Shown: positions 1 through 64,000 of the stretch, piece after piece
Position numbering within the stretch: the first letter of the stretch is position 1
Layout of the letters: every line of letters begins with the position of its first letter
Source of the DNA: Bilabrum cf. latius
Taxonomy: Eukaryota
Direction: 5' to 3'
NCBI GenBank assembly: GCA_965178125.1
Contig: OZ237744.1
Span: 496,001 to 560,000, forward strand
Length of the DNA: 64,000 bases
The notes under the pieces: model-generated
What the model saw: only the letters and a program-made list of their open reading frames with translations
Told to the model about the DNA's origin: nothing
Database searches by the model: none
Program-made: the position numbers and the translations under genes

Positions 1-1077
1 ACGGAAGCTCCTCTGCCAAAGTAGCCCCTGCATTGCCTCGAACAGCGCGAGCTCGGTGCCGTTGAACGGAACCCACTGCCGTGAGAGCAGGATGAGGGGA
101 TCATTTTGAGTTGGACCGGTTCCTTGAAGACGGAGGGCACCGCCAGCAGCATGCGCACCGCTGCCAGATGCACGCGCCGCAGTCCCAAGATACCCGGTCG
201 TGTTGTAGTGCGTCGCACCAAGCAGCACGGGCTGCCCGAATACAGAATCTGAGACATTTGGATACGTGTGCTGCGCTGCCTAGTAGACGGCATCCATGTG
301 CCGGATCAGTGCTCCGCTCGAAACCTCTACGAAGAGCTCAACTTGCCGACTCCGCGCGGCAGGGGTAGGCATCTACACTACGGTAGCATCGACGAATATC
401 CCGATCGATGGCTCGTTACCAGGGGTTGGTACGAAGGTTACGTTGGCATCAAGCAGCATGGTTTTGTTAGTGTCCATCCAGCCGGTGATGCTGATTGTAG
501 AGAACGCGTACCCAAACCGCATACTACGGTTGAATGAGTCGTCTTGCGGACTGGATTGAAGACCTGCCTCGCACCAGGTGCTTCCACTGCGGGTGATTTC
601 TGCAAACTCCCCGCACATGCCTGCGTGCAAATCGGAATCAGCAGTTGCACTTTGCCAGCTCAAGGTCACCTGTCCGAAACCTTGCTGCTCGTGGGCAAAC
701 TTGCCGATCCTGTCGATGCTGCTGATTAGATGCGGTCCACCCTCGTCAGAACGGACTTCCATACCACCGAACTAGTTCGCAACAAGGACCAGGCGCTCGT
801 TCGCTACCTGGAACCACTGCTCGTTCGGAAGCTTGACTAGTTCGTTGATACTCGACAACGAAGCTTTTCTTCGAGGTACGATAGACGTGGGCCCGAGCTG
901 CACACCATGATGCGAATAAATAGGAGCATATGAGTCATCATCAAGGGCCCAATCACCGAAGGATCCGCCACCAAACGAGTAGTTCGAATCTTGGGCAACC
1001 GCGAATGCACGGACAGATCCTGACACAGCAGCAAATACCACAAAGACGGTTGAAATTGTGCAATACTGATAAATCAT
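1..1077 (-). CDS. Secreted protein, 5' part only (runs off the window start); possibly glycoside hydrolase/phosphorylase-like
   Basis: ATG at 1077, then a hydrophobic signal-like segment (STVFVVFAAVSGSVRAFA). The frame stays open to base 1 when TAGs at 772, 373 and ~280 are read through, with no TAA/TGA. The family guess rests only on recalled resemblance of FGGGSFGDW and QVANERLVLVANQFGGMEVRSDEGGP to bacterial GH94/GH36-type N-termini and is weak. Confidence 0.7.
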
Positions 1078-1176
1078 GTTTTTAATCAGCAGAAGTAGTC
1101 GGCCCAATCAGGAATACTAGGTAGGCTATGCAACGAAGTGCAGTTTTGAGCATAAGACCATGTAATATCATGTAGG

Positions 1177-1184
1177 TATATATA
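1177..1184 (+). promoter_or_regulatory. TATA-like element upstream of the tRNA gene
   Basis: TATATATA about 26-33 nt upstream of the tRNA 5' end, the usual position for TBP-assisted Pol III genes. Confidence 0.4.
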
Positions 1185-1209
1185 CGCATTTATGACCCTT
1201 TCGACAAGC

Positions 1210-1281
1210 TCCGTAATGGTGTAATGGTTAGCATATCTGGCTCTCACTCAGGTAATCCGGGTTCAATTCCCGGTTACGGAA
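1210..1281 (+). tRNA. tRNA-Glu(CTC): tRNA-Glu, anticodon CTC
   Basis: Acceptor stem TCCGTAA/TTACGGA, A-box-like TGGTGTAATGG, anticodon arm TCTGG-CTCTCAC-TCAGG and T arm CCGGG-TTCAATT-CCCGG. No encoded CCA, and a T run follows. Confidence 0.95.
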
Positions 1282-1282
1282 A

Positions 1283-1288
1283 TTTTTT
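1283..1288 (+). terminator. RNA polymerase III oligo-T terminator
   Basis: T6 directly after the tRNA discriminator base. Confidence 0.8.
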
Positions 1289-1595
1289 GTTATCGACTGC
1301 TCGCTGCTACTCGTTAGTTTTTTCTTTCCTTGCGCCGTCCCGCTTCCCCTTATTCCTGTGCATTCACCGCACTCTCTCGCCTCGGGGCTGTGTGCGTGGG
1401 GGCCGCGCTCGCGATGGCCGGGTGTTGCGCGGCGGGTCCGGCGCTGCAGGCGGAGGTATTAGTAGCCTGTGCCGTCGAATTGTAGTACCAACTGCAGAGC
1501 ACATTAGCATGCTTCAAGGATACTTACGTACTGCACTGCCGTCACTGTTTGGTTCAAGCAGCATCATTTATAAATAACATATAGGGAAGCAGCCC

Positions 1596-4500
1596 TCACG
1601 AGTACTCCTCGTCGATCTCGACCCGCACAGGCGACAAGTCCCAGTCCACCACGTCTTCTCCATGCGAGCTACCGTCCGGTCCTTGCTCTGCAGCCGCCGC
1701 AGACACCTCCGGGGGCACTCCGAACTGCCCCACGCTCGCTGCGTGCCTGCTTCGCAAGGAGTCCTCCGGCCCGGCATGGCCGCGGCCCTCCTAAACCTTG
1801 CTGTCGTGCCCTGACTCTCCCCGCGCTCTGCGGCTGTCACCTTCGGCCAATGCTCGGTCTCGGTCGTCGGTCCCCGCAGATGCACCCGCCGCTTCCAGCG
1901 CATTCCACAGCGCCACGTACCTTGCAGCAAGCGATTTCTCTAGCCCTGACAGCGCCAGCACCCCAGATCGGACACGGGCACGACTCCGCGCCAGCTCCAC
2001 AGCTCGTGCGAGCATGCCAGCCGGGTCCGATTCGGGACGAATGGACGAAGACGATCCACCCGAGCTTGCGACAGAGGGCCCCCCGCCTGACCCCCCCGAC
2101 ACCAGCCCGCCGATTGCAGGGGGCACAAGGACGCGCATGTCTGCGGCAGGCAGCCTCCTCGATAGCTCACCCCTCGCGATGCGCAGCGCCACAGCGCAGT
2201 CCGCTGCACCCTCGGGACCCTCCCGCTCGCAGTGCGAGAGCAACGCAGACAGGACCCCCCTCCAGCAGTCGAGCCTCGGCTCGAGCCCGAACGCGATCTC
2301 GAGGGCGGCGGCCGGGCTGCGCAAGCCCCTCGGCCCGCCGAGCAGCAGGAACGCAGCCTCCCACTCTTTGCCCTGTCTGAACAGCGACACAGCCTCGAGC
2401 GCGATCCGTGCCTGCACCGCCCCACGCAAGCCAAGGGCCTCCCGCTTGCTAGAAATAAACGCGAGAAGCGGCCCAGCTGCCGACATGGGCATGCACCAAA
2501 GCAGGGTCTGCAGCAGGTCAGACACGATCAAGACAGCGGGATTAGTCCGCTATTTCGGCGCGCCCTCTCCACTCGTCGGGGTGCTCGAGCGGGCATTCTC
2601 CCCAGCTTTAGCCGCACCAGTTGGCGACCGGCCATCTTCGGCGGGGTTGGGATCGCTGGAGCTTGTGCCGTCTTCTTGCACGGATGCTGCACACTAGGCA
2701 AGGAGGGCGGGGTGGATCCCGTGGTCGGGCAGAGACGTGCGCGCTGCTAGTCGCATGGCCCACGATGACCGAGAGCTGCCGAGGGTGGCGGCTGCCCGAA
2801 TCGCAACGCTCCTCGCGATGTTGTTCTCGGCCGACGGGGGCTCCTCGGGCTCTGGATCCTGTCGTGGCTACCCTGCTGTCGCTGCCTGTGCCCCACCTGG
2901 AGCTGTTCCACCGCCTGCGCCGCTCGCAGACCTCACTGGTAGTCCCGTTCGTCTATTCTGCTATCCTACATCGACATTGCTGGCGCTCTTGTGAGCAAAC
3001 ATTGCGACCAAAGCGGCTGGACCCGCCTCTGCCACAGCTTCCACGATGGCAGTGGCGAGGATGAGAGGGGCTGCGGCATTCCGATGCGGTGCTTCGGGGC
3101 CAGCTGCGTGACCAGTATCTTTGCAGCAGTGGCGAGCCAGGGCGATGAGCAGCACGGCCAGCTGCTGGTCCAGCCGGGCCGCATCGAAGTCCGTGACTGC
3201 TGCTGCCCTACTAGCCCGTTGCTGCGCGACATCGCCAAGCAGTCTAGCAAGAGCGCACGCTGCATGCGCATCCCTCGCTTCGTCCAGCGCCATGGTGAAC
3301 TGGGCAGGCGTCAAAACGCGAGCGCTGGGGTGGACCAGGTTCGCCTCGAAGGCAGACTCGTGAAGATTGGTCGCATGCTCCGCAGAGCTCCCGCTCGGCA
3401 GTTCTTCGAGACTGGGCAGGCCGATGGGGCTGCCGCTGCCTTGACCCGGCCGGAGAAAACCGCCCTTCTCTTCCCTCTCTACATCGCTAGGGCGACGAGA
3501 GCCGTCCGTGTTTGCAGCACCATCGCCCGCTTGCCTCGCTTGCATTGTACGAGGCAGCTGCCCGGATTGACCCGTGTCAGACTCCTCGTGTCTTGCACTG
3601 AACGAATGCTGCCAGTGGTTCGAACCGCCGTCCCCTGCCGCGTCGATCTATGGCTCGGCGGCGTACTCCCCAGTATCTTGGGTGGCGAACCGATCCGATT
3701 CCATGGGAGCCACTGGCGAGCCTAGCACGCCCCGGTGGCGCATCTTCTGCCGCCTCGCCAAGTCGTCCTTGGCCTATCGTTCGAGGCGGCGGCCCGACGC
3801 CATTCGCATCTCGTCCAATAGCTGCTGCTCGAGCTCCCACGGGTAGGGTGGTAGGTAGGGCGGTAGCGGGGCGGAATCGTCTTTGGTCTCTTGCAGCAGC
3901 TCACGCATGGATGGAGTCTCAACCGGAGCTTTCCGGCCCCTGCTGTACCCCCCGAGGTCGTCCTCTTTGCTGTCTTGCTCCAACCTAGTTCTTCTGAATC
4001 GAGACGAAGCTGCGCTACCTGGTGTGGCCCGCGACTTTGCCGCCGATTGAATGCCCCTACGGCGGGGGGTCAGCGCTGCAGGCGTACCCGTGGGTGTCGA
4101 CGCCCCCTATCCGATGCCTCTCGCCGCCGCCGGAGAGCCCAACGTGGCACCGAGCATCTGTTGCTTCGGTGTCGCGCTTGACTCCAGATCCAACGGGTGC
4201 TGCACCAGCATCGAAGGCGCCGCAATTTCAAGGCTGTCTTCGAAGAACGGAAGCTGGTTCCAGTTCAAGCTTGTTTCTCGAACGGGCGAATGTTCGTGAT
4301 TGCGTGAATCGCTGCCGCTATTTGGAATGTCTGCCAGCTCCGTCTCGACGCTATCATCGTCCGAGTCCCCAAACATCTCGTGGACGAAGGCTTCGTGCTG
4401 AACGACATCATCTTCCGTGCCATTGCATGCTCCCGATGCATCGATGGTCCCGTTGGCCATAACCGCAGCCGGATCGCCAAGGCGCTGCGACAAGTCGTCC

Positions 4501-7500
4501 ACGCTATCCCCTGCTTCTGTATCTTCCTTGACCTCTTCAGAGGCCGCGAGGGTCGCTCTGGTTGCATCTAGTCGGACGAAGGCGCCCTCTTGCCGTAAAA
4601 ACTCCCTGGATGCGTCCGCATGCCTGGCGACGGCTCTCTTTATCGTAAGGCTGTCGACCTGTCGGGCCTTGATGGCCCGCACCCACACTTGTCTAGCCTG
4701 CCTGCACACGCGACCAACGCGCCCGTTGTCGTCCCAAGACTCGACTCCCCGAGATAACGGGCCGGTCCTGTCGATCCGAAAGCGCGGCGGACTATGCAAG
4801 CCAACCTTGCCACGTGCGGCCTAAAGACACACCACCAGCCGGGCGCGGTCAGCTGCGATGACACCAAGAGGGGTGTCAATCGCGGGCACGTCCGGGCCAA
4901 ATCCAGCGATGCTCGCTATCTTCTAGATGTGCTGCTGGTGCTGCTTGTCGATGAGGTCAACCAGCCCATCACTAGTAGTGCTGGCCTGCCGCAGCATGGT
5001 CCCGATGACAAGCCACGCGAGGGTGCCCCCCGTGTGGTGCGCGGAGAGAGCCTCCACCACAGGTGGCAATCCGGTCGATCCAGACCTGACGACTCCTTCC
5101 CCGAGGAAATCCCACAGGGATGGTGCGAGCAGCCCAGCAACTGCCATTGCCACCTGCCCATCAGATGTGGAACGAAGGCCAGCGCAAAGCGAGACAGCGT
5201 CATGATATGCCACAGCAGAGCGCGCGTCGGATCCAGTTGCCTCTAGGCGCGAAAGCAAAGCCGCCACCGCGAGCCCAATGAGTCCTGCTGGGCCAAAGTG
5301 CAGCTTACAAGCCGTTCTGGCGATATCGGAACCGAACAGCCCGCTGCTAAAGTCAGAAGCGGCACCGTCACTCCTCTGACGGGCAGGCGAAGCGGCTGGG
5401 GCATCTCTGGCAACGTCATCAATGATAGATGCGTCGCCATCAACCGATCGCGACGCCTCTGGAATCCTATGATTGCCGGAAGGCTCCAGCATCTGTTTCC
5501 ACAGCACAAGAATGGAGCGAATTCCGATTTCAAGCGCTTTCCTGGTCCAACCCCTCAATGATGGGCTGCCAAGTATGACGTGGCACAATGCAAGCGGGTG
5601 TACCCGAAGCGAAATATGCACGATTTGCGCAGCCAGGCTAACCGGTGCGAACCTGCGTGGATCGCCGGTCGGGTTCGCTAGCGAGTTCTTGGACGCTGCC
5701 CCAGATGCAATCGAGGCCACGGTCACCCATTGGACCGCTCTGGCCACATCCGCCTTGGCTTCCTGCGGCGCAGGCCCCAGCCAGCAGTACTCCAGCGACC
5801 GCTGAGCTTCAAACACGCTCCGTGATCCAGCGCCAACGATGCCAGCCAGCAGAACCAGACGCTCCTGGGGAGACATGTTGCTAGCCGCACCAGAAATCAG
5901 TCGGCGCTCGCTGCCCTAGGACTGCAGAGCCATTGGCCTCGACGTCTTGGAGCCCGACGCACTCCTTGGCGAACCGCCTCTGCGCACCTCCGACTGCAGG
6001 GACGGGGTGCCCACCGGAGTCTGGCGCGATGAGCTGCGGCGACTCTATTTCTGCCGGCCGTTCTTGCTATCGCGACTGCTTCCCCTGCTGTCATGCTGCT
6101 TGCTTCCACTAGTGGCGGATCCCTCTTCTACCAGTCGCTGCATCGTGGTGCTGCCTCGCGAGGCTCTCGCTTCGCGTGGCTGCAGGGCAGCAGCCTCCTC
6201 CAGTGCCTCCACGTCCACTTGCGGCCCAGGATCAGGGCGCGTGATCTTACCCACGCACTCGCTTAGGTGCATCCACATGCTCTTTCGCAGCCTACACAGT
6301 CGGTTTACGTACGTCAGCCCGTCAGAGCAAGCCTCCAGAGACGTCATCACGCTTGGATCCCCAGCGGCCGCCTTGCCAGAGTCCACACAATGGCAAAGAT
6401 ACGACACGGCATCAAGCACGCCTCGTCTCGACAGCTGTGACATGGACCTTTCGATGAGGCAAAGCCCCTACACGAGCGCCTGCAGCGCCACCTCATACGG
6501 CACGGTGCCTGCAGTTCGACGGCTCGGACTACGTCGGCTCCGGCCGCCCACTCTGGACTGGCGCCTGCCAGCGTGCCGAAGGAGCGCACTTGCGACGTCC
6601 GAGTCAGATCGCGTAGAAAACGCAAGTAACCTGGACCGAGGCGACGTCTCTTGCTACGTGGTTTCCAGATTGGCAGCTGCTTCAACGGCTGTGTGCGCAT
6701 CTGCAGTCCGGGTGGATTGATCACGAAGAGCACCAGCCGTGGGCTCTCGAGCCGCATTTAGCGATTCCGGTGGTGTATCGCCGATGGCAGCTGCGCGTGT
6801 CCGCCTGGCCCGTTCGAAGTCTCCCTCTTGTAGCGCCTTGAGAACATCCAAGGCATCGTTCATGTCAAGGCCGTCGAGCATGTTTCGGGACTCGGCTAGC
6901 GTCGCGGCATGCCTGCTCAGGACTACATCGCGATCTGCCCTGGGCAGCTTGAGCCTTGCCACGTCCATAGTGGCCAGCAGACGACCCACAGACTCGGAGT
7001 CTTCGCCGCCATGATACAGCATCACGCCACCAAGGGTGTTGGAAGGCGTGCTAAAGTTCGGTGCCATCGATGAGGAAGCTGGTGACGACTCACTGGAATC
7101 GTTTCCGCCGTGTGTTGGTGAAGCCGCCCGCAGCGCGCTCTACGCCTGGTCCAAACTGGATCTAGCTGCATCAAGTAGCGACAGATCGGCCGCAGCCTCG
7201 CCAAAATGTCGCTCATCCGCAGCCCCACTCCCAACGAGAGCGAGAGGGGCGATCCGCGTGACTGATGTGCGGACACCCGAGGCAACCCTGTGCACTGCAA
7301 GCAGGCATGGCCTGCTCTTGAAGTGCGTGCCAGCCGCAAGGCAAGAAGAGGGCAACGAGTACACTTCCAGCGTTCCCAGCGGAGAGAGCGAGTAGGCCGT
7401 CATGCCGCACACGGCAGAATGGATGGAACCGAACTACCACTGCATCGAGTAGGCAGAGCTGGGCGCCTGCAGCGACGCCATTCGCATGTCCACGGCTGCG

Positions 7501-9773
7501 CGTTGATCCTTTATGCGTCGCAATGCGGTCAATGTGGCAGTGTCCGGGCTTTGACTAGACTGCTTTCCCTCCTGCGCAGCCGTCGGGTGCTTGTTGGCAG
7601 CTAGCGGAAAGAGTGCAGTGCGCGGATCCGCAAAGTGGACCTTGTTGCGGAGATTGTATACCCTGGCACTTGCCTGCATCGATGACCAGGGCAGACTCAA
7701 TCCGGGGATTCCTAGCAGTCTGGCTGCTTGGACTAGGGGCAGAATCTCAACGACGGAGGGGGCAGTGCTGCGAGCTGCCCTATCTCTGGCATACTCCACC
7801 TCTGCCACAGCACGGGTATACAGCGCACGCGCCTCGTCGCTGCCACCGTGACTAGAACCTCGTACACTGGGGAGCTTGCCCGCTCGCAATAGCTCCAATG
7901 GCGTCGGCAGCTCTGACCCGCATGTTGTCAGCGTTCGGCCGACGGTACCCTCAGGTGAGAGAAAGAACCTGTCGTTGTGGCTGCTCCGCAGCTGGGAGTT
8001 GGCACGGGATGCTGGCGCGGTAGCAGGCACAGGACTAGGGGGCATGTTCGCGCTTCTCTGTGAGATGGGCTTCCTCCATGCCCTCATCCACCTCCGCACA
8101 CGAGCCTGCCACTACCTAGCAGCGACCCTACCATCCAGGGCAAGGAAGGTGCAGCTATCCATTGTGGCGGGCCGCAGTGGTGACCCAGCCATACCGGGCT
8201 GACCACTCTTTTCATCGATGGAGAGGTTAGAATTCCTGCTATGCGCTCTCGCTGGATCCCTGGCTGGCCCCACGTTCGGACTAGCGGGTGGAAACCCAGC
8301 ACTGCTCGCACGAGCCACCCTGAATTGCTCCGACTAGGTACGCCGCTCGTCTTCTTCCGCTTCCTTGGTCTCTCCTTTGACAAGCTCAGCCTGTTCGCCT
8401 CGAAAACTGTACACGTGCAAGCCGTGCGAAGTTCCAATCACGAGTCGGAGCGGACACGAGTCGTACACGGTGTCGTTTAGCACCTCCTGCCGGACAGCCG
8501 GATCTCGCGCCCCCGAGGCGGCAGGTCCAAGAACCGGGGTGTCCTGTGAGTTTCCATCGCCATCTATCATACCAATTGCCCCTTGACGGGCCTGTTGCCT
8601 AACTTGGCGATAGTCTGCTGCTCCAAGCTCACCAGCGCCTGCCCCCGATAGTCCGGAGGCGGGTCCATCGAGCTTGCAGCTCCGTATCGGTTCATCCGGC
8701 CGGGTTACCTTACGGAACATGCACCACAAACGGCCATCCATCGGGTTTGACAGCCGGCTGCCAGCCGCTGGTATGAGCTGGCAGCCGGCCGCCTCCACAG
8801 CTCCAAAGAGCTCGACGGCACGCTGCCCTGCAGCTATTTCAGATACGGCCGCGCCGGGCTCCGCCCTAGCCACTGCGTCCAGAATGACTGTTGATCGACC
8901 TAACGACTATACCGGCATACCATCGGGTGAGAAGAGCGCTGTTCGGGTGGCACGCGTGACAAAGTGCTCTTCCGATTGCTGCTGCTCGTTGCCAGCAGCA
9001 CCACTTGGGGGTAACCAGCCAGCCACATGCTGCTGTTCCAACGCATCCGAAGCCAGTTCCCGCTGCGATAGACCCAGGCCTGCCTAATCAATGGCACTAT
9101 CTAGGTCCGCAAGTGCGCCGGGTCGCTCAGGCTCTGCCATGTGCCGTTGGGGCTCCTGCCGCGCACCGACTCCAGGCACAGGGTGTCCTTGTCCCGGTGA
9201 CTCGCCTGCCGCGCCTGTCCACGATCGCCCAGGGCCGCCGGGCCCCTTAGAGGAGTACTTTGACACTGGCCACAGCTTCACTCGCAGCAGTACGCACTCT
9301 CTTTCGGAGCTGATCGCAAGGTGCGATGCATACAAACTCAGCAGGGTGATTGGGCCTTGAAACGTCGACAAGTACAAAGTGGCCAGCAGCTCAATGGGAC
9401 CTCGTTCGCACGAGAACATGAGAAGGGCATTACCATCAAAAACGCACAGCCTGCCGGTTACTGGACAAGCGGTAATTGCGGGAAGCTCGCGGCAGGACGG
9501 TAGCGGCAGCTCGTACTGCAACAAGTGAGGCCTGTCGACATCTTCCGAACTCGACCCCACACCCAGGTGCGAAGCCCAATTGTGGAACACAACTAAACAA
9601 TACGTTTCATCCGCCCTCATCTCCAGTACTCCGAGCGCACCCAGTGCTGGAATTGCCAAGATCGTCTTTGCGAATCCCTTGGTTGGGATGCTGCCAACAG
9701 ATCCCCCTTCTGGAGTACAAATCCGAATCAGTGTGTCTGCAATATGAATAAGCTTGAAATTTGTACGAGACAT
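1596..9773 (-). CDS. HPS3: Very large (~2,725 aa) protein with an HPS3-like (BLOC-2 subunit) N-terminal domain; possible extra 5' exon at ~9873-10061
   Basis: Thirteen track ORFs from 9084-9773 down to 1791-2531 share one frame and are separated only by ~20 TAGs. The first TGA is at 1596-1598. The N-terminal segments LVVFHNW, ELPL...ITACPVTGRLCVFDGNALLMFS and HLAISSERECVLLRV resemble human HPS3 (LRAYVNW, EMPL...[36 protein letters not shown]) as recalled. The ORF is solid; the name is moderately supported. Confidence 0.65.
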
Positions 9774-10133
9774 TCATCAGCAGTCGATACACAAGCTCTT
9801 TTGCAAACCAAGTGGCCCTCACCAGCGTTGGTACTGTAGGCCAGCATTGGCGCAGCAGCAGTCATAGTAACATCAGCAGCGCACGAGATGACCCCACTGG
9901 TCTACAGCGCCGTTGATCCAGAGAATACCTTCACAGGGCATACTGCCGCTTGTTGCATCGGCCTGACTTGCCGAGTACCTTTCGTGTCGAGAGCCGAGAG
10001 CTGCCTCTGTAGGTTCGCTGGTGTTTTCGAACGTTCGTTCGTTGAGGCAAGATAGCGCCATGGATGTTTGCTCTCAGTGTTGTATTATTGTGATATTCAA
10101 CGGGTCCTTTTGCCATACACACTAGTCGATCGT

Positions 10134-13100
10134 TCAGTCTGCGTCAGCTGCGAGGCTCTGCGGAGCGCAAATGGGTGGCACCGGGACAGCGAGCCACAGC
10201 AGCAGGACGCCAGCGAAGGCGGACATACCCAGAGTGGCAAGCTCCGGCCCCCATCCGAACGAAACGAACAAAACAACCGCAATTAGAAGGGAGAGCACAG
10301 TCCCGTACAGAGCCTCATCCCCGAGGTGAAGAAGCCGCACGAATAGCCCGTCGTTCGGCAACGCCGGACGCACAAACCCATCGTACCACGGCTCGAACAG
10401 CCCATCCTGCCGCATCGAGTTGCCGGCCCACCTGAGCTTCCTACCATCTCTAAGGATATCTTCCCAGTTTAAACCCTCGTCCCCTGGCAAGGTAGCAGTC
10501 TTGGACGGATCTTCGAGAAGCCTGTCCACGTCTCTTTTCTGGGGGTGTTCCACATCCTCATCCCTTCTGGCGTCCAGGGCCTGCTGGTGGAGGATGAACG
10601 AAGCAACCATCGCCCTTTTGTACGAGTCCTTGTGGTCTGGGAGCGAGCGGCCGGTGGCAAATCGAGTGGCTGACTCGGTGACGATGGCCAGCCTCAGCAC
10701 CGTGCCGTGCCACCATTCGGGGAGGTCACTCAGCGCCTCACCGTGGGCCAGATGAAGGGAGTGAACGCTGCACTGTGCATTCCTGTGGGTCATGATGCTC
10801 TGCAAGAGCTGGCTTTGGTTGAGACCCGCGTCATTGCTGGCCCCCCAGTCGCCCTTGGCAAACCCAATCACCTCCTTTTCCAAACCGAACACGTCCGACA
10901 GGCGCAGTGCGGCGTACTGCAGCCTCTCCACCGCAGGCTCGTTGCGCCGGCGACCGAACACAAGCTCGCTCGCCGACAGCAGCCAGCTGCCTCGCATGCA
11001 GCAAAACGGCTGCTCGTCATCGTCAGCCCCGTCACCGTCCTCTGCAGAGCTGCTTCCGCTGCCTGGCGCCATCCGCTCAATGTCACGCTCCATCGCATCG
11101 CCCCCCTTGTTGATGCAGAACACGCAGCAGCAGCACACGTAGCCCGTAAGAACCTGAGTCTTTCGCAACAAGCCGAGTACCGTGGATGATGCCGATGGGA
11201 AGAGGTGGCCCCAAAAATCGACGTACAAGGCCCGCGCGTGCCGTGCGAACAGCTGCAGTGCCGCGCTGACGTCAAGGATATCAATGGTCTTGCAAGAAGC
11301 AAGCTTGAGTATCCTTGCAAGGAGCGATTTCTGAAGACCGTCTTCGTGCCTTGCGATGTCTCTCTTGACCATGTCAAGGCCCTCCAGCACGGTGAGCAGC
11401 ACCTTGCTGGCGCTCTTGCGAAGATCTGACATGGTCTCAAGGAGGCTAGGCTCTCCAACCGACGCGTAGTGCTGCTGCAAGAGCTGCAGCAGGTATGCGA
11501 CGTACGATTCGTCGATGTGGCGAGCTCGAAGGTGGCTCGGTCTGGCGCTCGCCCGAGACCGGGCCACGCGCGCGAGTTCTGCGACATCATCGCGACCCAT
11601 CCGGTCCACGGCAGCGAGGAAACTACGAGCATCTGCTCTCACCTCGCCAGCACGCCGGGGGCTCCTGCTCGGCGATGAGCTATACGAACCACCCTGCTGC
11701 TAGGCAATCCGTTGCGCCAATCCCGCTTTCTTGACAACGATACCCCGATCGTCCAGCTGGGGCGGCCGGCCCAGTTCCTCGATGATATCAGAGCAGGCGT
11801 ACAGAGTGCCCACCACGTTGTCGTCTAGCACGTCCAGCACTCGCTCGAGCTTCTGCAGGTCTGGATTCTCTACATCGAAGGAGATCTACTTTTGCTTGGA
11901 AATGCGCAAGAAGACCTCGCCGAGCACGTGCGTGAAAAAGCTGAAGTGGAACGGCACGGAGCCCTCCCACTCCTTGTACTTGTACGTGTCCCGCTTCGCG
12001 GGACACACGGCGGGGGCAACCTTGGCGATTGCGCCAGACCTGCTGCCAACATCGGCATCGGTCGATGTGGACTTCACATCGGTGCCATCGTAGGCACCAT
12101 AGCTTGCTGGCAGGTACCGGTAGGAACGACCAGAGCGTAAAAAATGCTGCGCGTCGGACAGAGCCGGTACCAGGGTTCCGTACAAGGACCCGTTGGGCAG
12201 GTGGCCATTCTCGAAATAGCCAGACGCTTCGGCATGCCTCACCAGTGCAAAGTCGCCGTAGGACTGCGCGAGGATCGCCGCCCACTGCTCGTCCCTTCCG
12301 TCTAGCAGCTGTTCCACACGCCTCTGCTGTTCCTCGGACAAACCGTCGTACTGAGGCCGGTGCCCGACGGGGCGCTCCTAGGCCAACCGCCTCAAGCTAG
12401 GAAAGGCGTCTGGATCGTTGCGCACCGCGCGCAGCATGTCCATCATCTCGTCTGCCTTGGCTCGCACTGGAATAAACCTGTCCGGTGGTAGCTCGGGGTC
12501 GTGAGACCCCCTCAGAGCAGCCCTCCAAGGCGTGAGCATGCCGATCAATGAGTCCACCATGCGGCTCACGGCGCTGTTGTGGGTGTTGCCCTGCCTCTCA
12601 TCAAGCTTGCTTGCGTGCACTCGGAAGAAGTGAAAGGCCGGGCCCTGCAGCCTGATCAGCAACTCCGGTGCAAGGACCGCCCGCGGCACGCCCAACTCTC
12701 CCAGCTGCCGCTGGCCGACCGCTCCGCCCATCCGGTCAGAGGCCTGTGACGTGGGCTTGCCGGCCGAGCACTCCACCCGGGCGGCGTGCGAAGAACTCCT
12801 CCAGATGGTTTGCCCAACCACAGTTCCATTCGTCTCTACGCCGCCATCCAGGCCATAGCCGCCGTGAAGATTGCCTCCGTAGCCTGCCCTGCAAGCCGCG
12901 TCAAGGGCCCTCTGCTGCGAAGCACCCGTCCTCTCAAAGCACTCGAGCTCCTGCCGGCCAGGCCTCCGCCTCCCTTTGGAGTCGAACGGGTTAGCACTGG
13001 AATACAGGTGCAAGAATAGCATCGCTACGCATTCCATCACGTCTTCGCTTCCCTGCACGTACTCCAGCCGATACGGCACGACCTACTTTCCAACGCTCAC

Positions 13101-14531
13101 TGCCTTTCCGACGGTGGTGCCAGGAGCACTGGCAACCGGTGCGTTGCCATTCTGCCTAGCGCGACTTTGCCCGGCTCGTGCAGTGGTTCGAATCGAGCGA
13201 GATGGCGTCCGTCGTCGCCTAGGTGTCTACCTCAAAGCCAGACCAGCACCCAGCCCGCCGTCAGGGTCCAACTGCTTGCGGCGTGCCTTGTCCGACGGGG
13301 AGTAGTAGGGCGACACCCTGGGGTCAGCCGTGCCATGGAACCAGTACTCAACAATAGCAGCTAGCAGTAGCTCCCCCTCTCGTGCATCGCTGCGGCGCAC
13401 GCCATTGACGGTGAGGTACGCCTGCATCCACGCCAGCAATACTGTGAGGTGGGGGCACCTGCACACGATCTGGTACATGCTGCGGTATGCCAGCGAGTGG
13501 TACACATTCGACATCTGTGACGATGCTACCAGCGCATCTCTCGACAGCGTCTGTTCAATCATCAACGGGTCTAGTCTCTGCCGCAAGGATCTAGAAAGAA
13601 AGTTACGCCGAATGAAAGCATACAGGCCGAAGCTAGATTGCCCCGGCGAGACCCCCCTGGCACCCCTAGCCTCGTAGGCCGCCTGCAGCTGCCTGGTCTC
13701 GTGCTCGACCTGGTGAAGGTACTTGACCACAGTGTCATTCGCAGGCAACGTGAACTGGCCTTCTACGTTGACGGTAGTAGGACGGGACCACTTGGAGTTC
13801 TTGCTCGCAGACAGCTTGACTGCCTGCCTCGCCACGGCTGCAATGACCGCTCCTGCGACGGTGCACTCGAACATGTCGGGCTTGCCAGGTGTCACGGGCG
13901 AAGGGACCGAAGTCCTTGGACTGCGGCGACTGCCGGCACGCGGCGAAGCCTGCCCGTGCCTGGCCTACACCGGGGTGGGGCGGTTGCCCAGCAGCAGGAG
14001 CAGGAAGGGGTTGGCGCCCCCACTGCCCGCAATCGCAAGGTGCTGCAGCCTGTGAGGCAGGTCGGCAGTCAGAATGGACGCAGGCTCTCGCTGGAGGTGC
14101 CTCAGTATCGTGCACGTGTTGCTTGCTGTTGCAAGCTCGTGCAGCCTTCTCATCAGCGGGGTGAGGAACCCTCCATCCATCGGGGTGCGGCGTGGGTGTA
14201 GAACCAGCGCAAGCCTCTCGGCGCGAGCAGATCTCGGAGTCATTTTCTTTATCTTTTCTGAATCAGCAGGCCGTGCTGTTCCAAGCTGACCCTGACCTTC
14301 TGCGCTCCCCGTCTCCAAGTTCAGATCCTCGTCTTCAAACCTCTGAGCCGCGATCTTCCCAACCGACTGAACGTAGTGGAAATCGACGCCACCCACCTCA
14401 TCTAGCCAATGATTATCAATTACTAACTCAACTGCCTGCGTTGAAGGAACGGATCGTATCAACAGACAAGCGTGAGGCCTGCCAGTCAAATGTGGCGTGG
14501 CAAGTACAGTTCCCCTCACTGCTGAGAGCAT
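10134..14531 (-). CDS. Large (~1,465+ aa) protein of unknown function with C-terminal hydrophobic (TM-like) segments; 5' end uncertain
   Basis: Track ORFs 13965-14531, 13227-13895, 12378-13079, 11886-12341 and 10134-11642 share one frame joined only by TAGs and end at TGA 10134-10136. TM-like stretches TVLSLLIAVVLFVSF and AFAGVLLLWLAV lie near the end. Confidence 0.8.
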
Positions 14532-14968
14532 CTACGCCTTCGAATTCCGGGCTGTACTTGACGACTGAGATATAATGCTGCGATTGGAGGTACAGAGACG
14601 TAATGGAAGCTGAGTTACAAAGCTACATTAGGCTAGCTGAATCGGAGGCTGACTGCAAGTACCTCACGGAAGGTACCGCTCAAGGTCATCGGCAAGTTTT
14701 CGAACTCCATCCTTTGAGCTTCGATTTCGAAGAGAATCCACGGTGGTTCTCAAGGTTTTTCGCTTTTGCATGGTGCGAGAAACGTGCAAAAGTGGGTCTT
14801 CATGCAAAATTAAGAATTCGCACCGATGTGGAACTTCACGTTACAAAAGCCCAAAGCGGCCCAGCGGCCCGGCGGTGTGCTTGCGGTACGATTGGTGCTC
14901 ACCAAGGAGTAGCGTGCCTGTATCAATTTATTATATCTGTTCAAGTGTCTGCCAACGTGCTGCACACT

Positions 14969-15910
14969 TCAGGTACCCGCCGACGCTGCGCGAACGAGCA
15001 CGGGCGGCTGGCCTGCACCGCCTGCTGCTGCACCACTCCCCTCGCCGCCACTGGTAGCGTCAGTGTCCAAGGACCTCAGGCGCACCAAGGCAGTAGGTGG
15101 GAGTCCGTGCGGCTCCACTCTGTCACTGGTCCCTTCTCCGTCTAGGAGCGACTTCTTCAAGACATCGCCGAGCTCCATCATGAGAACGGGGAAAGTGTGG
15201 TTCTTGCTGTCGCGGACGACATGCGCAGCATCCACAAACTCCTGCATTGTGAGCGACTGGTTCGTGTTGGTGAGCTTCCCAGCGGCCGCCCATATGCGCT
15301 GCACCATTTGCTTGACGTGCATGGGCCGAATGTGGTGACCGGTCGCGCGGAGAAGGGCAGCCGCGAAGCGCTCGACCTCCGCAAACGTAGCTCTGCCATT
15401 GTCGTCGGCATCAATAGCCTTGAAAGCCAGCTCTACCATCTCTCGTTCGTGCGTACCCTCTAAAACCGCGAACACGGTCTGCAGCTCCGCCTCGTCGAGC
15501 TCCCCAGATCCGTCCACATCCATTACGTCAAATATGTGGTCAGCCATCCCTGGTGCAGAGAACCCGGACGCAATAAGTGCTTTGTCAAATGACTCTCGTG
15601 TGATCACAAGAACGTTCGGGTCCTTCTCGGACGGGGTCGAAGCGCTGCGGAGAGCCTTGCGAAGCTCAACCGACGCTGCAGACCCACTACTGCTCTGCTT
15701 CCTTGCAACCCCTGAAGCAGTCAGTGCGGTTGCGGCAACAGATACGCGTTGCGGCACGCGGCCAGAGGCAGCCGAACCTGTGCTGCCTTTGTCCTTCGAA
15801 CCACAGCTATGCAGAAGGTATGCTGCAACGCAAGCTCCTGCGCCTACGCCTGCCACAATCGCGGCAGATTTACCTGGATTTTCTTTTATCCACTGAAACA
15901 CTCCTGACAT
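14969..15910 (-). CDS. EF-hand calcium-binding protein with an N-terminal membrane anchor (calcineurin-B/NCS-like)
   Basis: EF loops DVDGSGELDEAE and DADDNGRATFAE, hydrophobic SAAIVAGVGAGACVAAYLL near the N-terminus, ATG to TGA, no TAG. Confidence 0.88.
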   Translation of the reverse strand: MSGVFQWIKENPGKSAAIVAGVGAGACVAAYLLHSCGSKDKGSTGSAASGRVPQRVSVAATALTASGVARKQSSSGSAASVELRKALRSASTPSEKDPNVLVITRESFDKALIASGFSAPGMADHIFDVMDVDGSGELDEAELQTVFAVLEGTHEREMVELAFKAIDADDNGRATFAEVERFAAALLRATGHHIRPMHVKQMVQRIWAAAGKLTNTNQSLTMQEFVDAAHVVRDSKNHTFPVLMMELGDVLKKSLLDGEGTSDRVEPHGLPPTALVRLRSLDTDATSGGEGSGAAAGGAGQPPVLVRAASAGT

Positions 15911-16627
15911 CGCACAAATCTGGCCGCCGACTGGTTGAAATTGCCTTGATCCAGGGGTGGACTGTCTGGCCTTGCCGACGCCGCCGGTTCATCACGCGGT
16001 TTCTTCCGGTTATTCCTCAAAACAGTACGGCGGCCAGTCAGCGGCATAGGACAAGTCTCTGTGAAGCACAAAAGAAAAAGATCAATTTGTTTTCACCTAG
16101 GTGGGTTGCTGCAAGCTGTATTCAGTCAAGGGTAGGCACCGTGAGTGGGACTATTTATGCCAGGTCCGGCATCGAGCAGCCCGGCGCTTGCTCGCCCAAG
16201 CCTTCCCGTCATATGAAGGCCAACCACGCTCTCAACGGTCCCAGTCACCCTGTCATAGCCCTGCATCTGTGTGCATTCACTGCCGGAGAGCACCCAGAGT
16301 CTCTGAGTCGTGCCTCCGGACATGTACAGACCAGGCTCAGGCTCACCTCTGGTCATCACGACATCCACCTTGACCCGAGCTCACAGATATACGTGCCAAA
16401 ATCAGGCTTATCAGCCTTATCCCCCGATCCTCCACCCCCTTGCAAAGACCGTTGTCTGTTGTTGTCCACGTTTGTGGTGTGAAGCGAGGATGTGCTCACA
16501 CGCCTAGGCGATCGGCACCGAGGCCATAGAATCCAATGGGCTGGCACGTGGTGCCCCGCCCAGTAATCGCACAGGAGAATATTCGGCGAACCTTGCAGTA
16601 CACGATCGGCGGCCAAGCCCGGTACCG

Positions 16628-17242
16628 TCACTTGCCGAGCTCTTGCTCAATCCACTCCTACTGCATGCGTTCGGCCTCGGCTTCTAGCTCATCTAGAAGC
16701 TAGTCTCTCTCTACGATCTCGCGATCCACCTTATCTTGCCAGAACTTCTCCACGGAATCGGCATCCATGACTGGGAACTCATCAATGGCAAAGCTGCGCA
16801 CCTTGTCCTTGAGATCCTCCATTACTATCACGTCGTGTACAGAGTTCTTGAGACCCCCCGCCAGATGAGGCGATTTGAGTTCTACCGTGAGAAATGTGTT
16901 GAAATGGTACACCCCCTCCTGCTCGCTAGCTTCAAGTATTCTTCCTAGCTCTAGCGTCTCGAACACTCCAGAATCAGAGAGGGGCTTCAGCTCGCCAAGA
17001 AACCACTGCGAGGGCAACTAAACAGACATCACTACCTTCATTAATGATACAATATTAGCCATGTTGATCCACAATCCGATCATTTGGCTCACCTCTGCTG
17101 CAGCTCGCACTTTCGCTGATTTCACGTCCAGCGGTCGCCTGTCCTGCAACTGTTCCTGCTTCGCAAAAGCTTCATCGCGCACAATTGCGCCGAGGCACGA
17201 TACGGTTAGTGATCCAATTATTGCAATGTAAGCTGCCATCAT
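16628..17242 (-). CDS. Small secreted protein of unknown function, 2 exons (intron 17006-17092)
   Basis: Signal-like MMAAYIAIIGSLTVSCLG. An 87-nt GTGAGC...CGCAG intron gives AAAE|WFLGELKPLSDSGVF. Two TAGs are read through (16700, ~16658) to TGA at 16628. Confidence 0.7.
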
Positions 17243-17500
17243 GAGACACAAGTTGCAAGTGAGCCGAACGCAGTTCGAGTTTCGTAACGAACGTTCCCCA
17301 TGATGACGCTTGTTTGTGCGACCGAGACGACGACAGCACGGCGTGCACTGCGACCTGCTTCAAGCGACCAACCAGCCCTTCGGGGCGCCAGTCGATACAC
17401 TACTTGAACGTTGTAGTAGCTGCAACCTGGTGTTCCACCCGCTGGCTCAGAGGAGCTGACGCGTGACTCGATGATTGCATCGGAACGAGGAACGCAGTAA

Positions 17501-20500
17501 ATGTCGACTCAAGATGACTTTTACAAAATGGGGCACCTCCTTGGACAAGGAGGCTTTGCAGCAGTATACGAAGCCCGTGTGGTTCGCACACCAACCGCGG
17601 ACATGCTGGCCCCCAGCCTTCGATTCCAGCCAATGTCACCAACGGCAAGATCATCATCAACGTCGCTTGGCGCCACTGACACTTTCTCGCCGGCGCCGGT
17701 TCAGAGAAGACATGCATTTTTTCGAGCTGTATCGCCCAGATTTGGTCAGCGCGTGAAACCGACGCAAGTGCGAAGCGGGGACAAGCTGGCAGTCAAGGTG
17801 ATCAAGCGGACGAAACTGCGCCGTGACAAGGAACTCTAGCGGCTTGTGGCTCGAGAAATCGAAGCGCTTACCCTTCTGAGGGGGCATCCACACGTATGTC
17901 AACTCATTAGCGTCCGTGACACGCATCGGGGGAAATGCCTCGCGATGGAGTTTTTGCAAGGCGGAACTTTGTTCGGTCTAATCCGTCGCAAGGGCAAGCT
18001 CTCCGAGGAGCAGACTAGGCAAGCCTTCAGAGGAATCGCAAGCGCGATACGATTCTGTCACCGTCGTGGCATTGTTCACCGCGACATCAAGGCCGAGAAC
18101 GTACTGCTGGCTCGCACAGGCGACCCTGGCACGGCGAAGCTGTGCGACTTCGGCCTCGCCGCTCGGGACTTGGACGCTGCAGGTGCCGTGAAATTGTACC
18201 GCAAGCAGTATGCACGTGCAAAGGCGGGAAAGTATGTCAGCGGGGTGCAAACAGCATCGAACAGCAGCCCAGAGCCGCCTGCACCAAGGAAGCTCACTCT
18301 GAAGGCGGGCACCGCGCTGTACAGTCCGCCCGAAGTGCTCGCTGCTGATGGGTCGTACGATGGCCGCGCTGCCGACATCTTTAGCCTCGGTGTCCTTCTA
18401 TTTGTGTGCATCACGGGACACTTTCCGTTCATTGCCCCGAACGACCAGGCGCTCCGTCGCAGTATGATGTCCAAGCCGCCCGACTACCGCAGGTTCCGCG
18501 CTGCGGGGTGCATGCCGGCGGGGACTGAAGAGCTGCTGCGTGGCATGTTATGCCCAGTTCCTGCCGACCGAATGAAGATTGACGCGGTGTGCCAGCACGG
18601 CTGGACAGGGTTGGGCCCAGACAGCGACGCGGCGTACTATTTAGGGGGTGCTAGCGCCAGGGGGGGTAGCGCCACTGGATTGCATGGCACGTCTCCTATG
18701 GAGCATTCGAGTCATGGCAGCCCAGTGGGTTTCTCTGCGCGAGACTTTGAGCTGACCCCGCGGGGGCCGGGGGCGAGGAAGGCTGGGAGCGGCGGCAAGC
18801 CGAAGAAGCTCGGATCTTCTGGCAAGGGGAAAGGGGCTGCGAGGCTGGTGCCGTCCCCCGTGAACGCTAGCGCCGCCACCCCCAGACGAACCCCAAGAAG
18901 CGAGGCGGCAGCGTCACGAAACTCGGCGGATCTGCCTACTCCGCCAAAGTTTGGATCATCTAGCGGCTCTGCAGCAGCACCTTTCCCAGCAGCAGCAGCT
19001 GCAGGCGTGAAGCAGAGGCGCGTCCCCAGTCCGCAAGGAATCATGGCCATCAGTCTCTCGTCGCCCCAAGGGCCGGCACAGCTCAATTCGAAAGTTGGTA
19101 CTAGTATTGGCGTGCGGCATGGTCGAGCAACAGCCAGAGCACCGGCAAGCGACCTCAGTGCAGGCCACGATGTCTCGTTCAAGGGTGGAGTTGAACTGGG
19201 CCGCAGACGAAGCTCAGTTGCCGAGTCGGTGGCCAGCTCAACGGGGGATAGGAAGAACGACCGTGTGCAAGTCACTGGTAGTATTGATAAGCGCCCTTTA
19301 TCTCCTGAATCGGTGTCTAGCAGCGATGCGGAACCGTTAGAGCCGCTAGGTGCGAGGGATATGCCTCCGGGTATGCTAGTCTCGCCGCCGAGGGTTTAGC
19401 AGCGGCAACGTCTCGGCCCTTCCAGCACATCGCCGGGAACTCTTGCAGCCCGTAGGAGAGTGCTCGTCCCTCGCATAGGTCTTAAAGGCATGCATGGCGG
19501 GCGGACAGGGGCCTCGGGGCTCAAAGACCTCACGGCTGGGTCGGATGCGACTGACGGTGGAGCCTTCAGCCATAGATCAGGCACAGGTAAGGTCAGTGCG
19601 CGAGGCATGGGAAGTTTGCGCACTGGAAGGCGATCTCCACGAGAAATCGCAGCCGTCAGCTTGCTTCGCCTCAACAAAGAGGGCTCCCCTGGCATGTCGC
19701 CGACCAATGCCAGCAGCAATGCGTCGAGTCGGCAGTCTCTCCTTGCCGATGTTGGCCGTTCGCCCCCTCCAGGGAAGGCAAGTGCCGGTGTGACGAGTGT
19801 CAAGCGCTTTGCGTACTCTCGGTAGCGCAAGCACACCGGGCGCACTCCAGCATCGGAAGCACCGCCGCGAGCGAGGAGACCTGAGGTACCGGATTGCTCA
19901 GCGGTGCCAAGGGTCGACGAGTCAAAGACGGATTTGCCTAGCCGGAAAATGAATAAGTCTATGAGAGCGCCTGCATCTACCGTCAAGTCCCCCAACCAGA
20001 TGTTCTGGAAGTCCCGCGAAGCAGCCATGACACCACGGACGCGCTGGCGTCTCGAGCGCATGCAGAAAGCAAGGCAAGCTGCCAGCAAGTCCTCCAAGGC
20101 CTTTGCACGGAAGCGAAAGCTGGAGTCGATAGGCGGGTCCTTCTCTAGCCGCGGTGGTCGCAATGCCATTCTCAGCGAGGACAGTGACTCGAGCGTGGAG
20201 GTCGATGCGAACGCGGCGGGGCGAAGCAAGACTCACAAGACACAACACCACCGATCCAGGGTGGTATCAGCCGCAGCTGGCTCAAGAGGTCACCCTACAG
20301 GGCTCCAAGCTGAAGAGTAGCTAGAACAAGGCGTAACATCGCGCCGCAGAGTGCAAGCGAAAGGTCTTTCGCGCCGTGTAGGTGCTGGGCCTGCGCGAGC
20401 AAAGAATGCTGCCCAGCGCGGCATCGGGGGCACGCGGCGCAAACTAGGTGGCACGCGCGCTGTGCGTGACAATGCACAGTCGGTCAAGAAGAGTAAGGCT

Positions 20501-20824
20501 CGCATTACCCCGGCTGCAGCAAGTGTTTCAATCCCTGTTGCAGCCGGTTCAAACGCAGCGAAGCAGCTCGACGCCAGACACCCGGCCGGCGCCACAACTG
20601 CCCAAGCAGTGGTGTCTGACGCCCGGGGAACCCGCAAGTCTGGTGGTGGAAGGGCTCGCATCCGCTTGTCGGGCATTAAGGCAGTCCGCCAATCGGCATC
20701 GCCGGGGATCCAAAACAGCCCCGTACGGCCGACAGCGATCACGCAGCCGAGAGGGTTGGCAAAGGCAGGTGTTGGTCCAAACAGGCGAGCGCCCCGGAGA
20801 TTGGAACGTCTTGGTGGGCGATAA
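17501..20824 (+). CDS. Ser/Thr protein kinase, CAMK group (SNF1/MARK-like), with a long basic low-complexity tail
   Basis: G-loop LGQGGFAAV, AVKVI, helix-C REIEAL, HRDIKAEN, DFG, GTALYSPPE and DIFSLGV. TAG 17837-17839 falls inside the kinase domain, between the AVK lysine and helix C. More TAGs at 19397, 19823 and 20318; ends at TAA. Confidence 0.92.
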
Positions 20825-20923
20825 GTTGACTAGAAACAAGCAGATCTATAGCATCCCGGAAAAATGTGTACGCACAAAACCACGCAGCATTACGCATTAG
20901 CGATCACTCAAGTTCGCATATCA

Positions 20924-23900
20924 TCAGGACCGCCCGCCCTGGCTGTCCTCCGACGGTTCCAGCGCGCCGAAACCCCCGAAGGCGGCATCGGGGCGACTGC
21001 CGCTGCCTCCACCCGAAGCCATCGCCCTCGTTGAGAATGCAGCCTGCTGTACCCTGGTTGCACCCTCTGTCTGTTGCTGGTACAGCTGCTCTTGGAGCCA
21101 CTTCTGTGCGATCGCCGTGCTGGCCCTCGCGGCCTGCTTTCCGGATCCAGCCAGGATGGGGGCGCGAGGCGTCCACTGCGGCACGTGGATCATTGCCTGG
21201 CTGTCGCGCTTGGCAGCGGGTGTGGTGTTGGGCAGCACCCTCCAGAAGAGAGGAAGGAGATCCTCCCATCGATCGAGCACTCCAGCGGCAAGGGGCGAGC
21301 CAGTCGCCGTGGCATGCTCCTCGACCAGAGACCGCAGAGTCTCCTCCTCGGAAGACCCAAGCGCTACGCGCGCCGGGTCTACCATCTGCGGGTTGTAGCG
21401 ATCCAGGAACTTGTCCTCCACGTCAAGCACAAACGCCTCACCGCCTGACATACCCGCGCCGAAGTTGGCGCCCACGGAGCCCAGCACCACCACACGTCCG
21501 TTCGTCATGTACTCGCACCCGTGGGCGCCGACTCCCTCCACGACGGCCTGGGCACCAGAGTTGCGCACGGCAAATCGCTCACCGGCCCTGCCAGCAGCGA
21601 ACAGCTTGCCGCCTGTCGCGCCGTACAGCACAGTATTCCCGCAGATGACGCTGTGGTGATGCTCATCAGGCACGTCGGCAGGGGGCGCCAGCACGATCTT
21701 GCCGCCGTACATGCCCTTGGCCACATAGTCGTGCGCCTCGCCGCGCAGCACGAGATGCATGCCTCGGTTGCAGAAGGCACCGAAGCTCTACCCCGCCACG
21801 CCGTGGAAGTTCAGGTTCACTGAGTCTTCGGGTAATCCCTGCATCCCGAAGCGCCGTGCAATCTCACCGCTGAGCCGTGCTCCGACTGAACGGGCACTGT
21901 TTGCGATCTGGAAGTGCAGATTAAGACCCGAAGTAGAGTCGTCTAGTACCGGACCAGTGACGGGGAGGTCAGCGGCAGCGCCGGCTCCTGCGATAGGCTA
22001 CCCCGCAGCATCCTCGCTCTCGGCATGCCTGGCCATCGCATCAAGCCTCTTGCGGCACGCGCGCCAGACTTCCTCATCCAAGCACGTCGTGGCCATGTCA
22101 CCGGCGGTCAGCAGCTCATCATCGGACAGGTTCCTCTTCCCAGGCTCCCTGCCGCACTTGACAGGCCTTCCCTTGGCCTCTTCCGGCATGTGCAGCAGCG
22201 CCGTCAGATCCATGCGGCCCTTGGGGAACACGGCAACCTCCTTGCCCTCCGTGCTCTTGAAATCCTTCGCCTTGGCAACGGCATCGGGGTCCTGCAGCCC
22301 GTCCACCGAGTCCTTGGGGCGCAGTAGGTCCACCCTCCCGACAGCCTCGTCCAAGCTTCGCAGGCCCAGAGCCGCCAGCTCGTGCCGGACTTGCTCGGCG
22401 GTGTGCAGAAGGAAGGTAACCACGTGCTCCGGCTTGCCCTTAAACTTTGCGCGCAGCTCGGGGTCCTGAGTGGCGATCCCAACAGGGCAGGTGTTCAGGT
22501 GGCACTTCCTCGCCATCACGCACCCAAGCGCGACCAGCGCGCTCGTGCCAAAGCCGTACTCTTCGGCGCCCATCAGCGCCGCCATTACCACGTCACGCCC
22601 AGTTTTGATGCCTCCATCCACCCGCAGCACCACACGGTCACGGAGATCGTTCATCATGAGCACCTGCTGCACCTCGGCCAGGCCGAGCTCCCACGGTAGG
22701 CCTGCGTTTCGGATGGAGGACAGGGGGCTCGCGCCGGTACCTCCATCATGCCCGCTGATCTGGATGATGTCGGCATTCGCCTTTACCACACCGGCTGCAA
22801 TCGTACCGATGCCAGCCTCTGAGACCAGCTTCACGCCTACCTCGGCGTCTTTGTTGACCCTCTTGAGATCGTAGATCAGCTGCTTGAGGTCCTCGATGGA
22901 GTAAATGTCGTGGTGAGGAGGAGGGGAGATCAAGGTCATCCCTGGAGTCGCAAACCGGCGGTCGGCAATCTCCTTGTTGACCTTCTTGCCCGGGATGTGA
23001 CCGCCCTCGCCTGGTTTGCTGCCCTGCGCCATCTTGATCTCGAGCTGGTGCGCGTTCACGAGGTACGTGGGAGTCACGCCGAACCTGGCAGAAGCCACCT
23101 GCTTGATCTTGCTGTTGGCCAGATCGCCCTTCTTTGGGTGCCAGTAGTCCGTGTGCGACCTCTCTGGCATGTCGCGCTCGAACGGCTTGTGCCTAAGGGG
23201 ATCCTCACCGCCCTCACCAGTATTGCTTCGGCTGCCTAGCTTGTTCGCCGCGATTGCCATCACCTCGTGCACCTCTGCTGAGATGCTCCCGTGGGACACC
23301 GCCTGCGTGCTGAAACGCTTGGCGATCGAGTACGCGTCTTCCACTTCCTCCAGTGGGATCGGGGGATCGGCAGCCTCAAGCTTGTAATCGAGGGCATCTC
23401 GGAGCGCAGTCAGCGGTCTGCCGTCCGCCTGCGCAGAGTATTTCTCGTATAACTTGAACCCGCCCTCCTTGCTGGAAGCAGACCTCAGCTTGTTAAACAC
23501 AAGCGGGTTGAGAGAGTGGTACTCGCCGCCTCGCACGTGACCGTACGCTCCCGAGCGCGGCAGCGCAGTGCCCCTCTTGTATACGACCGGCTGCCCGTAC
23601 GCCTCAACGTGCCTCTCCAGGATGTCTCGCCCCAGGGCTTTGAAGCCGACAGTGGGCAGGCGGTTCACCACGCCGTTAAAGCACGTCTCCACGACTTGAT
23701 CAGACAGGCCGAGCGTCTCGAAAGTCTGTGCGCCACGGTACGAGTCCACAGTGCTGATGCCCATCTTGCTCATGATGCGGAGCAGACCGTCCTCTAGCCC
23801 CTTCCGGTAGTTTGCAAGGGCTTCTTCCACGGTGGCCGGTGGCTAGCTCTCTTCCGCCTTGGTTCCGATGCCTGCCTCTGCCTCCGTGATGCGGGCCTGA

Positions 23901-26450
23901 GCCAGCTCCGCCACAGTCTCGTACGCCATGTAGGGATGGACGAGGGAGGCCCCGAAACCAATCAAGCAGGCGATATGGTGGTCCTCCCTCGGTTCAGCAG
24001 ACTCCACGAGGATGGATGCGGCCATGCGCGACTTTGCCTTGATGAGCCCGTGGTGCACCGCACCCACTGCCATGAGCATGGGGATGGGCGCCTTGCTCGG
24101 GCCCACCGCCCTGTCGGACAGCACGAGGTACGACACGTCCTGCGACTTGATGGTCGCGAGTGCCTCGTCCTGCAGCCTCTCCACGGCCCGCTGCAGGCCC
24201 TCTTCGCCCTCGGCCGGGTCAAAGGTTGCGTCCAGCACGTGCGAGCGGAACTCAGGGTGGGACGTGATCCAGTTCATCTGCTGCTCAGTGACGATGGGCG
24301 AAGGCAGCCGGATGAGGAAGGCGGCATGCTGGGACTCCTCCAGGATGCGACCCTTTCTGCCGAATGTGATGTTAAGTGACATCACGCGGCGCTCCAGGAG
24401 CGGATCGATGGGCGGATTTGTGACCTCCGCGAACCGCTGCTTAAAGTAGCGGTAGATGTGCTGGGGGTGGGCAGAGAAGGCCGCGATCGGTGTATCGTCA
24501 CCCATGCTGCCGATGGGCTCGTGGGCCGTGTCCATCATCGGCTTGAAGATGAGCTCCTCGTCCTCCTTGGAGTAGCCGAAAGCCTTCTTGAACCTGACCC
24601 GGTTGTCAAGCCTGTCCTGCACTTCTGGCGCCACCTCTCGCTTCTCTGCATCAGCACGGCGCTTCTCCTCGGCAGGACCAAGCACGCGCATCAAAGTCTT
24701 GGCCGTGACCAGCTGCCCCAGCCCCTTCGTGCTCTGCACCACGTGCTTGATGCTCCGGTTCAGCCAGGACTGGTAGGGCATTCTCCTCGACAGAGAGTGC
24801 TTGATCTCCTCGTTCCGGAGGATGCTGCCCATGCTCCCGTTGCCGTCGCCCACGGTGACTGCCATCATCTCTCCGGGACCTAGGCGGCCGCGTTCTACCA
24901 CGCGCTCCACAGGCAGGTCAACCAGGCCCACCTCAGAGCCGAGGATGACCTTGTCCGATTTCGTGACCCAGTAGCGAAGGGGCCGCAAGCCGTTGCGATC
25001 CATCGTGGCTCCTGCCATCAGCCCGTTAGAGAAACAGATCGCGGCAGGTCCGTCCCACGGCTCCGACAGGGTGCGCTGGTAGTCGTAGTACGCTCGAAGC
25101 GCTGGGTCCATGGTCGTGTCGTTCTCGTGCGCCTCTGGGATGAGCATGCTGATGGCGTTGAGAGGGTCCCTGCCGCTTGCAACCAGCAGCTCGAACATGT
25201 TGTCCAGCGCTGCTGAATCGCTGCCGCCAGGCTAGATGATGGGCTTCAGGTCATCGCTGTTACCCTCTCCGAACAGGTCCGTCTGGAGGGTCTCCTCCCT
25301 CATCTTGACCCAGTTGATGTTCCCCTCCACCGTGTTGAACTCTCCGTTGTGGGCGATGGCGCGGAACGGCTGGGCAGTTGCCCACTGGGGGAACGTGTTG
25401 GTGCTGTAACGCTGGTGGAAGACCGCCAGAGCCGTCTGGAAGTCCGAGTCGTTGAGGTCGGGGAAGAGGTTGCACATGTTGTCCGCAACCACGAGACCCT
25501 TGTAGCACAGAGTCCGATGCGAGAAGCTCGCAGCGTAGAACGGCAGGGCAGCATCGCCATTCGCGATGTGCTGGTCATTCAGCGCCCTGATTTTGTTTTC
25601 GATCTTCTTGCGAGTGATGTAAAGAGCCCTTTCAAACCCGTCGTCGTCGTTCTGGAACCTCGCTGGCCTCTTCATGATCAGCTGCTGGATCTCGGGGAGC
25701 GTGTCGAGAGCGCCGTCACCCAGAGCGAACGTTCCGACCGGGACCCGGCGCCACGCTACCACCTCGATTCCGGCAGCTCCCACGGCCTCTTCAATTGCCG
25801 TCACCATGCCGGCCATCTGGGCAGGCGTCGCACCCGACCTTGCACCCGGCAGGAAGAGCATGCCAACCGCGAGATCGTCGTCTCGCGTGATCTTGTGCCC
25901 GAGACCTTTCGCATCGAGCTTCTTCCGGAAGAAAAGGTGGGGCATTTGCGTCATCAGACCCACCCCGTCACCGGTGAGGCCATCGGCAGCACGCGCTCCT
26001 CTGTGCTCGATGTTCCGCAAGGCCTCCAGAGCCTGCGACACTGTCGTATGCGTCGGAGTTCCTGCATTGAATATTGACAAGAGGTATAGTAGGTTTACTC
26101 GTGTGCGGTAGCAAATCACGCCGAGGAAGCGTTCAGAGAGTAGGTACGATGGTAGCGAAGCGGCGTGGATGCAAGTACGGAAGGTTTGCACGAGCTCATG
26201 AGAGCGACCCCAATAGCGCAAACAGTCTGAGCATCTCACCGGTCAGATCCGCAATGAATCCAGTGCCGCAGCTGTCACGCTCATGCCGAGTGTTGTACAA
26301 GCCTTGGGAGGGCGGACAATTGTCGCGAGACGCCACCTTGCCATCTTTGCCAAAGGTGACAAACCCGCGCCTCGTACGCAGTAAAGTTCCAATTTGACTC
26401 CTCTACAAGACTTTTGAGAAGTAATTTGACCTTATTGTGCGCATTGCCAT
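20924..26450 (-). CDS. gltB: Glutamate synthase large subunit (GltB / Fd-GOGAT-type, no fused beta subunit), 2 exons (intron 26062-26239), with N-terminal presequence
   Basis: Exon 1 has GLYNTRHERDSCGTGFIA (Ntn catalytic Cys). Downstream motifs are HQRYSTNT, HNGEFNT, EPWDGPA, DRNGLRP, TNPPIDP, SNTGEGGE, KQVASARFGV, KMAQGSKPGEGG, the 3Fe-4S motif CVMARKCHLNTCPVG and AGERFAVRNSGA. Five TAGs (26403, 25232, 23843, 21998, 21788) are read through; ends TGA TGA. Confidence 0.96.
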
Positions 26451-26819
26451 TCCTTTTCTGATTCACTGCGATGGTACAGGGCAGCTGACGCGTCGTGAAA
26501 GTGGGACACTCGAACACGCTTTTCTGAGCAAATAAGTCATAGAATCGAAAGAATCCTGAAGAGATAAGATGCTACATTCTGATAGAAAACTTACGTATGT
26601 GCTATTTAGAGAAAAATAGCCAAGCACAGGGAGAAATGTGCCGTACGAGCAACTGCAAGACGTGTCTCCGGATCTTTATTGCTCCGGATTTGCGTTGCAA
26701 CCACCACCCAAGTACCGGCGTAATTATTGGCCGAGCCTTCAGTCAGCAATATCTTCGACCACTGCGACAAATAGTGTTTGTACGACGTAGAGTACTTTGG
26801 CTGGTCCAGCTACAGCCAG

Positions 26820-27101
26820 CCGCTGGTCCCACATGACCCACGATGGCATGCTCGCGATCCAGGCACCTGCCTCCCCATGCCCCAGCTCGCACAGTCGTTC
26901 GTCGCATGAGCCCACCACACATGCTCCCGAAAACGACACCACAAACATGGCACACGTGCCCACAAATGATGAATCGCTCGCTGCGCGTCCCAGTTGATGA
27001 GGGCGAGGAGGCTGATCAAAATGCGCACCCTTATGCACATACCAATGCCGGGCGAAGGCACGAGCTCGCGGCTTGCCATCGGGCCTGGGCCCAGACCAAG
27101 G
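26820..27101 (-). pseudogene. Degenerate inverted copy of the 3' coding end (33358-33732) of the large plus-strand gene
   Basis: 26820-26946 is a near-exact reverse complement of ~33605-33732, and ~26980-27101 matches ~33358-33475. About 110 bp are missing between them and small indels shift the frame. Confidence 0.8.
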
Positions 27102-27294
27102 CGATACCGCGTATGCGGGGCGGCGTGCCGCCAGCACAACAACAAGAAGAAAGTCGTTCAATCGTCACGTCATCATCACCTTCGAGACCTGGCAGGCAGT
27201 ATATTTGTAATTCTTCTTTCATTTTTATCACCAATTCGGAGCTGAATATTGGAGCTGAGCCTGCAGGAACTACCTAGACGTCGTAGTCTATAGA

Positions 27295-28788
27295 ATGGAT
27301 GTCAATGACGGAGTATCTCCTCGACTAGTGCCTTCTTCGGATTCCAAACCCATGTACGGAGGCCATGAAGCTCGCTTGCGCTAGTCAATAGAGCAAAGCG
27401 CGGAGGCCTTGAGACAAATTGAAGCCACCCACTTACAGGAGCTAAGCGAACTCACATCTGAGCACTAGCACGCAGTATACAGGGTTGAGAATGTCAAGGT
27501 GAAATGCAATGATTATATTGACCGATCAGCCAGCCAGCTAGTGGATGCTGCTATGGAGGCAAGCAGACAGACGCTGACTCCCGCAGAACTGGCTGCAGGC
27601 CAAGTAGCCGAGACACAATAGCGCTTGCAACTAGAAAAGGAGCACATTGAAAATTTAGAGCAAGAAATCCAGAAGGAGTTAAGAAGTATGAAAGAGTTGA
27701 AAGCCATGATAGATCATCGAATCGAAGACGCCGTCGCGCTGAAGGACCGCACATCAGAATCAGTGGTGAGAAAGCGCACGACTTTGAGGGCCCAATAGTC
27801 ACTAGACAACGGACCCTTCTTGTTCTTTTAGTCTGTCCTATTTTTGCCACCACAGGACAACGTGTCTCCTGAGGAGCTCGAAGTGCTCCGTCAAAGGCAG
27901 CAGGCACTCGATCACATCGCAGCCGCAAGCAAGGGCAGCGCATCCGTCCTCGCGGCGACCTGGAACTCAGAACTTGCCCAGCTTAAGAACGCTGTGGATG
28001 GCCAGTATGCTGTTCGTGTTCGATCGATGAAGCCGGTCAAGGAACAGCTCGCCAAATACACTGACACAGCAAGAGCACGAGCAAGGCGAGTGGCCGGCAA
28101 AATCGCGGATGAGGCGGGGCTTGCATATGACCGACATCTAGCACGGGCAGTCAAAGACATTGCTACCATACAGAAAGGTTCAAGAAGTCGGGATCAAGGC
28201 CCCTTGGGGCCCGCTGCATCCAGTTCTGTGGAGGCAGCAGACGGAGGCACCAATGCAACAGATGGGGCACCTGCCCCTGACAGGGAGGCAGCTGATGCGA
28301 GTCTGATTGTCGCACACCTCACAGGTCGAGAGGTCATGTCCGCCGGGTCTGCCACTTCGCTGCGGCGAGAGGCCCTCGAGTCCTGGGCGGGGATGCCCGG
28401 CCACTCCTCTGCTGCCGAAGAGGCCATGCTCAAAGCAATTGTCGCCTCATCCGTGGCTTGCATGCCAGCCGAGAAGTTGCTTCGAGCGAGGGCGCTCGCA
28501 GATGCCGAAGCAGACCGTCTCGCTGCCGTCGTCACTGCCAGGACACTGGTTGCAACCATCGAGAGCCACCGAGCGCGCCTGGAGCAGGGAGAGGGGCAAG
28601 ATGCCGGCGTCCAGGGCAGTGCTCGTACTGCTGCTCCATCTGCTGACAGTATTGCAGCGGCTGCAGCGCTCAGCAAATCGGCGCAGTAGCTGCGCGATGT
28701 TTCCCGCATGTACCAGCAGGTCTTCGGCCGGGGGCTTGATTCGAGCGTTGCGGGGGTCGAAGAGGCTGCGAGAATCTCATTCGATTGA
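27295..28788 (+). CDS. Coiled-coil, Ala/Gln/Glu-rich protein of unknown function; probable in-frame intron 27766-27855
   Basis: ATG at 27295. The frame is open through TAGs only to TGA 28786-28788. Heptad-like LQLEKEHIENLEQEIQKEL. The 90-nt GTGAGA...T-rich...CACAG segment looks like an intron. The ORF track misses the 5' half. Confidence 0.78.
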
Positions 28789-29138
28789 AATATAAGTGTC
28801 TTGGGCCATACTTTGCGCCACAGTCATTGGCCTATGGGGCTCAGGTGATGAGGCTGCATGCACATCTCTGCAGTGCTGCCCCACCGTGCCACCAATTTGA
28901 AGAGACGGCAGCCTGGCGAAGATGAAGAAATCCATCCACGGGGCAGAACCATTTTCGCATAAAACTCGGTAGAATTTAGAATTATTGCCCTGCATTGTAT
29001 GTATTCGGTCTTTTTGATACAATGTATTGCAGTTGCTTGCTTTCAGTTGTCATTATCGGATAGGATTGATGCTAAATCAAGCATTCTTGATGCTATCGCA
29101 AGAAGTGGTCCATAGCTTCTCATTGCTGAATCAAACAG

Positions 29139-32100
29139 AAATTGCAACACGTCATACGCCAACAATAACGGCTTGGTATGCAACGGTGAGATGGGTATGT
29201 TGCTTTTTTCCAATTGATGCCCGGATCTGGTCATGCACGGGTCTAACTGCATGGACGTTAGTGGTTTCGGCAATCCAAACGCTGTGCGTTCTCGATCCCG
29301 TCTCCTTGAGAAAACGATGATACCATTCAGCCACATGTAATCTAATCCACTGCTGCAGGAACCGTCGTGGCCGTGCCTGGCCCAGTCGCTCTCGGTGTCG
29401 CTGGCATCGCCAACCGGACGGCAAGAGTCCTGTCTCCCACCATGGCCAGAATCGACCGGTCCCGCGAGGTGGGCGACTGCCGACTGCAGATGCAGTCCTG
29501 GCAGGGCTCGCAGCACTTCTAGTCCGTGCAGCGGTGGCAATGGCCGGGAGCCACCCCGGGCCAGCGCGCCGATTCACCCGGCCAGGCGCTTGGGCTGATG
29601 GCGGCTGACGGGGGAGCCACTCCAGCGGGCAACTCGCCGAGGGAGCCTGACTGGATCGGGCTGGGGCAGGAGCCCCGTCCGTCTAGCCTGCATCCGCCCA
29701 CACGGTCCGTGGAGCCGTGGACGGAGGAGGCGTGGGTGCTCATCGTGGACACTGCACCCTCGCCCAAGTGCGGTGGCTAGTGTCTCCTGAACGGAGGCAC
29801 CCTTGTGAGCGGGTATCGGCGGTATCCGGACAGCACGGTTGGAACGTATGGGCTGGTGGATGGGGCCTACAAGCCGAAGTACAACCAGAGCCGGGCGGAG
29901 TGGGCGCCGGTCGGGACGTTAGACAACAGCGGCACTTTCAGGTATCGAGATCTGTGGACGATCGAATCACGTGTAGCGATGGGCATGCGGCTCGAGTCGA
30001 GCTTATCGTTCAAAGAGCGGTACCCTTAGTATTTGGCCCAGGTGTATGTGGCTCCTCGCGACATGTACACCAACGTGAACATGCCCTGCGCTGTGCCCGT
30101 GCAAGCCAACGACACGCTGAGGCAGCTGACTGTGTGGCCAAGGAGGCCGAACGCATCAACGTGGATGGGGAGTCAGCCCATCACGACGAGGAGTACACGG
30201 GTCCACGAAGCCGTGAAAGGACGGACAGCAAGCTGCGCGCCAGAAATAGCTGAACGACAAGCAGGTACACCTTCCTGGTTTCCGTACCGTCCAGAAGAAT
30301 CTCAGAAATGGTACATCGGGAGCGGTTGTGCGCAAACTTTCAGTGCAAATGGTAACACGGAGCTTCTGGGCCACGGATTTGGCCTAACAAATCGCTGGCA
30401 TCAGGTAAGATATGATGCACATGCACTAGGTGGCATCAACACTATTTCTGCTGCTCATGGACAGCAGCCATGCCCTCTTTATCGGCTCCAACTTGATTCT
30501 GCAGGTGATCTCCACAGTCTACCCACCCGGCACCATCGCTGTGTTGCCGGCAAGGGGGATGCCGCCTGCACTAAACAAAGGCCCTTTCAACAACTACAGC
30601 AAGAATGTGCAGGGCGATGACGCTGGGACGTACATGTGGAGACTCAATCGACACCATGTCATTCAGACTTACGCTGACCTCCCTACCAGGCCAAGCGGCG
30701 CTGAAGGTTTTCCTCGTTTAAACGGCCAAGAAGGCAACACATGGTGCGTCTATGCTTAGAAGCCCGGCATGGGCAACCCGACTTTCGCAAGCATCACCGT
30801 GCTCATCGATGAGCCCGAATGCATCGCATCCAGATCGTGCTCACCGTACATCCCGCCAAGCCTCCGATACAACCCCGACGACAACATTGGTCACGTGCAG
30901 GACTGGTTCATGCGCAATTTCACATCCATCCCTACGCCCTACAGGGCGCCTCGATTAGGATGCTCAGTGGCGTACTTCCTCGACGATGACAAGTACACCA
31001 GCGACCTGCTTCCATTCGACCTGCCAGCCGGCGCGCCCAACCGCATGGCCTACCTCGCCGGTCAGTACGGGGCGCGGTATCCCGCCAAGCAGGCTGGCGG
31101 CAGAGGCAACATCTCGCTGGGTGCTCCTGCTGCTTTCCCGTCCGGCCCTGTGTGGGGCCAGCTGGAGTATACCTCCCACATTCAGGGTCCTGTGGCAAGG
31201 TATCGAGGGGCGGCCTTCCATCGCTTGGTGGCGCCGGCACCGCGGCATTCTCTGCCTGTTATCGAGGGCGGGCGATGGCGGTGCAACCTTACGGACGCGG
31301 TGGGGTCGTACTACACGAGGCCCGTGTGTCGCGCAGAATGCTTCGATCCGCAGCGCTTGCCTGTGGATGTTGGGCTGGAGCAGTGGAGGGCTGGAGGGCG
31401 TGTGGGCGCTGACGGCTGGCAGCTGGTGGCATCTGTGAGTCGAGTGTGGTGGTCGTCGTGGCTGGGCTGGCCGGTCCTGCAGCAGGATGCGTCCATCTCA
31501 CCCCGGATGGACCACATGCCGGCAGGAGCACCTGTGCGACTGCATCGCAGGTACAAGGCAGGTGTGGGTCCGTCCTATCTGCAGTCCGGTGCAGGCCCCA
31601 GCGAGGCCACAATGCCCGGCCGGCCCAGCATGCGGTGCGAGCGCGACGTGGATCGAGGGTGGTCATGGTCGTATGATAGCGCGTGGGCCCGCAGGTCGCC
31701 GCTGGGCAAGGCCACTGTGCGCTTCCAGCTGCGCTTCGACCGCAACACGTGGCCGCCGGCACAGACGCTGACGCCGGAGCAGGTGGACCCGCCTGGACTG
31801 GCGTACCCGTCGCCATCGGCGGCTCAGCTGCACGCGCTGGTCGTGGAGCTGCAGGCAGACGTGAACGATGTGCTGGGCGAGTGGGATCCCAGCCTGATGC
31901 TGCCAGGTACTGTGAACTGGAATGGGCAAGCGTGGGACGGTGTGCAGCCGTGGGAGGGCGGTAGTCCAGATCCGGGAGACGATGTGCGCAGCATAGATGT
32001 GCGGGTGTTGGATGTGCAATACGAGCCCATGCCATCGCCATCGCCGACCGCAGGACCGGGTGGTGCCGATCGCAACCAGTCCGAGATCTATGAGGTCCCG

Positions 32101-33807
32101 CTGACCCGTCCACCGGTGGTGCCCATGGTGGTGTCGGTGGAAGTGGACATCCCGCCCACGCCACTAGCCAGGCTGAAGCCGTGGCTGTCCCAGCGAGCTC
32201 GCAGTCCAGGCGCTGTGGCAGATGCGCTGGGTGGCATCCTGCGTGGCACCTGCAAGGGTTGTGCCAATGGCGTGTGGCTTGGCGCCACGGATGCATCATC
32301 TGTGTCTGTCAGTGTGCAGCTGCCGTGTCTGTCAGTGGGCCATGGTGCGTCATCAGTGTCGTGCGGGGGAGGCTGGTCAGGAGCAGCTCATGATCCATCC
32401 ACGTGGCTGCAGCTGTGTTTGTTCCTGAGCTGTTTGCTAGTTGCAGCTCTGCTGCTGTGGCAACTTGAGTCCTTTAAATAGGCCGGTGCCGTATCAGTGG
32501 AAGGCAGTTTCGCCTAGATTTCATCCCCACAGCAGAGTCAGGCCTTTGATGAGTCAGCTGGGGTGCATTCCTCGGCAAGTAAAGAGCTCTCACCCGATGA
32601 TAGCGTTTCTGGCTTGTTTCATGGCTTGACGCAGAGCTCTGAAAGAAGAGTTCTATCACCAATGCCGCACGTATCCCTATCCTCTGCATCGAGCTTACTT
32701 GTTGACGATCTGCCTAGCCCCAATTCCGGTTGGCTGGATAGTCTGATTCCTGCCGTTGGCTTGGCTCGCTGGCTTCAGGTGCCTTTCGTAGTCGCCGGTC
32801 TCGCTCAAGCGAACATTTCGCTAGCTGCCTTGGTATTTGGGTGCGTGCATGCACTGACGCAGGCTGCTCGGATAGCACTGTGGGTCACTTGCAGTTCAGA
32901 CGTTGTGTCTATGACAAGCGGGCAGGAACTCGTCAGCAACCGGGTTCAAGCCCTGTCTGTCGATTTATCGGGAGGGATTCAGGAAGACCAATCACCTGCC
33001 CTGTGTTTGGTCGATTCGGAAGCAACCGATGCCTAGAGCAGACTGAAACGGGCCGATTCTCGTCATGACCACACGGCAGTGCCCTCCAACCTAGACTAGA
33101 GTCCCTAGCAACTGGACTCGCGTTGTTTTCCCAACAGCACCTCCGCTAAGGTTGCCAGGGCGTGCGAGACGACGACGCGAAGGTATACGTTGTAGAGATA
33201 CGCGACCCATAGTAGTAATGATCGTGGTACAGATGACTCGCGAGTACATCGTAGCATGGAAGGGCCCAGTGGGGGTGACTCGATCTCACCGAGGATGGCA
33301 GACGGCTTGCACACGTGTACCCCACACTGCTGCACCCACCCTGTCGACGTGCATGACCCTTGGTCTGGGCCCGATGGCAAGCCGCGAGCTCGTGCTTTCG
33401 CCCGGCATTGGCATGTGCATAAGGGCGTGCACATCTTGATCAGCCTCCTCGCCCTCATCAACTGGGACGCGCAGCGGCTCATGTGGGCACGTGTGTCAGC
33501 TGCCACGGATCCTCCAGGGACCGATCCCCGAACCGTGCAGCGACTGAGGGCTCAAGTCGCGTCTGTGTCTCGGTGGATGCTGTGGCTGGAAGCGTTGTGC
33601 ATGGTGTTTGTGGTGTCATTTTCGGGAGCATGTGTGGTGGGCTCATGCGACGAACGGCTGTGCGAGCTGGGGCATGGGGAGGCAGGTGCCTGGATCGCGA
33701 GCATGCCATCGTGGGTCATGTGGGACCAGCGCTTGGCAGTGGTGGGTGTTCCGTTGTTGCTGCAGGCTGTATACTTCGTGGTGTAGCTGGGTCTGTCTTG
33801 CCTGTGA
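29139..33807 (+). CDS. Large multi-exon membrane/cell-surface protein of unknown function (introns 29186-29358 and 30405-30504; true 5' end further upstream)
   Basis: Fragments 29526, 29805 and 30033 join across TAG. A 100-nt GTAAGA...TGCAG intron shifts into the frame of fragments 30430, 30769, 32563 and 33256, which join across TAG up to TGA 33805-33807. A Trp/Cys/Pro/Tyr-rich ectodomain-like part is followed by several hydrophobic segments such as WLQLCLFLSCLLVAALLLW. Confidence 0.75.
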
Positions 33808-33937
33808 TGGCAACGTTCTATGACCCTGTCGGGTGTGCATGCAAGCCGTGTCGTATCCACTGCGCTTCAAATCTCTTCTCTACTATGCTATGATCTTGGC
33901 ACGCATCACAAGGCAATGCAAGTACATGGCTGTGTCC

Positions 33938-35693
33938 TCAGTCGCTCTTTCCCGCACCGCTTGCAGGCCCGTCACTGCTGGCGCTTGCAGAGCCCCCACC
34001 TGCGCCTTCCTCTTCTGCATCCTTCTTCAGGCCCAGTCTAGACATGTCGGCCGGAGAGGCACGGACCTTCTTCGGGCGCTCCTCGCCGTGGTAGGTGAAC
34101 CGAAAGCCGACATTCTCGGACAGCCGATCCAGCAGTACATCGCCAAATGCCGTGGCAGGGGTAAGGTACCCGCCACCGTGCACAGCCCGACCGGGTATCT
34201 TGTCGCCGTCCTGCGCCAGAGACAGAGCGCACTCTGCCAGCATCTGCGCCGTCAGGAAATATCCCGGATCGCCGTCAGCAGTCAAGGTCGCGAAAACAAG
34301 AGCTGGCGTGCTGCTGGCCTCGTCTTCGGCCTTCGAGGATGCCGCTTCGCCATCCGCTGCCTTGCCCACCTCTGCAGCGTACGTGTAGTTCAGGAAACCG
34401 GTCCTCATGGTCTCGAAGTCCGGACCATCGCCGCTCTTGGGGAGGTACCGCTTCAGAATGCAGCGGGTGCATGGCATGGCGAGGCCGATCACGGCAGCAG
34501 CAGTACCGCCGGCGATGGACACGGCGGTCAAGAGGGAAGAGGTCTGCATGCGCTCCTGATACTCGAACGGAGTGCCCGTGGGGCTGTACCGGTGCGCGGG
34601 CCCCTGGCCGGCAGCGATGGCAGCGGACCGGAGCACGACCCTGCAGTTGACAGGGGCCATGATGAAGGGTGCCCCGTACGAGTCGAGGGCAGGGACCCAC
34701 CCAGGCGCGGCCGCATCGGTGGGTTTCTTGAGGATCCTGCCGAACTCCTCCCGGGACACAGGCTCCATCTCCCCTGCGCTGCTGCCCCTGCTGCTCGATC
34801 GAGGACGAGAGGATGCCTGACCAGCGGCACTTGAGCTTGCGGCATCGCTCTCCTTGGACTCCTCCTTGCCCTCCGCTCTGGCAGCTGCATCGATTGGATG
34901 GACGGCGGCCCTCTTCTCGCACTCCTGGATCATGGCGAAGGGATTCGTCAGGTGCTTCCGCAGGCTCTTGTCGGAGGTCTCCATGAGGTTCAGGCCAGAT
35001 GCAATGGTTCCGCCGCTGACACCGCCCTTTGCGCTCACGCCGGCCATGACAGAGGTGGGCAAGAGCTGCCGCTTCCGCATCTCGCGCACGAGGAAGTAGG
35101 TGCCCATATCAGCCGGGACGCTGTCCATGCCGCAGAGGCTCACAAGCAGGGCCCCATTCTTCTTGGCCTCAGCTCCATACTTTTCGATCATGTTGTGAAC
35201 CCATGGCGTCTCGCCAGTGATGTCGCAGTAGCTCGTTCCAAGCCTGGCGCAGGCGGCGATGAGGGGTTCGCCGTACAAGGCGTACGGACCAACGGTTGAG
35301 ACAACCTGGGAGCCAAAATGGAATTAAATGATGCATGCATAATGATGAGCGATTCAAAGTAGGATTATATCAGCCTAAACAAGGTGCGGCGATTGCGATC
35401 TGGTGACGTGGACTTTGTGCTGCACTCTGTGTACTTACAACCCTGGTCTTTTCGACCATACTAAACACAGACTCATCATTGCTGGAGTCTGCTACAATAA
35501 TGTCAGCGGAGGAAGCACCGGCGTCCTCGCGAACGGCCTCCAGCCGGCTAGAAGACCTGCCAGCGATTGCCCATCGGAACGATGCAGGAACTTGCCTTGC
35601 AATGTACCTGGTCAGAAGCTTTCCAGTAAAACCAGTGGCACCATATACTACGAGATCATATGCACGCTTGCCTGCTGCGGAAGCTCCTTTCAT
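33938..35693 (-). CDS. SCCPDH: Saccharopine dehydrogenase-like oxidoreductase, 2 exons (intron 35306-35438)
   Basis: YDLVVYGATGFTGKL, WAIAGRS, VVSTVGPY..YGEP (across the GTAAGT...CCAG intron), YCDITGE, CGMDSVPAD, GGVSGGT, GDPGY and GGYLTPATAFG. Ends at TGA; no TAG. Confidence 0.92.
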
Positions 35694-37123
35694 GCTGGTA
35701 AAAATGCGAGGTACATTTGGCCGTGATCCGTCGAATGTAACGGAACAATACACAATTTACTGGTTTTTGCCGGTTCCGGATCAGCAATTTGCGCGGCGCC
35801 CAGATAATTCGGAGAAGAAATCATGATGCAATTCGATTCAGCGCGCTCTTGCGAGTCTGCTGGTGCGCCTTTCAACTCCATACGATGAGATTAAGTCTGT
35901 TAACATGCCATTCAAAGAATTGGCCTCTAGCAGGGAGCTGCAGCTTTGCGCGGCGCCAAAACTGTGTGATTAGTGTCGCACGACACCCCGACACTGCCCG
36001 CATACCCCTTTCTAGTCTACAAAATAGACCTAAAAATATACCTGTATGATAATGATGCTAAATTATACGCTGCTGTGCAGACGAATGTCTGAATAAGATT
36101 CATTTGGACACGACAGGGTCCACGGTCATCCCTCTGGCAGCCGCAACAAACTTGCTTCGATTGGCCCTCTGAGATACTGAATTTGATTACACTCCTCATA
36201 ATTCTGAGCAAATTGATGACTTTATTCAAATAACGCGCTCATATTCTGCTGTGCGGTTCATGAGTAGGGTGTTTCCCGTGAGGATGACTGAACCAGGCCG
36301 CAGAGTTAGCTATTGCACATTTACCTCACCAATCTGCAGCTTACCGCGAATTGAGACCAACCACTACATTTTTTGTATTGATCGTATTCAGAAAATCGAA
36401 CAGGAGGCTACTATGGCCATCATTAGGACACGAGCAGCACCAGCAGCTGTGCGGGTGGCCAGATCCAGAAGACCTGAAGTACGCCATGCTATTCTACACC
36501 ATTGGGACTGAAAATCCGTACACTGCCTTTTATTAGGTATATTAATACCATGATTAGTCTCAAACTAGTACTGGCCTCATAGATTTGACACAATTGTGTT
36601 CTGAATGGTACCAAACCACTGGAAACAGCCACAACTTGCGAAATTGTAGGACCTGTACAAATACAGTACCATACACAAACAAATCGTATGTATAAATAAA
36701 CTATAAGTGTATCAGGACAGTGGTGAATTGGATTCTGCCCAAAATGAATCGAGATCTGACGTCAAATGAGACCATCCTCGGTTCTAATGGACTCTCTGTG
36801 ACATACTGGAGCGGTGATTTGTTTTAAATACCTATTTGATCTGTAATGAAGTCGACCAATAGCGCATTCTATTCGTCGAAATGATTGCACAATAGGGATG
36901 CAGCGTGGACTGTGGTTTCAGTGGCATTTGGATCAGCGTGCTGCTCCTCTCGTTAGCCTTACGGTGGTTGTATGGTAATTCACTAATTACACAATGAAAA
37001 AACCTCATTACATGGAAGATACGCTATTGATGTCGCGTGATAATCGACGAGTTGTATTGTGTCGGGGATCGTTGCGGTCAAGAATTGGTGTGATGAATGT
37101 GTCGGGGTAAGTTACAACCGACG

Positions 37124-37277
37124 GATTCAATGGCACCCCTACTGACGAATACAGAGCATCCATGTACAGTGATGTTTGGGCCGATAGTGGTATACTGATC
37201 GGATCAATTCCGAGTACGAGCTGAGCGAGACCAGCGCTCTCACTTAGGGGAATTCAGAAGAAGATAAAGGAAATAAT
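37124..37277 (+). repeat. Split direct repeat A1 (154 bp)
   Basis: GATTCAATGGCACC...GGAAATAAT, identical by eye to 43453-43606. Its last two bases form the AT of the ORF1 ATG. Confidence 0.95.
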
Positions 37278-39626
37278 GCTCAGCCAGCAGAGTGCGCAAT
37301 GGAAGCAAAGCAGGGCGATCGTGGCGCGAATGACCACTCGTATGGCCCCAACGGTGAGGCGGAGGGTGAACGCTGTGGGTGGCGTTTTCGATGTGTTTCA
37401 AGGTATGGCTGTTGAACACATGTCGAGCTTCTCGGAGCCTGTCGTACGCGAGGCTGTGAACATGCTAAACAAAGAAGGGGCAGATGCGCAGCGGGCTCTG
37501 TTGGGCAGCTGCGTACGCGGCCACACGCCGGTCGCTTCCCTGGGCGCAGCGGCTGCCGTTATGGGCGTGTTCAAACCGACCACGACGCCAGACGTGGAAT
37601 CGGGCCTGCGTGGCGCTCTGGAAGCGGCAGCAGGGTTCTCAAAGGACGATCTGATGCCCGAGGACCATGCAGTTCGTCGGCGAGCGCGGCGACGGGTGAA
37701 AACTCAGGCCAAGATGCGACGGGCAGCAATGGGGTGCCCCCACTCTGGGGAGCACCGGTGATCCCGGTACCATCCGGGGCATCAACAACAGCACCATTCA
37801 CGGGGTCAAGGACTGAACGTGTAGCCGGGGGGCCGATGGGAGCGCACTCACTGGGCTGGGGCATCATGGACGGTGGCGGGTTTGGGTGGAAACTGCCTGC
37901 CCCAAGCGGGGGGGCCGGTGCAGAGGCGACTGCTACCTCAGGCCATCCGCCGAGCGAGCTGGGCCTCTTTGATTTTGGGGGCGGATTCAGCCATGGTGGA
38001 GTGACTGCGGCCGATGCTGGGGCGGGTGGCAAACCAGCGGGAGGTCCAACGGCACGCCGCGGTGCCAGCGCGGTGTTTGGGGCACAGGCGTCGATGGGCA
38101 CCATCTCGGGCGCAACGCTGGGAAAAAGGGGGAGAGCGGAAGAGGTGGGGGAAGCACAAGCTCCCTGGGAGGCCATTGTGGCGGATTCGGAACGTCGCAC
38201 CAAGGCGGCAAGGCGCGAGCAAGAGGCCGAGGGAGCATCCGCGGGAGCAGGAGAGGCGACCGCGAGTGACGTGATCGACAAGCGAATTCAACAGGCGGTT
38301 GCGGCCATGGCATCGGGTGAGCCCAATGGTACGTTGTAGTTGCTCCGTGCCCTTGCGCTTGAGTTAAATGCCCGGCCCGAGCACTCCACCCAGGCGATTA
38401 AGTCGTCAGCCGGCGCCTGCAAGAAGTCACCATACCAGGGCCAGGTCGGAGCAGACGATGGAGACGGCGCCAAGGAAGTGCATAATTCCATTCCCACGGC
38501 GAAGGGAGTTGACTCTTTGTTCTACGACACCGTACGGTCTTAGGAGGTGCTTCAATTTAGGGACAGTGCACGGTATTTGGCCGAACTCGGGGAGGAAGGC
38601 GAGAGAGCTAAGGACTTGGCCTCAGTGGCGCTGACGAGTGCGGACAAGGCAAAGATTTCGTTGCTTCGGATTGAACGCCCCGCGCAGATAATGTTCGCTT
38701 CTATGGCGAGTGCGGCTGGTTTTCGCCGGGAGTCAGGATCTGGCCGCAGCTTTCATGTGGCACCGGTGCTGGAGGAGGCGGGTGATTTGCTCATGCCGGA
38801 CGGGATCAGGCAATTTGCGAGTAAGTGCGGGTAGCACGTGTTGTCGGGAGTGGCAGAACTGGAACAAGGCAACATTTTTCGATTACCCACGATATTGACC
38901 AGATCGGTGTGTGGGGCGCTCGAGGGGGTCGTGGCAGGGAGCACGTCGTTGCTGAAGGTGGTTATCAAACTTGCGACACTGCTGCACCAGGATAAGCATG
39001 CGGAAGCCAGGGCAGTAATGAGCAAGCTTCACGAGGCGTTGGAGATTGCAGTGCGAAGAATGTTCCTGGGCTTAGGGATGGTCCTTCATGCGGCAGCAGT
39101 CCGCACGGCAGGTGGAGGCAACGGGGACACAGCCAATACGGGTCAGCATTTCGTGTTAGCAACTGCTCTGCGCATGATTTTGATACATAGGGTGGCACCA
39201 GTGGGGAGAATGGATACTCCTGCGGTGCTTCGACTGTGGTAGTTGCGGAGCGAGAACGAGACCCCGCTGCGGATGACGCAGACTCAGGTGGGGCCCACGT
39301 GGGAATTACTGGGACTGAATCCGGCAGGCAACCATAGCGCTATGGCGTGGGAGGATGTGACAGCCGCGATAGACAAGTCAGCATTGGAGCGAGCAAAGCG
39401 GGTGGCAAAGGAGCATGGGGCCGCAGCTGGAGGAGCGGGGGCAGCGGCAAAACGGTAGTCAGCGAAGGCCAGCAGCAGCAGCAGCAGCAGCAGTAGCGCG
39501 AGTGCGGGTGGACAAGAGTCGCAGCAGGAGTCAGAGCGCCACAAAGGGACGACATCGGGGCCCAAAAAGTAGGCGGAGCACCGTACCTCCCCAAGACGAA
39601 GTGGCCGACTAGCGGGGAATGGGTGA
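37276..39626 (+). CDS. Retrotransposon ORF1 (gag-position protein) with one frameshift near 37660-37745
   Basis: 37276-37761 ends at TGA. The overlapping -1 frame (fragments 37734, 38340, 38547, 38838, 39243) continues through TAGs to TGA 39624-39626. The gag assignment is by position only. Confidence 0.65.
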
Positions 39627-42018
39627 CGCGGCCCGAGCCAGGGGAAGGGCTGCAGTAGTGTAGGCATGTGCACTATCTTCGGAAGCAGCGCAAAAAATCC
39701 TGGCTCAGCAGAAGACTCCGACCCTACAGCGTGGTGAGCCGAGCCTGCGGACACTGGATGGGCGGTGCATTGTGACGGACATCATGGAACACGCGGACGA
39801 ATTGTTGGACTAGGTTGCATCTGCAGGCCCCTCGAGACGATGGCACGAGGTGCAGATGGAAGCAGCCGGCTATTCTGTGGACAATGACGGTGATGCGGGA
39901 GCGGGGATGACTGGGGATGCGCCGTCAGCATTGGGTGCGGACGGGATGTGGTAGGCTTGGGCACGATGCCTGGCAAAGCGGGACAAGATTGACTTGCGGT
40001 CATTCCCACCGGGCTAGGCACCATCATCTGCTTTGGACGTCTGGTATGGAACGTTGTCACACTGGGAGCGTAGGGGCGAACTGCAGCAGGGGGAGCGATG
40101 GGCAGCACGCTAGCCGTGTACGCTGTCACCTCGTGGAGCATGGCAGGCACATTTGGCTCGTTGTCGACGCTGCGGGGCGCGGGGCGCAGTGGAGCCCGAT
40201 TGTGTAGCGGGCCGGGGGTTTGTTGGACTGGCACGACATGGGCTTCGGGCGGAGGCAGTCTTGAAGGTGTTGGGGGCGCAGCCGGTACGGGCTGACCCGA
40301 AGGACTTGCCGGCGGACGAGGAGGATGTAGTCCCGTTCGTGGAAGCAGCAGCGAGTGCAGGCAAGATTCGACCGGTGGAGGGCGCCGCGGTCTAGGTGAC
40401 GCCTATGTTCGTTGCCAAGAGGACCGCAATCGAGGTACAGCAGCGGGAGGGTCAGACACCACGCTTGGTGCAGCGGGAGGACACGACTGGCAAGCAGCGC
40501 CTAGTCACGGATATGAAGCGCTCGGGCGCGAACGAGGCATTTCTTGACTTGCGTTTTCGGTATGGTGATTTTGCTCGGCATTTAGCAGAGCGAGTGGGAC
40601 GTGACAGGCATGAATGGGGGGCAGCCTTCGATTTCAAGGCGGCATATCATAGTATAGCGCTGGCACCGGGGCTGCAGCGATGGATGGCAGTTCGCGGAGT
40701 GGGTGGCAGCATGTTTTAGTTTGTGGTCTTGTCGTTTGGTTGCAGAATGGGCTGTTTTGTCGCATCAGTAGTGTTGGCAGAGTGTCTAGCGGGGGTGCGA
40801 CTGCGCACCGCACATTGGGCTTTTGGGTACATTGATGATGGCTTTCTGTCAGCACGTACGGAGGCCCGCACTATGTAGTTGTTGTGGTGTGCCGTGCTTG
40901 TAGCGCGGGGGATTGGCATGAGGATATAGCCTAGCAAACTTACCTTTCCAACATAGGTGATTGAGTTCCTTGGGCTAAAGATTACCCTGGGAGCCCACTT
41001 GAAGGTGACACTGCGCTCGGATCGATGGCCACGGATCCACGCAGTGCTGAGGACCGTTGAGCGAATGCGAGCTTTCAACATGCTAGCAACGAGTGCGCTG
41101 GCGGTCAAGGCTGTGGAGAAACTGGCAGGACAGTTGGGCGCGGCTGCGGCAGTAATCCCCCACGCTTCGCAGCACGTGTTTGCGATATACTAGGCGGCTG
41201 CAAAGGCTCGCAAAGGTGGTAGGCACATCTGGACGGCAGAGTTCAACGAGGAATTTGAGTGGTGGCTGACATGTAGGGACCGCGGTATCTTGACAGCGGC
41301 AGCAGCTGCACCGATATACCCGTTGCCGGAGGGGAGAGCATCCGTGTTTTGTGCTGACGCGTCAGCCCATGGACTGGGTGCAATGTGGCGCCGAGGCAAT
41401 GGTGATTCTGGCTTGATGCAAATGGGTTTCCACGAGGACATGCAGTTACTATCCAGTACGGCACGCGAACTAGCATCACTACGAGCTTTTTTGTCAGGAC
41501 CAGGCTAGTTGGCGAGGAGCCAGACTTGCCCAGAGGCGCTCTTCGTGCTGTCAGACAATCAAGCCCTGCCAAATTTGCTGCGGAAGGGCGGCTCGATGAA
41601 GGCTGGGTAGCGAGATGAGCTGCGAGAGATTGGAAGGCTGGCTGAGAACTTGGGATACGTTATCTTCCCCGTGTGGTAGAGGCGAAGTACACCGATCATG
41701 GTGGCATGCGATAGATTGAGCAGGGTGGAGGACGGTGCTGGTCAACTGGTGTAGACGGCGGGGCAGCGCGTGGGCAAAACGGGGTTTGTCTCGGCGGCAA
41801 GGGCGACATCTGACTCAACTTTTCATGCACCATTTCATCTTCACAGGACCATTTGGGGAGCTGATCCCAGTGACTGGACGAGCAGGCTCAAGTGCTGCGG
41901 CACAACGGCGAGCAGCGGTGGCGGCGACTAGGACCCTGATGCTGTAGGAGAGTCAGCAGCTCGGCAAGGGAGCTCTGGACGCGCGCAGGCGGAATCTGAC
42001 CATGCAGGCGGAACTTGA
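39415..42018 (+). CDS. Retrotransposon ORF2: reverse transcriptase + RNase H
   Basis: One frame with ~17 TAGs and no TAA/TGA until 42016. RT motifs: KQRLVTDMK, AFDFKAAYHSI, VLSFG, GYIDDGF, IEFLGL. RNase H motifs: ADAS, ARELA, LSDNQ, CDRLSR. The start codon is uncertain (39415 or 39619). Confidence 0.92.
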
Positions 42019-43063
42019 GGTCGTGGATCCGGTGGAGGCCATGTGGGCTTTGCTGACGGAGTAGTGCGCCGCCGGGTTGAAGTATGCCACAGTGTTGCGA
42101 TTGTTCCAAGCGCAAACGGCGTGGTTCAGGTCAGCGGAGTTCCCGCGTACCCCACTCGCAGACGTGGAGTACAGGCAGGTCAAACTGGCCCTGCTCGGCT
42201 ACAAGCGTAGATGTGCCGGGGCGACGGATCCGGACGCGGTACGTGCCCTACGTGTCCTGGTGGACAACCCTGTAACGTTGCGAGCACTAGTGATGATGGC
42301 CTGGTAGCTGCAGGCAGAGTGGGATTCGATGTGGCAAGGCCCAGCTGCGCTGGCCCGTGCGGACTACAACTCAACACCAGCGGTTCTCGATACATTTATG
42401 TGCTGCTATGTGGGGACATTCTGTGGCTTGGCCCGGTGGCCAGATCTGGTGCATCTGGCAATAGGGGAGATAGAGTGGACTGCAGCGTCTGATGACAACG
42501 AGGTTGTTCCCGTGGCACTGATTGGGTGGCAGCGGTACAAGTCGCGGGTGCTCGGCGGCAACCCCGAGCAGCGCCCGCCAGCGGTCATTCCATGCTTGCC
42601 GGATGGATTCGAGGAGTTGTGCCCGTATCGGTGGCTGAAGTGGTGGGTATCAGTTCGGTAGCCAACACAAGGGCAGCGCGGGGAAGTATTCGCCTCTCGA
42701 ACACGGGCTGCGCACAGTGCCACGCTGCAGTGGATAACAGCGCAAGGGATTCCTGTGCACCGCAAGGGGGAGGGTGTGTACGCCTTCAAGAGTGCGGGAG
42801 TGTCAGCATTGCGCCAGACGGACCCAACCAAGGACGAGAAGTACGTGCACGGCCAGGCTGGGTGGTCTCTGCCCAACATGCCAGCGGTGTATGATCGTTA
42901 CTCATTGATGGAAGCGGCAAGGGTTACGAGGAGTGGGATTCTTCGGGCTATGGTGGGAGCTGGCTCCATCCCAGAACTTCTGAAGATTTGGGAATCCCAA
43001 CGCAGGGAGCTTCACCGGAGCCCAGTGAGCAGTGGTGGGGATGAACGGGATTCAGGGCTCTAA
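41735..43063 (+). CDS. Retrotransposon ORF3: tyrosine recombinase
   Basis: Fragments 41735, 42077, 42329 and 42755 join across TAG and end at TAA. Motifs: GLARWPDL (Arg I), RYKS (Lys), LCPY, YAFKSAG (at the HxxR position) and QAGWS...MPAVY (Trp, Tyr nucleophile). Overlaps the end of ORF2. Confidence 0.8.
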
Positions 43064-43071
43064 CTGGGCCA

Positions 43072-43451
43072 GTGGGTGTTCCTTGCGGCGTTCGATGGGC
43101 GAACAGCCAAAAGGGGGGCCCAGTGTAGATCCCGTGGCCAGTGGCAGGTAGTCCCCATAGCGGCTTGAAAGGTCCGTGCCGCCTGCCCAGTGCCCGGGGA
43201 AGCACCAGCCAAAACCAAAGCGCCACGGAAGGAGGAGATTACGAGGAGCAGGTACTAGGTACGAGAGTGGAAGCTGAGGGCAGGACAAAGCGGCCAGCCG
43301 GGCCTAGGCGGCACGGAGACGGCCGTGCTAGCGACAGACGAGTGGGCGACGGTGGGTAGCGGCGCACGAGTGGCGCGTGGCGGGAGAGGGAGAGTGCTGG
43401 GGGAGCGAAGCATTGAGCGGTTGATCGACAGATCCACATTACCAACCATCA
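43072..43451 (+). repeat. Split direct repeat B1 (380 bp)
   Basis: GTGGGTGTTCCTTGCGG...CCAACCATCA, identical by eye to 44891-45270. The ORF track gives identical peptides for both copies. Confidence 0.95.
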
Positions 43452-43452
43452 T

Positions 43453-43606
43453 GATTCAATGGCACCCCTACTGACGAATACAGAGCATCCATGTACAGTG
43501 ATGTTTGGGCCGATAGTGGTATACTGATCGGATCAATTCCGAGTACGAGCTGAGCGAGACCAGCGCTCTCACTTAGGGGAATTCAGAAGAAGATAAAGGA
43601 AATAAT
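43453..43606 (+). repeat. Split direct repeat A2 (154 bp)
   Basis: Copy of 37124-37277, separated from B1 by a single T. Confidence 0.95.
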
Positions 43607-44890
43607 TTTTACTTTTTATAGAATTGTTTCTTGCCTTGTTGGCCCCATTTCCTTCGGATATGGATGGGGCGGCACCGCGGCGGAGGCCGGGAGGTGAGGG
43701 GGGACCAGTAGTTGGCGGACAACAGAGGGGCCTACAGCTGAAGGGAGGGGTGCCAGGCGGATACGGTTTACTCAGCGAGACAGGGCGTCTTAGGGGCGGG
43801 TAAGTGTGTGTGTGTCACTGCTGCCCGGTAGTGTGTGTAATATTCTCTTGGGAGGGGGGCGGAGGCAGACCGCTCCTCCTCCCTCCGCACTCAGTACCAG
43901 CATGAACCAGCCCTCTTTTCTGTTCATGTGGACCCCCTGACAACGGGGGGACCACGTGGCACCCACGCAGGATGGCGACGCAGATTCGGAGGGTACCAAC
44001 ACTCATACCTAGCTACCAACATTTAAGCGTTGCGGAGGGCAACGGAACGGGGCCAGGGAAGCTGCGTGCGTCTAGCCATCTAGAACACGTGGACGAACTG
44101 GTGGTGGCCTTTGCCACCATCCCATTTCACCAACCAGATGAGGCTCCGTGGTCGCATCTGGTGCCGATGGCCACTGTTAGCAGGACCGTTGGTGGGTGGC
44201 TTGGGGGGCCAGGGACTTGGCTGAGTCAAGTAGGCGTGGGAGTAGGGGTGGGTGCGGTCAGTATGAGGTCCGTGCCTCATGTTGTTCGCTGTAAATCCGG
44301 CTATAGGTCGGAAGCAACCCACCCTCCCGGTTGCAACAGTGGGGACGGGTGTGAGGTGGCCACGCGTGAGGTGGTCATAAGACTGGGAGCAGAGGTGTGG
44401 TCCGTGCCGTAAAATCCCCCATGTGGAGCACCTCTGTTTTTCTGGAAGCACAAAGAACCGCGTTGCGGGCCCAGGAAACTTCTGTCCTTTGGATGGCTCC
44501 GTGGCCGAAGGGGGACAGAGTGACCTGCACAGCCGAGAGGAGAGCCTGAATCTCGGATCGACCCTGGGACAGTCGCACCGGCGACACCCACCGAGAGAGC
44601 GAGGCGAGATCCTGCACAGCGTACGCTGCAGTGGAGGACCACTGTGGTGCTGCAAGAGGCACGGCAACGTGCGGACAGCAGCCGGACCCCGTATCCTCAC
44701 AGAGGGTAAGGCAATGGGAGCCTGAATAGGAGCGGACCGGGTGACGACTGTGCTGGGGCTGCGGTGAGCATACAGGACCGTGTCGAGCGTGGTGGGCTGG
44801 GCGGGATGTGCGAGCGGTGATGCCCTAACTCGATCGAGTTCAAGATTTTTTCTTCTTTTTGCGTGGTGGCGTCCCCTAGGTCGGGGCGGC

Positions 44891-45270
44891 GTGGGTGTTC
44901 CTTGCGGCGTTCGATGGGCGAACAGCCAAAAGGGGGGCCCAGTGTAGATCCCGTGGCCAGTGGCAGGTAGTCCCCATAGCGGCTTGAAAGGTCCGTGCCG
45001 CCTGCCCAGTGCCCGGGGAAGCACCAGCCAAAACCAAAGCGCCACGGAAGGAGGAGATTACGAGGAGCAGGTACTAGGTACGAGAGTGGAAGCTGAGGGC
45101 AGGACAAAGCGGCCAGCCGGGCCTAGGCGGCACGGAGACGGCCGTGCTAGCGACAGACGAGTGGGCGACGGTGGGTAGCGGCGCACGAGTGGCGCGTGGC
45201 GGGAGAGGGAGAGTGCTGGGGGAGCGAAGCATTGAGCGGTTGATCGACAGATCCACATTACCAACCATCA
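44891..45270 (+). repeat. Split direct repeat B2 (380 bp)
   Basis: Copy of 43072-43451; defines the right end of the element. Confidence 0.95.
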
Positions 45271-45654
45271 GTTGATTGTTGCGCCAGCGCCGAACCTTCA
45301 TCAGAAGGTTCGCCGCATGGCTGGAGGAACTCACTAGTGAGTCCTCTTCAGGCCCTTTCAAGTAAACTTAGCGCATATTCGCGGTGTACGGAGGGTTAAA
45401 CGAGGCTTGCATAGCAAGAGGTGGCCAACCAAATCCAAAATTTCGAATCTTGGTTTGGGGTTGCTCTTGACGATGATAGCGAGCACTCGCCCCGCCGCAT
45501 CCAAGTCTCTAGGTTGACCTGTGATGGCCCGAGCACCACGCACGCCAAAAGCAGGCATCGGAACGCACACCTACGCACCAGGGTATACATACAACCCCAG
45601 CGCTAGCAGGGATCGTACACTGGCTTCGAATGGTATCAAACGGCCAGGAAACCA

Positions 45655-48075
45655 TCACGCTTGCACACCGCCGGTGATGTCAAGGTTCCTCAAGGTTGCA
45701 ACGAACGCCTGCACTTCCTCTGGCCAGTGCTCCTCGGGGCGAACGGAGCAGACCGTCCCACTAGTAGTACCAAGCGGCCGGGCTATATCACCGGCTGCGG
45801 AGGCCTCCGGCGACGCTGTTACAGTCGCAGCAGATTGGCTGGAGGCAGCAACCTTCTCGAGAATCCTACTCGACTCGGATCTAAACCGCGCCGCGTATAC
45901 GGCTGCGGAGGCGGTCGCCTCTTCCGTGTGAAGCTGATCGACTAGCCTAGCACCTGACGTGAATCCTCCCGACGCCCAGGTTTTCAAAGAGGCAGGCACC
46001 AACGGCGCAGCGGCGGGATCTGCACGAGCCACGTCAGAGCCAGACTGGGAGCCAGAACGACTCTCTGTGTCGGCCGAACAACGCACCGAATCCGCGTCAA
46101 GCCTCCTTGCGGCAGCAAGCCAGGTATCGACCCACCACGGCGAGGGAGCTCGGAACGTGGCCCCATTCACGGTGTACTCGAGGGAGTGCAGGCACAGCCC
46201 TGCTGGTAGCAGCATGGTTGGCTGCGGATGTAGACGAAAAATGGGCCAATGGAAACGGTCCAAATCGCGGTTCGACCTACTCGATTGTGGATAAGACATC
46301 TGGCAGTGGTGCAAGGCGGGGGGAGAGCAGCTCACGTGTTCACCGGCTGTTCGGGTGTTCGCGGTCGACTCGGCCTATCTGCGATTTGCCATGACATCAA
46401 GCTCATCGAGCGGCCCTGGCATAGGGAGATACGCGATGTCACCGACAATGGGGTGCCCCAGCACCGCGAGGTGCGCCCTAATCTGGTGGATCCGTCCGGA
46501 CTTCGGCCTGCACGCAACGAGTGTGCAATCGGAAATCGGGTCGTATCGAATGGGCAAAAAGTACGTGCAGCATTCTTTTCCAGCGTGCGAGGCCACCACG
46601 GCCGAGAAACCACCCCGGACATGATGCAATGGGACGTTCACCCTAAGAGCACGGCGACCAGAAGGCAGGGTAGGCAGCACGGTTGTGCTGTCGTCTCCCC
46701 TGCCAGCTACTGGACCATCATCCGCATCGGCTGCAGCGGGTCTGTCATCAACCAAAACAGTGGAAATGTGATCGCTCCAGTCCTCCGAGGGATCGAGCGT
46801 TCCAGGTCCCTCGCCGTCCTCTGCCGCTGCAGCAGCCAGTGCAGGTTTTATGACTGGGTCTGGGTCTACTGCCGCGGCACAGGTAGCTGAAGCTCCACCA
46901 CAACCTGCAGATGCGGCGCGTTGCTCGTGCTTTACCTCGACTGCACGCCTCACCGCGCGAGCCCCACGGCTTAGCCGTCCTCTACCTATCCTAATTGCAT
47001 CCCCCAGCGGAGTAGAGGCGAGGCATTCTGCCGCCTCTGACCCAAGTGAGCGCAGGGCCATGAGCCACAACGGGGGCACTTCCCACTGGTCGCCTTGCTT
47101 TGCAACTTGAGGGGAAGCTGCGCCAGCTCGGCCTAGAGGTGCTTCATCCCCAACTGCAGCACGGCCTAGAGGATCGCCAGGGGGGGTGCTACCAGCGTCA
47201 GCACCTGCGTGACGACGGCTGTGCAGGAGGGTCACCAGTGGGATGTCTGGCCGCTGCTTGACAAGGGCTGCTCGGGAAATACGCTCCGCCCGGGTCTCCT
47301 TTTCGGCACCCTCCGGTGAATGTGTGGAGTTTACTTCTGGGTCGGACACTGCTGGCCTGCTATGGGTTTGTGTCTGCTGTGCTTGCCTCAGGCTGGGCTT
47401 GGCAGATCCTTGTCGCCGGGCAAGCTTTGCTACCGTCGCGATTAAGTCTCCGTAGGCGAGGGCCAGGTACATCTTTTCCGTTGAACTCGATGATATCTAT
47501 GCCTAGATTTCTTTTGCAGCCGAGGAGGACCGCGCAGCCAAAAATACTCCACTAGTTGCCAAGTCAATCCGGTTTGCGGGCCGAAGCCCTCGTAGCCTAG
47601 CATCACACAGCCCCGCAATTTCTAGCGCAGATAGCCTTCCATACTTTCCGCAGCTATGTACCGGCATCATACTTGGTTTTGTTAGTGCAACCACGTCTTT
47701 AGAGCCTCCTACGACCTGCAACATTGGTCTCGATCTTGCCATTGGCTCCCTCCGCCGAACAGTATGTCCTACCCTATCTCCGGCCTTCAAGACATCGGAA
47801 CCGTCGGTTCTAATACCGTTTATTGTAAGAGCTCCAGATACGGCATCAGAAGTCACTGATGCACGCGAGCAGCTTCGAAACTCAGCCTCCCATGCATCCA
47901 CAAGGCTTCTGCCTGCCATTCTAGCCTTCACTTTCGTAGTAAAGGTCGTCTCGTACGGTTTTACAGTGAGAATGCCACAGTACTCACTGAATGTGGAGGG
48001 GAACTTTGCGCTCATGACTTCGAATGGGGTGCAGGAGCTGTCCCGTTCCTCAACAGTTGCAGCTCCGGACGGCAA
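45655..48075 (-). CDS. RluA-family pseudouridine synthase (RPUSD2/Pus8/Pus9-like); 5' end uncertain, probably with an exon up to ~48400
   Basis: S4-like region, KPSMMPVH, catalytic NRIDLATSG, EKMYLA, GRIHQIRAHLAVLGHPIVGD and LCLHS. Fragments are joined by TAGs at 47503, 47497 and 46375; ends at TGA 45655. Confidence 0.88.
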
Positions 48076-48512
48076 AGAGCAACGGGCGGCAAAACGTTGC
48101 TTGTACTCTCGTAAGCATGAAGATACTCGGACTTGTCCCTTCGAGCGTACTTGATCGTAGAATATCTCGCATCACTACGTCAAGGCGGCGCCCGTTGGCC
48201 CTTCGAATCGATGTCTGGGTGGCAGCAAGCGCAGCGTGCGCACATTGGTTCACGGGGTTCGGACTGGGTACCGATGGTTCGAGTATTGGTACAGCCGTGG
48301 CTGTAGGGTTTATAGTTCTGCTTTGCTCTTCGTTGCTGCGGTCTTGGTCAAGCGAAGCAGATATGGCGATCGCTTGGACCTAGGCTTCAGTCCGATCGAG
48401 CACGCACGTATTGATTGAGCCTCATCCAGGCCACGGGGTTTCAGCAATTAGAGAACTGCAGCAATTTAACTTTAATAGTCTTACCTACTGGCCGGTTGAA
48501 CTTGGGATATCT

Positions 48513-51500
48513 ATGGTCAGGTTTCTTTCCGGCAGCTTGATCGACGAGCTCCTAGCAGGATTCGAATCTTGTTCGGCTACGCGCGACTTGCGGCTGGGCA
48601 CATTGCCCAGCCTCGCTTCAGTTCGGAACGGTGCACTCACGTGGCATGAAGGCACTGTGTTTGTTGGTGCGAGCTACGAAGGGGGTCGCTTGGTGTTTTG
48701 CAGACCGCAGGAACGGGACGCTCGGGTGATCGAAGTCGAGGCGGTCGGCTTCCCAGCCTAGCGCCCGCTGCACTGGTACGTTGATCACGCCACAGGATTG
48801 CCAAGTTAGCGCATGCAAGTGCAAGGATAGAACTCCGTTGAGGTTGCCGGTAAGCACCTGCTGCACAAGCTGGTGGCGGGGCTCTCCCAGCCTACAGTGG
48901 TAGCATCCGCGGTGTCGTCCTACTTGATCTCCTGGCTGGCAAAGTCAGGGTACTTCCAACAGGGCCAGGGTACAAGAGAGCAGGCATCGTTGGGTGACGC
49001 TGACATGCTGCTCTTCATGACTATCGCACTCCAGGTGCTTCAGGTGCTGCAGGAGCACTCCAACGAGTCATCACGCAAGTCGCTTGCTGCTGGCGATCAG
49101 CAGGTGTGCGTGTGGAGGCAGTCCGAACCGGGAGAAGACGGAGACTGGGATTGGATCTCATCTCGAGATGTCTGTCAGGGAGACTTGATTGCCCTTTGGG
49201 GCACCGGCTCCCAGCCGGTGGGAGCAGCGGCCGGGCAATCCGAGCCGCAGGCCCGAACAGGCCGGGGTGCCAACAGGCAAGCGGTGGCTGCCGACGTATT
49301 GCTGCTCCGCGGGTCGGTATCTGTAGATGAAGCCATACTGACGGGAGAGTCCGTGCCCGTGCACAAGGAGGCGCCAGGGATGGACTCGCCGCTGCACGGC
49401 AACTCATCGGGGCAGCACGCAGAGGACGTGGGGGTGGACGAAGCGGGCGCAAAGGACCGGTGGGTCCGCAAAGAGAACGCAAGTCACATTGTGTTCGCTG
49501 GGACCACCATTCTCGCGCATGCTAGCGGCAGCAACATCGATGACGATGACACGGACGACGACGAGGCGGAAGAGGCCGAACTGGCTGCATCAACGAGCAT
49601 CGGTGCGAGTCAGCTCCTTGCCCACAGGCGCGCAATGGAAGCACTCTCTCGGATTCCTGTGCCTCCTGGGCACGGTGCAACCGGTTTCGTTTTGCGCACT
49701 GGATTTCGAACCGAGGTAGGAGCGCTTCAGCAAGCTTCGATGTCGGGAGGGGGTAAGGCCAGCGAGCTTGAGGCACAAGAGCTCAGCCAATATTTCGGGC
49801 TCGTTGCAGCCGGCCGCGTCTCTATCATCGCTGCATACCTGGCGTATACCGCAGCCGCTGCATTTGGCCTTTGGCAATCAGGCCCATCAGCGAGTAATGG
49901 TGATTCTGTGGTGTGGAGCGAGTCATAGGCGGTCGTGGTCGTCCTGCTTGCTTGGGTCCTTCCCATGATGGTGCCAACCCAGCTGGAACAGGCAAGGGGC
50001 GCTGCAGTCATCCAGCTGAAAAATTCCGCTGTCGAGGCGCTTGAGCCGCACAAACTGAGAGAAGCCGCCGCGATTGACACGGTTTGCTTCGATAAGACAG
50101 GCACGCTGACCCAGCCTGATGTGATCTACCTCGGCTCTCGATGCGCTAGCCGGGGAAGCGTGGCGCAGGAGCTGGGAAGGATCGCGAGACAGAGCCAGCG
50201 ATTCGAAGATCTAGCAACGAGCGGTACCGAGAGCGGCTCTGAAACGAGCTAGACCGGCGGTGGCATGGGAGGCCCAAACGAAGGGGAGGTGGAGATCGAG
50301 ATCGAGCTGGAGGGTGCAGACCAGATGGACTGGCACGCAGCGAAGATCGTCGCGGCATGTCACAGCCTGGTGATCAGGTCCGTGGATGGGTAGCTGCCTG
50401 TGGACGTCGATCCAGAGGATACGAGTGCAGGCCAGCGTGGTGCAGTGGCGACCAAGAGCGGGTCCACAGAGCTAGAAGCTGCTGCATCCGGAAGCGGGCT
50501 GGACGGTGACCCCATGGAGAAAGCCGCCTTTGAGACACTGGGGTGGGTGCTCGAGCAAGATCCAGCCACTGGATTGACTGTCATGCGGGGCCCAGAAGCC
50601 GCCAGGCAGAGAATGGCACTGCTGCAGCAAGGACCAGGGGCCACCCAGCTCCACGTAGATGGCAATGACGACCAGCCCGAGCCTCCCAGCACGCCGGTTC
50701 GCCGATCTTCCAACAGAGCGAGCTCTCGCGGTGCACGGGATCAAACTCCTCGAGCCAGCTCCAGAAGCGCTCGAAGCTCGCGCCGCATGTCACGGGGACG
50801 TTCTGTTCAGCAACCGCCGCAGACGCCACAGACCGCGGCCACCCAGTCGGCACCTGGCAGCGCGTCGTTTTCAGCAGCCAACACACCGTCCATGTATTTG
50901 CCCCGACGCAGCAGCAGGAAGTCATTGGGTGGCAGGTCCTCTGGCAAGCTGCGCCGCATCGAGGACTATTCAGCCACGATCTTGAGGCGCTGGCCGGTAG
51001 GCGATGGGAGGATGTGGATGATGACCCTGGTGTGCTTTACGCAATTTGGCAGGACCAGGCACGCGATTCAGAGCCCTTTTGGATCCTCTATGCAGGGGCT
51101 TGACGTGCTCGTGAAAGGAGCACCCGAGGCAGTCCGCGGCATGCTGCGTAAAGTCCCTGCCTGGTACGATAGAGCGCACCAGGCGCTCGCTAGCTAGGGC
51201 AAGCGGGTGCTTGCGATGGCACGGCGTGAGGTGTCCACCGCGCAGATCCGGAAGTATCTGTCTGCGAAGCGCAAGCACAGGCTCCAGCAGGCCGCATCCA
51301 GTCGCTCCGGGCTGGATGCGACCAAGGTACGCTTCCAGTGCTACCGCAGCGCGTCTAGGTTCATGTCTCGAGAAGAGCTGGCAACAAACCTGGAGCCCGT
51401 GGGGTTCTTGGTATTCAACACGCCCCTCAAGGCAGACGTGCCTCCGACTATCGAGCACTTGCGGCAGTGCAACATGAAGTGTGCTATGGTGACTGGCGAC

Positions 51501-53276
51501 CACCCGCTGACTGCTGCTGTTAAGGCAATCGAGAGCAGCATCGTCCGCCCCGGGCCTGCCTGTGACGTGAACGTGATGGTCCTGGAGGCGGTGCCACAGG
51601 CTAGCACTATTCCCAGCAGCGGTGACAACGGCTCTCCGAGTTAGGCAACGCCACGCATGCGACGATCACGGAATGGTGGAGCACCGCGCTCGAGCACCTC
51701 TGCTGCGCGCGGCAGTCAGGGTCAGCGTGCTTCCTCTCGCTCTCGCGGGCGGCCCGAGGGCGTGGCGCAGGGAACACAAGCTGCCGCGTCGGCGGGCATT
51801 CGATGGTCCTGTCACCCGCTTGGCGGAAGCAGCAGCTCTGTGCACCAGCATGAGCAGCTGCCTTGCACTGCTGATAGTCTGCTCGAGGCAGCCGAGCAAG
51901 CTGCTGACCGTGCTTCGCGGGGCGACGTCGTCTGCGTGACTGGTTCCGCGATTCATCATGCGATCAATGAGGCAGCTCGGGAGCAGCGGGGCTGGAACCA
52001 TAGAAGGCCGAGAGCTGCAGGCATCGGGAGACAGAGGCGCGCAATGGGCGACACGAGCTGGAGTCCCGATGCAGGTCCCTGGTCGCAAGCTATCGGAAGG
52101 CTCTGCCAGACCACACCCGTATTCGCGCGTGTGTCGCCGCAGGAGAAGGAGGCAATTGTCAGGGTGCTGCGAGGTCTTGGAAGGAGGGTAGCGTACTGCG
52201 GGGACGGGACCAACGACGTGGGTGCGCTGGTCGCCGCAGATGTCGGGTTAGGTGTCATGGCAGACCTGAAGGATCGCAACGACCAGTCAGGTGCTAGCCG
52301 GCCGAATCCGTACAAGAGCCCAAGGTTCGCGCAGATGGCACTCGCGGCTCTGTGGCGGAGTGTGGTGTGGGGGGCGGGGCAAGACAGTCCGTACATCAAA
52401 AAGCTGCTGCTCCGCTGCACGGCACTTGAGGCTAGCACGCTTCGAGCCGAGCTTCGAGCCTCTTGGGGCACGCGCCTGTCGCAGTCTCTCGCCATTCAGA
52501 CAAGGCTGCAAGAAGTGAAGCACAACATGCTACAGTACGCGGATGCAAGCGGTGCGTCCTCAGGCCAGGGCGTGTCCTAGGCGGCGCCTTTCGTGTCCAA
52601 GCAGCCCGGCATTCGTGGACTGGTGTCGCTTCTAGAGTGCGGCAGGCTCGCTCAAGGAATGGCGCAGCAGCAGCTGGCCTTCTCCACTGTGCTGGGCTTG
52701 CTGCCGACCGTAGTGGCGTGCGCAGGATTCATCGCTGGTGCGGAAATCACGACCCAGAGCTAGATGCCGCTGGTGGGATGCATTTTCCTGAGCGTTCTCC
52801 TGGGTGGTCCCATGCTCGGGCCAAGCCTGGCTGAGCTGGGGCCCGGCCGGCCTTCACGGGTTGCTGCGGGAGGCCAGTCCATTGTGGTGTCGGTGGGCAT
52901 CGTGGCTATTGGCGGCATGGCGGCGATTCTCTTTGCGCTGGGCAGCAGCTTGGGGCAGAGCCAAATCGCCGACTGCCTCTCCTACATGCTCGTCACGCAG
53001 TTGCTCCAAGCGCTCGCCCTGACGAGCGCTGGCTCGCCTTCCGTCGAGTCGCCTTGGAGGGATACCGCTGCCGGTACGATCGTTGGATTTGCCTTGCTGC
53101 TATCGAGTGCCAGGGCATTCGCAACGATGGGGTGGCTGCCTGGCTTCTTAGAATCGCTCGTGGGATTCGCGTCGGTCGGGGTATCTGCGTCGTCGGAGCA
53201 GCTGCTTGCCGTCTCTAGCGTTGGAGGGTGGATCGGATGCCTTTTTTGGTCCGTTCTAGTTCAGGCGTTGTACTAA
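48513..53276 (+). CDS. P5-type P-type ATPase, divergent, with low-complexity insertions
   Basis: VDEAILTGES, RTGF, CFDKTGTLT, ACHSL, GDPMEKA, KGAPE, MVTGDHPLTA, FARVSPQEK, CGDGTNDVGAL and AAPF all lie in one frame broken only by ~10 TAGs; ends at TAA. Confidence 0.92.
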
Positions 53277-53443
53277 ACGCCAAGGAAATACTGAATTGTT
53301 ACCCCACATGTTGTTCGATCGTGCTGCGATGCTCGATACCTTCATGCACGTTCGTTCGCGAACGTCACTCATCACACAGCTCTCCAGCAAGCAGCTCGAG
53401 TGGAGCCGTGGACGACACTATTTCCTCTGGGTAGCACATCAGC

Positions 53444-56400
53444 ATGGCTGCTTCCGGCGGATCCAAAGAGAATCAATTTGATTATTCTAGTGCTATCAGA
53501 TCCGTAAGGTGTATTGAAGATCAAGTGTGTCAAATGGACCTAGCACCGCGTCGTTCTCAAGCTTTGATTCTGCCGTCAAGTCGACTTTAGCGCAGTCTGG
53601 TGGAATAGAGGTGCCAGCGAGCGATGAAAGCCGAGAATATGCATCTAAGGTACTTTCAAATGGAATGACTGTACTTGTTGTGTCTGATCCCCTGGCTGTT
53701 CGTGCCGCGGCGGCTGTTTCAGTTCGGGCTGGCTCGTACGATGAGCCGCAATAGATCCCTGGACTAGCGCACTTTTTGGAGCACATGTGCTTCATGGGAT
53801 CTGATAAGGTAAGTTTACGATTGAGGCGGGTAGTTCATGTGTTTGTGCCCTGTGGTCATTCTCGCCGGGCAAGCCATGCGTAGTTGCTCCGCGTGTGTTC
53901 ATTTCGCAGTACCCCGACGAAGAGGGCTGGCACAAATGGATCGCAGCCAATGGAGGCATGAGCAATGCGTTTACAGCCGCAGAAGAGACCCGGTACTTTT
54001 TCGAAGTGAAGGCTACCCAGCTTGAAGAGGCCCTGGACCGATTCGCAGGATTCTTCACGTCTCCTCTTCTCAAAGAGGACGGGGCGGCGCGGGAGCTTCT
54101 CGCGGTCGATTCGGAGCACGCAAAGAACAAACAGTCTGACATGTGGCGAGAGATGCAGCTGGATCGGTCCACCTCTGATCCGAAGCACGTGCACAACCGC
54201 TTCGCCACTGGCGACAGCAAGACTCTTCGGGACCTACCGGTGCAAGAGGGCGTGGACGTGCGGAAGGCTCTGCTGGAGTATCACCAGCGCAACTACCATG
54301 CCGGCAGAATGTACGCGGTCGTGGTGGGCACGGAGCCCACCGATCGCCTCCTCGACATGGCCTCCAGGCTGTTCGAGGCCGTCAAGAAGGAGGGGGAGGA
54401 GAAGACCGTGTACCCCTCCGATCCTTACGGGCCGGAGCGTACTGGCATAGTGCAGTACATGCTGCCGCTGCAGGAGACTCGCAGACTCAACCTCAAGTGG
54501 GCGCTTCCCCCAGCCAAGAAGCACTGGAGGTCGAAGCCGCTCAGCCTGCTCAGCCACCTCATCGGTCACGAGACCAAGGGGTCTGTGGCGAACTACCTGA
54601 GGGAGAAAGGGTGGTCTGTGGGTCTCATGTGCGGGCAACTAGACAGCGCGGAGAGCCTCTCCTCCTTCGGGGTAATCATCGACGTGAGACTTGTGCGCCG
54701 AAGCAGACGCGTCGTCGCTGCGCTGTGCATTGCGTATCTCTCTATGTCGTTTGGCGACCGAGTGCATACTAAGTGTGCCCTTCTATTCAATATCATCCAT
54801 TTATCGCAGTTGTCGGAGGACGGCTTAGTGCACTGGAAGGAGTGTGCCGCCGCAGTCTTCGCCTACGTGCGCATGCTGCTTCGCGAGGGTCCCCAGAAGT
54901 GGGTCTTTGATGAGGTGGCCGCTGTGAACGCCATGCAGGTCAGGTACAAGTCGAAGCAAGGCGCGTCCAGCTACGCCGCTAGCCTAGCGGGCAAGCTCAA
55001 GTTCTACCCGCCGGAGAAATGCGTGACCCACGACACCCTCCTCTCCGAGTGGGACCCGGACACGTACACCGACTACCTGTCCAGGCTCACCCCGGAGAGC
55101 TGCAGGATCAGGATCCAGGCCCAGGAGGTGGACAACAAGTGCACAGAGGAGGAGCGCTGGTACGGGACCAAGTACGGGCAGCGGGCCTACTCGGACGACG
55201 AGAAGGCCGCATTCTCGACCGACACTGAGGAGCTTGTTGCCGAGCTCGCGCTGCCCGCGCCGAATCGCTACATTGCCACGGATTTCACGCTGAGGTGCGA
55301 CGAGGAGCCAGGCATGCAGCGAGAGAGGAAGGAACTTGAGGCTGCCAGCAAGTCAGGGAAGGAAGCAGAAGGTGCAGACGAAAGCAAGGAGGAAGAGGGC
55401 AGCGGCAGCGATCCAGCCAGCGGGGCGGGCGCCGGAGCTGGTGCTGGCGGGGACAAGGACGATGCTGAGCCCAACATTTCATGTGATGGCGTGGCTCGAG
55501 TGGGTCGGCACCGCATGGTCGAGCCCAAGATCCTCTTTGACAACGACAGGGCCTTCATCCTGTACCACACCGATGGCTGGTTTGGCGAACCGCGCGTGGC
55601 CGTTGAGGCGCGCCTGTACTCTGCGAATGCCATGGCGACCACGCCAAGGGAGGCAGTGCTCGCTGACATCTTCGTCAAGCTGGCGGTGCACAAGCTGGAA
55701 GACAAGACATACGACGCCGAGCTCGCCAGGCTCAGCTTCAGCCTTTCCTCTCGCCCCGGCGGCCTGGCCTTCCAGCTGTACGGGTTCTCGCAGAAGGCGA
55801 AGCAGCTGCTGGATACCATCCTTTCGGAGCTGAAAACTATGAGCTTCACCGACGACGAATTCGAGAGGCAGCGCAAGCACTTCGAGCAGAAATGCTCTGC
55901 CTACGATTTCGCGCTGCCCATCCGCATCGCCATGTCCGAGGCGAGCGTGGCCACGCAGACAGGCCCCTGGTCCTCGCCCGATAAGCGCAGGGAGGCCGCA
56001 ACTCTGGAAGGGAGTGCCGGGGCGGAGCTGTGCAGGGACTGGGCCAAGCGCTTCTTCCAGCGGACCCACGTGAGAGCGTACGTGCACGGCAACGTCAACA
56101 AAGAAGAGGCTGCTGCCCTAGGAGAAGCTCTGGCCGCGCCCTTCGGCGGTATGCCGGGTGACGCTACCGGTGACGCTGCGGCTGGTGGCGCTGCATCAGC
56201 CGGATCAGAGCAGAGCCTTCCTGTGCTGGCCGAGCTCCTTCGCTCCCCGATCCTGCCTCGGTGCATCAGCCTTCCGCATGGCGCCTTCATTCGAATCAAG
56301 CACGGTTCGTTCAATGAGGGCGGTGAGGATAATGCAGCAGCTATCGTGTCGGTCTGCCTAGGCCCAGAGACGGACGAGGCAGCGGCCATCGCAAAGGTGC

Positions 56401-57251
56401 TGTCGCAGCTGATGTAGCCAGAGGCGTTCGGCATGTTGCGGACCAGGGAGAGCCTGGGCTACATCGTGCACACGTTCGACCAGTCGCTCTCCGAGGTGCA
56501 GTTCCTCACCGTCGCGGTGCAGAGCACCCGGCTGCAGAGCGTGCAGCTGGAGCGCCGCATCGAAGCTTTCCTGGACAAATTTGCCTCTCTGCTTGAGGGC
56601 AAGTCCGAAGAGGATGTCGCGCAAACCAGGGAGGCCTGCGTGAGCTCTGCCGTGGAGGAGCAGCGGAGCCTCTCGGGTGAAGCATCCGGCATTTTTGGCG
56701 AGATCGTGACTTTAGACCTGGGATTTGATAGGACCGCTCGCCAGGTGCGAGCCATGCGAGCCCTGGACAAGGCAGTGCTTGTGGAGCACTACAACAAGTA
56801 CGTGAGGCCTGGTGCCACGGCTCGCCGCGCCGTGTCTGTGCTCGTAGAGGCGGGCAAGCCGTAGGAGAACACGGCAGAGAAGACCCTCACCCATCAGGCA
56901 CCCCCTTGCGGCCCGATCCTTGCACCGCATGCCGTGCTTCCGTTCCTCGTTGCTGGGCAAGCAGTACCCGAGGACGTGGTGGCCGCCCCACTGCGCGCTG
57001 CCGAGGCTCCGCAGCCACTGCCTGAAATAGACGCTGTTGAGGATGAAGATAAGGATGGGGAACAAGGGGATGGCGGAGCAGCGGAAGCGCCCGAGCGCAC
57101 GCTCTGCAGCGAGGTGGGGCTCAAGTCGAGGTCTATGCCCATCGTGGAGATCGAGGGTGACCGCGAGCTGCTGCGGGCGTCGCTGCCCACAGAGCCGAGG
57201 TCCGCAGCTCTTCAGCTTGCTGCGTTCAGGGCAAAGCAGAAGACAGCTTGA
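53444..57251 (+). CDS. IDE: Insulysin/nardilysin-like M16A metallopeptidase (introns 53504-53595, 53809-53909, probable 54684-54809)
   Basis: GLAHFLEHMCFMGSDK|YPDE (inverted zincin HxxEH across an intron), GGMSNAFT, AVDSEH, LIGHE, ERWYGTKY and LRTRESLGYIV. TAGs at 53752, 56415 and 56862; ends at TGA. Confidence 0.93.
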
Positions 57252-57630
57252 ACTTTGACCCACACAGCATTATGACCGCCAGTTGGTGGTTGTGGGGCTC
57301 CTATGGGCCATGGAGAGAGCCGAAGGGGTGGAACTTCCGTGGAAGGTAGAGGCCGGGCAGAGGCCAAAACCGCTCACAACAACCCAGAATACCATATTGA
57401 CTCGGCGGTGTAGGCTGAGATTGGGGGGCCTTTGGCCTGAAAGGGTCGGGGGTCTTGTAGTCCTTGTTTGAGGACTCCTCTGGATTCAGGTGATCACTCG
57501 AACTCCTTCGGGGGCAACGGTGCATCTGGGTGCTTGTGGAATCTTTACCCAACAATGTATTTCTGTATTTTTCTGTATATTTCGATTTCTTAGCTTCAAC
57601 CCCGCTCAGCGCAATACAACCGGAACCGCC

Positions 57631-58474
57631 ATGGACAATCAATCTGCAATCATCAATAATGTTGGATCGTTAGTTGTAGTTGGGCTTTCGTTCGCTCTGC
57701 TGGTGCTCGTAGGCAAGAAGGTAGGACTACGGATCCATGCCTTGACTCGAATTCATGATCTTCCCATCATTCGATCCGTAAATGCGACCAAATTCTCTAC
57801 CGCAGGCTTCAGATCCAGGATAGTATAATTTCGCCAGCGTATGGCATCCTATCTTGATGACGATGGCGTTTGGTTTTTGCATGACAAATGCACTGATTTC
57901 TTACAAGGTGGATCTATGTGGATTCCTACCAACTCGCGGGAGCAGGAGAGGCATCCATGGCCTTCTGAATCTGTTTGCGTTTACCTGCAGCCTCGCTGGT
58001 GTTGGGCTGATGTACGCTTCGGGAGGCAGCCCAACGCTGACGGAAGGTCTGTACCCGAAGGACGGCTCGACGTACTCGCAAGCCCACGTCATTATTGGCT
58101 GGGGTGCTCTCATCGGCACGCTACTCGTATCATCCTTTGGCATGCTAAAGCTGGCTATTAAAAGCACTGGCGCAAATGATGGTGACGTGCTGCCCGGCGC
58201 GTTCATGCACGGCTTCTTCGGGCAGCTCGTGTGGGTGTTTGGAATGATCAACATCTGCATCGGGGCAAGCAAGCAGATGTGGGGCCTTCCCAACGGAGTC
58301 ATTGTCATGGCCGCGCTGCTGATCCCTACCGTCCTGGCAATGATCTACGTGGTGCCGACGTCCGTCCGTGCGGCTCCAGGCCAGCACGCCGACGCACCTC
58401 AAGCCGAGATCGCTGCAGAGTCACTCAACCCCGCCGCCTCGAGCTCCCTGCTGACGCCAGGGACGGGCAAGTGA
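57631..58474 (+). CDS. Cytochrome b561 domain membrane protein, 2 exons (intron 57721-57805)
   Basis: Four heme-ligand His in typical contexts (WHPILM, IHGLLN, AHVIIGW, MHGFFG) and multiple TM segments. One TAG at 57821; ends at TGA. Confidence 0.85.
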
Positions 58475-58790
58475 GGCATGGACGTACTTGCTAAGGGATG
58501 TGTCTGCGGTGTGCTGCTTGCCGTGCTCTCGTATGTGTACCTTGACCGCGCCCACGGGCGCGTGTTGGTTGGGACCGGCAACCTGTCTTCATCTTGCTTC
58601 TACCTGTGTCTTCTGTTGCTGCTTTTGCCGCCTGGGCAGACGTGCTGCGGGTGTACCGTGCTTCAAATGTGCTGTGCGCGCGCGTGTGTGCTTGAACAGC
58701 CCTCGGAGGCAGCCATTCTACTTCGCTGACTTCCGCACTCGTACACTCGCATATAGGCCTAGTTCGAATGAGGCGGAACACGGACCACAA

Positions 58791-61700
58791 TCATGCCGTG
58801 CCGGGCCGGATCTGCACCTCTAGCACGCCACCGCCCCACAGACCTGCATACACGCTGCATGAGAGCTATGAAAAGTAGGCCTGCGCCTGTCCGTTGGCAC
58901 TGCTAGCGCCGGTCCAACCCTCGCCACCGCTACCCCCATCCCTGCCCGCCGCCCCACCCTGAGAGCATGCACCCCTTTGCAGCCTCCACGGCATGTTGCC
59001 TGGCATGGCACCCTCCAATACATTCACCCACTGCTTGGTGTCGGTGGCAATCGCGTCGCCGGGGTTCTAACTAGCAGGAGCGGTCCGAGCCACTGGAGCT
59101 TCGAGACCTGTCCCAGCTGCTGCGAGATCCAGCGCGAACAGCCCCTGGGTTGATTCTGGCGTGGAGTTCACGTCACCCGCCATCGAAGACACGAGCAGCT
59201 TTGCAACACTCCCACCACTCATATCCCCGAATTCCACCACGTGCATGGCAGGTGCCGTTGCATCAACGAGAGGAGAGTCGAGGCTCACCCAGCTCGGACC
59301 ATCACGTGTCCCAAGATGCCCATCGACCTGAAGCCTAGGGTCAGCGATTCCGTGCATGACATCGACATGCATATCGGTCCTCCAGACAGAGCCATCGGTG
59401 CACGCAACAAAGAAACTGCAGTTTGCGCTGGCCATACCAGTCCATTCCCTGACCTGCGTGGGTGGATGGCACAGTCCTGACACTGACTGTGGGCTGACCT
59501 AGTCTGTACCAGGTCCTCGTGTGCGTGGTGGTCGAACACCACGCATGGTCGAGCCATATCGCCTTGCAGGTCGTCCTGACAGCCCACTGTTAGCTATCTA
59601 CCAACTCAAGTTGTCTTCTGAGCGCCCTGTGGAAGACACGGCAGGCGGCAGCCCCACCTCCACTGGCTGCGGCCCACTGCCTGTGAAGCCATCGAAGTAG
59701 ATCCAAGAAGACAGCTTTCCAGTCTTCAAGCTTATGCCGGCTACATACCCAATGTCGTCTATCGGGTTATAAACGCTCGGCACCTGTGTGTTCGGGCTGC
59801 CGCACGTGCTGCCTGTGGAACTCTTCCCTGGCACGCTCTTCGTGTTCAGGAAGGGCATCCAGAAATCCACTGCCAGTACCGCAGCTGCCGGTGATTGACC
59901 CCACGAATCCGGATCGAGCGGCGACTTTGCCGTGAATATGCCCATGTCTAGGACTCCTGCTGGCGATGCACCGCCAATGCACGGCAGCTGTCCAGGTTGC
60001 GGGGCAGCGGGCGGCTGGCTGCAGTTCACGTAGGTCCCAGCCGACATCACTGCAAATGTGGTATTCTTCCATTCTACTCGCGTGCCTTGCATTGCCTTGC
60101 CAAGGAGGACCACTGGCTGCCTAGCATCCATATTCGTTTCTTCTTCCTTAGCATTGCGTGCCATGTGGCTGTGCTGCTTCTTGCTAGCGATCCCGCGATT
60201 CGAAGACCTTCTGATGAACGAAGATGCCTGTCCAACCGGGATGGCCACAAGTGCTGGGGCAGCCTGTGCCCCAGCGTCGAAGGATCCCGCGAGTGCCCAA
60301 CCCGCCGAGGCTGCATCTTCCTTGGGCGGAAGCGCCAGGGACATGGGTGCCAATGGGTAGGCGCTGTGCGGAGACACTGATTCGGTCGCTGTGTAGTTGC
60401 TGCCAACTTGAATGGCCTGCTAGGGTCTACTCGTGCTACTTGCCTCCTCCGTGCTGACAGCTTCGTCTCTATGGGAATGAGACTCGCGACGGGGCAATTG
60501 TCTTGCATACTTGCTCAATGGTCTATCTAGCTCCCACACGGACTGCAGTCCAGCCAAACCCACGGTGCTGCTGACCATCACGGAAGGTCCTCCGAGTCCT
60601 CTCGAAACCTCAGCCCCTTGTCCTGGCCGGTTGCCACCCACTGCTTGGCCAGAGGAAGGCACGACGGCGAGGCCGATCGCATCGGCGGCCGAGATACCGT
60701 TATCAAACTAATACCAGGTCTGTCCGCCGTCCCAGGAGGCATGCAGCCCGCCACCAGGGGAGCCAGCCAGGAGACCCGGGGCCTCCTGTGATCTGGACCA
60801 CGACTCAGGGGCCATGGCCATGCTGAACACAGAGACAGGGAAAGAGTCCACTCTGGTGCTATAGTTTCCGTTTCCATCGCAAGACCAGAGACCGAACTGC
60901 TTCATTGTCGGGAACATTGGGTTCGCAGTGCTGCCAACGAGCAGCTTGGTGCAGGCGGGATCCGACGAATTACCGCAGCCCGGCTTGGCCATTGCAACCA
61001 AGCGGGTCCACAGTCCGGAAATAGGCAGCTTAGCATTTGTGTAGGGGTTGAGAATGACTTGGAGGACCCCTGGCGCCAGCGATGGGCTCGCCCTGACAAC
61101 CACACCGTCCCCATACCCGTAGTACAACCCACTGGGCATCCATGCAATGCCCGTAACTGGAGCATAGAATCCATTTGGCGTCAACTCGTAAATGTGCGTT
61201 GCTGGCATCGCATGCAGGTCTTCAGGATCGCTCTATACGGCGGATAGAACATAAAGCCTGCCAGTCGCTGATCCAACGATGACTACTTCTTGGTCCACTG
61301 AGCCAACTGCTGGCACCATCACTCGCTTCACGATGGTATAACTTGTGTCGTTATTCTTGCTGCAGGGTAAGCACGGCACAGTCTCCCAGGGTGTGTCATA
61401 CGATGCCTCATTTGTTGCGTGCCACATGATCCCACCGTTCGTGGCGCCCCAAGCGTCGCTAGTCGTTGCACGGGCAGACAGGGCGGCCGAACTGACAATG
61501 ATGCTATCTTTGCGAGCATTTCCAAGCTGTTGCCATCTCGTTCCATCTTTCGAAATGAGAACGCCACGACCAAAAGGAGACGACGCTAGCCAGACCTCAC
61601 TGCTGCCATCTCCTCGCGATACGATTGAGTATGCCGACCAATTTATAGGTGTAGATCGAATAAGGTTCCAGTCTGAACCATTGATGCTCTCATACATTCC

Positions 61701-61859
61701 CGACGCGTCGTCGCCGCTTGCAAGCCAGCGGCCAGGCCTTCGGACGTCGCCGTATACTGCTGAAATGAAGCCACCTTTCGGACCAATTTGTCGCCATGAG
61801 GCGTCACAGTATGCATATGATACCAAGACTACCGCTATACTTATGCTTTGCCAGGGCAT
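58791..61859 (-). CDS. Secreted beta-propeller protein with BNR/Asp-box repeats (GH74/sortilin-like fold, ~1,020 aa)
   Basis: Signal-like MPWQSISIAVVLVSYAYC, WRQIGPKGG, Asp-boxes ESINGSDW, ISKDGTRW and ASWDGGQTW, and C-terminal YAGLWGGGV. Five fragments join across TAG to TGA 58791. Confidence 0.8.
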
Positions 61860-62051
61860 GGCTTCAGGTATGAGCAATGTTCTATAGTCTAGACGTCGCG
61901 CCGGCTGGGTTGGGCCGGCTCCGGGTACCAGTGGATGGATTCGGCACAATGTCACAACATGTTTTGCGTCGTGCTGAGATAAGGTGCAACCGTGCGCAAT
62001 CGCGACACTACATGAAATGCAGGCGTGCCTCACTTCAATACATCCAGGACT

Positions 62052-64000
62052 TCAGGACATCCAGGACGGCCTCGTCCCAACGCCGAGCATCCGCTGCCGG
62101 CTGGCTTGCAGGTTCGCCCTGACTGCATCGGCCCTCGTCATTTCGCTGCCCCCGGCAACACCAATGCCAGCCATACCTTTCTTCCCATCGCTTGATCTTG
62201 CTAGATCCGATAGCCCTCCAGAACCTCTTGGACCACTGCCCCTGCCTGACACGCCCCCATCCCCATGCACGCCCCTGCCTGACACGCCCCCATCCCCATG
62301 CACGCCCCTGCCTGACACGCCCCCATCCCCATGCACGCCCCTGCCTGACACGCCCCCATCCCCATACACGCCCCTGCCTGACTCGCCCCCATCCCCATGC
62401 ACGCCCCTGCCTGACACGCCCCCATCCCCATGCACGCCCCTGCCTGACACGCCCCCATCCCCATGCACGCCCCTGCCTGACACGCCCCCATCCCCATGCA
62501 CGCCCCTGCCTGACCCGCCCCCATCCCCATGCACGCCCCTGCCTGACACGCCCCCATCCCCATGCACGCCCCTGCCTGACACGCCCCCATCCCCATGCAC
62601 GCCCCTGCCTGACCCGCCCCCATCCCCATACACAGCCCTGCCTGACACGCCCCCATCCCCATACACAGCCCTGCCTGACACGCCCCCATCCCCATACACA
62701 GCCCTGCCTGACCCACGGCTCCAACCATCTGCACCTCGACCTCGTCCCACGGTCGCCCTCTTTGGTGACGTCACTGCGACAGGCCTCATGCTTCCCTCAA
62801 GAGCATAGGCATGGCGTGCAGGCGACCTCAGGGTCACGGCGCTACGATCCGCACCACTGGCGATACCTCGCCCCTCCTTGGCACTAGTACCAGTTGAGGC
62901 CGCTGCTGCCCTAGACGTTGAGCGGGTACCGGACCTGGGAGCAGCGCGAGACCCTGAAGCCGCAGCAGTGAGACTTAAGGCGGGTGTCTAAAGCTCTACG
63001 TGTGTGCTGCTATCAGGGGCGAGGCGCTGCCCCGCCTCGTCCATGGCATCCCACGCGCAGCTCCTGTCTCTTCCGTACTCTACCATCTCCCGAAACCACG
63101 CGCGCTCCCGCAGGGCAAGCCCCAGCTCCTCCGATGTGGCATCCCCAACCGCAACTCGGGCGTCGATAGCATCCCCAAACCGGTCGCTTGCAAGTGAATC
63201 TGTTCCGCCAGAGAGACGCGGCCCAGCACCCCTGCCCCCACCGGCCCTGGCAGCTCGCGTTGAATCCGCAACCGCAGGCCTCTCGCCCTCAACAACCCCT
63301 TTGATCCACGATCCGAGGGCATGGCGCGCCATGTCGCACGCAGAAATGGGATCAAACATGCCTTGAGTCCCTCCCATGGAGCCGCCAGCCGCAGCCCCCA
63401 TCCGGCCCCTTGCACGGCTGCCTCCACCATCGCTGCGACTAGCGTCAGCTGGCGACAACGACATCACCTTGCGCATGCACAAGGGGCACAGGTGCAAGGA
63501 AGCTGGTAATTCCAGTGAAGCATCAACAGGACCGCTGCCAGGCGCAGCCATTGATAGCAGACAGTCTCTGCACTCTGTGCACTGGCCCAGACCCGCTATC
63601 TCGGCGACAAGCAGTCTGGCCACCAGGTGAAATAAGTGCAATAAACGGTGCCCGTACCCCTCGCCTTCCGATTTGCCCTTACTTGCATGAGGAAAGAATC
63701 CTTTCAAGTGAGCCAAAATGATGGTTGGATCTTTCGGTCGCCCCGGTGAAACTACAGCTACGCTGTGCGTGCTTGTGCTGAACGCACTCTGACCACGAAA
63801 CGGAATGCCAGACAGCACCAGCACAGCGTCACATGTTGCCAGATCAATTGATCGCCCAATAGCATCAATAAGAGGCCAGAATCCGCGAGAAACCCCGAAT
63901 CGCTTCCCGTCTTGCTGCTTTGAGGCTGCGTCGCATGATTGTAGCTTCGCTGCGATCCCAATGCTGCCAATCAGACGCTACATTGTCCGGACCGGCTCCA
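62052..64000 (-). CDS. 3' part of a protein with a degenerate archaemetzincin (M54)-like domain and a Gly-rich repeat tail; starts beyond the window
   Basis: The frame is open from the window end through TAGs (~63980, 62988) to TGA 62052. The pattern FRGQS..VAVVSPGR..GLGQC..C..LHLCPLCMRKV follows archaemetzincin order but lacks HExxHxxGxxH. Confidence 0.6.
62239..62712. repeat. 33-bp tandem minisatellite, ~14.4 copies, coding (GRGVHGDGGVS)n on the minus strand
   Basis: Unit CCCCTGCCTGACACGCCCCCATCCCCATGCACG with a few variants. The units are head to tail with no spacers. Confidence 0.95.

What the first reader, a model, noticed from the sequence alone, without database searches (positions are those of the whole stretch)
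1..64000. Nuclear genetic code with TAG = Gln while TAA and TGA remain stops
Seen: nearly every gene is broken by in-frame TAG and never by TAA or TGA. One example is the 8.2-kb frame 1596-9773 with ~20 TAGs. Every complete gene I could trace ends in TGA or TAA (TAA at 20822, 43061, 53274). TAGs fall inside essential domains (kinase 17837, RT, P5 ATPase, M16). Known: eukaryotic nuclear reassignments usually move UAA and UAG together; UAG-only Gln matches NCBI table 15 and has been reported in very few eukaryotes, for example the fornicate Iotanema spirale. Inference: this organism needs a tRNA-Gln(CUA) and an eRF1 that ignores UAG but still reads UAA/UGA. It may be an independent origin in a GC-rich flagellate lineage; the taxon cannot be fixed from this window.
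Basis: partly seen in the sequence, partly recalled or inferred. Interest (0 to 1): 0.96.

Follow-up and report, generated by a model that had tools for sequence, protein, structure and literature searches.

The report
Nuclear code reading TAG as glutamine
This GC-rich protist genome piece reads the stop codon TAG as the amino acid glutamine while keeping TAA and TGA as stops, a rare kind of genetic code change seen so far in only a handful of eukaryote lineages.

Summary
With TAG read as sense, ORFs of 500 aa or more rise from 5 to 15, the longest being 2725 aa. Reading TAA as sense adds almost nothing. Seventeen stop-to-stop frames (17,465 codons) hold 106 in-frame TAGs. They hold TAA (3) and TGA (13) only as the last codon.

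TAG means glutamine. It sits at columns that are Gln in 120 of 120 glutamate-synthase homologues. Over 16 usable columns, Gln beats the next residue by 21 nats. A relative on a metagenome contig (L001, 88.6% identical) has four other TAGs in the same gene, and all four align to CAG here.

Spliced transcript contigs carry 15 of the TAGs unchanged, so neither editing nor splicing removes them. TAA behaves as a stop.

The only taxonomic clue is the GltB tree, which puts the window in a clade with bicosoecid stramenopiles. The expected tRNA-Gln(CUA) and an altered eRF1 could not be looked for, because no genome is held.

Nine literature searches found this code in Iotanema and some ciliates but not in a stramenopile. 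My verdict is a new member of a known kind of code variant.

The parts
1596..9773 (-). 2725-codon open frame with no family match, 20 in-frame TAGs, ending in TGA
10134..14627 (-). 1497-codon frame with 7 TAGs, ending in TGA. Six of the TAGs lie inside a spliced RNA contig that shows no differences from the window.
17501..20824 (+). Ser/Thr protein kinase gene with 4 TAGs (17837, 19397, 19823, 20318) and a TAA stop at 20822-20824. The RNA contig 17348-20855 ends 31 nt after the TAA.
20924..26242 (-). Last exon of a ferredoxin-type glutamate synthase (GltB) gene with 4 TAGs, ending in TGA. Intron at 26061-26238.
21788..21790 (-). TAG at GltB aa 1485, a column that is Gln in 120 of 120 homologues and CAG in the relative L001
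25232..25234 (-). TAG at GltB aa 337, which is Gln in the 13 closest homologues and in 52 of 120 overall
39361..42018 (+). Reverse-transcriptase frame of a retroelement with 18 TAGs (2% of codons), ending in TGA
40954..40956 (+). TAG at RT aa 532, where Gln is the commonest aligned residue (86 hits; next is T with 13)
41720..43063 (+). 447-codon frame of the same element with 4 TAGs and a TAA stop at 43061-43063
45655..48171 (-). RluA-type pseudouridine synthase gene with 3 TAGs. The TAG at 47497-47499 (aa 225) aligns to Gln of E. coli RluC.
48018..53276 (+). Very divergent P-type ATPase gene (best hits are P5-type at 21% identity) with 11 TAGs and a TAA stop at 53274-53276
53808..57251 (+). 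M16 (insulysin-like) peptidase gene with 2 TAGs at variable columns, ending in TGA
27259..28788 (+). 509-codon frame with 6 TAGs, two of which (27796, 27829) lie in the spliced-out intron 27765-27854
30409..33807 (+). 1132-codon frame with 9 TAGs, ending in TGA
58791..62051 (-). 1086-codon frame with 7 TAGs, ending in TGA

Best explanation
The window is nuclear DNA of a GC-rich (60%) microbial eukaryote with short GT..AG introns. Its cytosolic translation reads UAG as glutamine and ends proteins at UGA (13 of 16 complete frames) or UAA (3 of 16). This is the assignment of NCBI table 15. UAG is a minor Gln codon: 106 of 757 Gln-type codons (14%). It is scarcer in conserved genes with high GC3 and commonest in a retroelement.

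Shown here: UAG is a sense codon in mature mRNA, it means Gln, there is no internal UAA or UGA, and a related organism shares the trait.

Inferred from what is known of other such codes (Panek et al. 2017, PMC5304391, passages seen): a tRNA-Gln with anticodon CUA, probably derived from tRNA-Gln(CUG), decodes UAG but not UAA, and eRF1 has lost or weakened its recognition of UAG while still reading UAA and UGA.
For: 1. Open frames. With TAG as sense, ORFs of 500 aa or more rise from 5 to 15 (up to 2725 aa). TAA as sense gives 6.
2. Codon counts. 106 in-frame TAGs; TAA and TGA occur only as the last codon in 17,465 codons.
3. Identity of the residue.
- GltB TAG aa 1485 sits in a column that is Q in 120 of 120 homologues. 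For aa 337, Q is found in 13 of the 13 closest.
- RT aa 532 aligns to Q in 86 hits, the next residue being T with 13. Paralogue fragments show Q at 506, 523, 532, 611, 750 and 773.
- Pseudouridine synthase aa 225 aligns to Q of RluC.
- Summed log-odds over 16 usable of 28 TAG columns: Q +17.2, next best E -4.0. All 13 control codons gave their true residue.
4. A relative. L001 (88.6% aa identity, 76.5% nt identity) has 4 in-frame TAGs and no TAA or TGA in 1054 codons. All 4 align to CAG in the window. One of them is a column with Q in 120 of 120 homologues. The window's TAG at aa 1485 is CAG in L001.
5. RNA.
- Contigs of runs X5, X6 and X7 (2 studies) skip 7 stretches that have GT..AG ends in the gene's orientation. 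The contig of X1 does not skip them.
- Depth in X5-X7 changes from gene to gene.
- X5 contigs cover 15 TAGs with 0 other letters. The only 4 differing places in the 20 kb are not at TAGs.
6. TAA as a stop.
- Reading TAA through adds only 1-69 codons at frame edges and never joins two long frames.
- With the A/G bias of CAA/CAG (0.278) or TTA/TTG (0.157), 41 or 20 internal TAAs would be expected. None is seen.
- The kinase RNA contig ends 31 nt after its TAA, whereas the next TGA in frame lies 69 codons further on.
7. Public short proteins P0182, P0192 and P0212 (95-100% identical to the RT frame) end exactly before TAGs 611, 345 and 198. That is what standard-code gene calling would produce.
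Against: - No tRNA-Gln(CUA) and no eRF1 could be examined. The window's only tRNA is tRNA-Glu(CUC), and no genome is held.
- There is no peptide evidence.
- The zero count of internal TAA is partly circular, because the frames were defined by TAA and TGA. Only one of the three TAA stops has an RNA contig end beside it.
- Many TAG sites are uninformative: both M16 sites, 2 of 4 GltB sites (in insertions), 10 of 18 RT sites, and the kinase site (Q in 1 of 5 alignments shown).
- 5 of the 14 complete frames that carry TAG have 32 or fewer codons after their last TAG. About 2.5 would be expected, so occasional use of TAG as a terminator is not excluded.
- The tool labels X5 'RNA? (probably DNA)' and X6 and X7 'RNA?'. 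That they derive from RNA is my inference from the spliced joints.
- The sample is one 64-kb window plus one 3-kb contig.
Confidence: 0.85

Rival explanations
1. Both UAA and UAG mean Gln (table 6, as in many ciliates, hexamitids and ulvophytes), and UAA is simply too rare in this GC-rich genome to show up in 64 kb.
For: TAA is the rarest of the three triplets in the window: 202 + 220 on the two strands, against 528 + 483 for TAG. UAA and UAG usually change together (PMC5304391 and PMC11687900, passages seen).
Against: - CAA makes up 27.8% of CAR codons and TTA 15.7% of TTR codons, so 20-41 internal TAAs would be expected beside 106 TAGs. None is seen, giving a Poisson P of 3e-9 or lower.
- Reading TAA through never merges long frames.
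- Three frames end in TAA. For the kinase, the RNA contig stops 31 nt after it.
- L001 has no TAA in 1054 codons.
Confidence: 0.05
2. UAG has two meanings. It is Gln inside genes but also ends translation in some genes, depending on context, as in the stop/sense codes of Condylostoma, karyorelict ciliates or UAA in Blastocrithidia.
For: 5 of the 14 complete frames that carry TAG have only 6-32 codons between the last TAG and the TGA or TAA, where about 2.5 would be expected. 3' UTRs are very short, 31-158 nt in 5 genes, a feature that goes with position-dependent termination in such codes (recalled from the literature, not tested here).
Against: No frame needs TAG as its terminator. In the 5 genes with RNA contigs, a TGA or TAA lies 31-158 nt before the contig end. 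The excess of short tails is not significant (binomial P about 0.1, my calculation).
Confidence: 0.07
3. The TAGs are not translated as Gln. They would be artefacts, pseudogene lesions, intron sequence or RNA-editing sites, or they would encode another residue (Glu, Leu, Ser, Tyr, Lys or pyrrolysine).
For: Two of the 106 TAGs do lie in an intron. The retroelement with 18 TAGs could in principle be a decayed copy. UAG encodes Leu, Ser or Glu in other eukaryotes (PMC11687900).
Against: - The same letters appear in the contigs of 4 runs from 3 studies.
- Spliced RNA contigs keep 15 TAGs unedited.
- There is no in-frame TAA or TGA in any of these frames, including the 885-codon RT frame.
- Gln beats every other residue by at least 21 nats.
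- TAG and CAG exchange between the two relatives at 5 sites.
Confidence: 0.03

Closest known systems
Iotanema spirale (Fornicata) nuclear code: UAG = Gln, UAA the main stop (Panek et al. 2017, PMC5304391; abstract and passages seen)
   Same: The same assignment: UAG alone is reassigned to Gln while UAA is kept as a terminator. The same predicted mechanism: a tRNA-Gln(CUA) plus an eRF1 that reads UAG poorly.
   Different: - Unrelated lineage. It is an anaerobic metamonad, whereas here the GltB gene groups with bicosoecid stramenopiles.
- Here UGA is the main stop (13 of 16 frames) and the genome is 60% GC.
- Iotanema's eRF1 carries T32G in the GTS motif. The eRF1 of this organism was not available.
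Phyllopharyngean ciliates and Protocruzia tuzeti with UAG = Gln (NCBI table 15) (McGowan et al. 2024, PMC11687900; Discussion passages seen)
   Same: UAG, but not UAA, is reassigned to Gln. These are independent and recent origins.
   Different: Those are ciliates, the group most prone to code change. This window shows no ciliate features (it is GC-rich, with a retroelement and 84-178 nt introns), and its GltB is closest to stramenopile sequences.
Table 6 type codes (UAR = Gln) of Tetrahymena and Paramecium, hexamitid diplomonads, ulvophycean algae and Amoeboaphelidium (listed in PMC11687900)
   Same: A stop codon becomes Gln, probably through a one-base anticodon change in a tRNA-Gln.
   Different: In those codes UAA is sense too. 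Here UAA was tested and behaves as a stop.
Rhizarian exLh (UAG = Leu) and Scotinosphaera (UAG = Ser) (PMC5304391; PMC11687900)
   Same: UAG is uncoupled from UAA in a nuclear genome outside the ciliates.
   Different: A different amino acid. Here Gln beats Leu and Ser clearly.

Membership tests
UAG-only to Gln nuclear code (NCBI table 15 assignment) | In-frame UAG inside real protein-coding genes and present in mature mRNA | tested here: met
   There are 106 in-frame TAGs in 15 of 17 frames, including GltB, the kinase, M16, the pseudouridine synthase and the RT. Fifteen TAGs lie in spliced RNA contigs with 0 differences.
UAG-only to Gln nuclear code (NCBI table 15 assignment) | UAG aligns with glutamine at conserved columns of orthologues | tested here: met
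   Q in 120 of 120 homologues at GltB aa 1485, and likewise at the column of one L001 TAG (aa 1048). Log-odds are Q +17.2 against E -4.0 over 16 columns, with all 13 control codons correct. TAG and CAG exchange at 5 sites between the window and L001.
UAG-only to Gln nuclear code (NCBI table 15 assignment) | UAA is not used as a sense codon and serves as a terminator | tested here: met
   No internal TAA in 17,465 codons, where 20-41 would be expected. Three frames end in TAA. Read-through adds only 1-69 codons. The kinase RNA contig ends 31 nt after its TAA. The sample is small: one window.
UAG-only to Gln nuclear code (NCBI table 15 assignment) | UGA is not used as a sense codon and serves as a terminator | tested here: met
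   13 of 16 complete frames end in TGA and none has an internal TGA. With TGA read as sense, the longest ORF stays at 869 aa.
UAG-only to Gln nuclear code (NCBI table 15 assignment) | A tRNA-Gln with anticodon CUA is encoded in the nuclear genome | not testable with these tools
   No genome is held. The window holds only tRNA-Glu(CUC). The collection scan that might have reached it was already used.
UAG-only to Gln nuclear code (NCBI table 15 assignment) | eRF1 N-domain changes that weaken UAG recognition (GTS, NIKS, YxCxxxF, positions 55, 69, 70) | not testable with these tools
UAG-only to Gln nuclear code (NCBI table 15 assignment) | Peptides with Gln at UAG positions | not testable with these tools
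   No proteomic data are available.
UAR to Gln code (NCBI table 6) | In-frame UAA at Gln positions alongside UAG | tested here: not met
   No internal TAA, against 106 TAGs. None in L001 either.
Ambiguous stop/sense codes (Condylostoma type) | The reassigned codon also ends genes, near the mRNA 3' end | tested here: inconclusive
   No frame requires TAG as its stop. However, 5 of 14 frames have 32 or fewer codons after the last TAG, and 3' UTRs are only 31-158 nt long.
Stramenopiles / Bicosoecida (taxonomic placement) | Multi-gene or 18S phylogeny placing the organism in the group | tested here: inconclusive
   Only one gene was informative. GltB falls in a 15-row clade (SH-aLRT 100) with Cafeteria roenbergensis and Bicosoecida sp. 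ms1, on a long branch of its own together with L001 (a quick tree, as the careful search did not finish). M16 and the ATPase gave no close named relatives. There is no rRNA in the window.

The most novel reading that the evidence does not exclude
This would be the first nuclear genetic-code change in a stramenopile: a bicosoecid-related lineage of heterotrophic flagellates, with at least two species-level members (the window's organism and the one behind L001), that independently reassigned UAG alone to Gln in a GC-rich genome where UGA is the main stop. Both DNA and RNA data already exist for it. That could make it a tractable non-ciliate model for how eRF1 and a tRNA-Gln(CUA) uncouple UAG from UAA.
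Probability: 0.4. Interest if true: 0.75.

Novelty: new member of a known kind. Interest (0 to 1): 0.62.

Why it matters
UAA and UAG almost always change meaning together. Cases where only UAG is reassigned are the natural experiments showing that the two can be uncoupled, and how eRF1 tells them apart. The passages I read name only a few such nuclear lineages:
- Iotanema (Gln)
- Protocruzia (Gln)
- two phyllopharyngean ciliate lineages (Gln)
- rhizarian exLh (Leu)
- Scotinosphaera (Ser)

A further origin, outside the ciliates and metamonads and in a GC-rich genome, would add an independent data point for theories of codon capture and eRF1 evolution.

There is also a practical consequence. Public protein sets appear to hold gene fragments from this organism, or from a close relative, that were cut at TAG by standard-code gene calling. 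Its annotation, and any phylogenomic or metagenomic binning that uses it, should be redone with table 15.

Tried and rejected
- Whole-genome search for tRNAs: no genome is held for this window.
- ARAGORN and Rfam on the window found only tRNA-Glu(CUC), so they have no bearing on tRNA-Gln(CUA).
- The look-up of sequencing runs: no RNA holder is listed on record. The RNA nature of X5-X7 had to be inferred from spliced joints.
- M16 peptidase homologues (55 hits, best 33% identity): both TAG sites fall in variable columns and are uninformative.
- P-type ATPase homologues: the best hit is 21% identical over 35% of the query. This is too divergent to read the 11 TAG sites, and I made no alignment.
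- Kinase TAG aa 113: a variable site, Q in 1 of 5 alignments shown (MARK1), L in SIK3 and A in CIPK23.
- Protein Atlas look-up of the saccharopine-dehydrogenase-like protein for a taxonomic hint returned mostly bacterial clusters and was no help.
- Earlier-findings look-ups by place, by words and by sequence returned nothing relevant.
- Nine literature searches and passage checks in PMC13768787, PMC11412368, PMC12560768 and bioRxiv 2024.05.15.594285 found no report of UAG = Gln in a stramenopile or bicosoecid. The library lacks most subscription journals, and supplements were closed, so this does not prove that nothing is in print.
- The careful maximum-likelihood tree did not finish within the time limit, so only the quick tree is reported.
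- Rejected readings: sequencing error, pseudogenes, editing and intron-only TAGs (see the rival explanations).
Full report
**The observation**

The window is 60% GC throughout. Under the standard stops it holds only 5 ORFs of 500 aa or more, 3096 aa in all.
- Reading TAG as sense gives 15 such ORFs (17,111 aa). The longest are 2725, 1772, 1752 and 1497 aa.
- Reading TAA as sense gives 6 (3603 aa).
- Reading TGA as sense gives 15, but none is longer than 869 aa, which is what random merging would produce.

I took 17 long stop-to-stop frames (17,465 codons). They contain 106 in-frame TAGs. TAA occurs 3 times and TGA 13 times, always as the terminal codon. The two other reading phases of the same DNA hold 300 TAG, 111 TAA and 608 TGA.

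Fifteen of the 17 frames carry at least one TAG. An EF-hand-like frame (14969-15988) and a saccharopine-dehydrogenase-like frame (33938-35323) carry none.

**The genes**

Pfam finds the following:
- a protein kinase (17501-20824, +);
- a ferredoxin-type glutamate synthase with all four domains (20924-26242, -);
- a P-type ATPase (48018-53276, +);
- a reverse transcriptase (39361-42018, +);
- an RluA-type pseudouridine synthase (45655-48171, -);
- an M16 insulysin-like peptidase (53808-57251, +).

The other long frames match no family. The only RNA gene is tRNA-Glu(CUC) at 1210-1281. No whole genome is held for this window.

**Are the TAGs real, and are they in the mRNA?**

Public runs were searched with 17501-26242, and the contigs of four of them were laid on 10001-30000.

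X1 covers the stretch with one contig of even depth (13.2) and no joints at the intron sites, so it behaves as genomic DNA.

X5, X6 and X7 come from two studies. The tool labels X5 'RNA? (probably DNA)' and X6 and X7 'RNA?'. I infer that all three derive from RNA, for three reasons:
- Their contigs begin and end at gene borders.
- Their depth changes from gene to gene (12.6 to 86.2 in X5).
- They skip seven stretches of 84-178 nt, each of which has GT..AG ends in the orientation of the gene: 14435-14518, 14578-14667, 17006-17092, 26061-26238 and 26466-26594 on the minus strand, and 27765-27854 and 29185-29357 on the plus strand.

X5 contigs cover 10098-14434, 17348-20855, 20858-26060 and 27855-28946 with 0 other letters. 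Those spans hold 6, 4, 4 and 1 TAGs respectively, 15 in all (one search gives the coordinates). The only four differing places reported in the 20 kb (18987, 27020, 27024, 27041) are not at TAG codons.

The TAGs are therefore neither read errors, nor edited to CAG, nor spliced out. There is one exception: TAGs 27796 and 27829 lie in the in-frame intron 27765-27854. The figure of 106 slightly overcounts coding TAGs.

**What TAG encodes**

*GltB.* It has 120 listed homologues, the best being 57-61% identical. In a MAFFT alignment:
- TAG at aa 1485 (motif HGVAG-Q-SFGAF) falls in a column that is Q in 120 of 120.
- TAG at aa 337 is Q in the 13 closest homologues and in 52 of 120 overall.
- TAGs at aa 800 and 1415 lie in lineage-specific insertions and are uninformative.

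*RT frame.* It was searched against 1.84 billion representatives, giving 372 hits, of which the best 150 were used. Q is the commonest residue aligned to TAG 532 (86 hits; next is T with 13) and to TAG 453 (38 hits). Closer paralogue fragments have Q at 506, 523, 532, 611, 750 and 773.

*Pseudouridine synthase.* TAG aa 225 aligns to Q of E. coli RluC in both PDB hits, and TAG aa 223 aligns to H.

*Uninformative sites.* The two M16 sites and the kinase site. The ATPase is too divergent to use.

*Likelihood.* A small Codetta-like calculation summed log-odds over homologue columns. Of 28 TAG sites, 16 had at least 30 aligned residues. Gln scored +17.2 nats, and the next best residues were Glu at -4.0 and Arg at -6.1. 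The same procedure returned the correct residue for all 13 control codon sets.

**A relative with the same code**

A scan of metagenome contigs with GltB returned one close relative. L001 is 3165 nt long, 88.6% identical in protein and 76.5% in DNA over 1053 aligned codons. The other 79 loci are about 45% identical and look bacterial.

L001 reads open for 1054 codons with four TAGs and no TAA or TGA.
- All four TAGs align to CAG in the window.
- One of them, in the motif NSKIK-Q-VASAR, is a column with Q in 120 of 120 homologues.
- Conversely, the window's TAG at aa 1485 is CAG in L001.

TAG and CAG therefore exchange like synonymous codons between two organisms, and the trait is shared by at least two species-level lineages.

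**Are TAA and TGA still stops?**

Thirteen of the 16 complete frames end in TGA and three in TAA.

If TAA is read through, frames gain only 1-69 codons at their edges, and no two long frames merge.

If TAA were Gln with the A/G preference seen for CAA/CAG (27.8% A) or even TTA/TTG (15.7%), 41 or 20 internal TAAs would be expected beside 106 TAGs. None is seen (Poisson P 2e-18 and 3e-9). This test is partly circular, because the frames were defined by TAA and TGA. The failure of long frames to merge is the non-circular part of the argument.

In the five genes with RNA contigs, the contig ends 31-158 nt after the TGA or TAA. For the TAA-terminated kinase the contig ends 31 nt after the stop, while the next in-frame TGA is 69 codons further on, inside the convergent GltB gene.

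**A caveat on dual use**

Five of the 14 complete frames that carry TAG have only 6-32 codons after their last TAG. About 2.5 would be expected from the average spacing, so the excess is not significant. I cannot exclude that UAG also terminates some genes. Nothing requires it.

**Mechanism**

Shown:
- UAG is a sense codon for Gln.
- It makes up about 14% of Gln-type codons (106 of 757).
- It is rarer in conserved, GC3-rich genes (GltB 4 in 1772 codons, M16 2 in 1147) and commonest in the retroelement (18 in 885).

Inferred: the organism needs a tRNA that pairs with UAG but not UAA, and this leaves anticodon CUA. The simplest origin is a one-base change in a duplicated tRNA-Gln(CUG). It also needs an eRF1 that no longer competes at UAG. 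This is the reasoning of Panek et al. 2017 for Iotanema, whose eRF1 carries T32G in the GTS motif (PMC5304391, passages seen; its supplementary eRF1 figure was not available to me). Neither molecule could be examined here.

**Which organism?**

- GltB is closest to unnamed environmental sequences, to Cafeteria roenbergensis (57%) and to Bicosoecida sp. ms1 (57%).
- In a quick IQ-TREE, the window and L001 are sisters (support 100) on a long branch inside a 15-row clade (support 100) that holds both bicosoecids. The bacterial sequences form the other half of the tree. The careful search did not finish.
- The 13 other members of that clade are stored as full-length proteins of 1477-1824 aa. This suggests they have no in-frame TAG in this gene.
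- M16 and the ATPase gave no close named relative.

Placement near bicosoecid stramenopiles is therefore a single-gene lead, not a result.

**Comparison with what is known**

The Discussion of McGowan et al. 2024 (PMC11687900, passages seen) lists these cases of UAG uncoupled from UAA:
- UAG-only to Gln in Iotanema spirale, Protocruzia tuzeti and two phyllopharyngean ciliate lineages;
- UAG to Leu in rhizarian exLh and some ciliates;
- UAG to Ser in Scotinosphaera.

The assignment found here is the same as NCBI table 15. The lineage appears to be different.

Nine full-text searches and four passage checks found no report of such a code in a stramenopile or bicosoecid. The library omits most subscription journals, and the underlying data date from 2025, so a report may exist or be in preparation.

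**Verdict**

This is a new member of a known kind of code variant. It is of real interest to people who study genetic-code evolution, and it matters for annotating this genome. It is not a new category of code. Interest 0.62.

Noticed in passing
window 37416-43063 (+): A retroelement with three overlapping long frames: 736 aa with no family match, 885 aa with RVT_1, and 447 aa with no match. It uses TAG far more often than cellular genes do (18 in 885 codons for the RT frame). Public databases hold short paralogue fragments 57-100% identical to it, and several of them stop at the same TAG positions. So the element is multi-copy, and some TAGs are conserved between copies.
   Followed up: partly
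window 62238-62712 (-), inside frame 62052-63998: A tandem array of 14.4 copies of a 33-nt unit (97% matches). It encodes an 11-residue repeat, G-R-G-V-H-G-D-G-G-V-S, in a protein with no family match.
   Followed up: no
window 20822-20926: The kinase and GltB genes converge, with only about 100 nt between their stop codons. Their RNA contigs abut at 20855/20858. 3' UTRs in the five genes examined are only 31-158 nt long.
   Followed up: partly
window 54650-54850 (+), M16 frame aa ~290-345: The M16 peptidase frame contains a stretch that looks unlike its homologues and may be an intron read through in frame. No RNA contigs were laid on this part.
   Followed up: no
window 26900-27090: The contigs of X1 and X5 differ from the window here. 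There are small deletions, a 2-nt insertion behind 27027 in both runs, a 31-nt skip in X1, and an 'opposite strands' joint at 27085. This may be a repeat or hairpin in the intergenic region that assembles in different ways.
   Followed up: no
window 1210-1281 (+): tRNA-Glu(CUC), the only RNA gene found in the window. It lies between two minus-strand protein genes.
   Followed up: no
window 33938-35756 (-): A two-exon saccharopine-dehydrogenase-like gene (exons about 35370-35756 and 33938-35323) with high GC3 (0.75) and no TAG at all. This fits TAG being avoided in some genes.
   Followed up: no

Follow-up and report, generated by a model that had tools for sequence, protein, structure and literature searches.

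What does an in-frame TAG encode in the nuclear genes of Bilabrum cf. latius? The question is raised by a glutamate synthase gene (GltB / Fd-GOGAT type) in the window, by which we mean the whole 64,000-nt stretch of DNA analyzed here. This spliced nuclear gene contains five in-frame TAGs in total, of which the first-pass annotation had quoted those at 21788-21790 and 25232-25234 and missed the other three. The features, with their evidence in brackets, are as follows:

20924..26061, minus strand: main coding exon of glutamate synthase, four in-frame TAGs (Pfam domains, spliced contigs)
21788..21790, minus strand: TAG at the invariant Gln of G-x-A-G-Q-S-F-G-A-F (homologue column, Pfam)
21998..22000, minus strand: in-frame TAG in a lineage-specific insertion, uninformative (gap in 118/120 homologues)
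23843..23845, minus strand: in-frame TAG in a variable loop, uninformative (gap in 103/120 homologues)
25232..25234, minus strand: TAG in the GATase domain, at a Gln/Glu column (homologue column, Pfam)
26062..26239, minus strand: GT..AG intron, 178 nt (absent from contigs of runs X1 and X2, present in X5)
26240..26450, minus strand: upstream coding exon with its ATG at 26450 and the fifth TAG (contig joints)
26403..26405, minus strand: in-frame TAG in the presequence exon (covered by the spliced X2 contig without letter change)
26466..26594, minus strand: GT..AG intron in the 5' untranslated region, 129 nt (contig joints)

With TAG read through, four pieces join into a single frame of 1712 residues, which ends at a TGA (20924-20926, minus strand) and contains the four glutamate-synthase Pfam domains, all in order (GATase_2, Glu_syn_central, Glu_synthase, GXGXG). 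The upstream exon supplies a basic presequence, probably for organelle targeting, followed by the Cys with which the GATase domain begins; with four ordered domains and an N-terminal Cys after the leader, the protein belongs to the GltB / Fd-GOGAT type. Of the sites quoted earlier, only the one at 21788 weighs much in favor of Gln. There, 120/120 homologues have Gln, and the Pfam GXGXG model scores Q best among seven residues (258.4 bits, followed by K at 256.2 and E at 256.1). At 25232 Gln occurs in 13/14 close eukaryotic homologues, but the column across all 120 holds Glu 57 times and Gln 46 times, and the GATase_2 score is 483.4 with either residue; on these alignments the site does not separate Gln from Glu. 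The earlier plural, conserved glutamines, was thus overstated, and comparison with Pfam, as proposed for a check, favors Q at the GXGXG column but leaves Q and E equal at the GATase_2 column. The central reading, TAG as Gln, was nonetheless right. Its preference for Gln over Leu, Tyr or Glu also stands, although the case against Glu comes mainly from outside the window.

Other genes in the window have the same property:

17501..20824, plus strand: protein kinase gene, four in-frame TAGs, ending at TAA (frames, Pfam, X1 contig)
39361..42018, plus strand: retrotransposon reverse-transcriptase frame, 18 in-frame TAGs (frames, Pfam)
47497..47505, minus strand: RluA-type pseudouridine synthase, two TAGs, at 47497-47499 and 47503-47505 (Pfam, Q best of five residues)
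48018..53276, plus strand: P-type ATPase frame, 11 TAGs, ending at TAA, with one TAG at 51195..51197 (frames)

All TAGs and contexts quoted from the synthase, RluA and ATPase genes are present in the sequence: GVAG*SFGAF at 21788 and LKPII*PGGSDSAALDN at 25232 in the synthase, AKEI*A*IS in RluA and ALAS*GKRVLA in the ATPase. The RluA contexts fit Gln, as had been proposed (Pfam 49.2 bits for Q, 46.8 for E and K), while no Pfam family matched the P5 ATPase stretch around 51195 under any of five residue readings. The reverse transcriptase, which is written in the host code, scores 45.8 bits with Q, 45.0 with E, 44.9 with K, 38.2 with Y and 37.5 with L; Leu and Tyr are lowest in most such tests. 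Counting stop-to-stop frames of at least 500 residues across the window under four code readings gave five frames (3,096 aa) with the standard code, 15 (17,111 aa) with TAG as sense, six (3,603 aa) with TAA as sense and 15 (9,122 aa) with TGA as sense, the last as numerous as those read through TAG but far shorter.

We are highly confident that the nuclear genome has undergone a complete reassignment of UAG from stop to Gln, with UAA and UGA retained as stops (the NCBI table 15 type). The code itself is already known, and Bilabrum cf. latius is a new case of it. With the same high confidence, sequence comparison indicates that TAG would act as a third Gln codon in its nuclear genes, where, in most gene sets, it is a minor synonym supplying about 7-10% of the Gln codons. 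In the mechanism we propose, a CUA tRNA reading UAG only would be charged with Gln by the single cytosolic glutaminyl-tRNA synthetase (GlnRS), and eRF1 would have lost UAG recognition through changes in its N-domain.

Conserved columns elsewhere in the genome, where many intact genes carry in-frame TAGs, repeatedly place the codon at Gln. A dynein sample covering 10/19 matches, with 152 TAGs, was aligned to 150 diverse homologues; at columns at least 80% conserved, TAG coincides with Q in 10/10 cases. The mean column profile of 59 dynein TAG sites lies at a distance of 0.054 from that of CAA and 0.075 from CAG, against 0.309 from GAA. In alignments of paralogues within the genome (30 kinesins, 18 ABC and 30 DEAD proteins, the ABC set excluding L107, on a bacterial contig, and L126, the second piece of L125), columns at least 70% conserved give 15 Q and 1 R for TAG and the identical 15 Q and 1 R for CAA. 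At the Ras switch-II Gln, 16 motifs matched in 30 loci are encoded by TAG in eight, CAG in six and CAA in two. TAG and CAA both rise as local GC3 falls.

It is conceivable, although improbable, that UAG is ambiguous, read mostly as Gln and sometimes as Glu, with glutamyl-tRNA synthetase (GluRS) also charging the CUA tRNA. At a 50% threshold against the diverse dynein references, TAG stands at 7 E to 15 Q columns, a Glu share above that of CAG (17:195; Fisher p 0.003) but not above that of CAA (5 E:17 Q; Fisher p 0.74). An earlier tally (13 Q, 7 E, 1 S, 1 L where conservation reached 90% or more) had used 120 inner-arm dyneins, most of them from animals, a narrow reference set that inflated the Glu count. 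One Ras-like gene has TAG-TAG at a Gln-Glu pair, so that a TAG occupies the Glu after the switch-II Gln. The anticodon loop of the tRNA-CUA is one base away from that of the organism's own tRNA-Glu(CUC), and the tRNA has U11-A24, U13-G22, U35 and A37, which are listed as bacterial Glu elements in the part of PMC9976931 drawn on here. Against this reading, the genome's own paralogues have CAG or CAA at 6/7 of the displayed Glu-type dynein columns; no TAG falls at a Glu column among the dynein columns at least 80% conserved, nor in the kinesin, ABC and DEAD paralogues, whose Glu columns hold 178 GAG and 29 GAA; and invariant Gln positions in many essential genes tolerate TAG.

A context-dependent UAG like that of Condylostoma or Blastocrithidia, read as Gln within genes but terminating close to the poly(A) tail, is slightly less probable again. 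The eRF1 motifs GTS, NIKS and YxCxxxF, with Glu55 and Ser70, are intact, as this reading would allow. Further, the last 10 codons of 23 closed frames (200 kb plus the window; stops TGA 19, TAA 4) hold no TAG against 7 CAR, where the TAG expectation is below one and the frames are themselves defined by TAG read-through. On the other side, the same frames show no TAG excess near the end. Genes with a defined C-terminus argue otherwise too: 20/30 Ras loci have a terminal Cys motif directly before TGA (16) or TAA (4), and all 10 dyneins end in TGA (8) or TAA (2), so that 0/30 in this small sample of prenylated GTPases and dyneins end in TAG. Contig 3' ends lie 31-66 nt beyond TAA or TGA for three window genes. 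Where a TAG lies at most 60 codons from the stop (five frames), the sequence past it stays clearly coding-like in three and near zero in two, all five scores lying above the post-stop mean of -0.22. TAA and TGA are thus kept as stops and unused inside genes. The table 6 code (UAR = Gln) was rejected on the same grounds, since TAA ends genes and its read-through adds little to frames; no UUA-anticodon tRNA occurs among the tRNAs seen, an incomplete set.

It is highly improbable that the code is standard and that the TAGs are edited away (U to C) or spliced out of the RNA, or stem from errors in the assembly or lesions in pseudogenes. No positive evidence for any of these was found, in contigs that would hide partial editing. 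Spliced contigs of X1 and X2, from two studies, match the DNA over the glutamate synthase gene with 0 other letters, from runs that carry no RNA record and in contigs that drop rare variants; one X1 contig likewise spans the kinase gene unspliced (17348-20855) with 0 other letters. The dynein frames, chosen as free of TAA and TGA, exceed 3,000 codons and hold 152 TAG against 0 TAA or TGA in 46,887 codons, and a dedicated tRNA-CUA gene exists. Finally, a meaning of Leu, Tyr, Ser, Lys, Trp or pyrrolysine could be drawn from the usual Leu at eRF1 position 69, from the tRNA-Tyr-like stems of the tRNA-CUA or from the "Pyl" label that ARAGORN gives to any CUA tRNA, but is extremely improbable given the Gln tallies at glutamate synthase, kinesin/ABC/DEAD, dynein and Ras columns, Pfam scores that in most tests are lowest for L and Y, and a tRNA-CUA that lacks both a long variable arm and the eukaryotic Tyr determinants A73 and G34 (as listed in the cited part of PMC9976931).

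Complete reassignment of UAG to Gln would involve both a decoding tRNA and a modified release factor. A single nuclear tRNA-CUA gene was found (G000:C23:907607-907679(-)), with an Rfam score of 69.8 bits and a cloverleaf fold. A pattern search, of a form that would miss tRNAs with introns or long arms, returned 14 matches, among which this gene was the only nuclear tRNA (13 were checked, and the 14th is a mitochondrial tRNA-Arg); a DNA search with its sequence matched only itself. It carries G73, G2-C71, G10, U35 and A37, which are among the bacterial Gln determinants given in PMC9976931 (in part), and lacks G36, U38, U1-A72 and G3-C70 of that set. Its identity is 50/73 to both tRNA-Tyr and tRNA-Gln(UUG) of the same genome, 44/73 to tRNA-Gln(CUG), and 39-43 of 73 to the Trp, Asp and Arg(CCG) tRNAs, in a comparison in which Rfam scored 63/780 candidates and nuclear Leu, His and Glu(UUC) tRNAs fell outside the set. 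With tRNA-Tyr it shares 12/14 bases of the acceptor stem and 8/10 of the anticodon stem. A viral origin found no support: the best phage matches are 75-82% over part of the tRNA, and viral tRNA-CUA genes recovered by pattern search share the D-arm and are 47-52 of 73 identical, a likeness that is no evidence of transfer, being pattern-selected and no higher than that to host tRNAs.

The eRF1 gene itself has two in-frame TAGs in its N-domain, one at a column that is Q in 90/94 homologues and the other at position 69 (human numbering inferred from motifs), where the column is Leu in 90/98 and Gln in 7. The release factor can therefore be produced only in a cell that reads UAG. The N-domain changes are Leu69 to Gln, Asn30 to Asp, Ser60 to Val, DFEPF to DIEPP and Lys130 to His. 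Gln69 is not diagnostic of the code, because it also occurs in 7 of the 34 metagenomic eRF1s listed (of 79 loci); the best identity among the metagenomic loci is 72%, and no in-frame coding TAG appears in the 34 listed. We tentatively suggest, as a joint reading that is rather doubtful, that this is the first nuclear code change in stramenopiles and that it involved a suppressor derived from tRNA-Tyr(GUA), and not from the predicted one-base change in tRNA-Gln(CUG), together with an eRF1 Leu69 codon that is now TAG. The suppressor would have shed its Tyr identity through A73 to G and G34 to C and acquired a D-arm and discriminator of the Gln type. Tyr ancestry is the weak step, because overall the tRNA-CUA is no nearer to tRNA-Tyr than to tRNA-Gln(UUG) and was compared with an incomplete tRNA set.

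Most likely, Bilabrum cf. latius is a bicosoecid within the stramenopiles and separate from Cafeteria. A quick GltB tree (31/121 rows) recovers a clade of 15 rows with SH-aLRT 100, whose named members are Cafeteria and Bicosoecida sp. ms1, and the eRF1 tree (35/121 rows) groups it with Cafeteria weakly (SH-aLRT 86). In the mitochondrion, whose genes we take to be as recognized from their translations, UGA is Trp with a tRNA-UCA, an atp8-atp1-atp6 cluster is present, and tRNA-Thr is absent. The same features are described for bicosoecids in part of PMC6723347 and are not exclusive to the group; Cafeteria and other bicosoecids share mitochondrial UGA = Trp and the atp8-atp1-atp6 order (10.1101/751586, PMC6723347, sections on the mitochondrion), and the mentions of a variant code in those sections concern the mitochondrion alone. 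The nearest named homologues are those of Cafeteria roenbergensis/burkhardae (GltB 59%, eRF1 69%). Run X4 contains a relative, about 93% identical, that covers three TAG sites. Cafeteria has a GltB annotated at full length and an eRF1 with the usual NGTS, TASNIKS and Leu69, and so offers an apparently standard-code relative for comparison. Our literature search found no case of a nuclear code change in stramenopiles, and this one is probably the first.

It is rare for UAG and UAA to differ in meaning in a nuclear code. In the parts of PMC11687900 and PMC5304391 relevant here, UAG alone as Gln is so far described from a few ciliates and one anaerobic flagellate, cases in which no decoding tRNA had been found; here the gene is present. 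The fornicate Iotanema spirale is alike in that UAG is Gln, UAA is a stop and the eRF1 N-domain is altered, but it is an unrelated lineage, and its eRF1 has T32G in GTS, whereas in Bilabrum cf. latius the change is at position 69 and GTS is unaltered (PMC5304391, in part). The same source describes position 69 altered to Ala in a rhizarian with UAG = Leu, and, with no such tRNA gene to hand for Iotanema, predicts descent from tRNA-Gln(CUG), from which the suppressor described above differs at many positions. The ciliates Hartmannula sinica, Trochilia petrani and Protocruzia tuzeti have the same code with no sign of dual meaning, a suppressor tRNA being undetected in the first two; UAA ends 86.9-98.3% of genes there (PMC11687900, sections on these species), whereas TGA dominates here (19/23, 16/20 and 8/10 in the frame, Ras and dynein samples), in genomic DNA of about 60% GC. 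Table 6 codes, reported in part of PMC11687900 from many ciliates, ulvophytes, Hexamita, Streblomastix and Amoeboaphelidium, share UAG = Gln, but UAA stays a stop in Bilabrum cf. latius. "Code 15" phages with tRNA-CUA genes give TAG the same meaning, but are viral and condition-dependent.

With this finding, a eukaryotic supergroup for which our search had turned up no code change probably gains one, and the genome concerned, rich in GC and preferring TGA, differs from those of the ciliate cases. The finding also means that the organism's proteins are broken by standard gene calling, as is apparent from a protein search that recovered its eRF1 only as a TAG-free fragment. Giant viruses infect bicosoecids, and giant viruses with TAG = Gln have been reported; Bilabrum cf. 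latius may be a candidate host type for such viruses. The tRNA-CUA gene, an altered eRF1 and one gene each for GlnRS and GluRS are found together in a contiguous genome, and with Cafeteria for comparison two questions become testable: which eRF1 changes abolish recognition of UAG yet keep that of UAA and UGA, and how a GlnRS comes to charge a CUA tRNA.

The window, G000:C10:496001-560000 of a eukaryotic assembly of 48.6 Mb in 111 contigs, contains every codon and context quoted in the first-pass annotation. When TAG is read through, a single frame encodes the GATase_2, central, FMN-binding and GXGXG domains and ends in TGA, and the gene product is the large subunit of glutamate synthase (GltB). 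The start codon (ATG, 26450) lies in an upstream exon, which also encodes the basic leader and the N-terminal Cys and includes a fifth TAG. Two GT..AG introns (26062-26239 and 26466-26594) are spliced out in contigs from sequencing runs X1 and X2, from which we infer that these contigs derive from mRNA, the runs themselves carrying no RNA label on record; a contig from run X5 retains both introns. All five TAGs are covered by X2 contigs and four by one X1 contig, with no other letters, so none of the TAGs is intronic or, in the majority form, edited. The protein (20924-26450) forms one clade with bicosoecid homologues, and the nearest relatives listed for that clade are bacterial (Trueperaceae, Marinithermus, planctomycetes), a hint of old gene transfer.

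The first-pass annotation read TAG as Gln at two conserved GltB sites and in RluA and P5 ATPase contexts. The site at 21788 bears this out, with Gln in 120 of 120 homologues and Q scoring best of seven residues tried against Pfam GXGXG. The site at 25232 is equivocal: Gln occupies it in 13 of 14 close eukaryotic homologues, the full set of 120 has Glu 57 and Gln 46, and Q and E tie against GATase_2. The other two TAGs of the main exon fall in alignment gaps among the 120 homologues. Q and E tie against PqqF-like as well. RluA scores best with Q, as proposed; a reverse transcriptase frame also favors Q, by a narrow margin, and the ATPase stretch with TAG has no Pfam match. By homologue columns and Pfam scores, therefore, the original conclusion was carried by one strong site. 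The reverse transcriptase frame belongs to the following element:

Window 37124-45190: retrotransposon whose direct repeats are split (37124-37277 = 43453-43606; 43072-43371 = 44891-45190)

This frame carries 18 TAGs, following the host's TAG code; the next frame (41735-43063) has no Pfam match, and the layout is one that we take to resemble tyrosine-recombinase (Ngaro-type) elements.

Genome-wide comparisons provide broader evidence. In paralogue alignments from the Bilabrum genome only (30 kinesin, 18 ABC and 30 DEAD loci), TAG falls at 15 conserved Q columns and one R, a tally identical to that of CAA, and at no conserved Glu column; among the Gln columns are those of the kinesin P-loop and the DEAD Q-motif. 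The dynein analysis covered ten of 19 matching heavy chains, with 152 TAGs in 46,887 codons. With 120 inner-arm dyneins, mostly from animals, as the reference, TAGs in columns conserved to 90% or more fall on 13 Q, 7 E, 1 S and 1 L, a Glu excess to be accounted for; at six of the seven Glu-type columns displayed Bilabrum paralogues carry CAG or CAA. A reference of 150 diverse dyneins has Q at 10 of 10 TAG columns when conservation is at least 80%; lowering the threshold to 70% gives 11 Q with 2 E, and at 50% Q accounts for 15 and E for 7 of 26 columns. At this last threshold the Glu share of CAA (5 E to 17 Q) is similar to that of TAG (p 0.74), and that of CAG (17 E to 195 Q) is lower (p 0.003); averaged over its columns, the profile of TAG lies closest to those of CAA and CAG and far from those of GAA/GAG. 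The switch-II Gln of 16 matched Ras motifs is encoded by TAG (8), CAG (6) or CAA (2). The share of TAG among Gln codons is 7% for dyneins, 10% for sequence sampled at random and 21% for Ras genes, and both TAG and CAA usage rise as local GC3 falls. By these counts TAG acts as a minor synonymous Gln codon, and we see little doubt that it encodes Gln in Bilabrum nuclear genes.

Among the Ras loci (L275-L304), the switch-II TAG share (8/16) exceeds the genes' own 21% (p about 0.007), and several of these TAGs immediately follow an intron. In the Ras-like locus L283 (G000:C4:1390773-1391189), the switch-II Gln-Glu pair is written TAG-TAG, which makes this the clearest individual case of TAG at a normally Glu position. 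An ABC transporter locus of bacterial type (44% GC) lies on G000:C82, a contaminant contig.

Termination appears to be left to the other two codons. A C-terminal Cys prenylation motif is followed directly by TGA (16) or TAA (4) in 20 of 30 Ras loci; all ten dyneins have a similar C-terminal end and stop at TGA (8) or TAA (2); and 23 closed coding frames in 200 kb plus the window use TGA (19) or TAA (4), with no TAG excess near their ends. As these samples are small, an occasional terminal UAG may occur.

Candidate decoding machinery is present in the genome:

G000:C23:907607-907679, minus strand: nuclear tRNA-CUA gene (Rfam 69.8 bits; cloverleaf -25.6 kcal/mol)
Contig C35: eRF1 gene, with two TAGs in the N-domain

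A genome pattern search found no second nuclear tRNA with anticodon CUA. The tRNA is identical to the genome's own tRNA-Tyr(GUA) and tRNA-Gln(UUG) at 50 of 73 positions each and to tRNA-Gln(CUG) at 44; read directly, its acceptor and anticodon stems match the tRNA-Tyr pattern, and its D-stem, T-loop and G73 that of tRNA-Gln(UUG). Sixteen viral contigs (L323-L340) match the tRNA-CUA pattern, and a D-arm is common to the listed tRNA-CUA genes and the Bilabrum suppressor. Window 1210-1281 is an ordinary tRNA-Glu(CUC), one of three copies seen. Two nuclear genes encode tRNA-Ile(GAU) (G000:C32:91173-91245 and C4:952092-952164); the eukaryotic anticodon is usually AAU. The synthetase genes found, labelled by characteristic motifs, are one GlnRS, one cytosolic GluRS and one organellar GluRS. 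Bacterial Gln determinants include G73, G2-C71, G10, U35 and A37, all present here, and eukaryotic Tyr determinants include A73 and G34, both absent (PMC9976931, in part). Charging with Gln is predicted, the sections of PMC9976931 used giving no eukaryotic Gln set.

eRF1 keeps GTS, NIKS, YxCxxxF, Glu55 and Ser70. One of its two TAGs occupies a position where 90 of 94 sequences have Gln; the other corresponds to Leu69, where 98 sequences have 90 Leu and 7 Gln. Other changes are Asn30 to Asp (Asn in 78/84), Ser60 to Val (Ser in 89/96), DFEPF to DIEPP and Lys130 to His. The L69A substitution increases readthrough, of UAG most of all, according to the sections used of PMC5304391. Since 7 of the 34 environmental eRF1s among the matches listed likewise have Gln69, no single change is diagnostic.

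The closest named homologues are from Cafeteria, alongside unnamed bicosoecids (GltB 57-59%, eRF1 66-69%). A quick GltB tree (31 of 121 rows) places the protein in a clade, supported at SH-aLRT 100, in which every named member is a bicosoecid, and the eRF1 tree groups it weakly with Cafeteria (SH-aLRT 86). A second, differing 18S rRNA gene (G000:C95:6099-7900), besides the array on C12, presumably resembles that of dinoflagellates and probably comes from a contaminating eukaryote. One contig is organellar:

G000:C111 (L049-L052): mitochondrial genome, 38.4 kb, with tRNA-UCA and a table 4 reading (UGA = Trp)

It has the order atp8-atp1-atp6, no tRNA-Thr on its 38.4 kb, TAA stops in all recognizable genes listed, and very long rps4-like and rps3-like frames. 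The tRNA-UCA, table 4, gene order and lack of tRNA-Thr are as in Cafeteria and Cafileria mitochondria (PMC6723347, in part). In Cafeteria, GltB is annotated at full length and eRF1 is conventional. The best reading is that the source is very probably a bicosoecid other than Cafeteria. Sister lineages have already been sequenced, as shown by a relative in run X4 (about 93% DNA identity) and by protein P0282, an eRF1 fragment 90% identical.

UAG alone is reassigned to Gln in Iotanema, Hartmannula, Trochilia and Protocruzia (PMC11687900, in part). A candidate decoding tRNA gene was found in Bilabrum, whereas the sections used report none for Hartmannula or Trochilia (PMC11687900) and none in hand for Iotanema, where descent from tRNA-Gln(CUG) was predicted (PMC5304391). 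A nuclear code change in stramenopiles was not found in the literature searched, which covered few subscription papers and no supplements, so that an earlier report is possible; term searches of the available text of PMC11412368, PMC6492006, PMC13768787, PMC10120064 and 10.1101/751586 returned none. The Bilabrum code is a known one in what seems to be a new supergroup, and this new case comes with an altered eRF1 as well as a gene for the tRNA that would read UAG.
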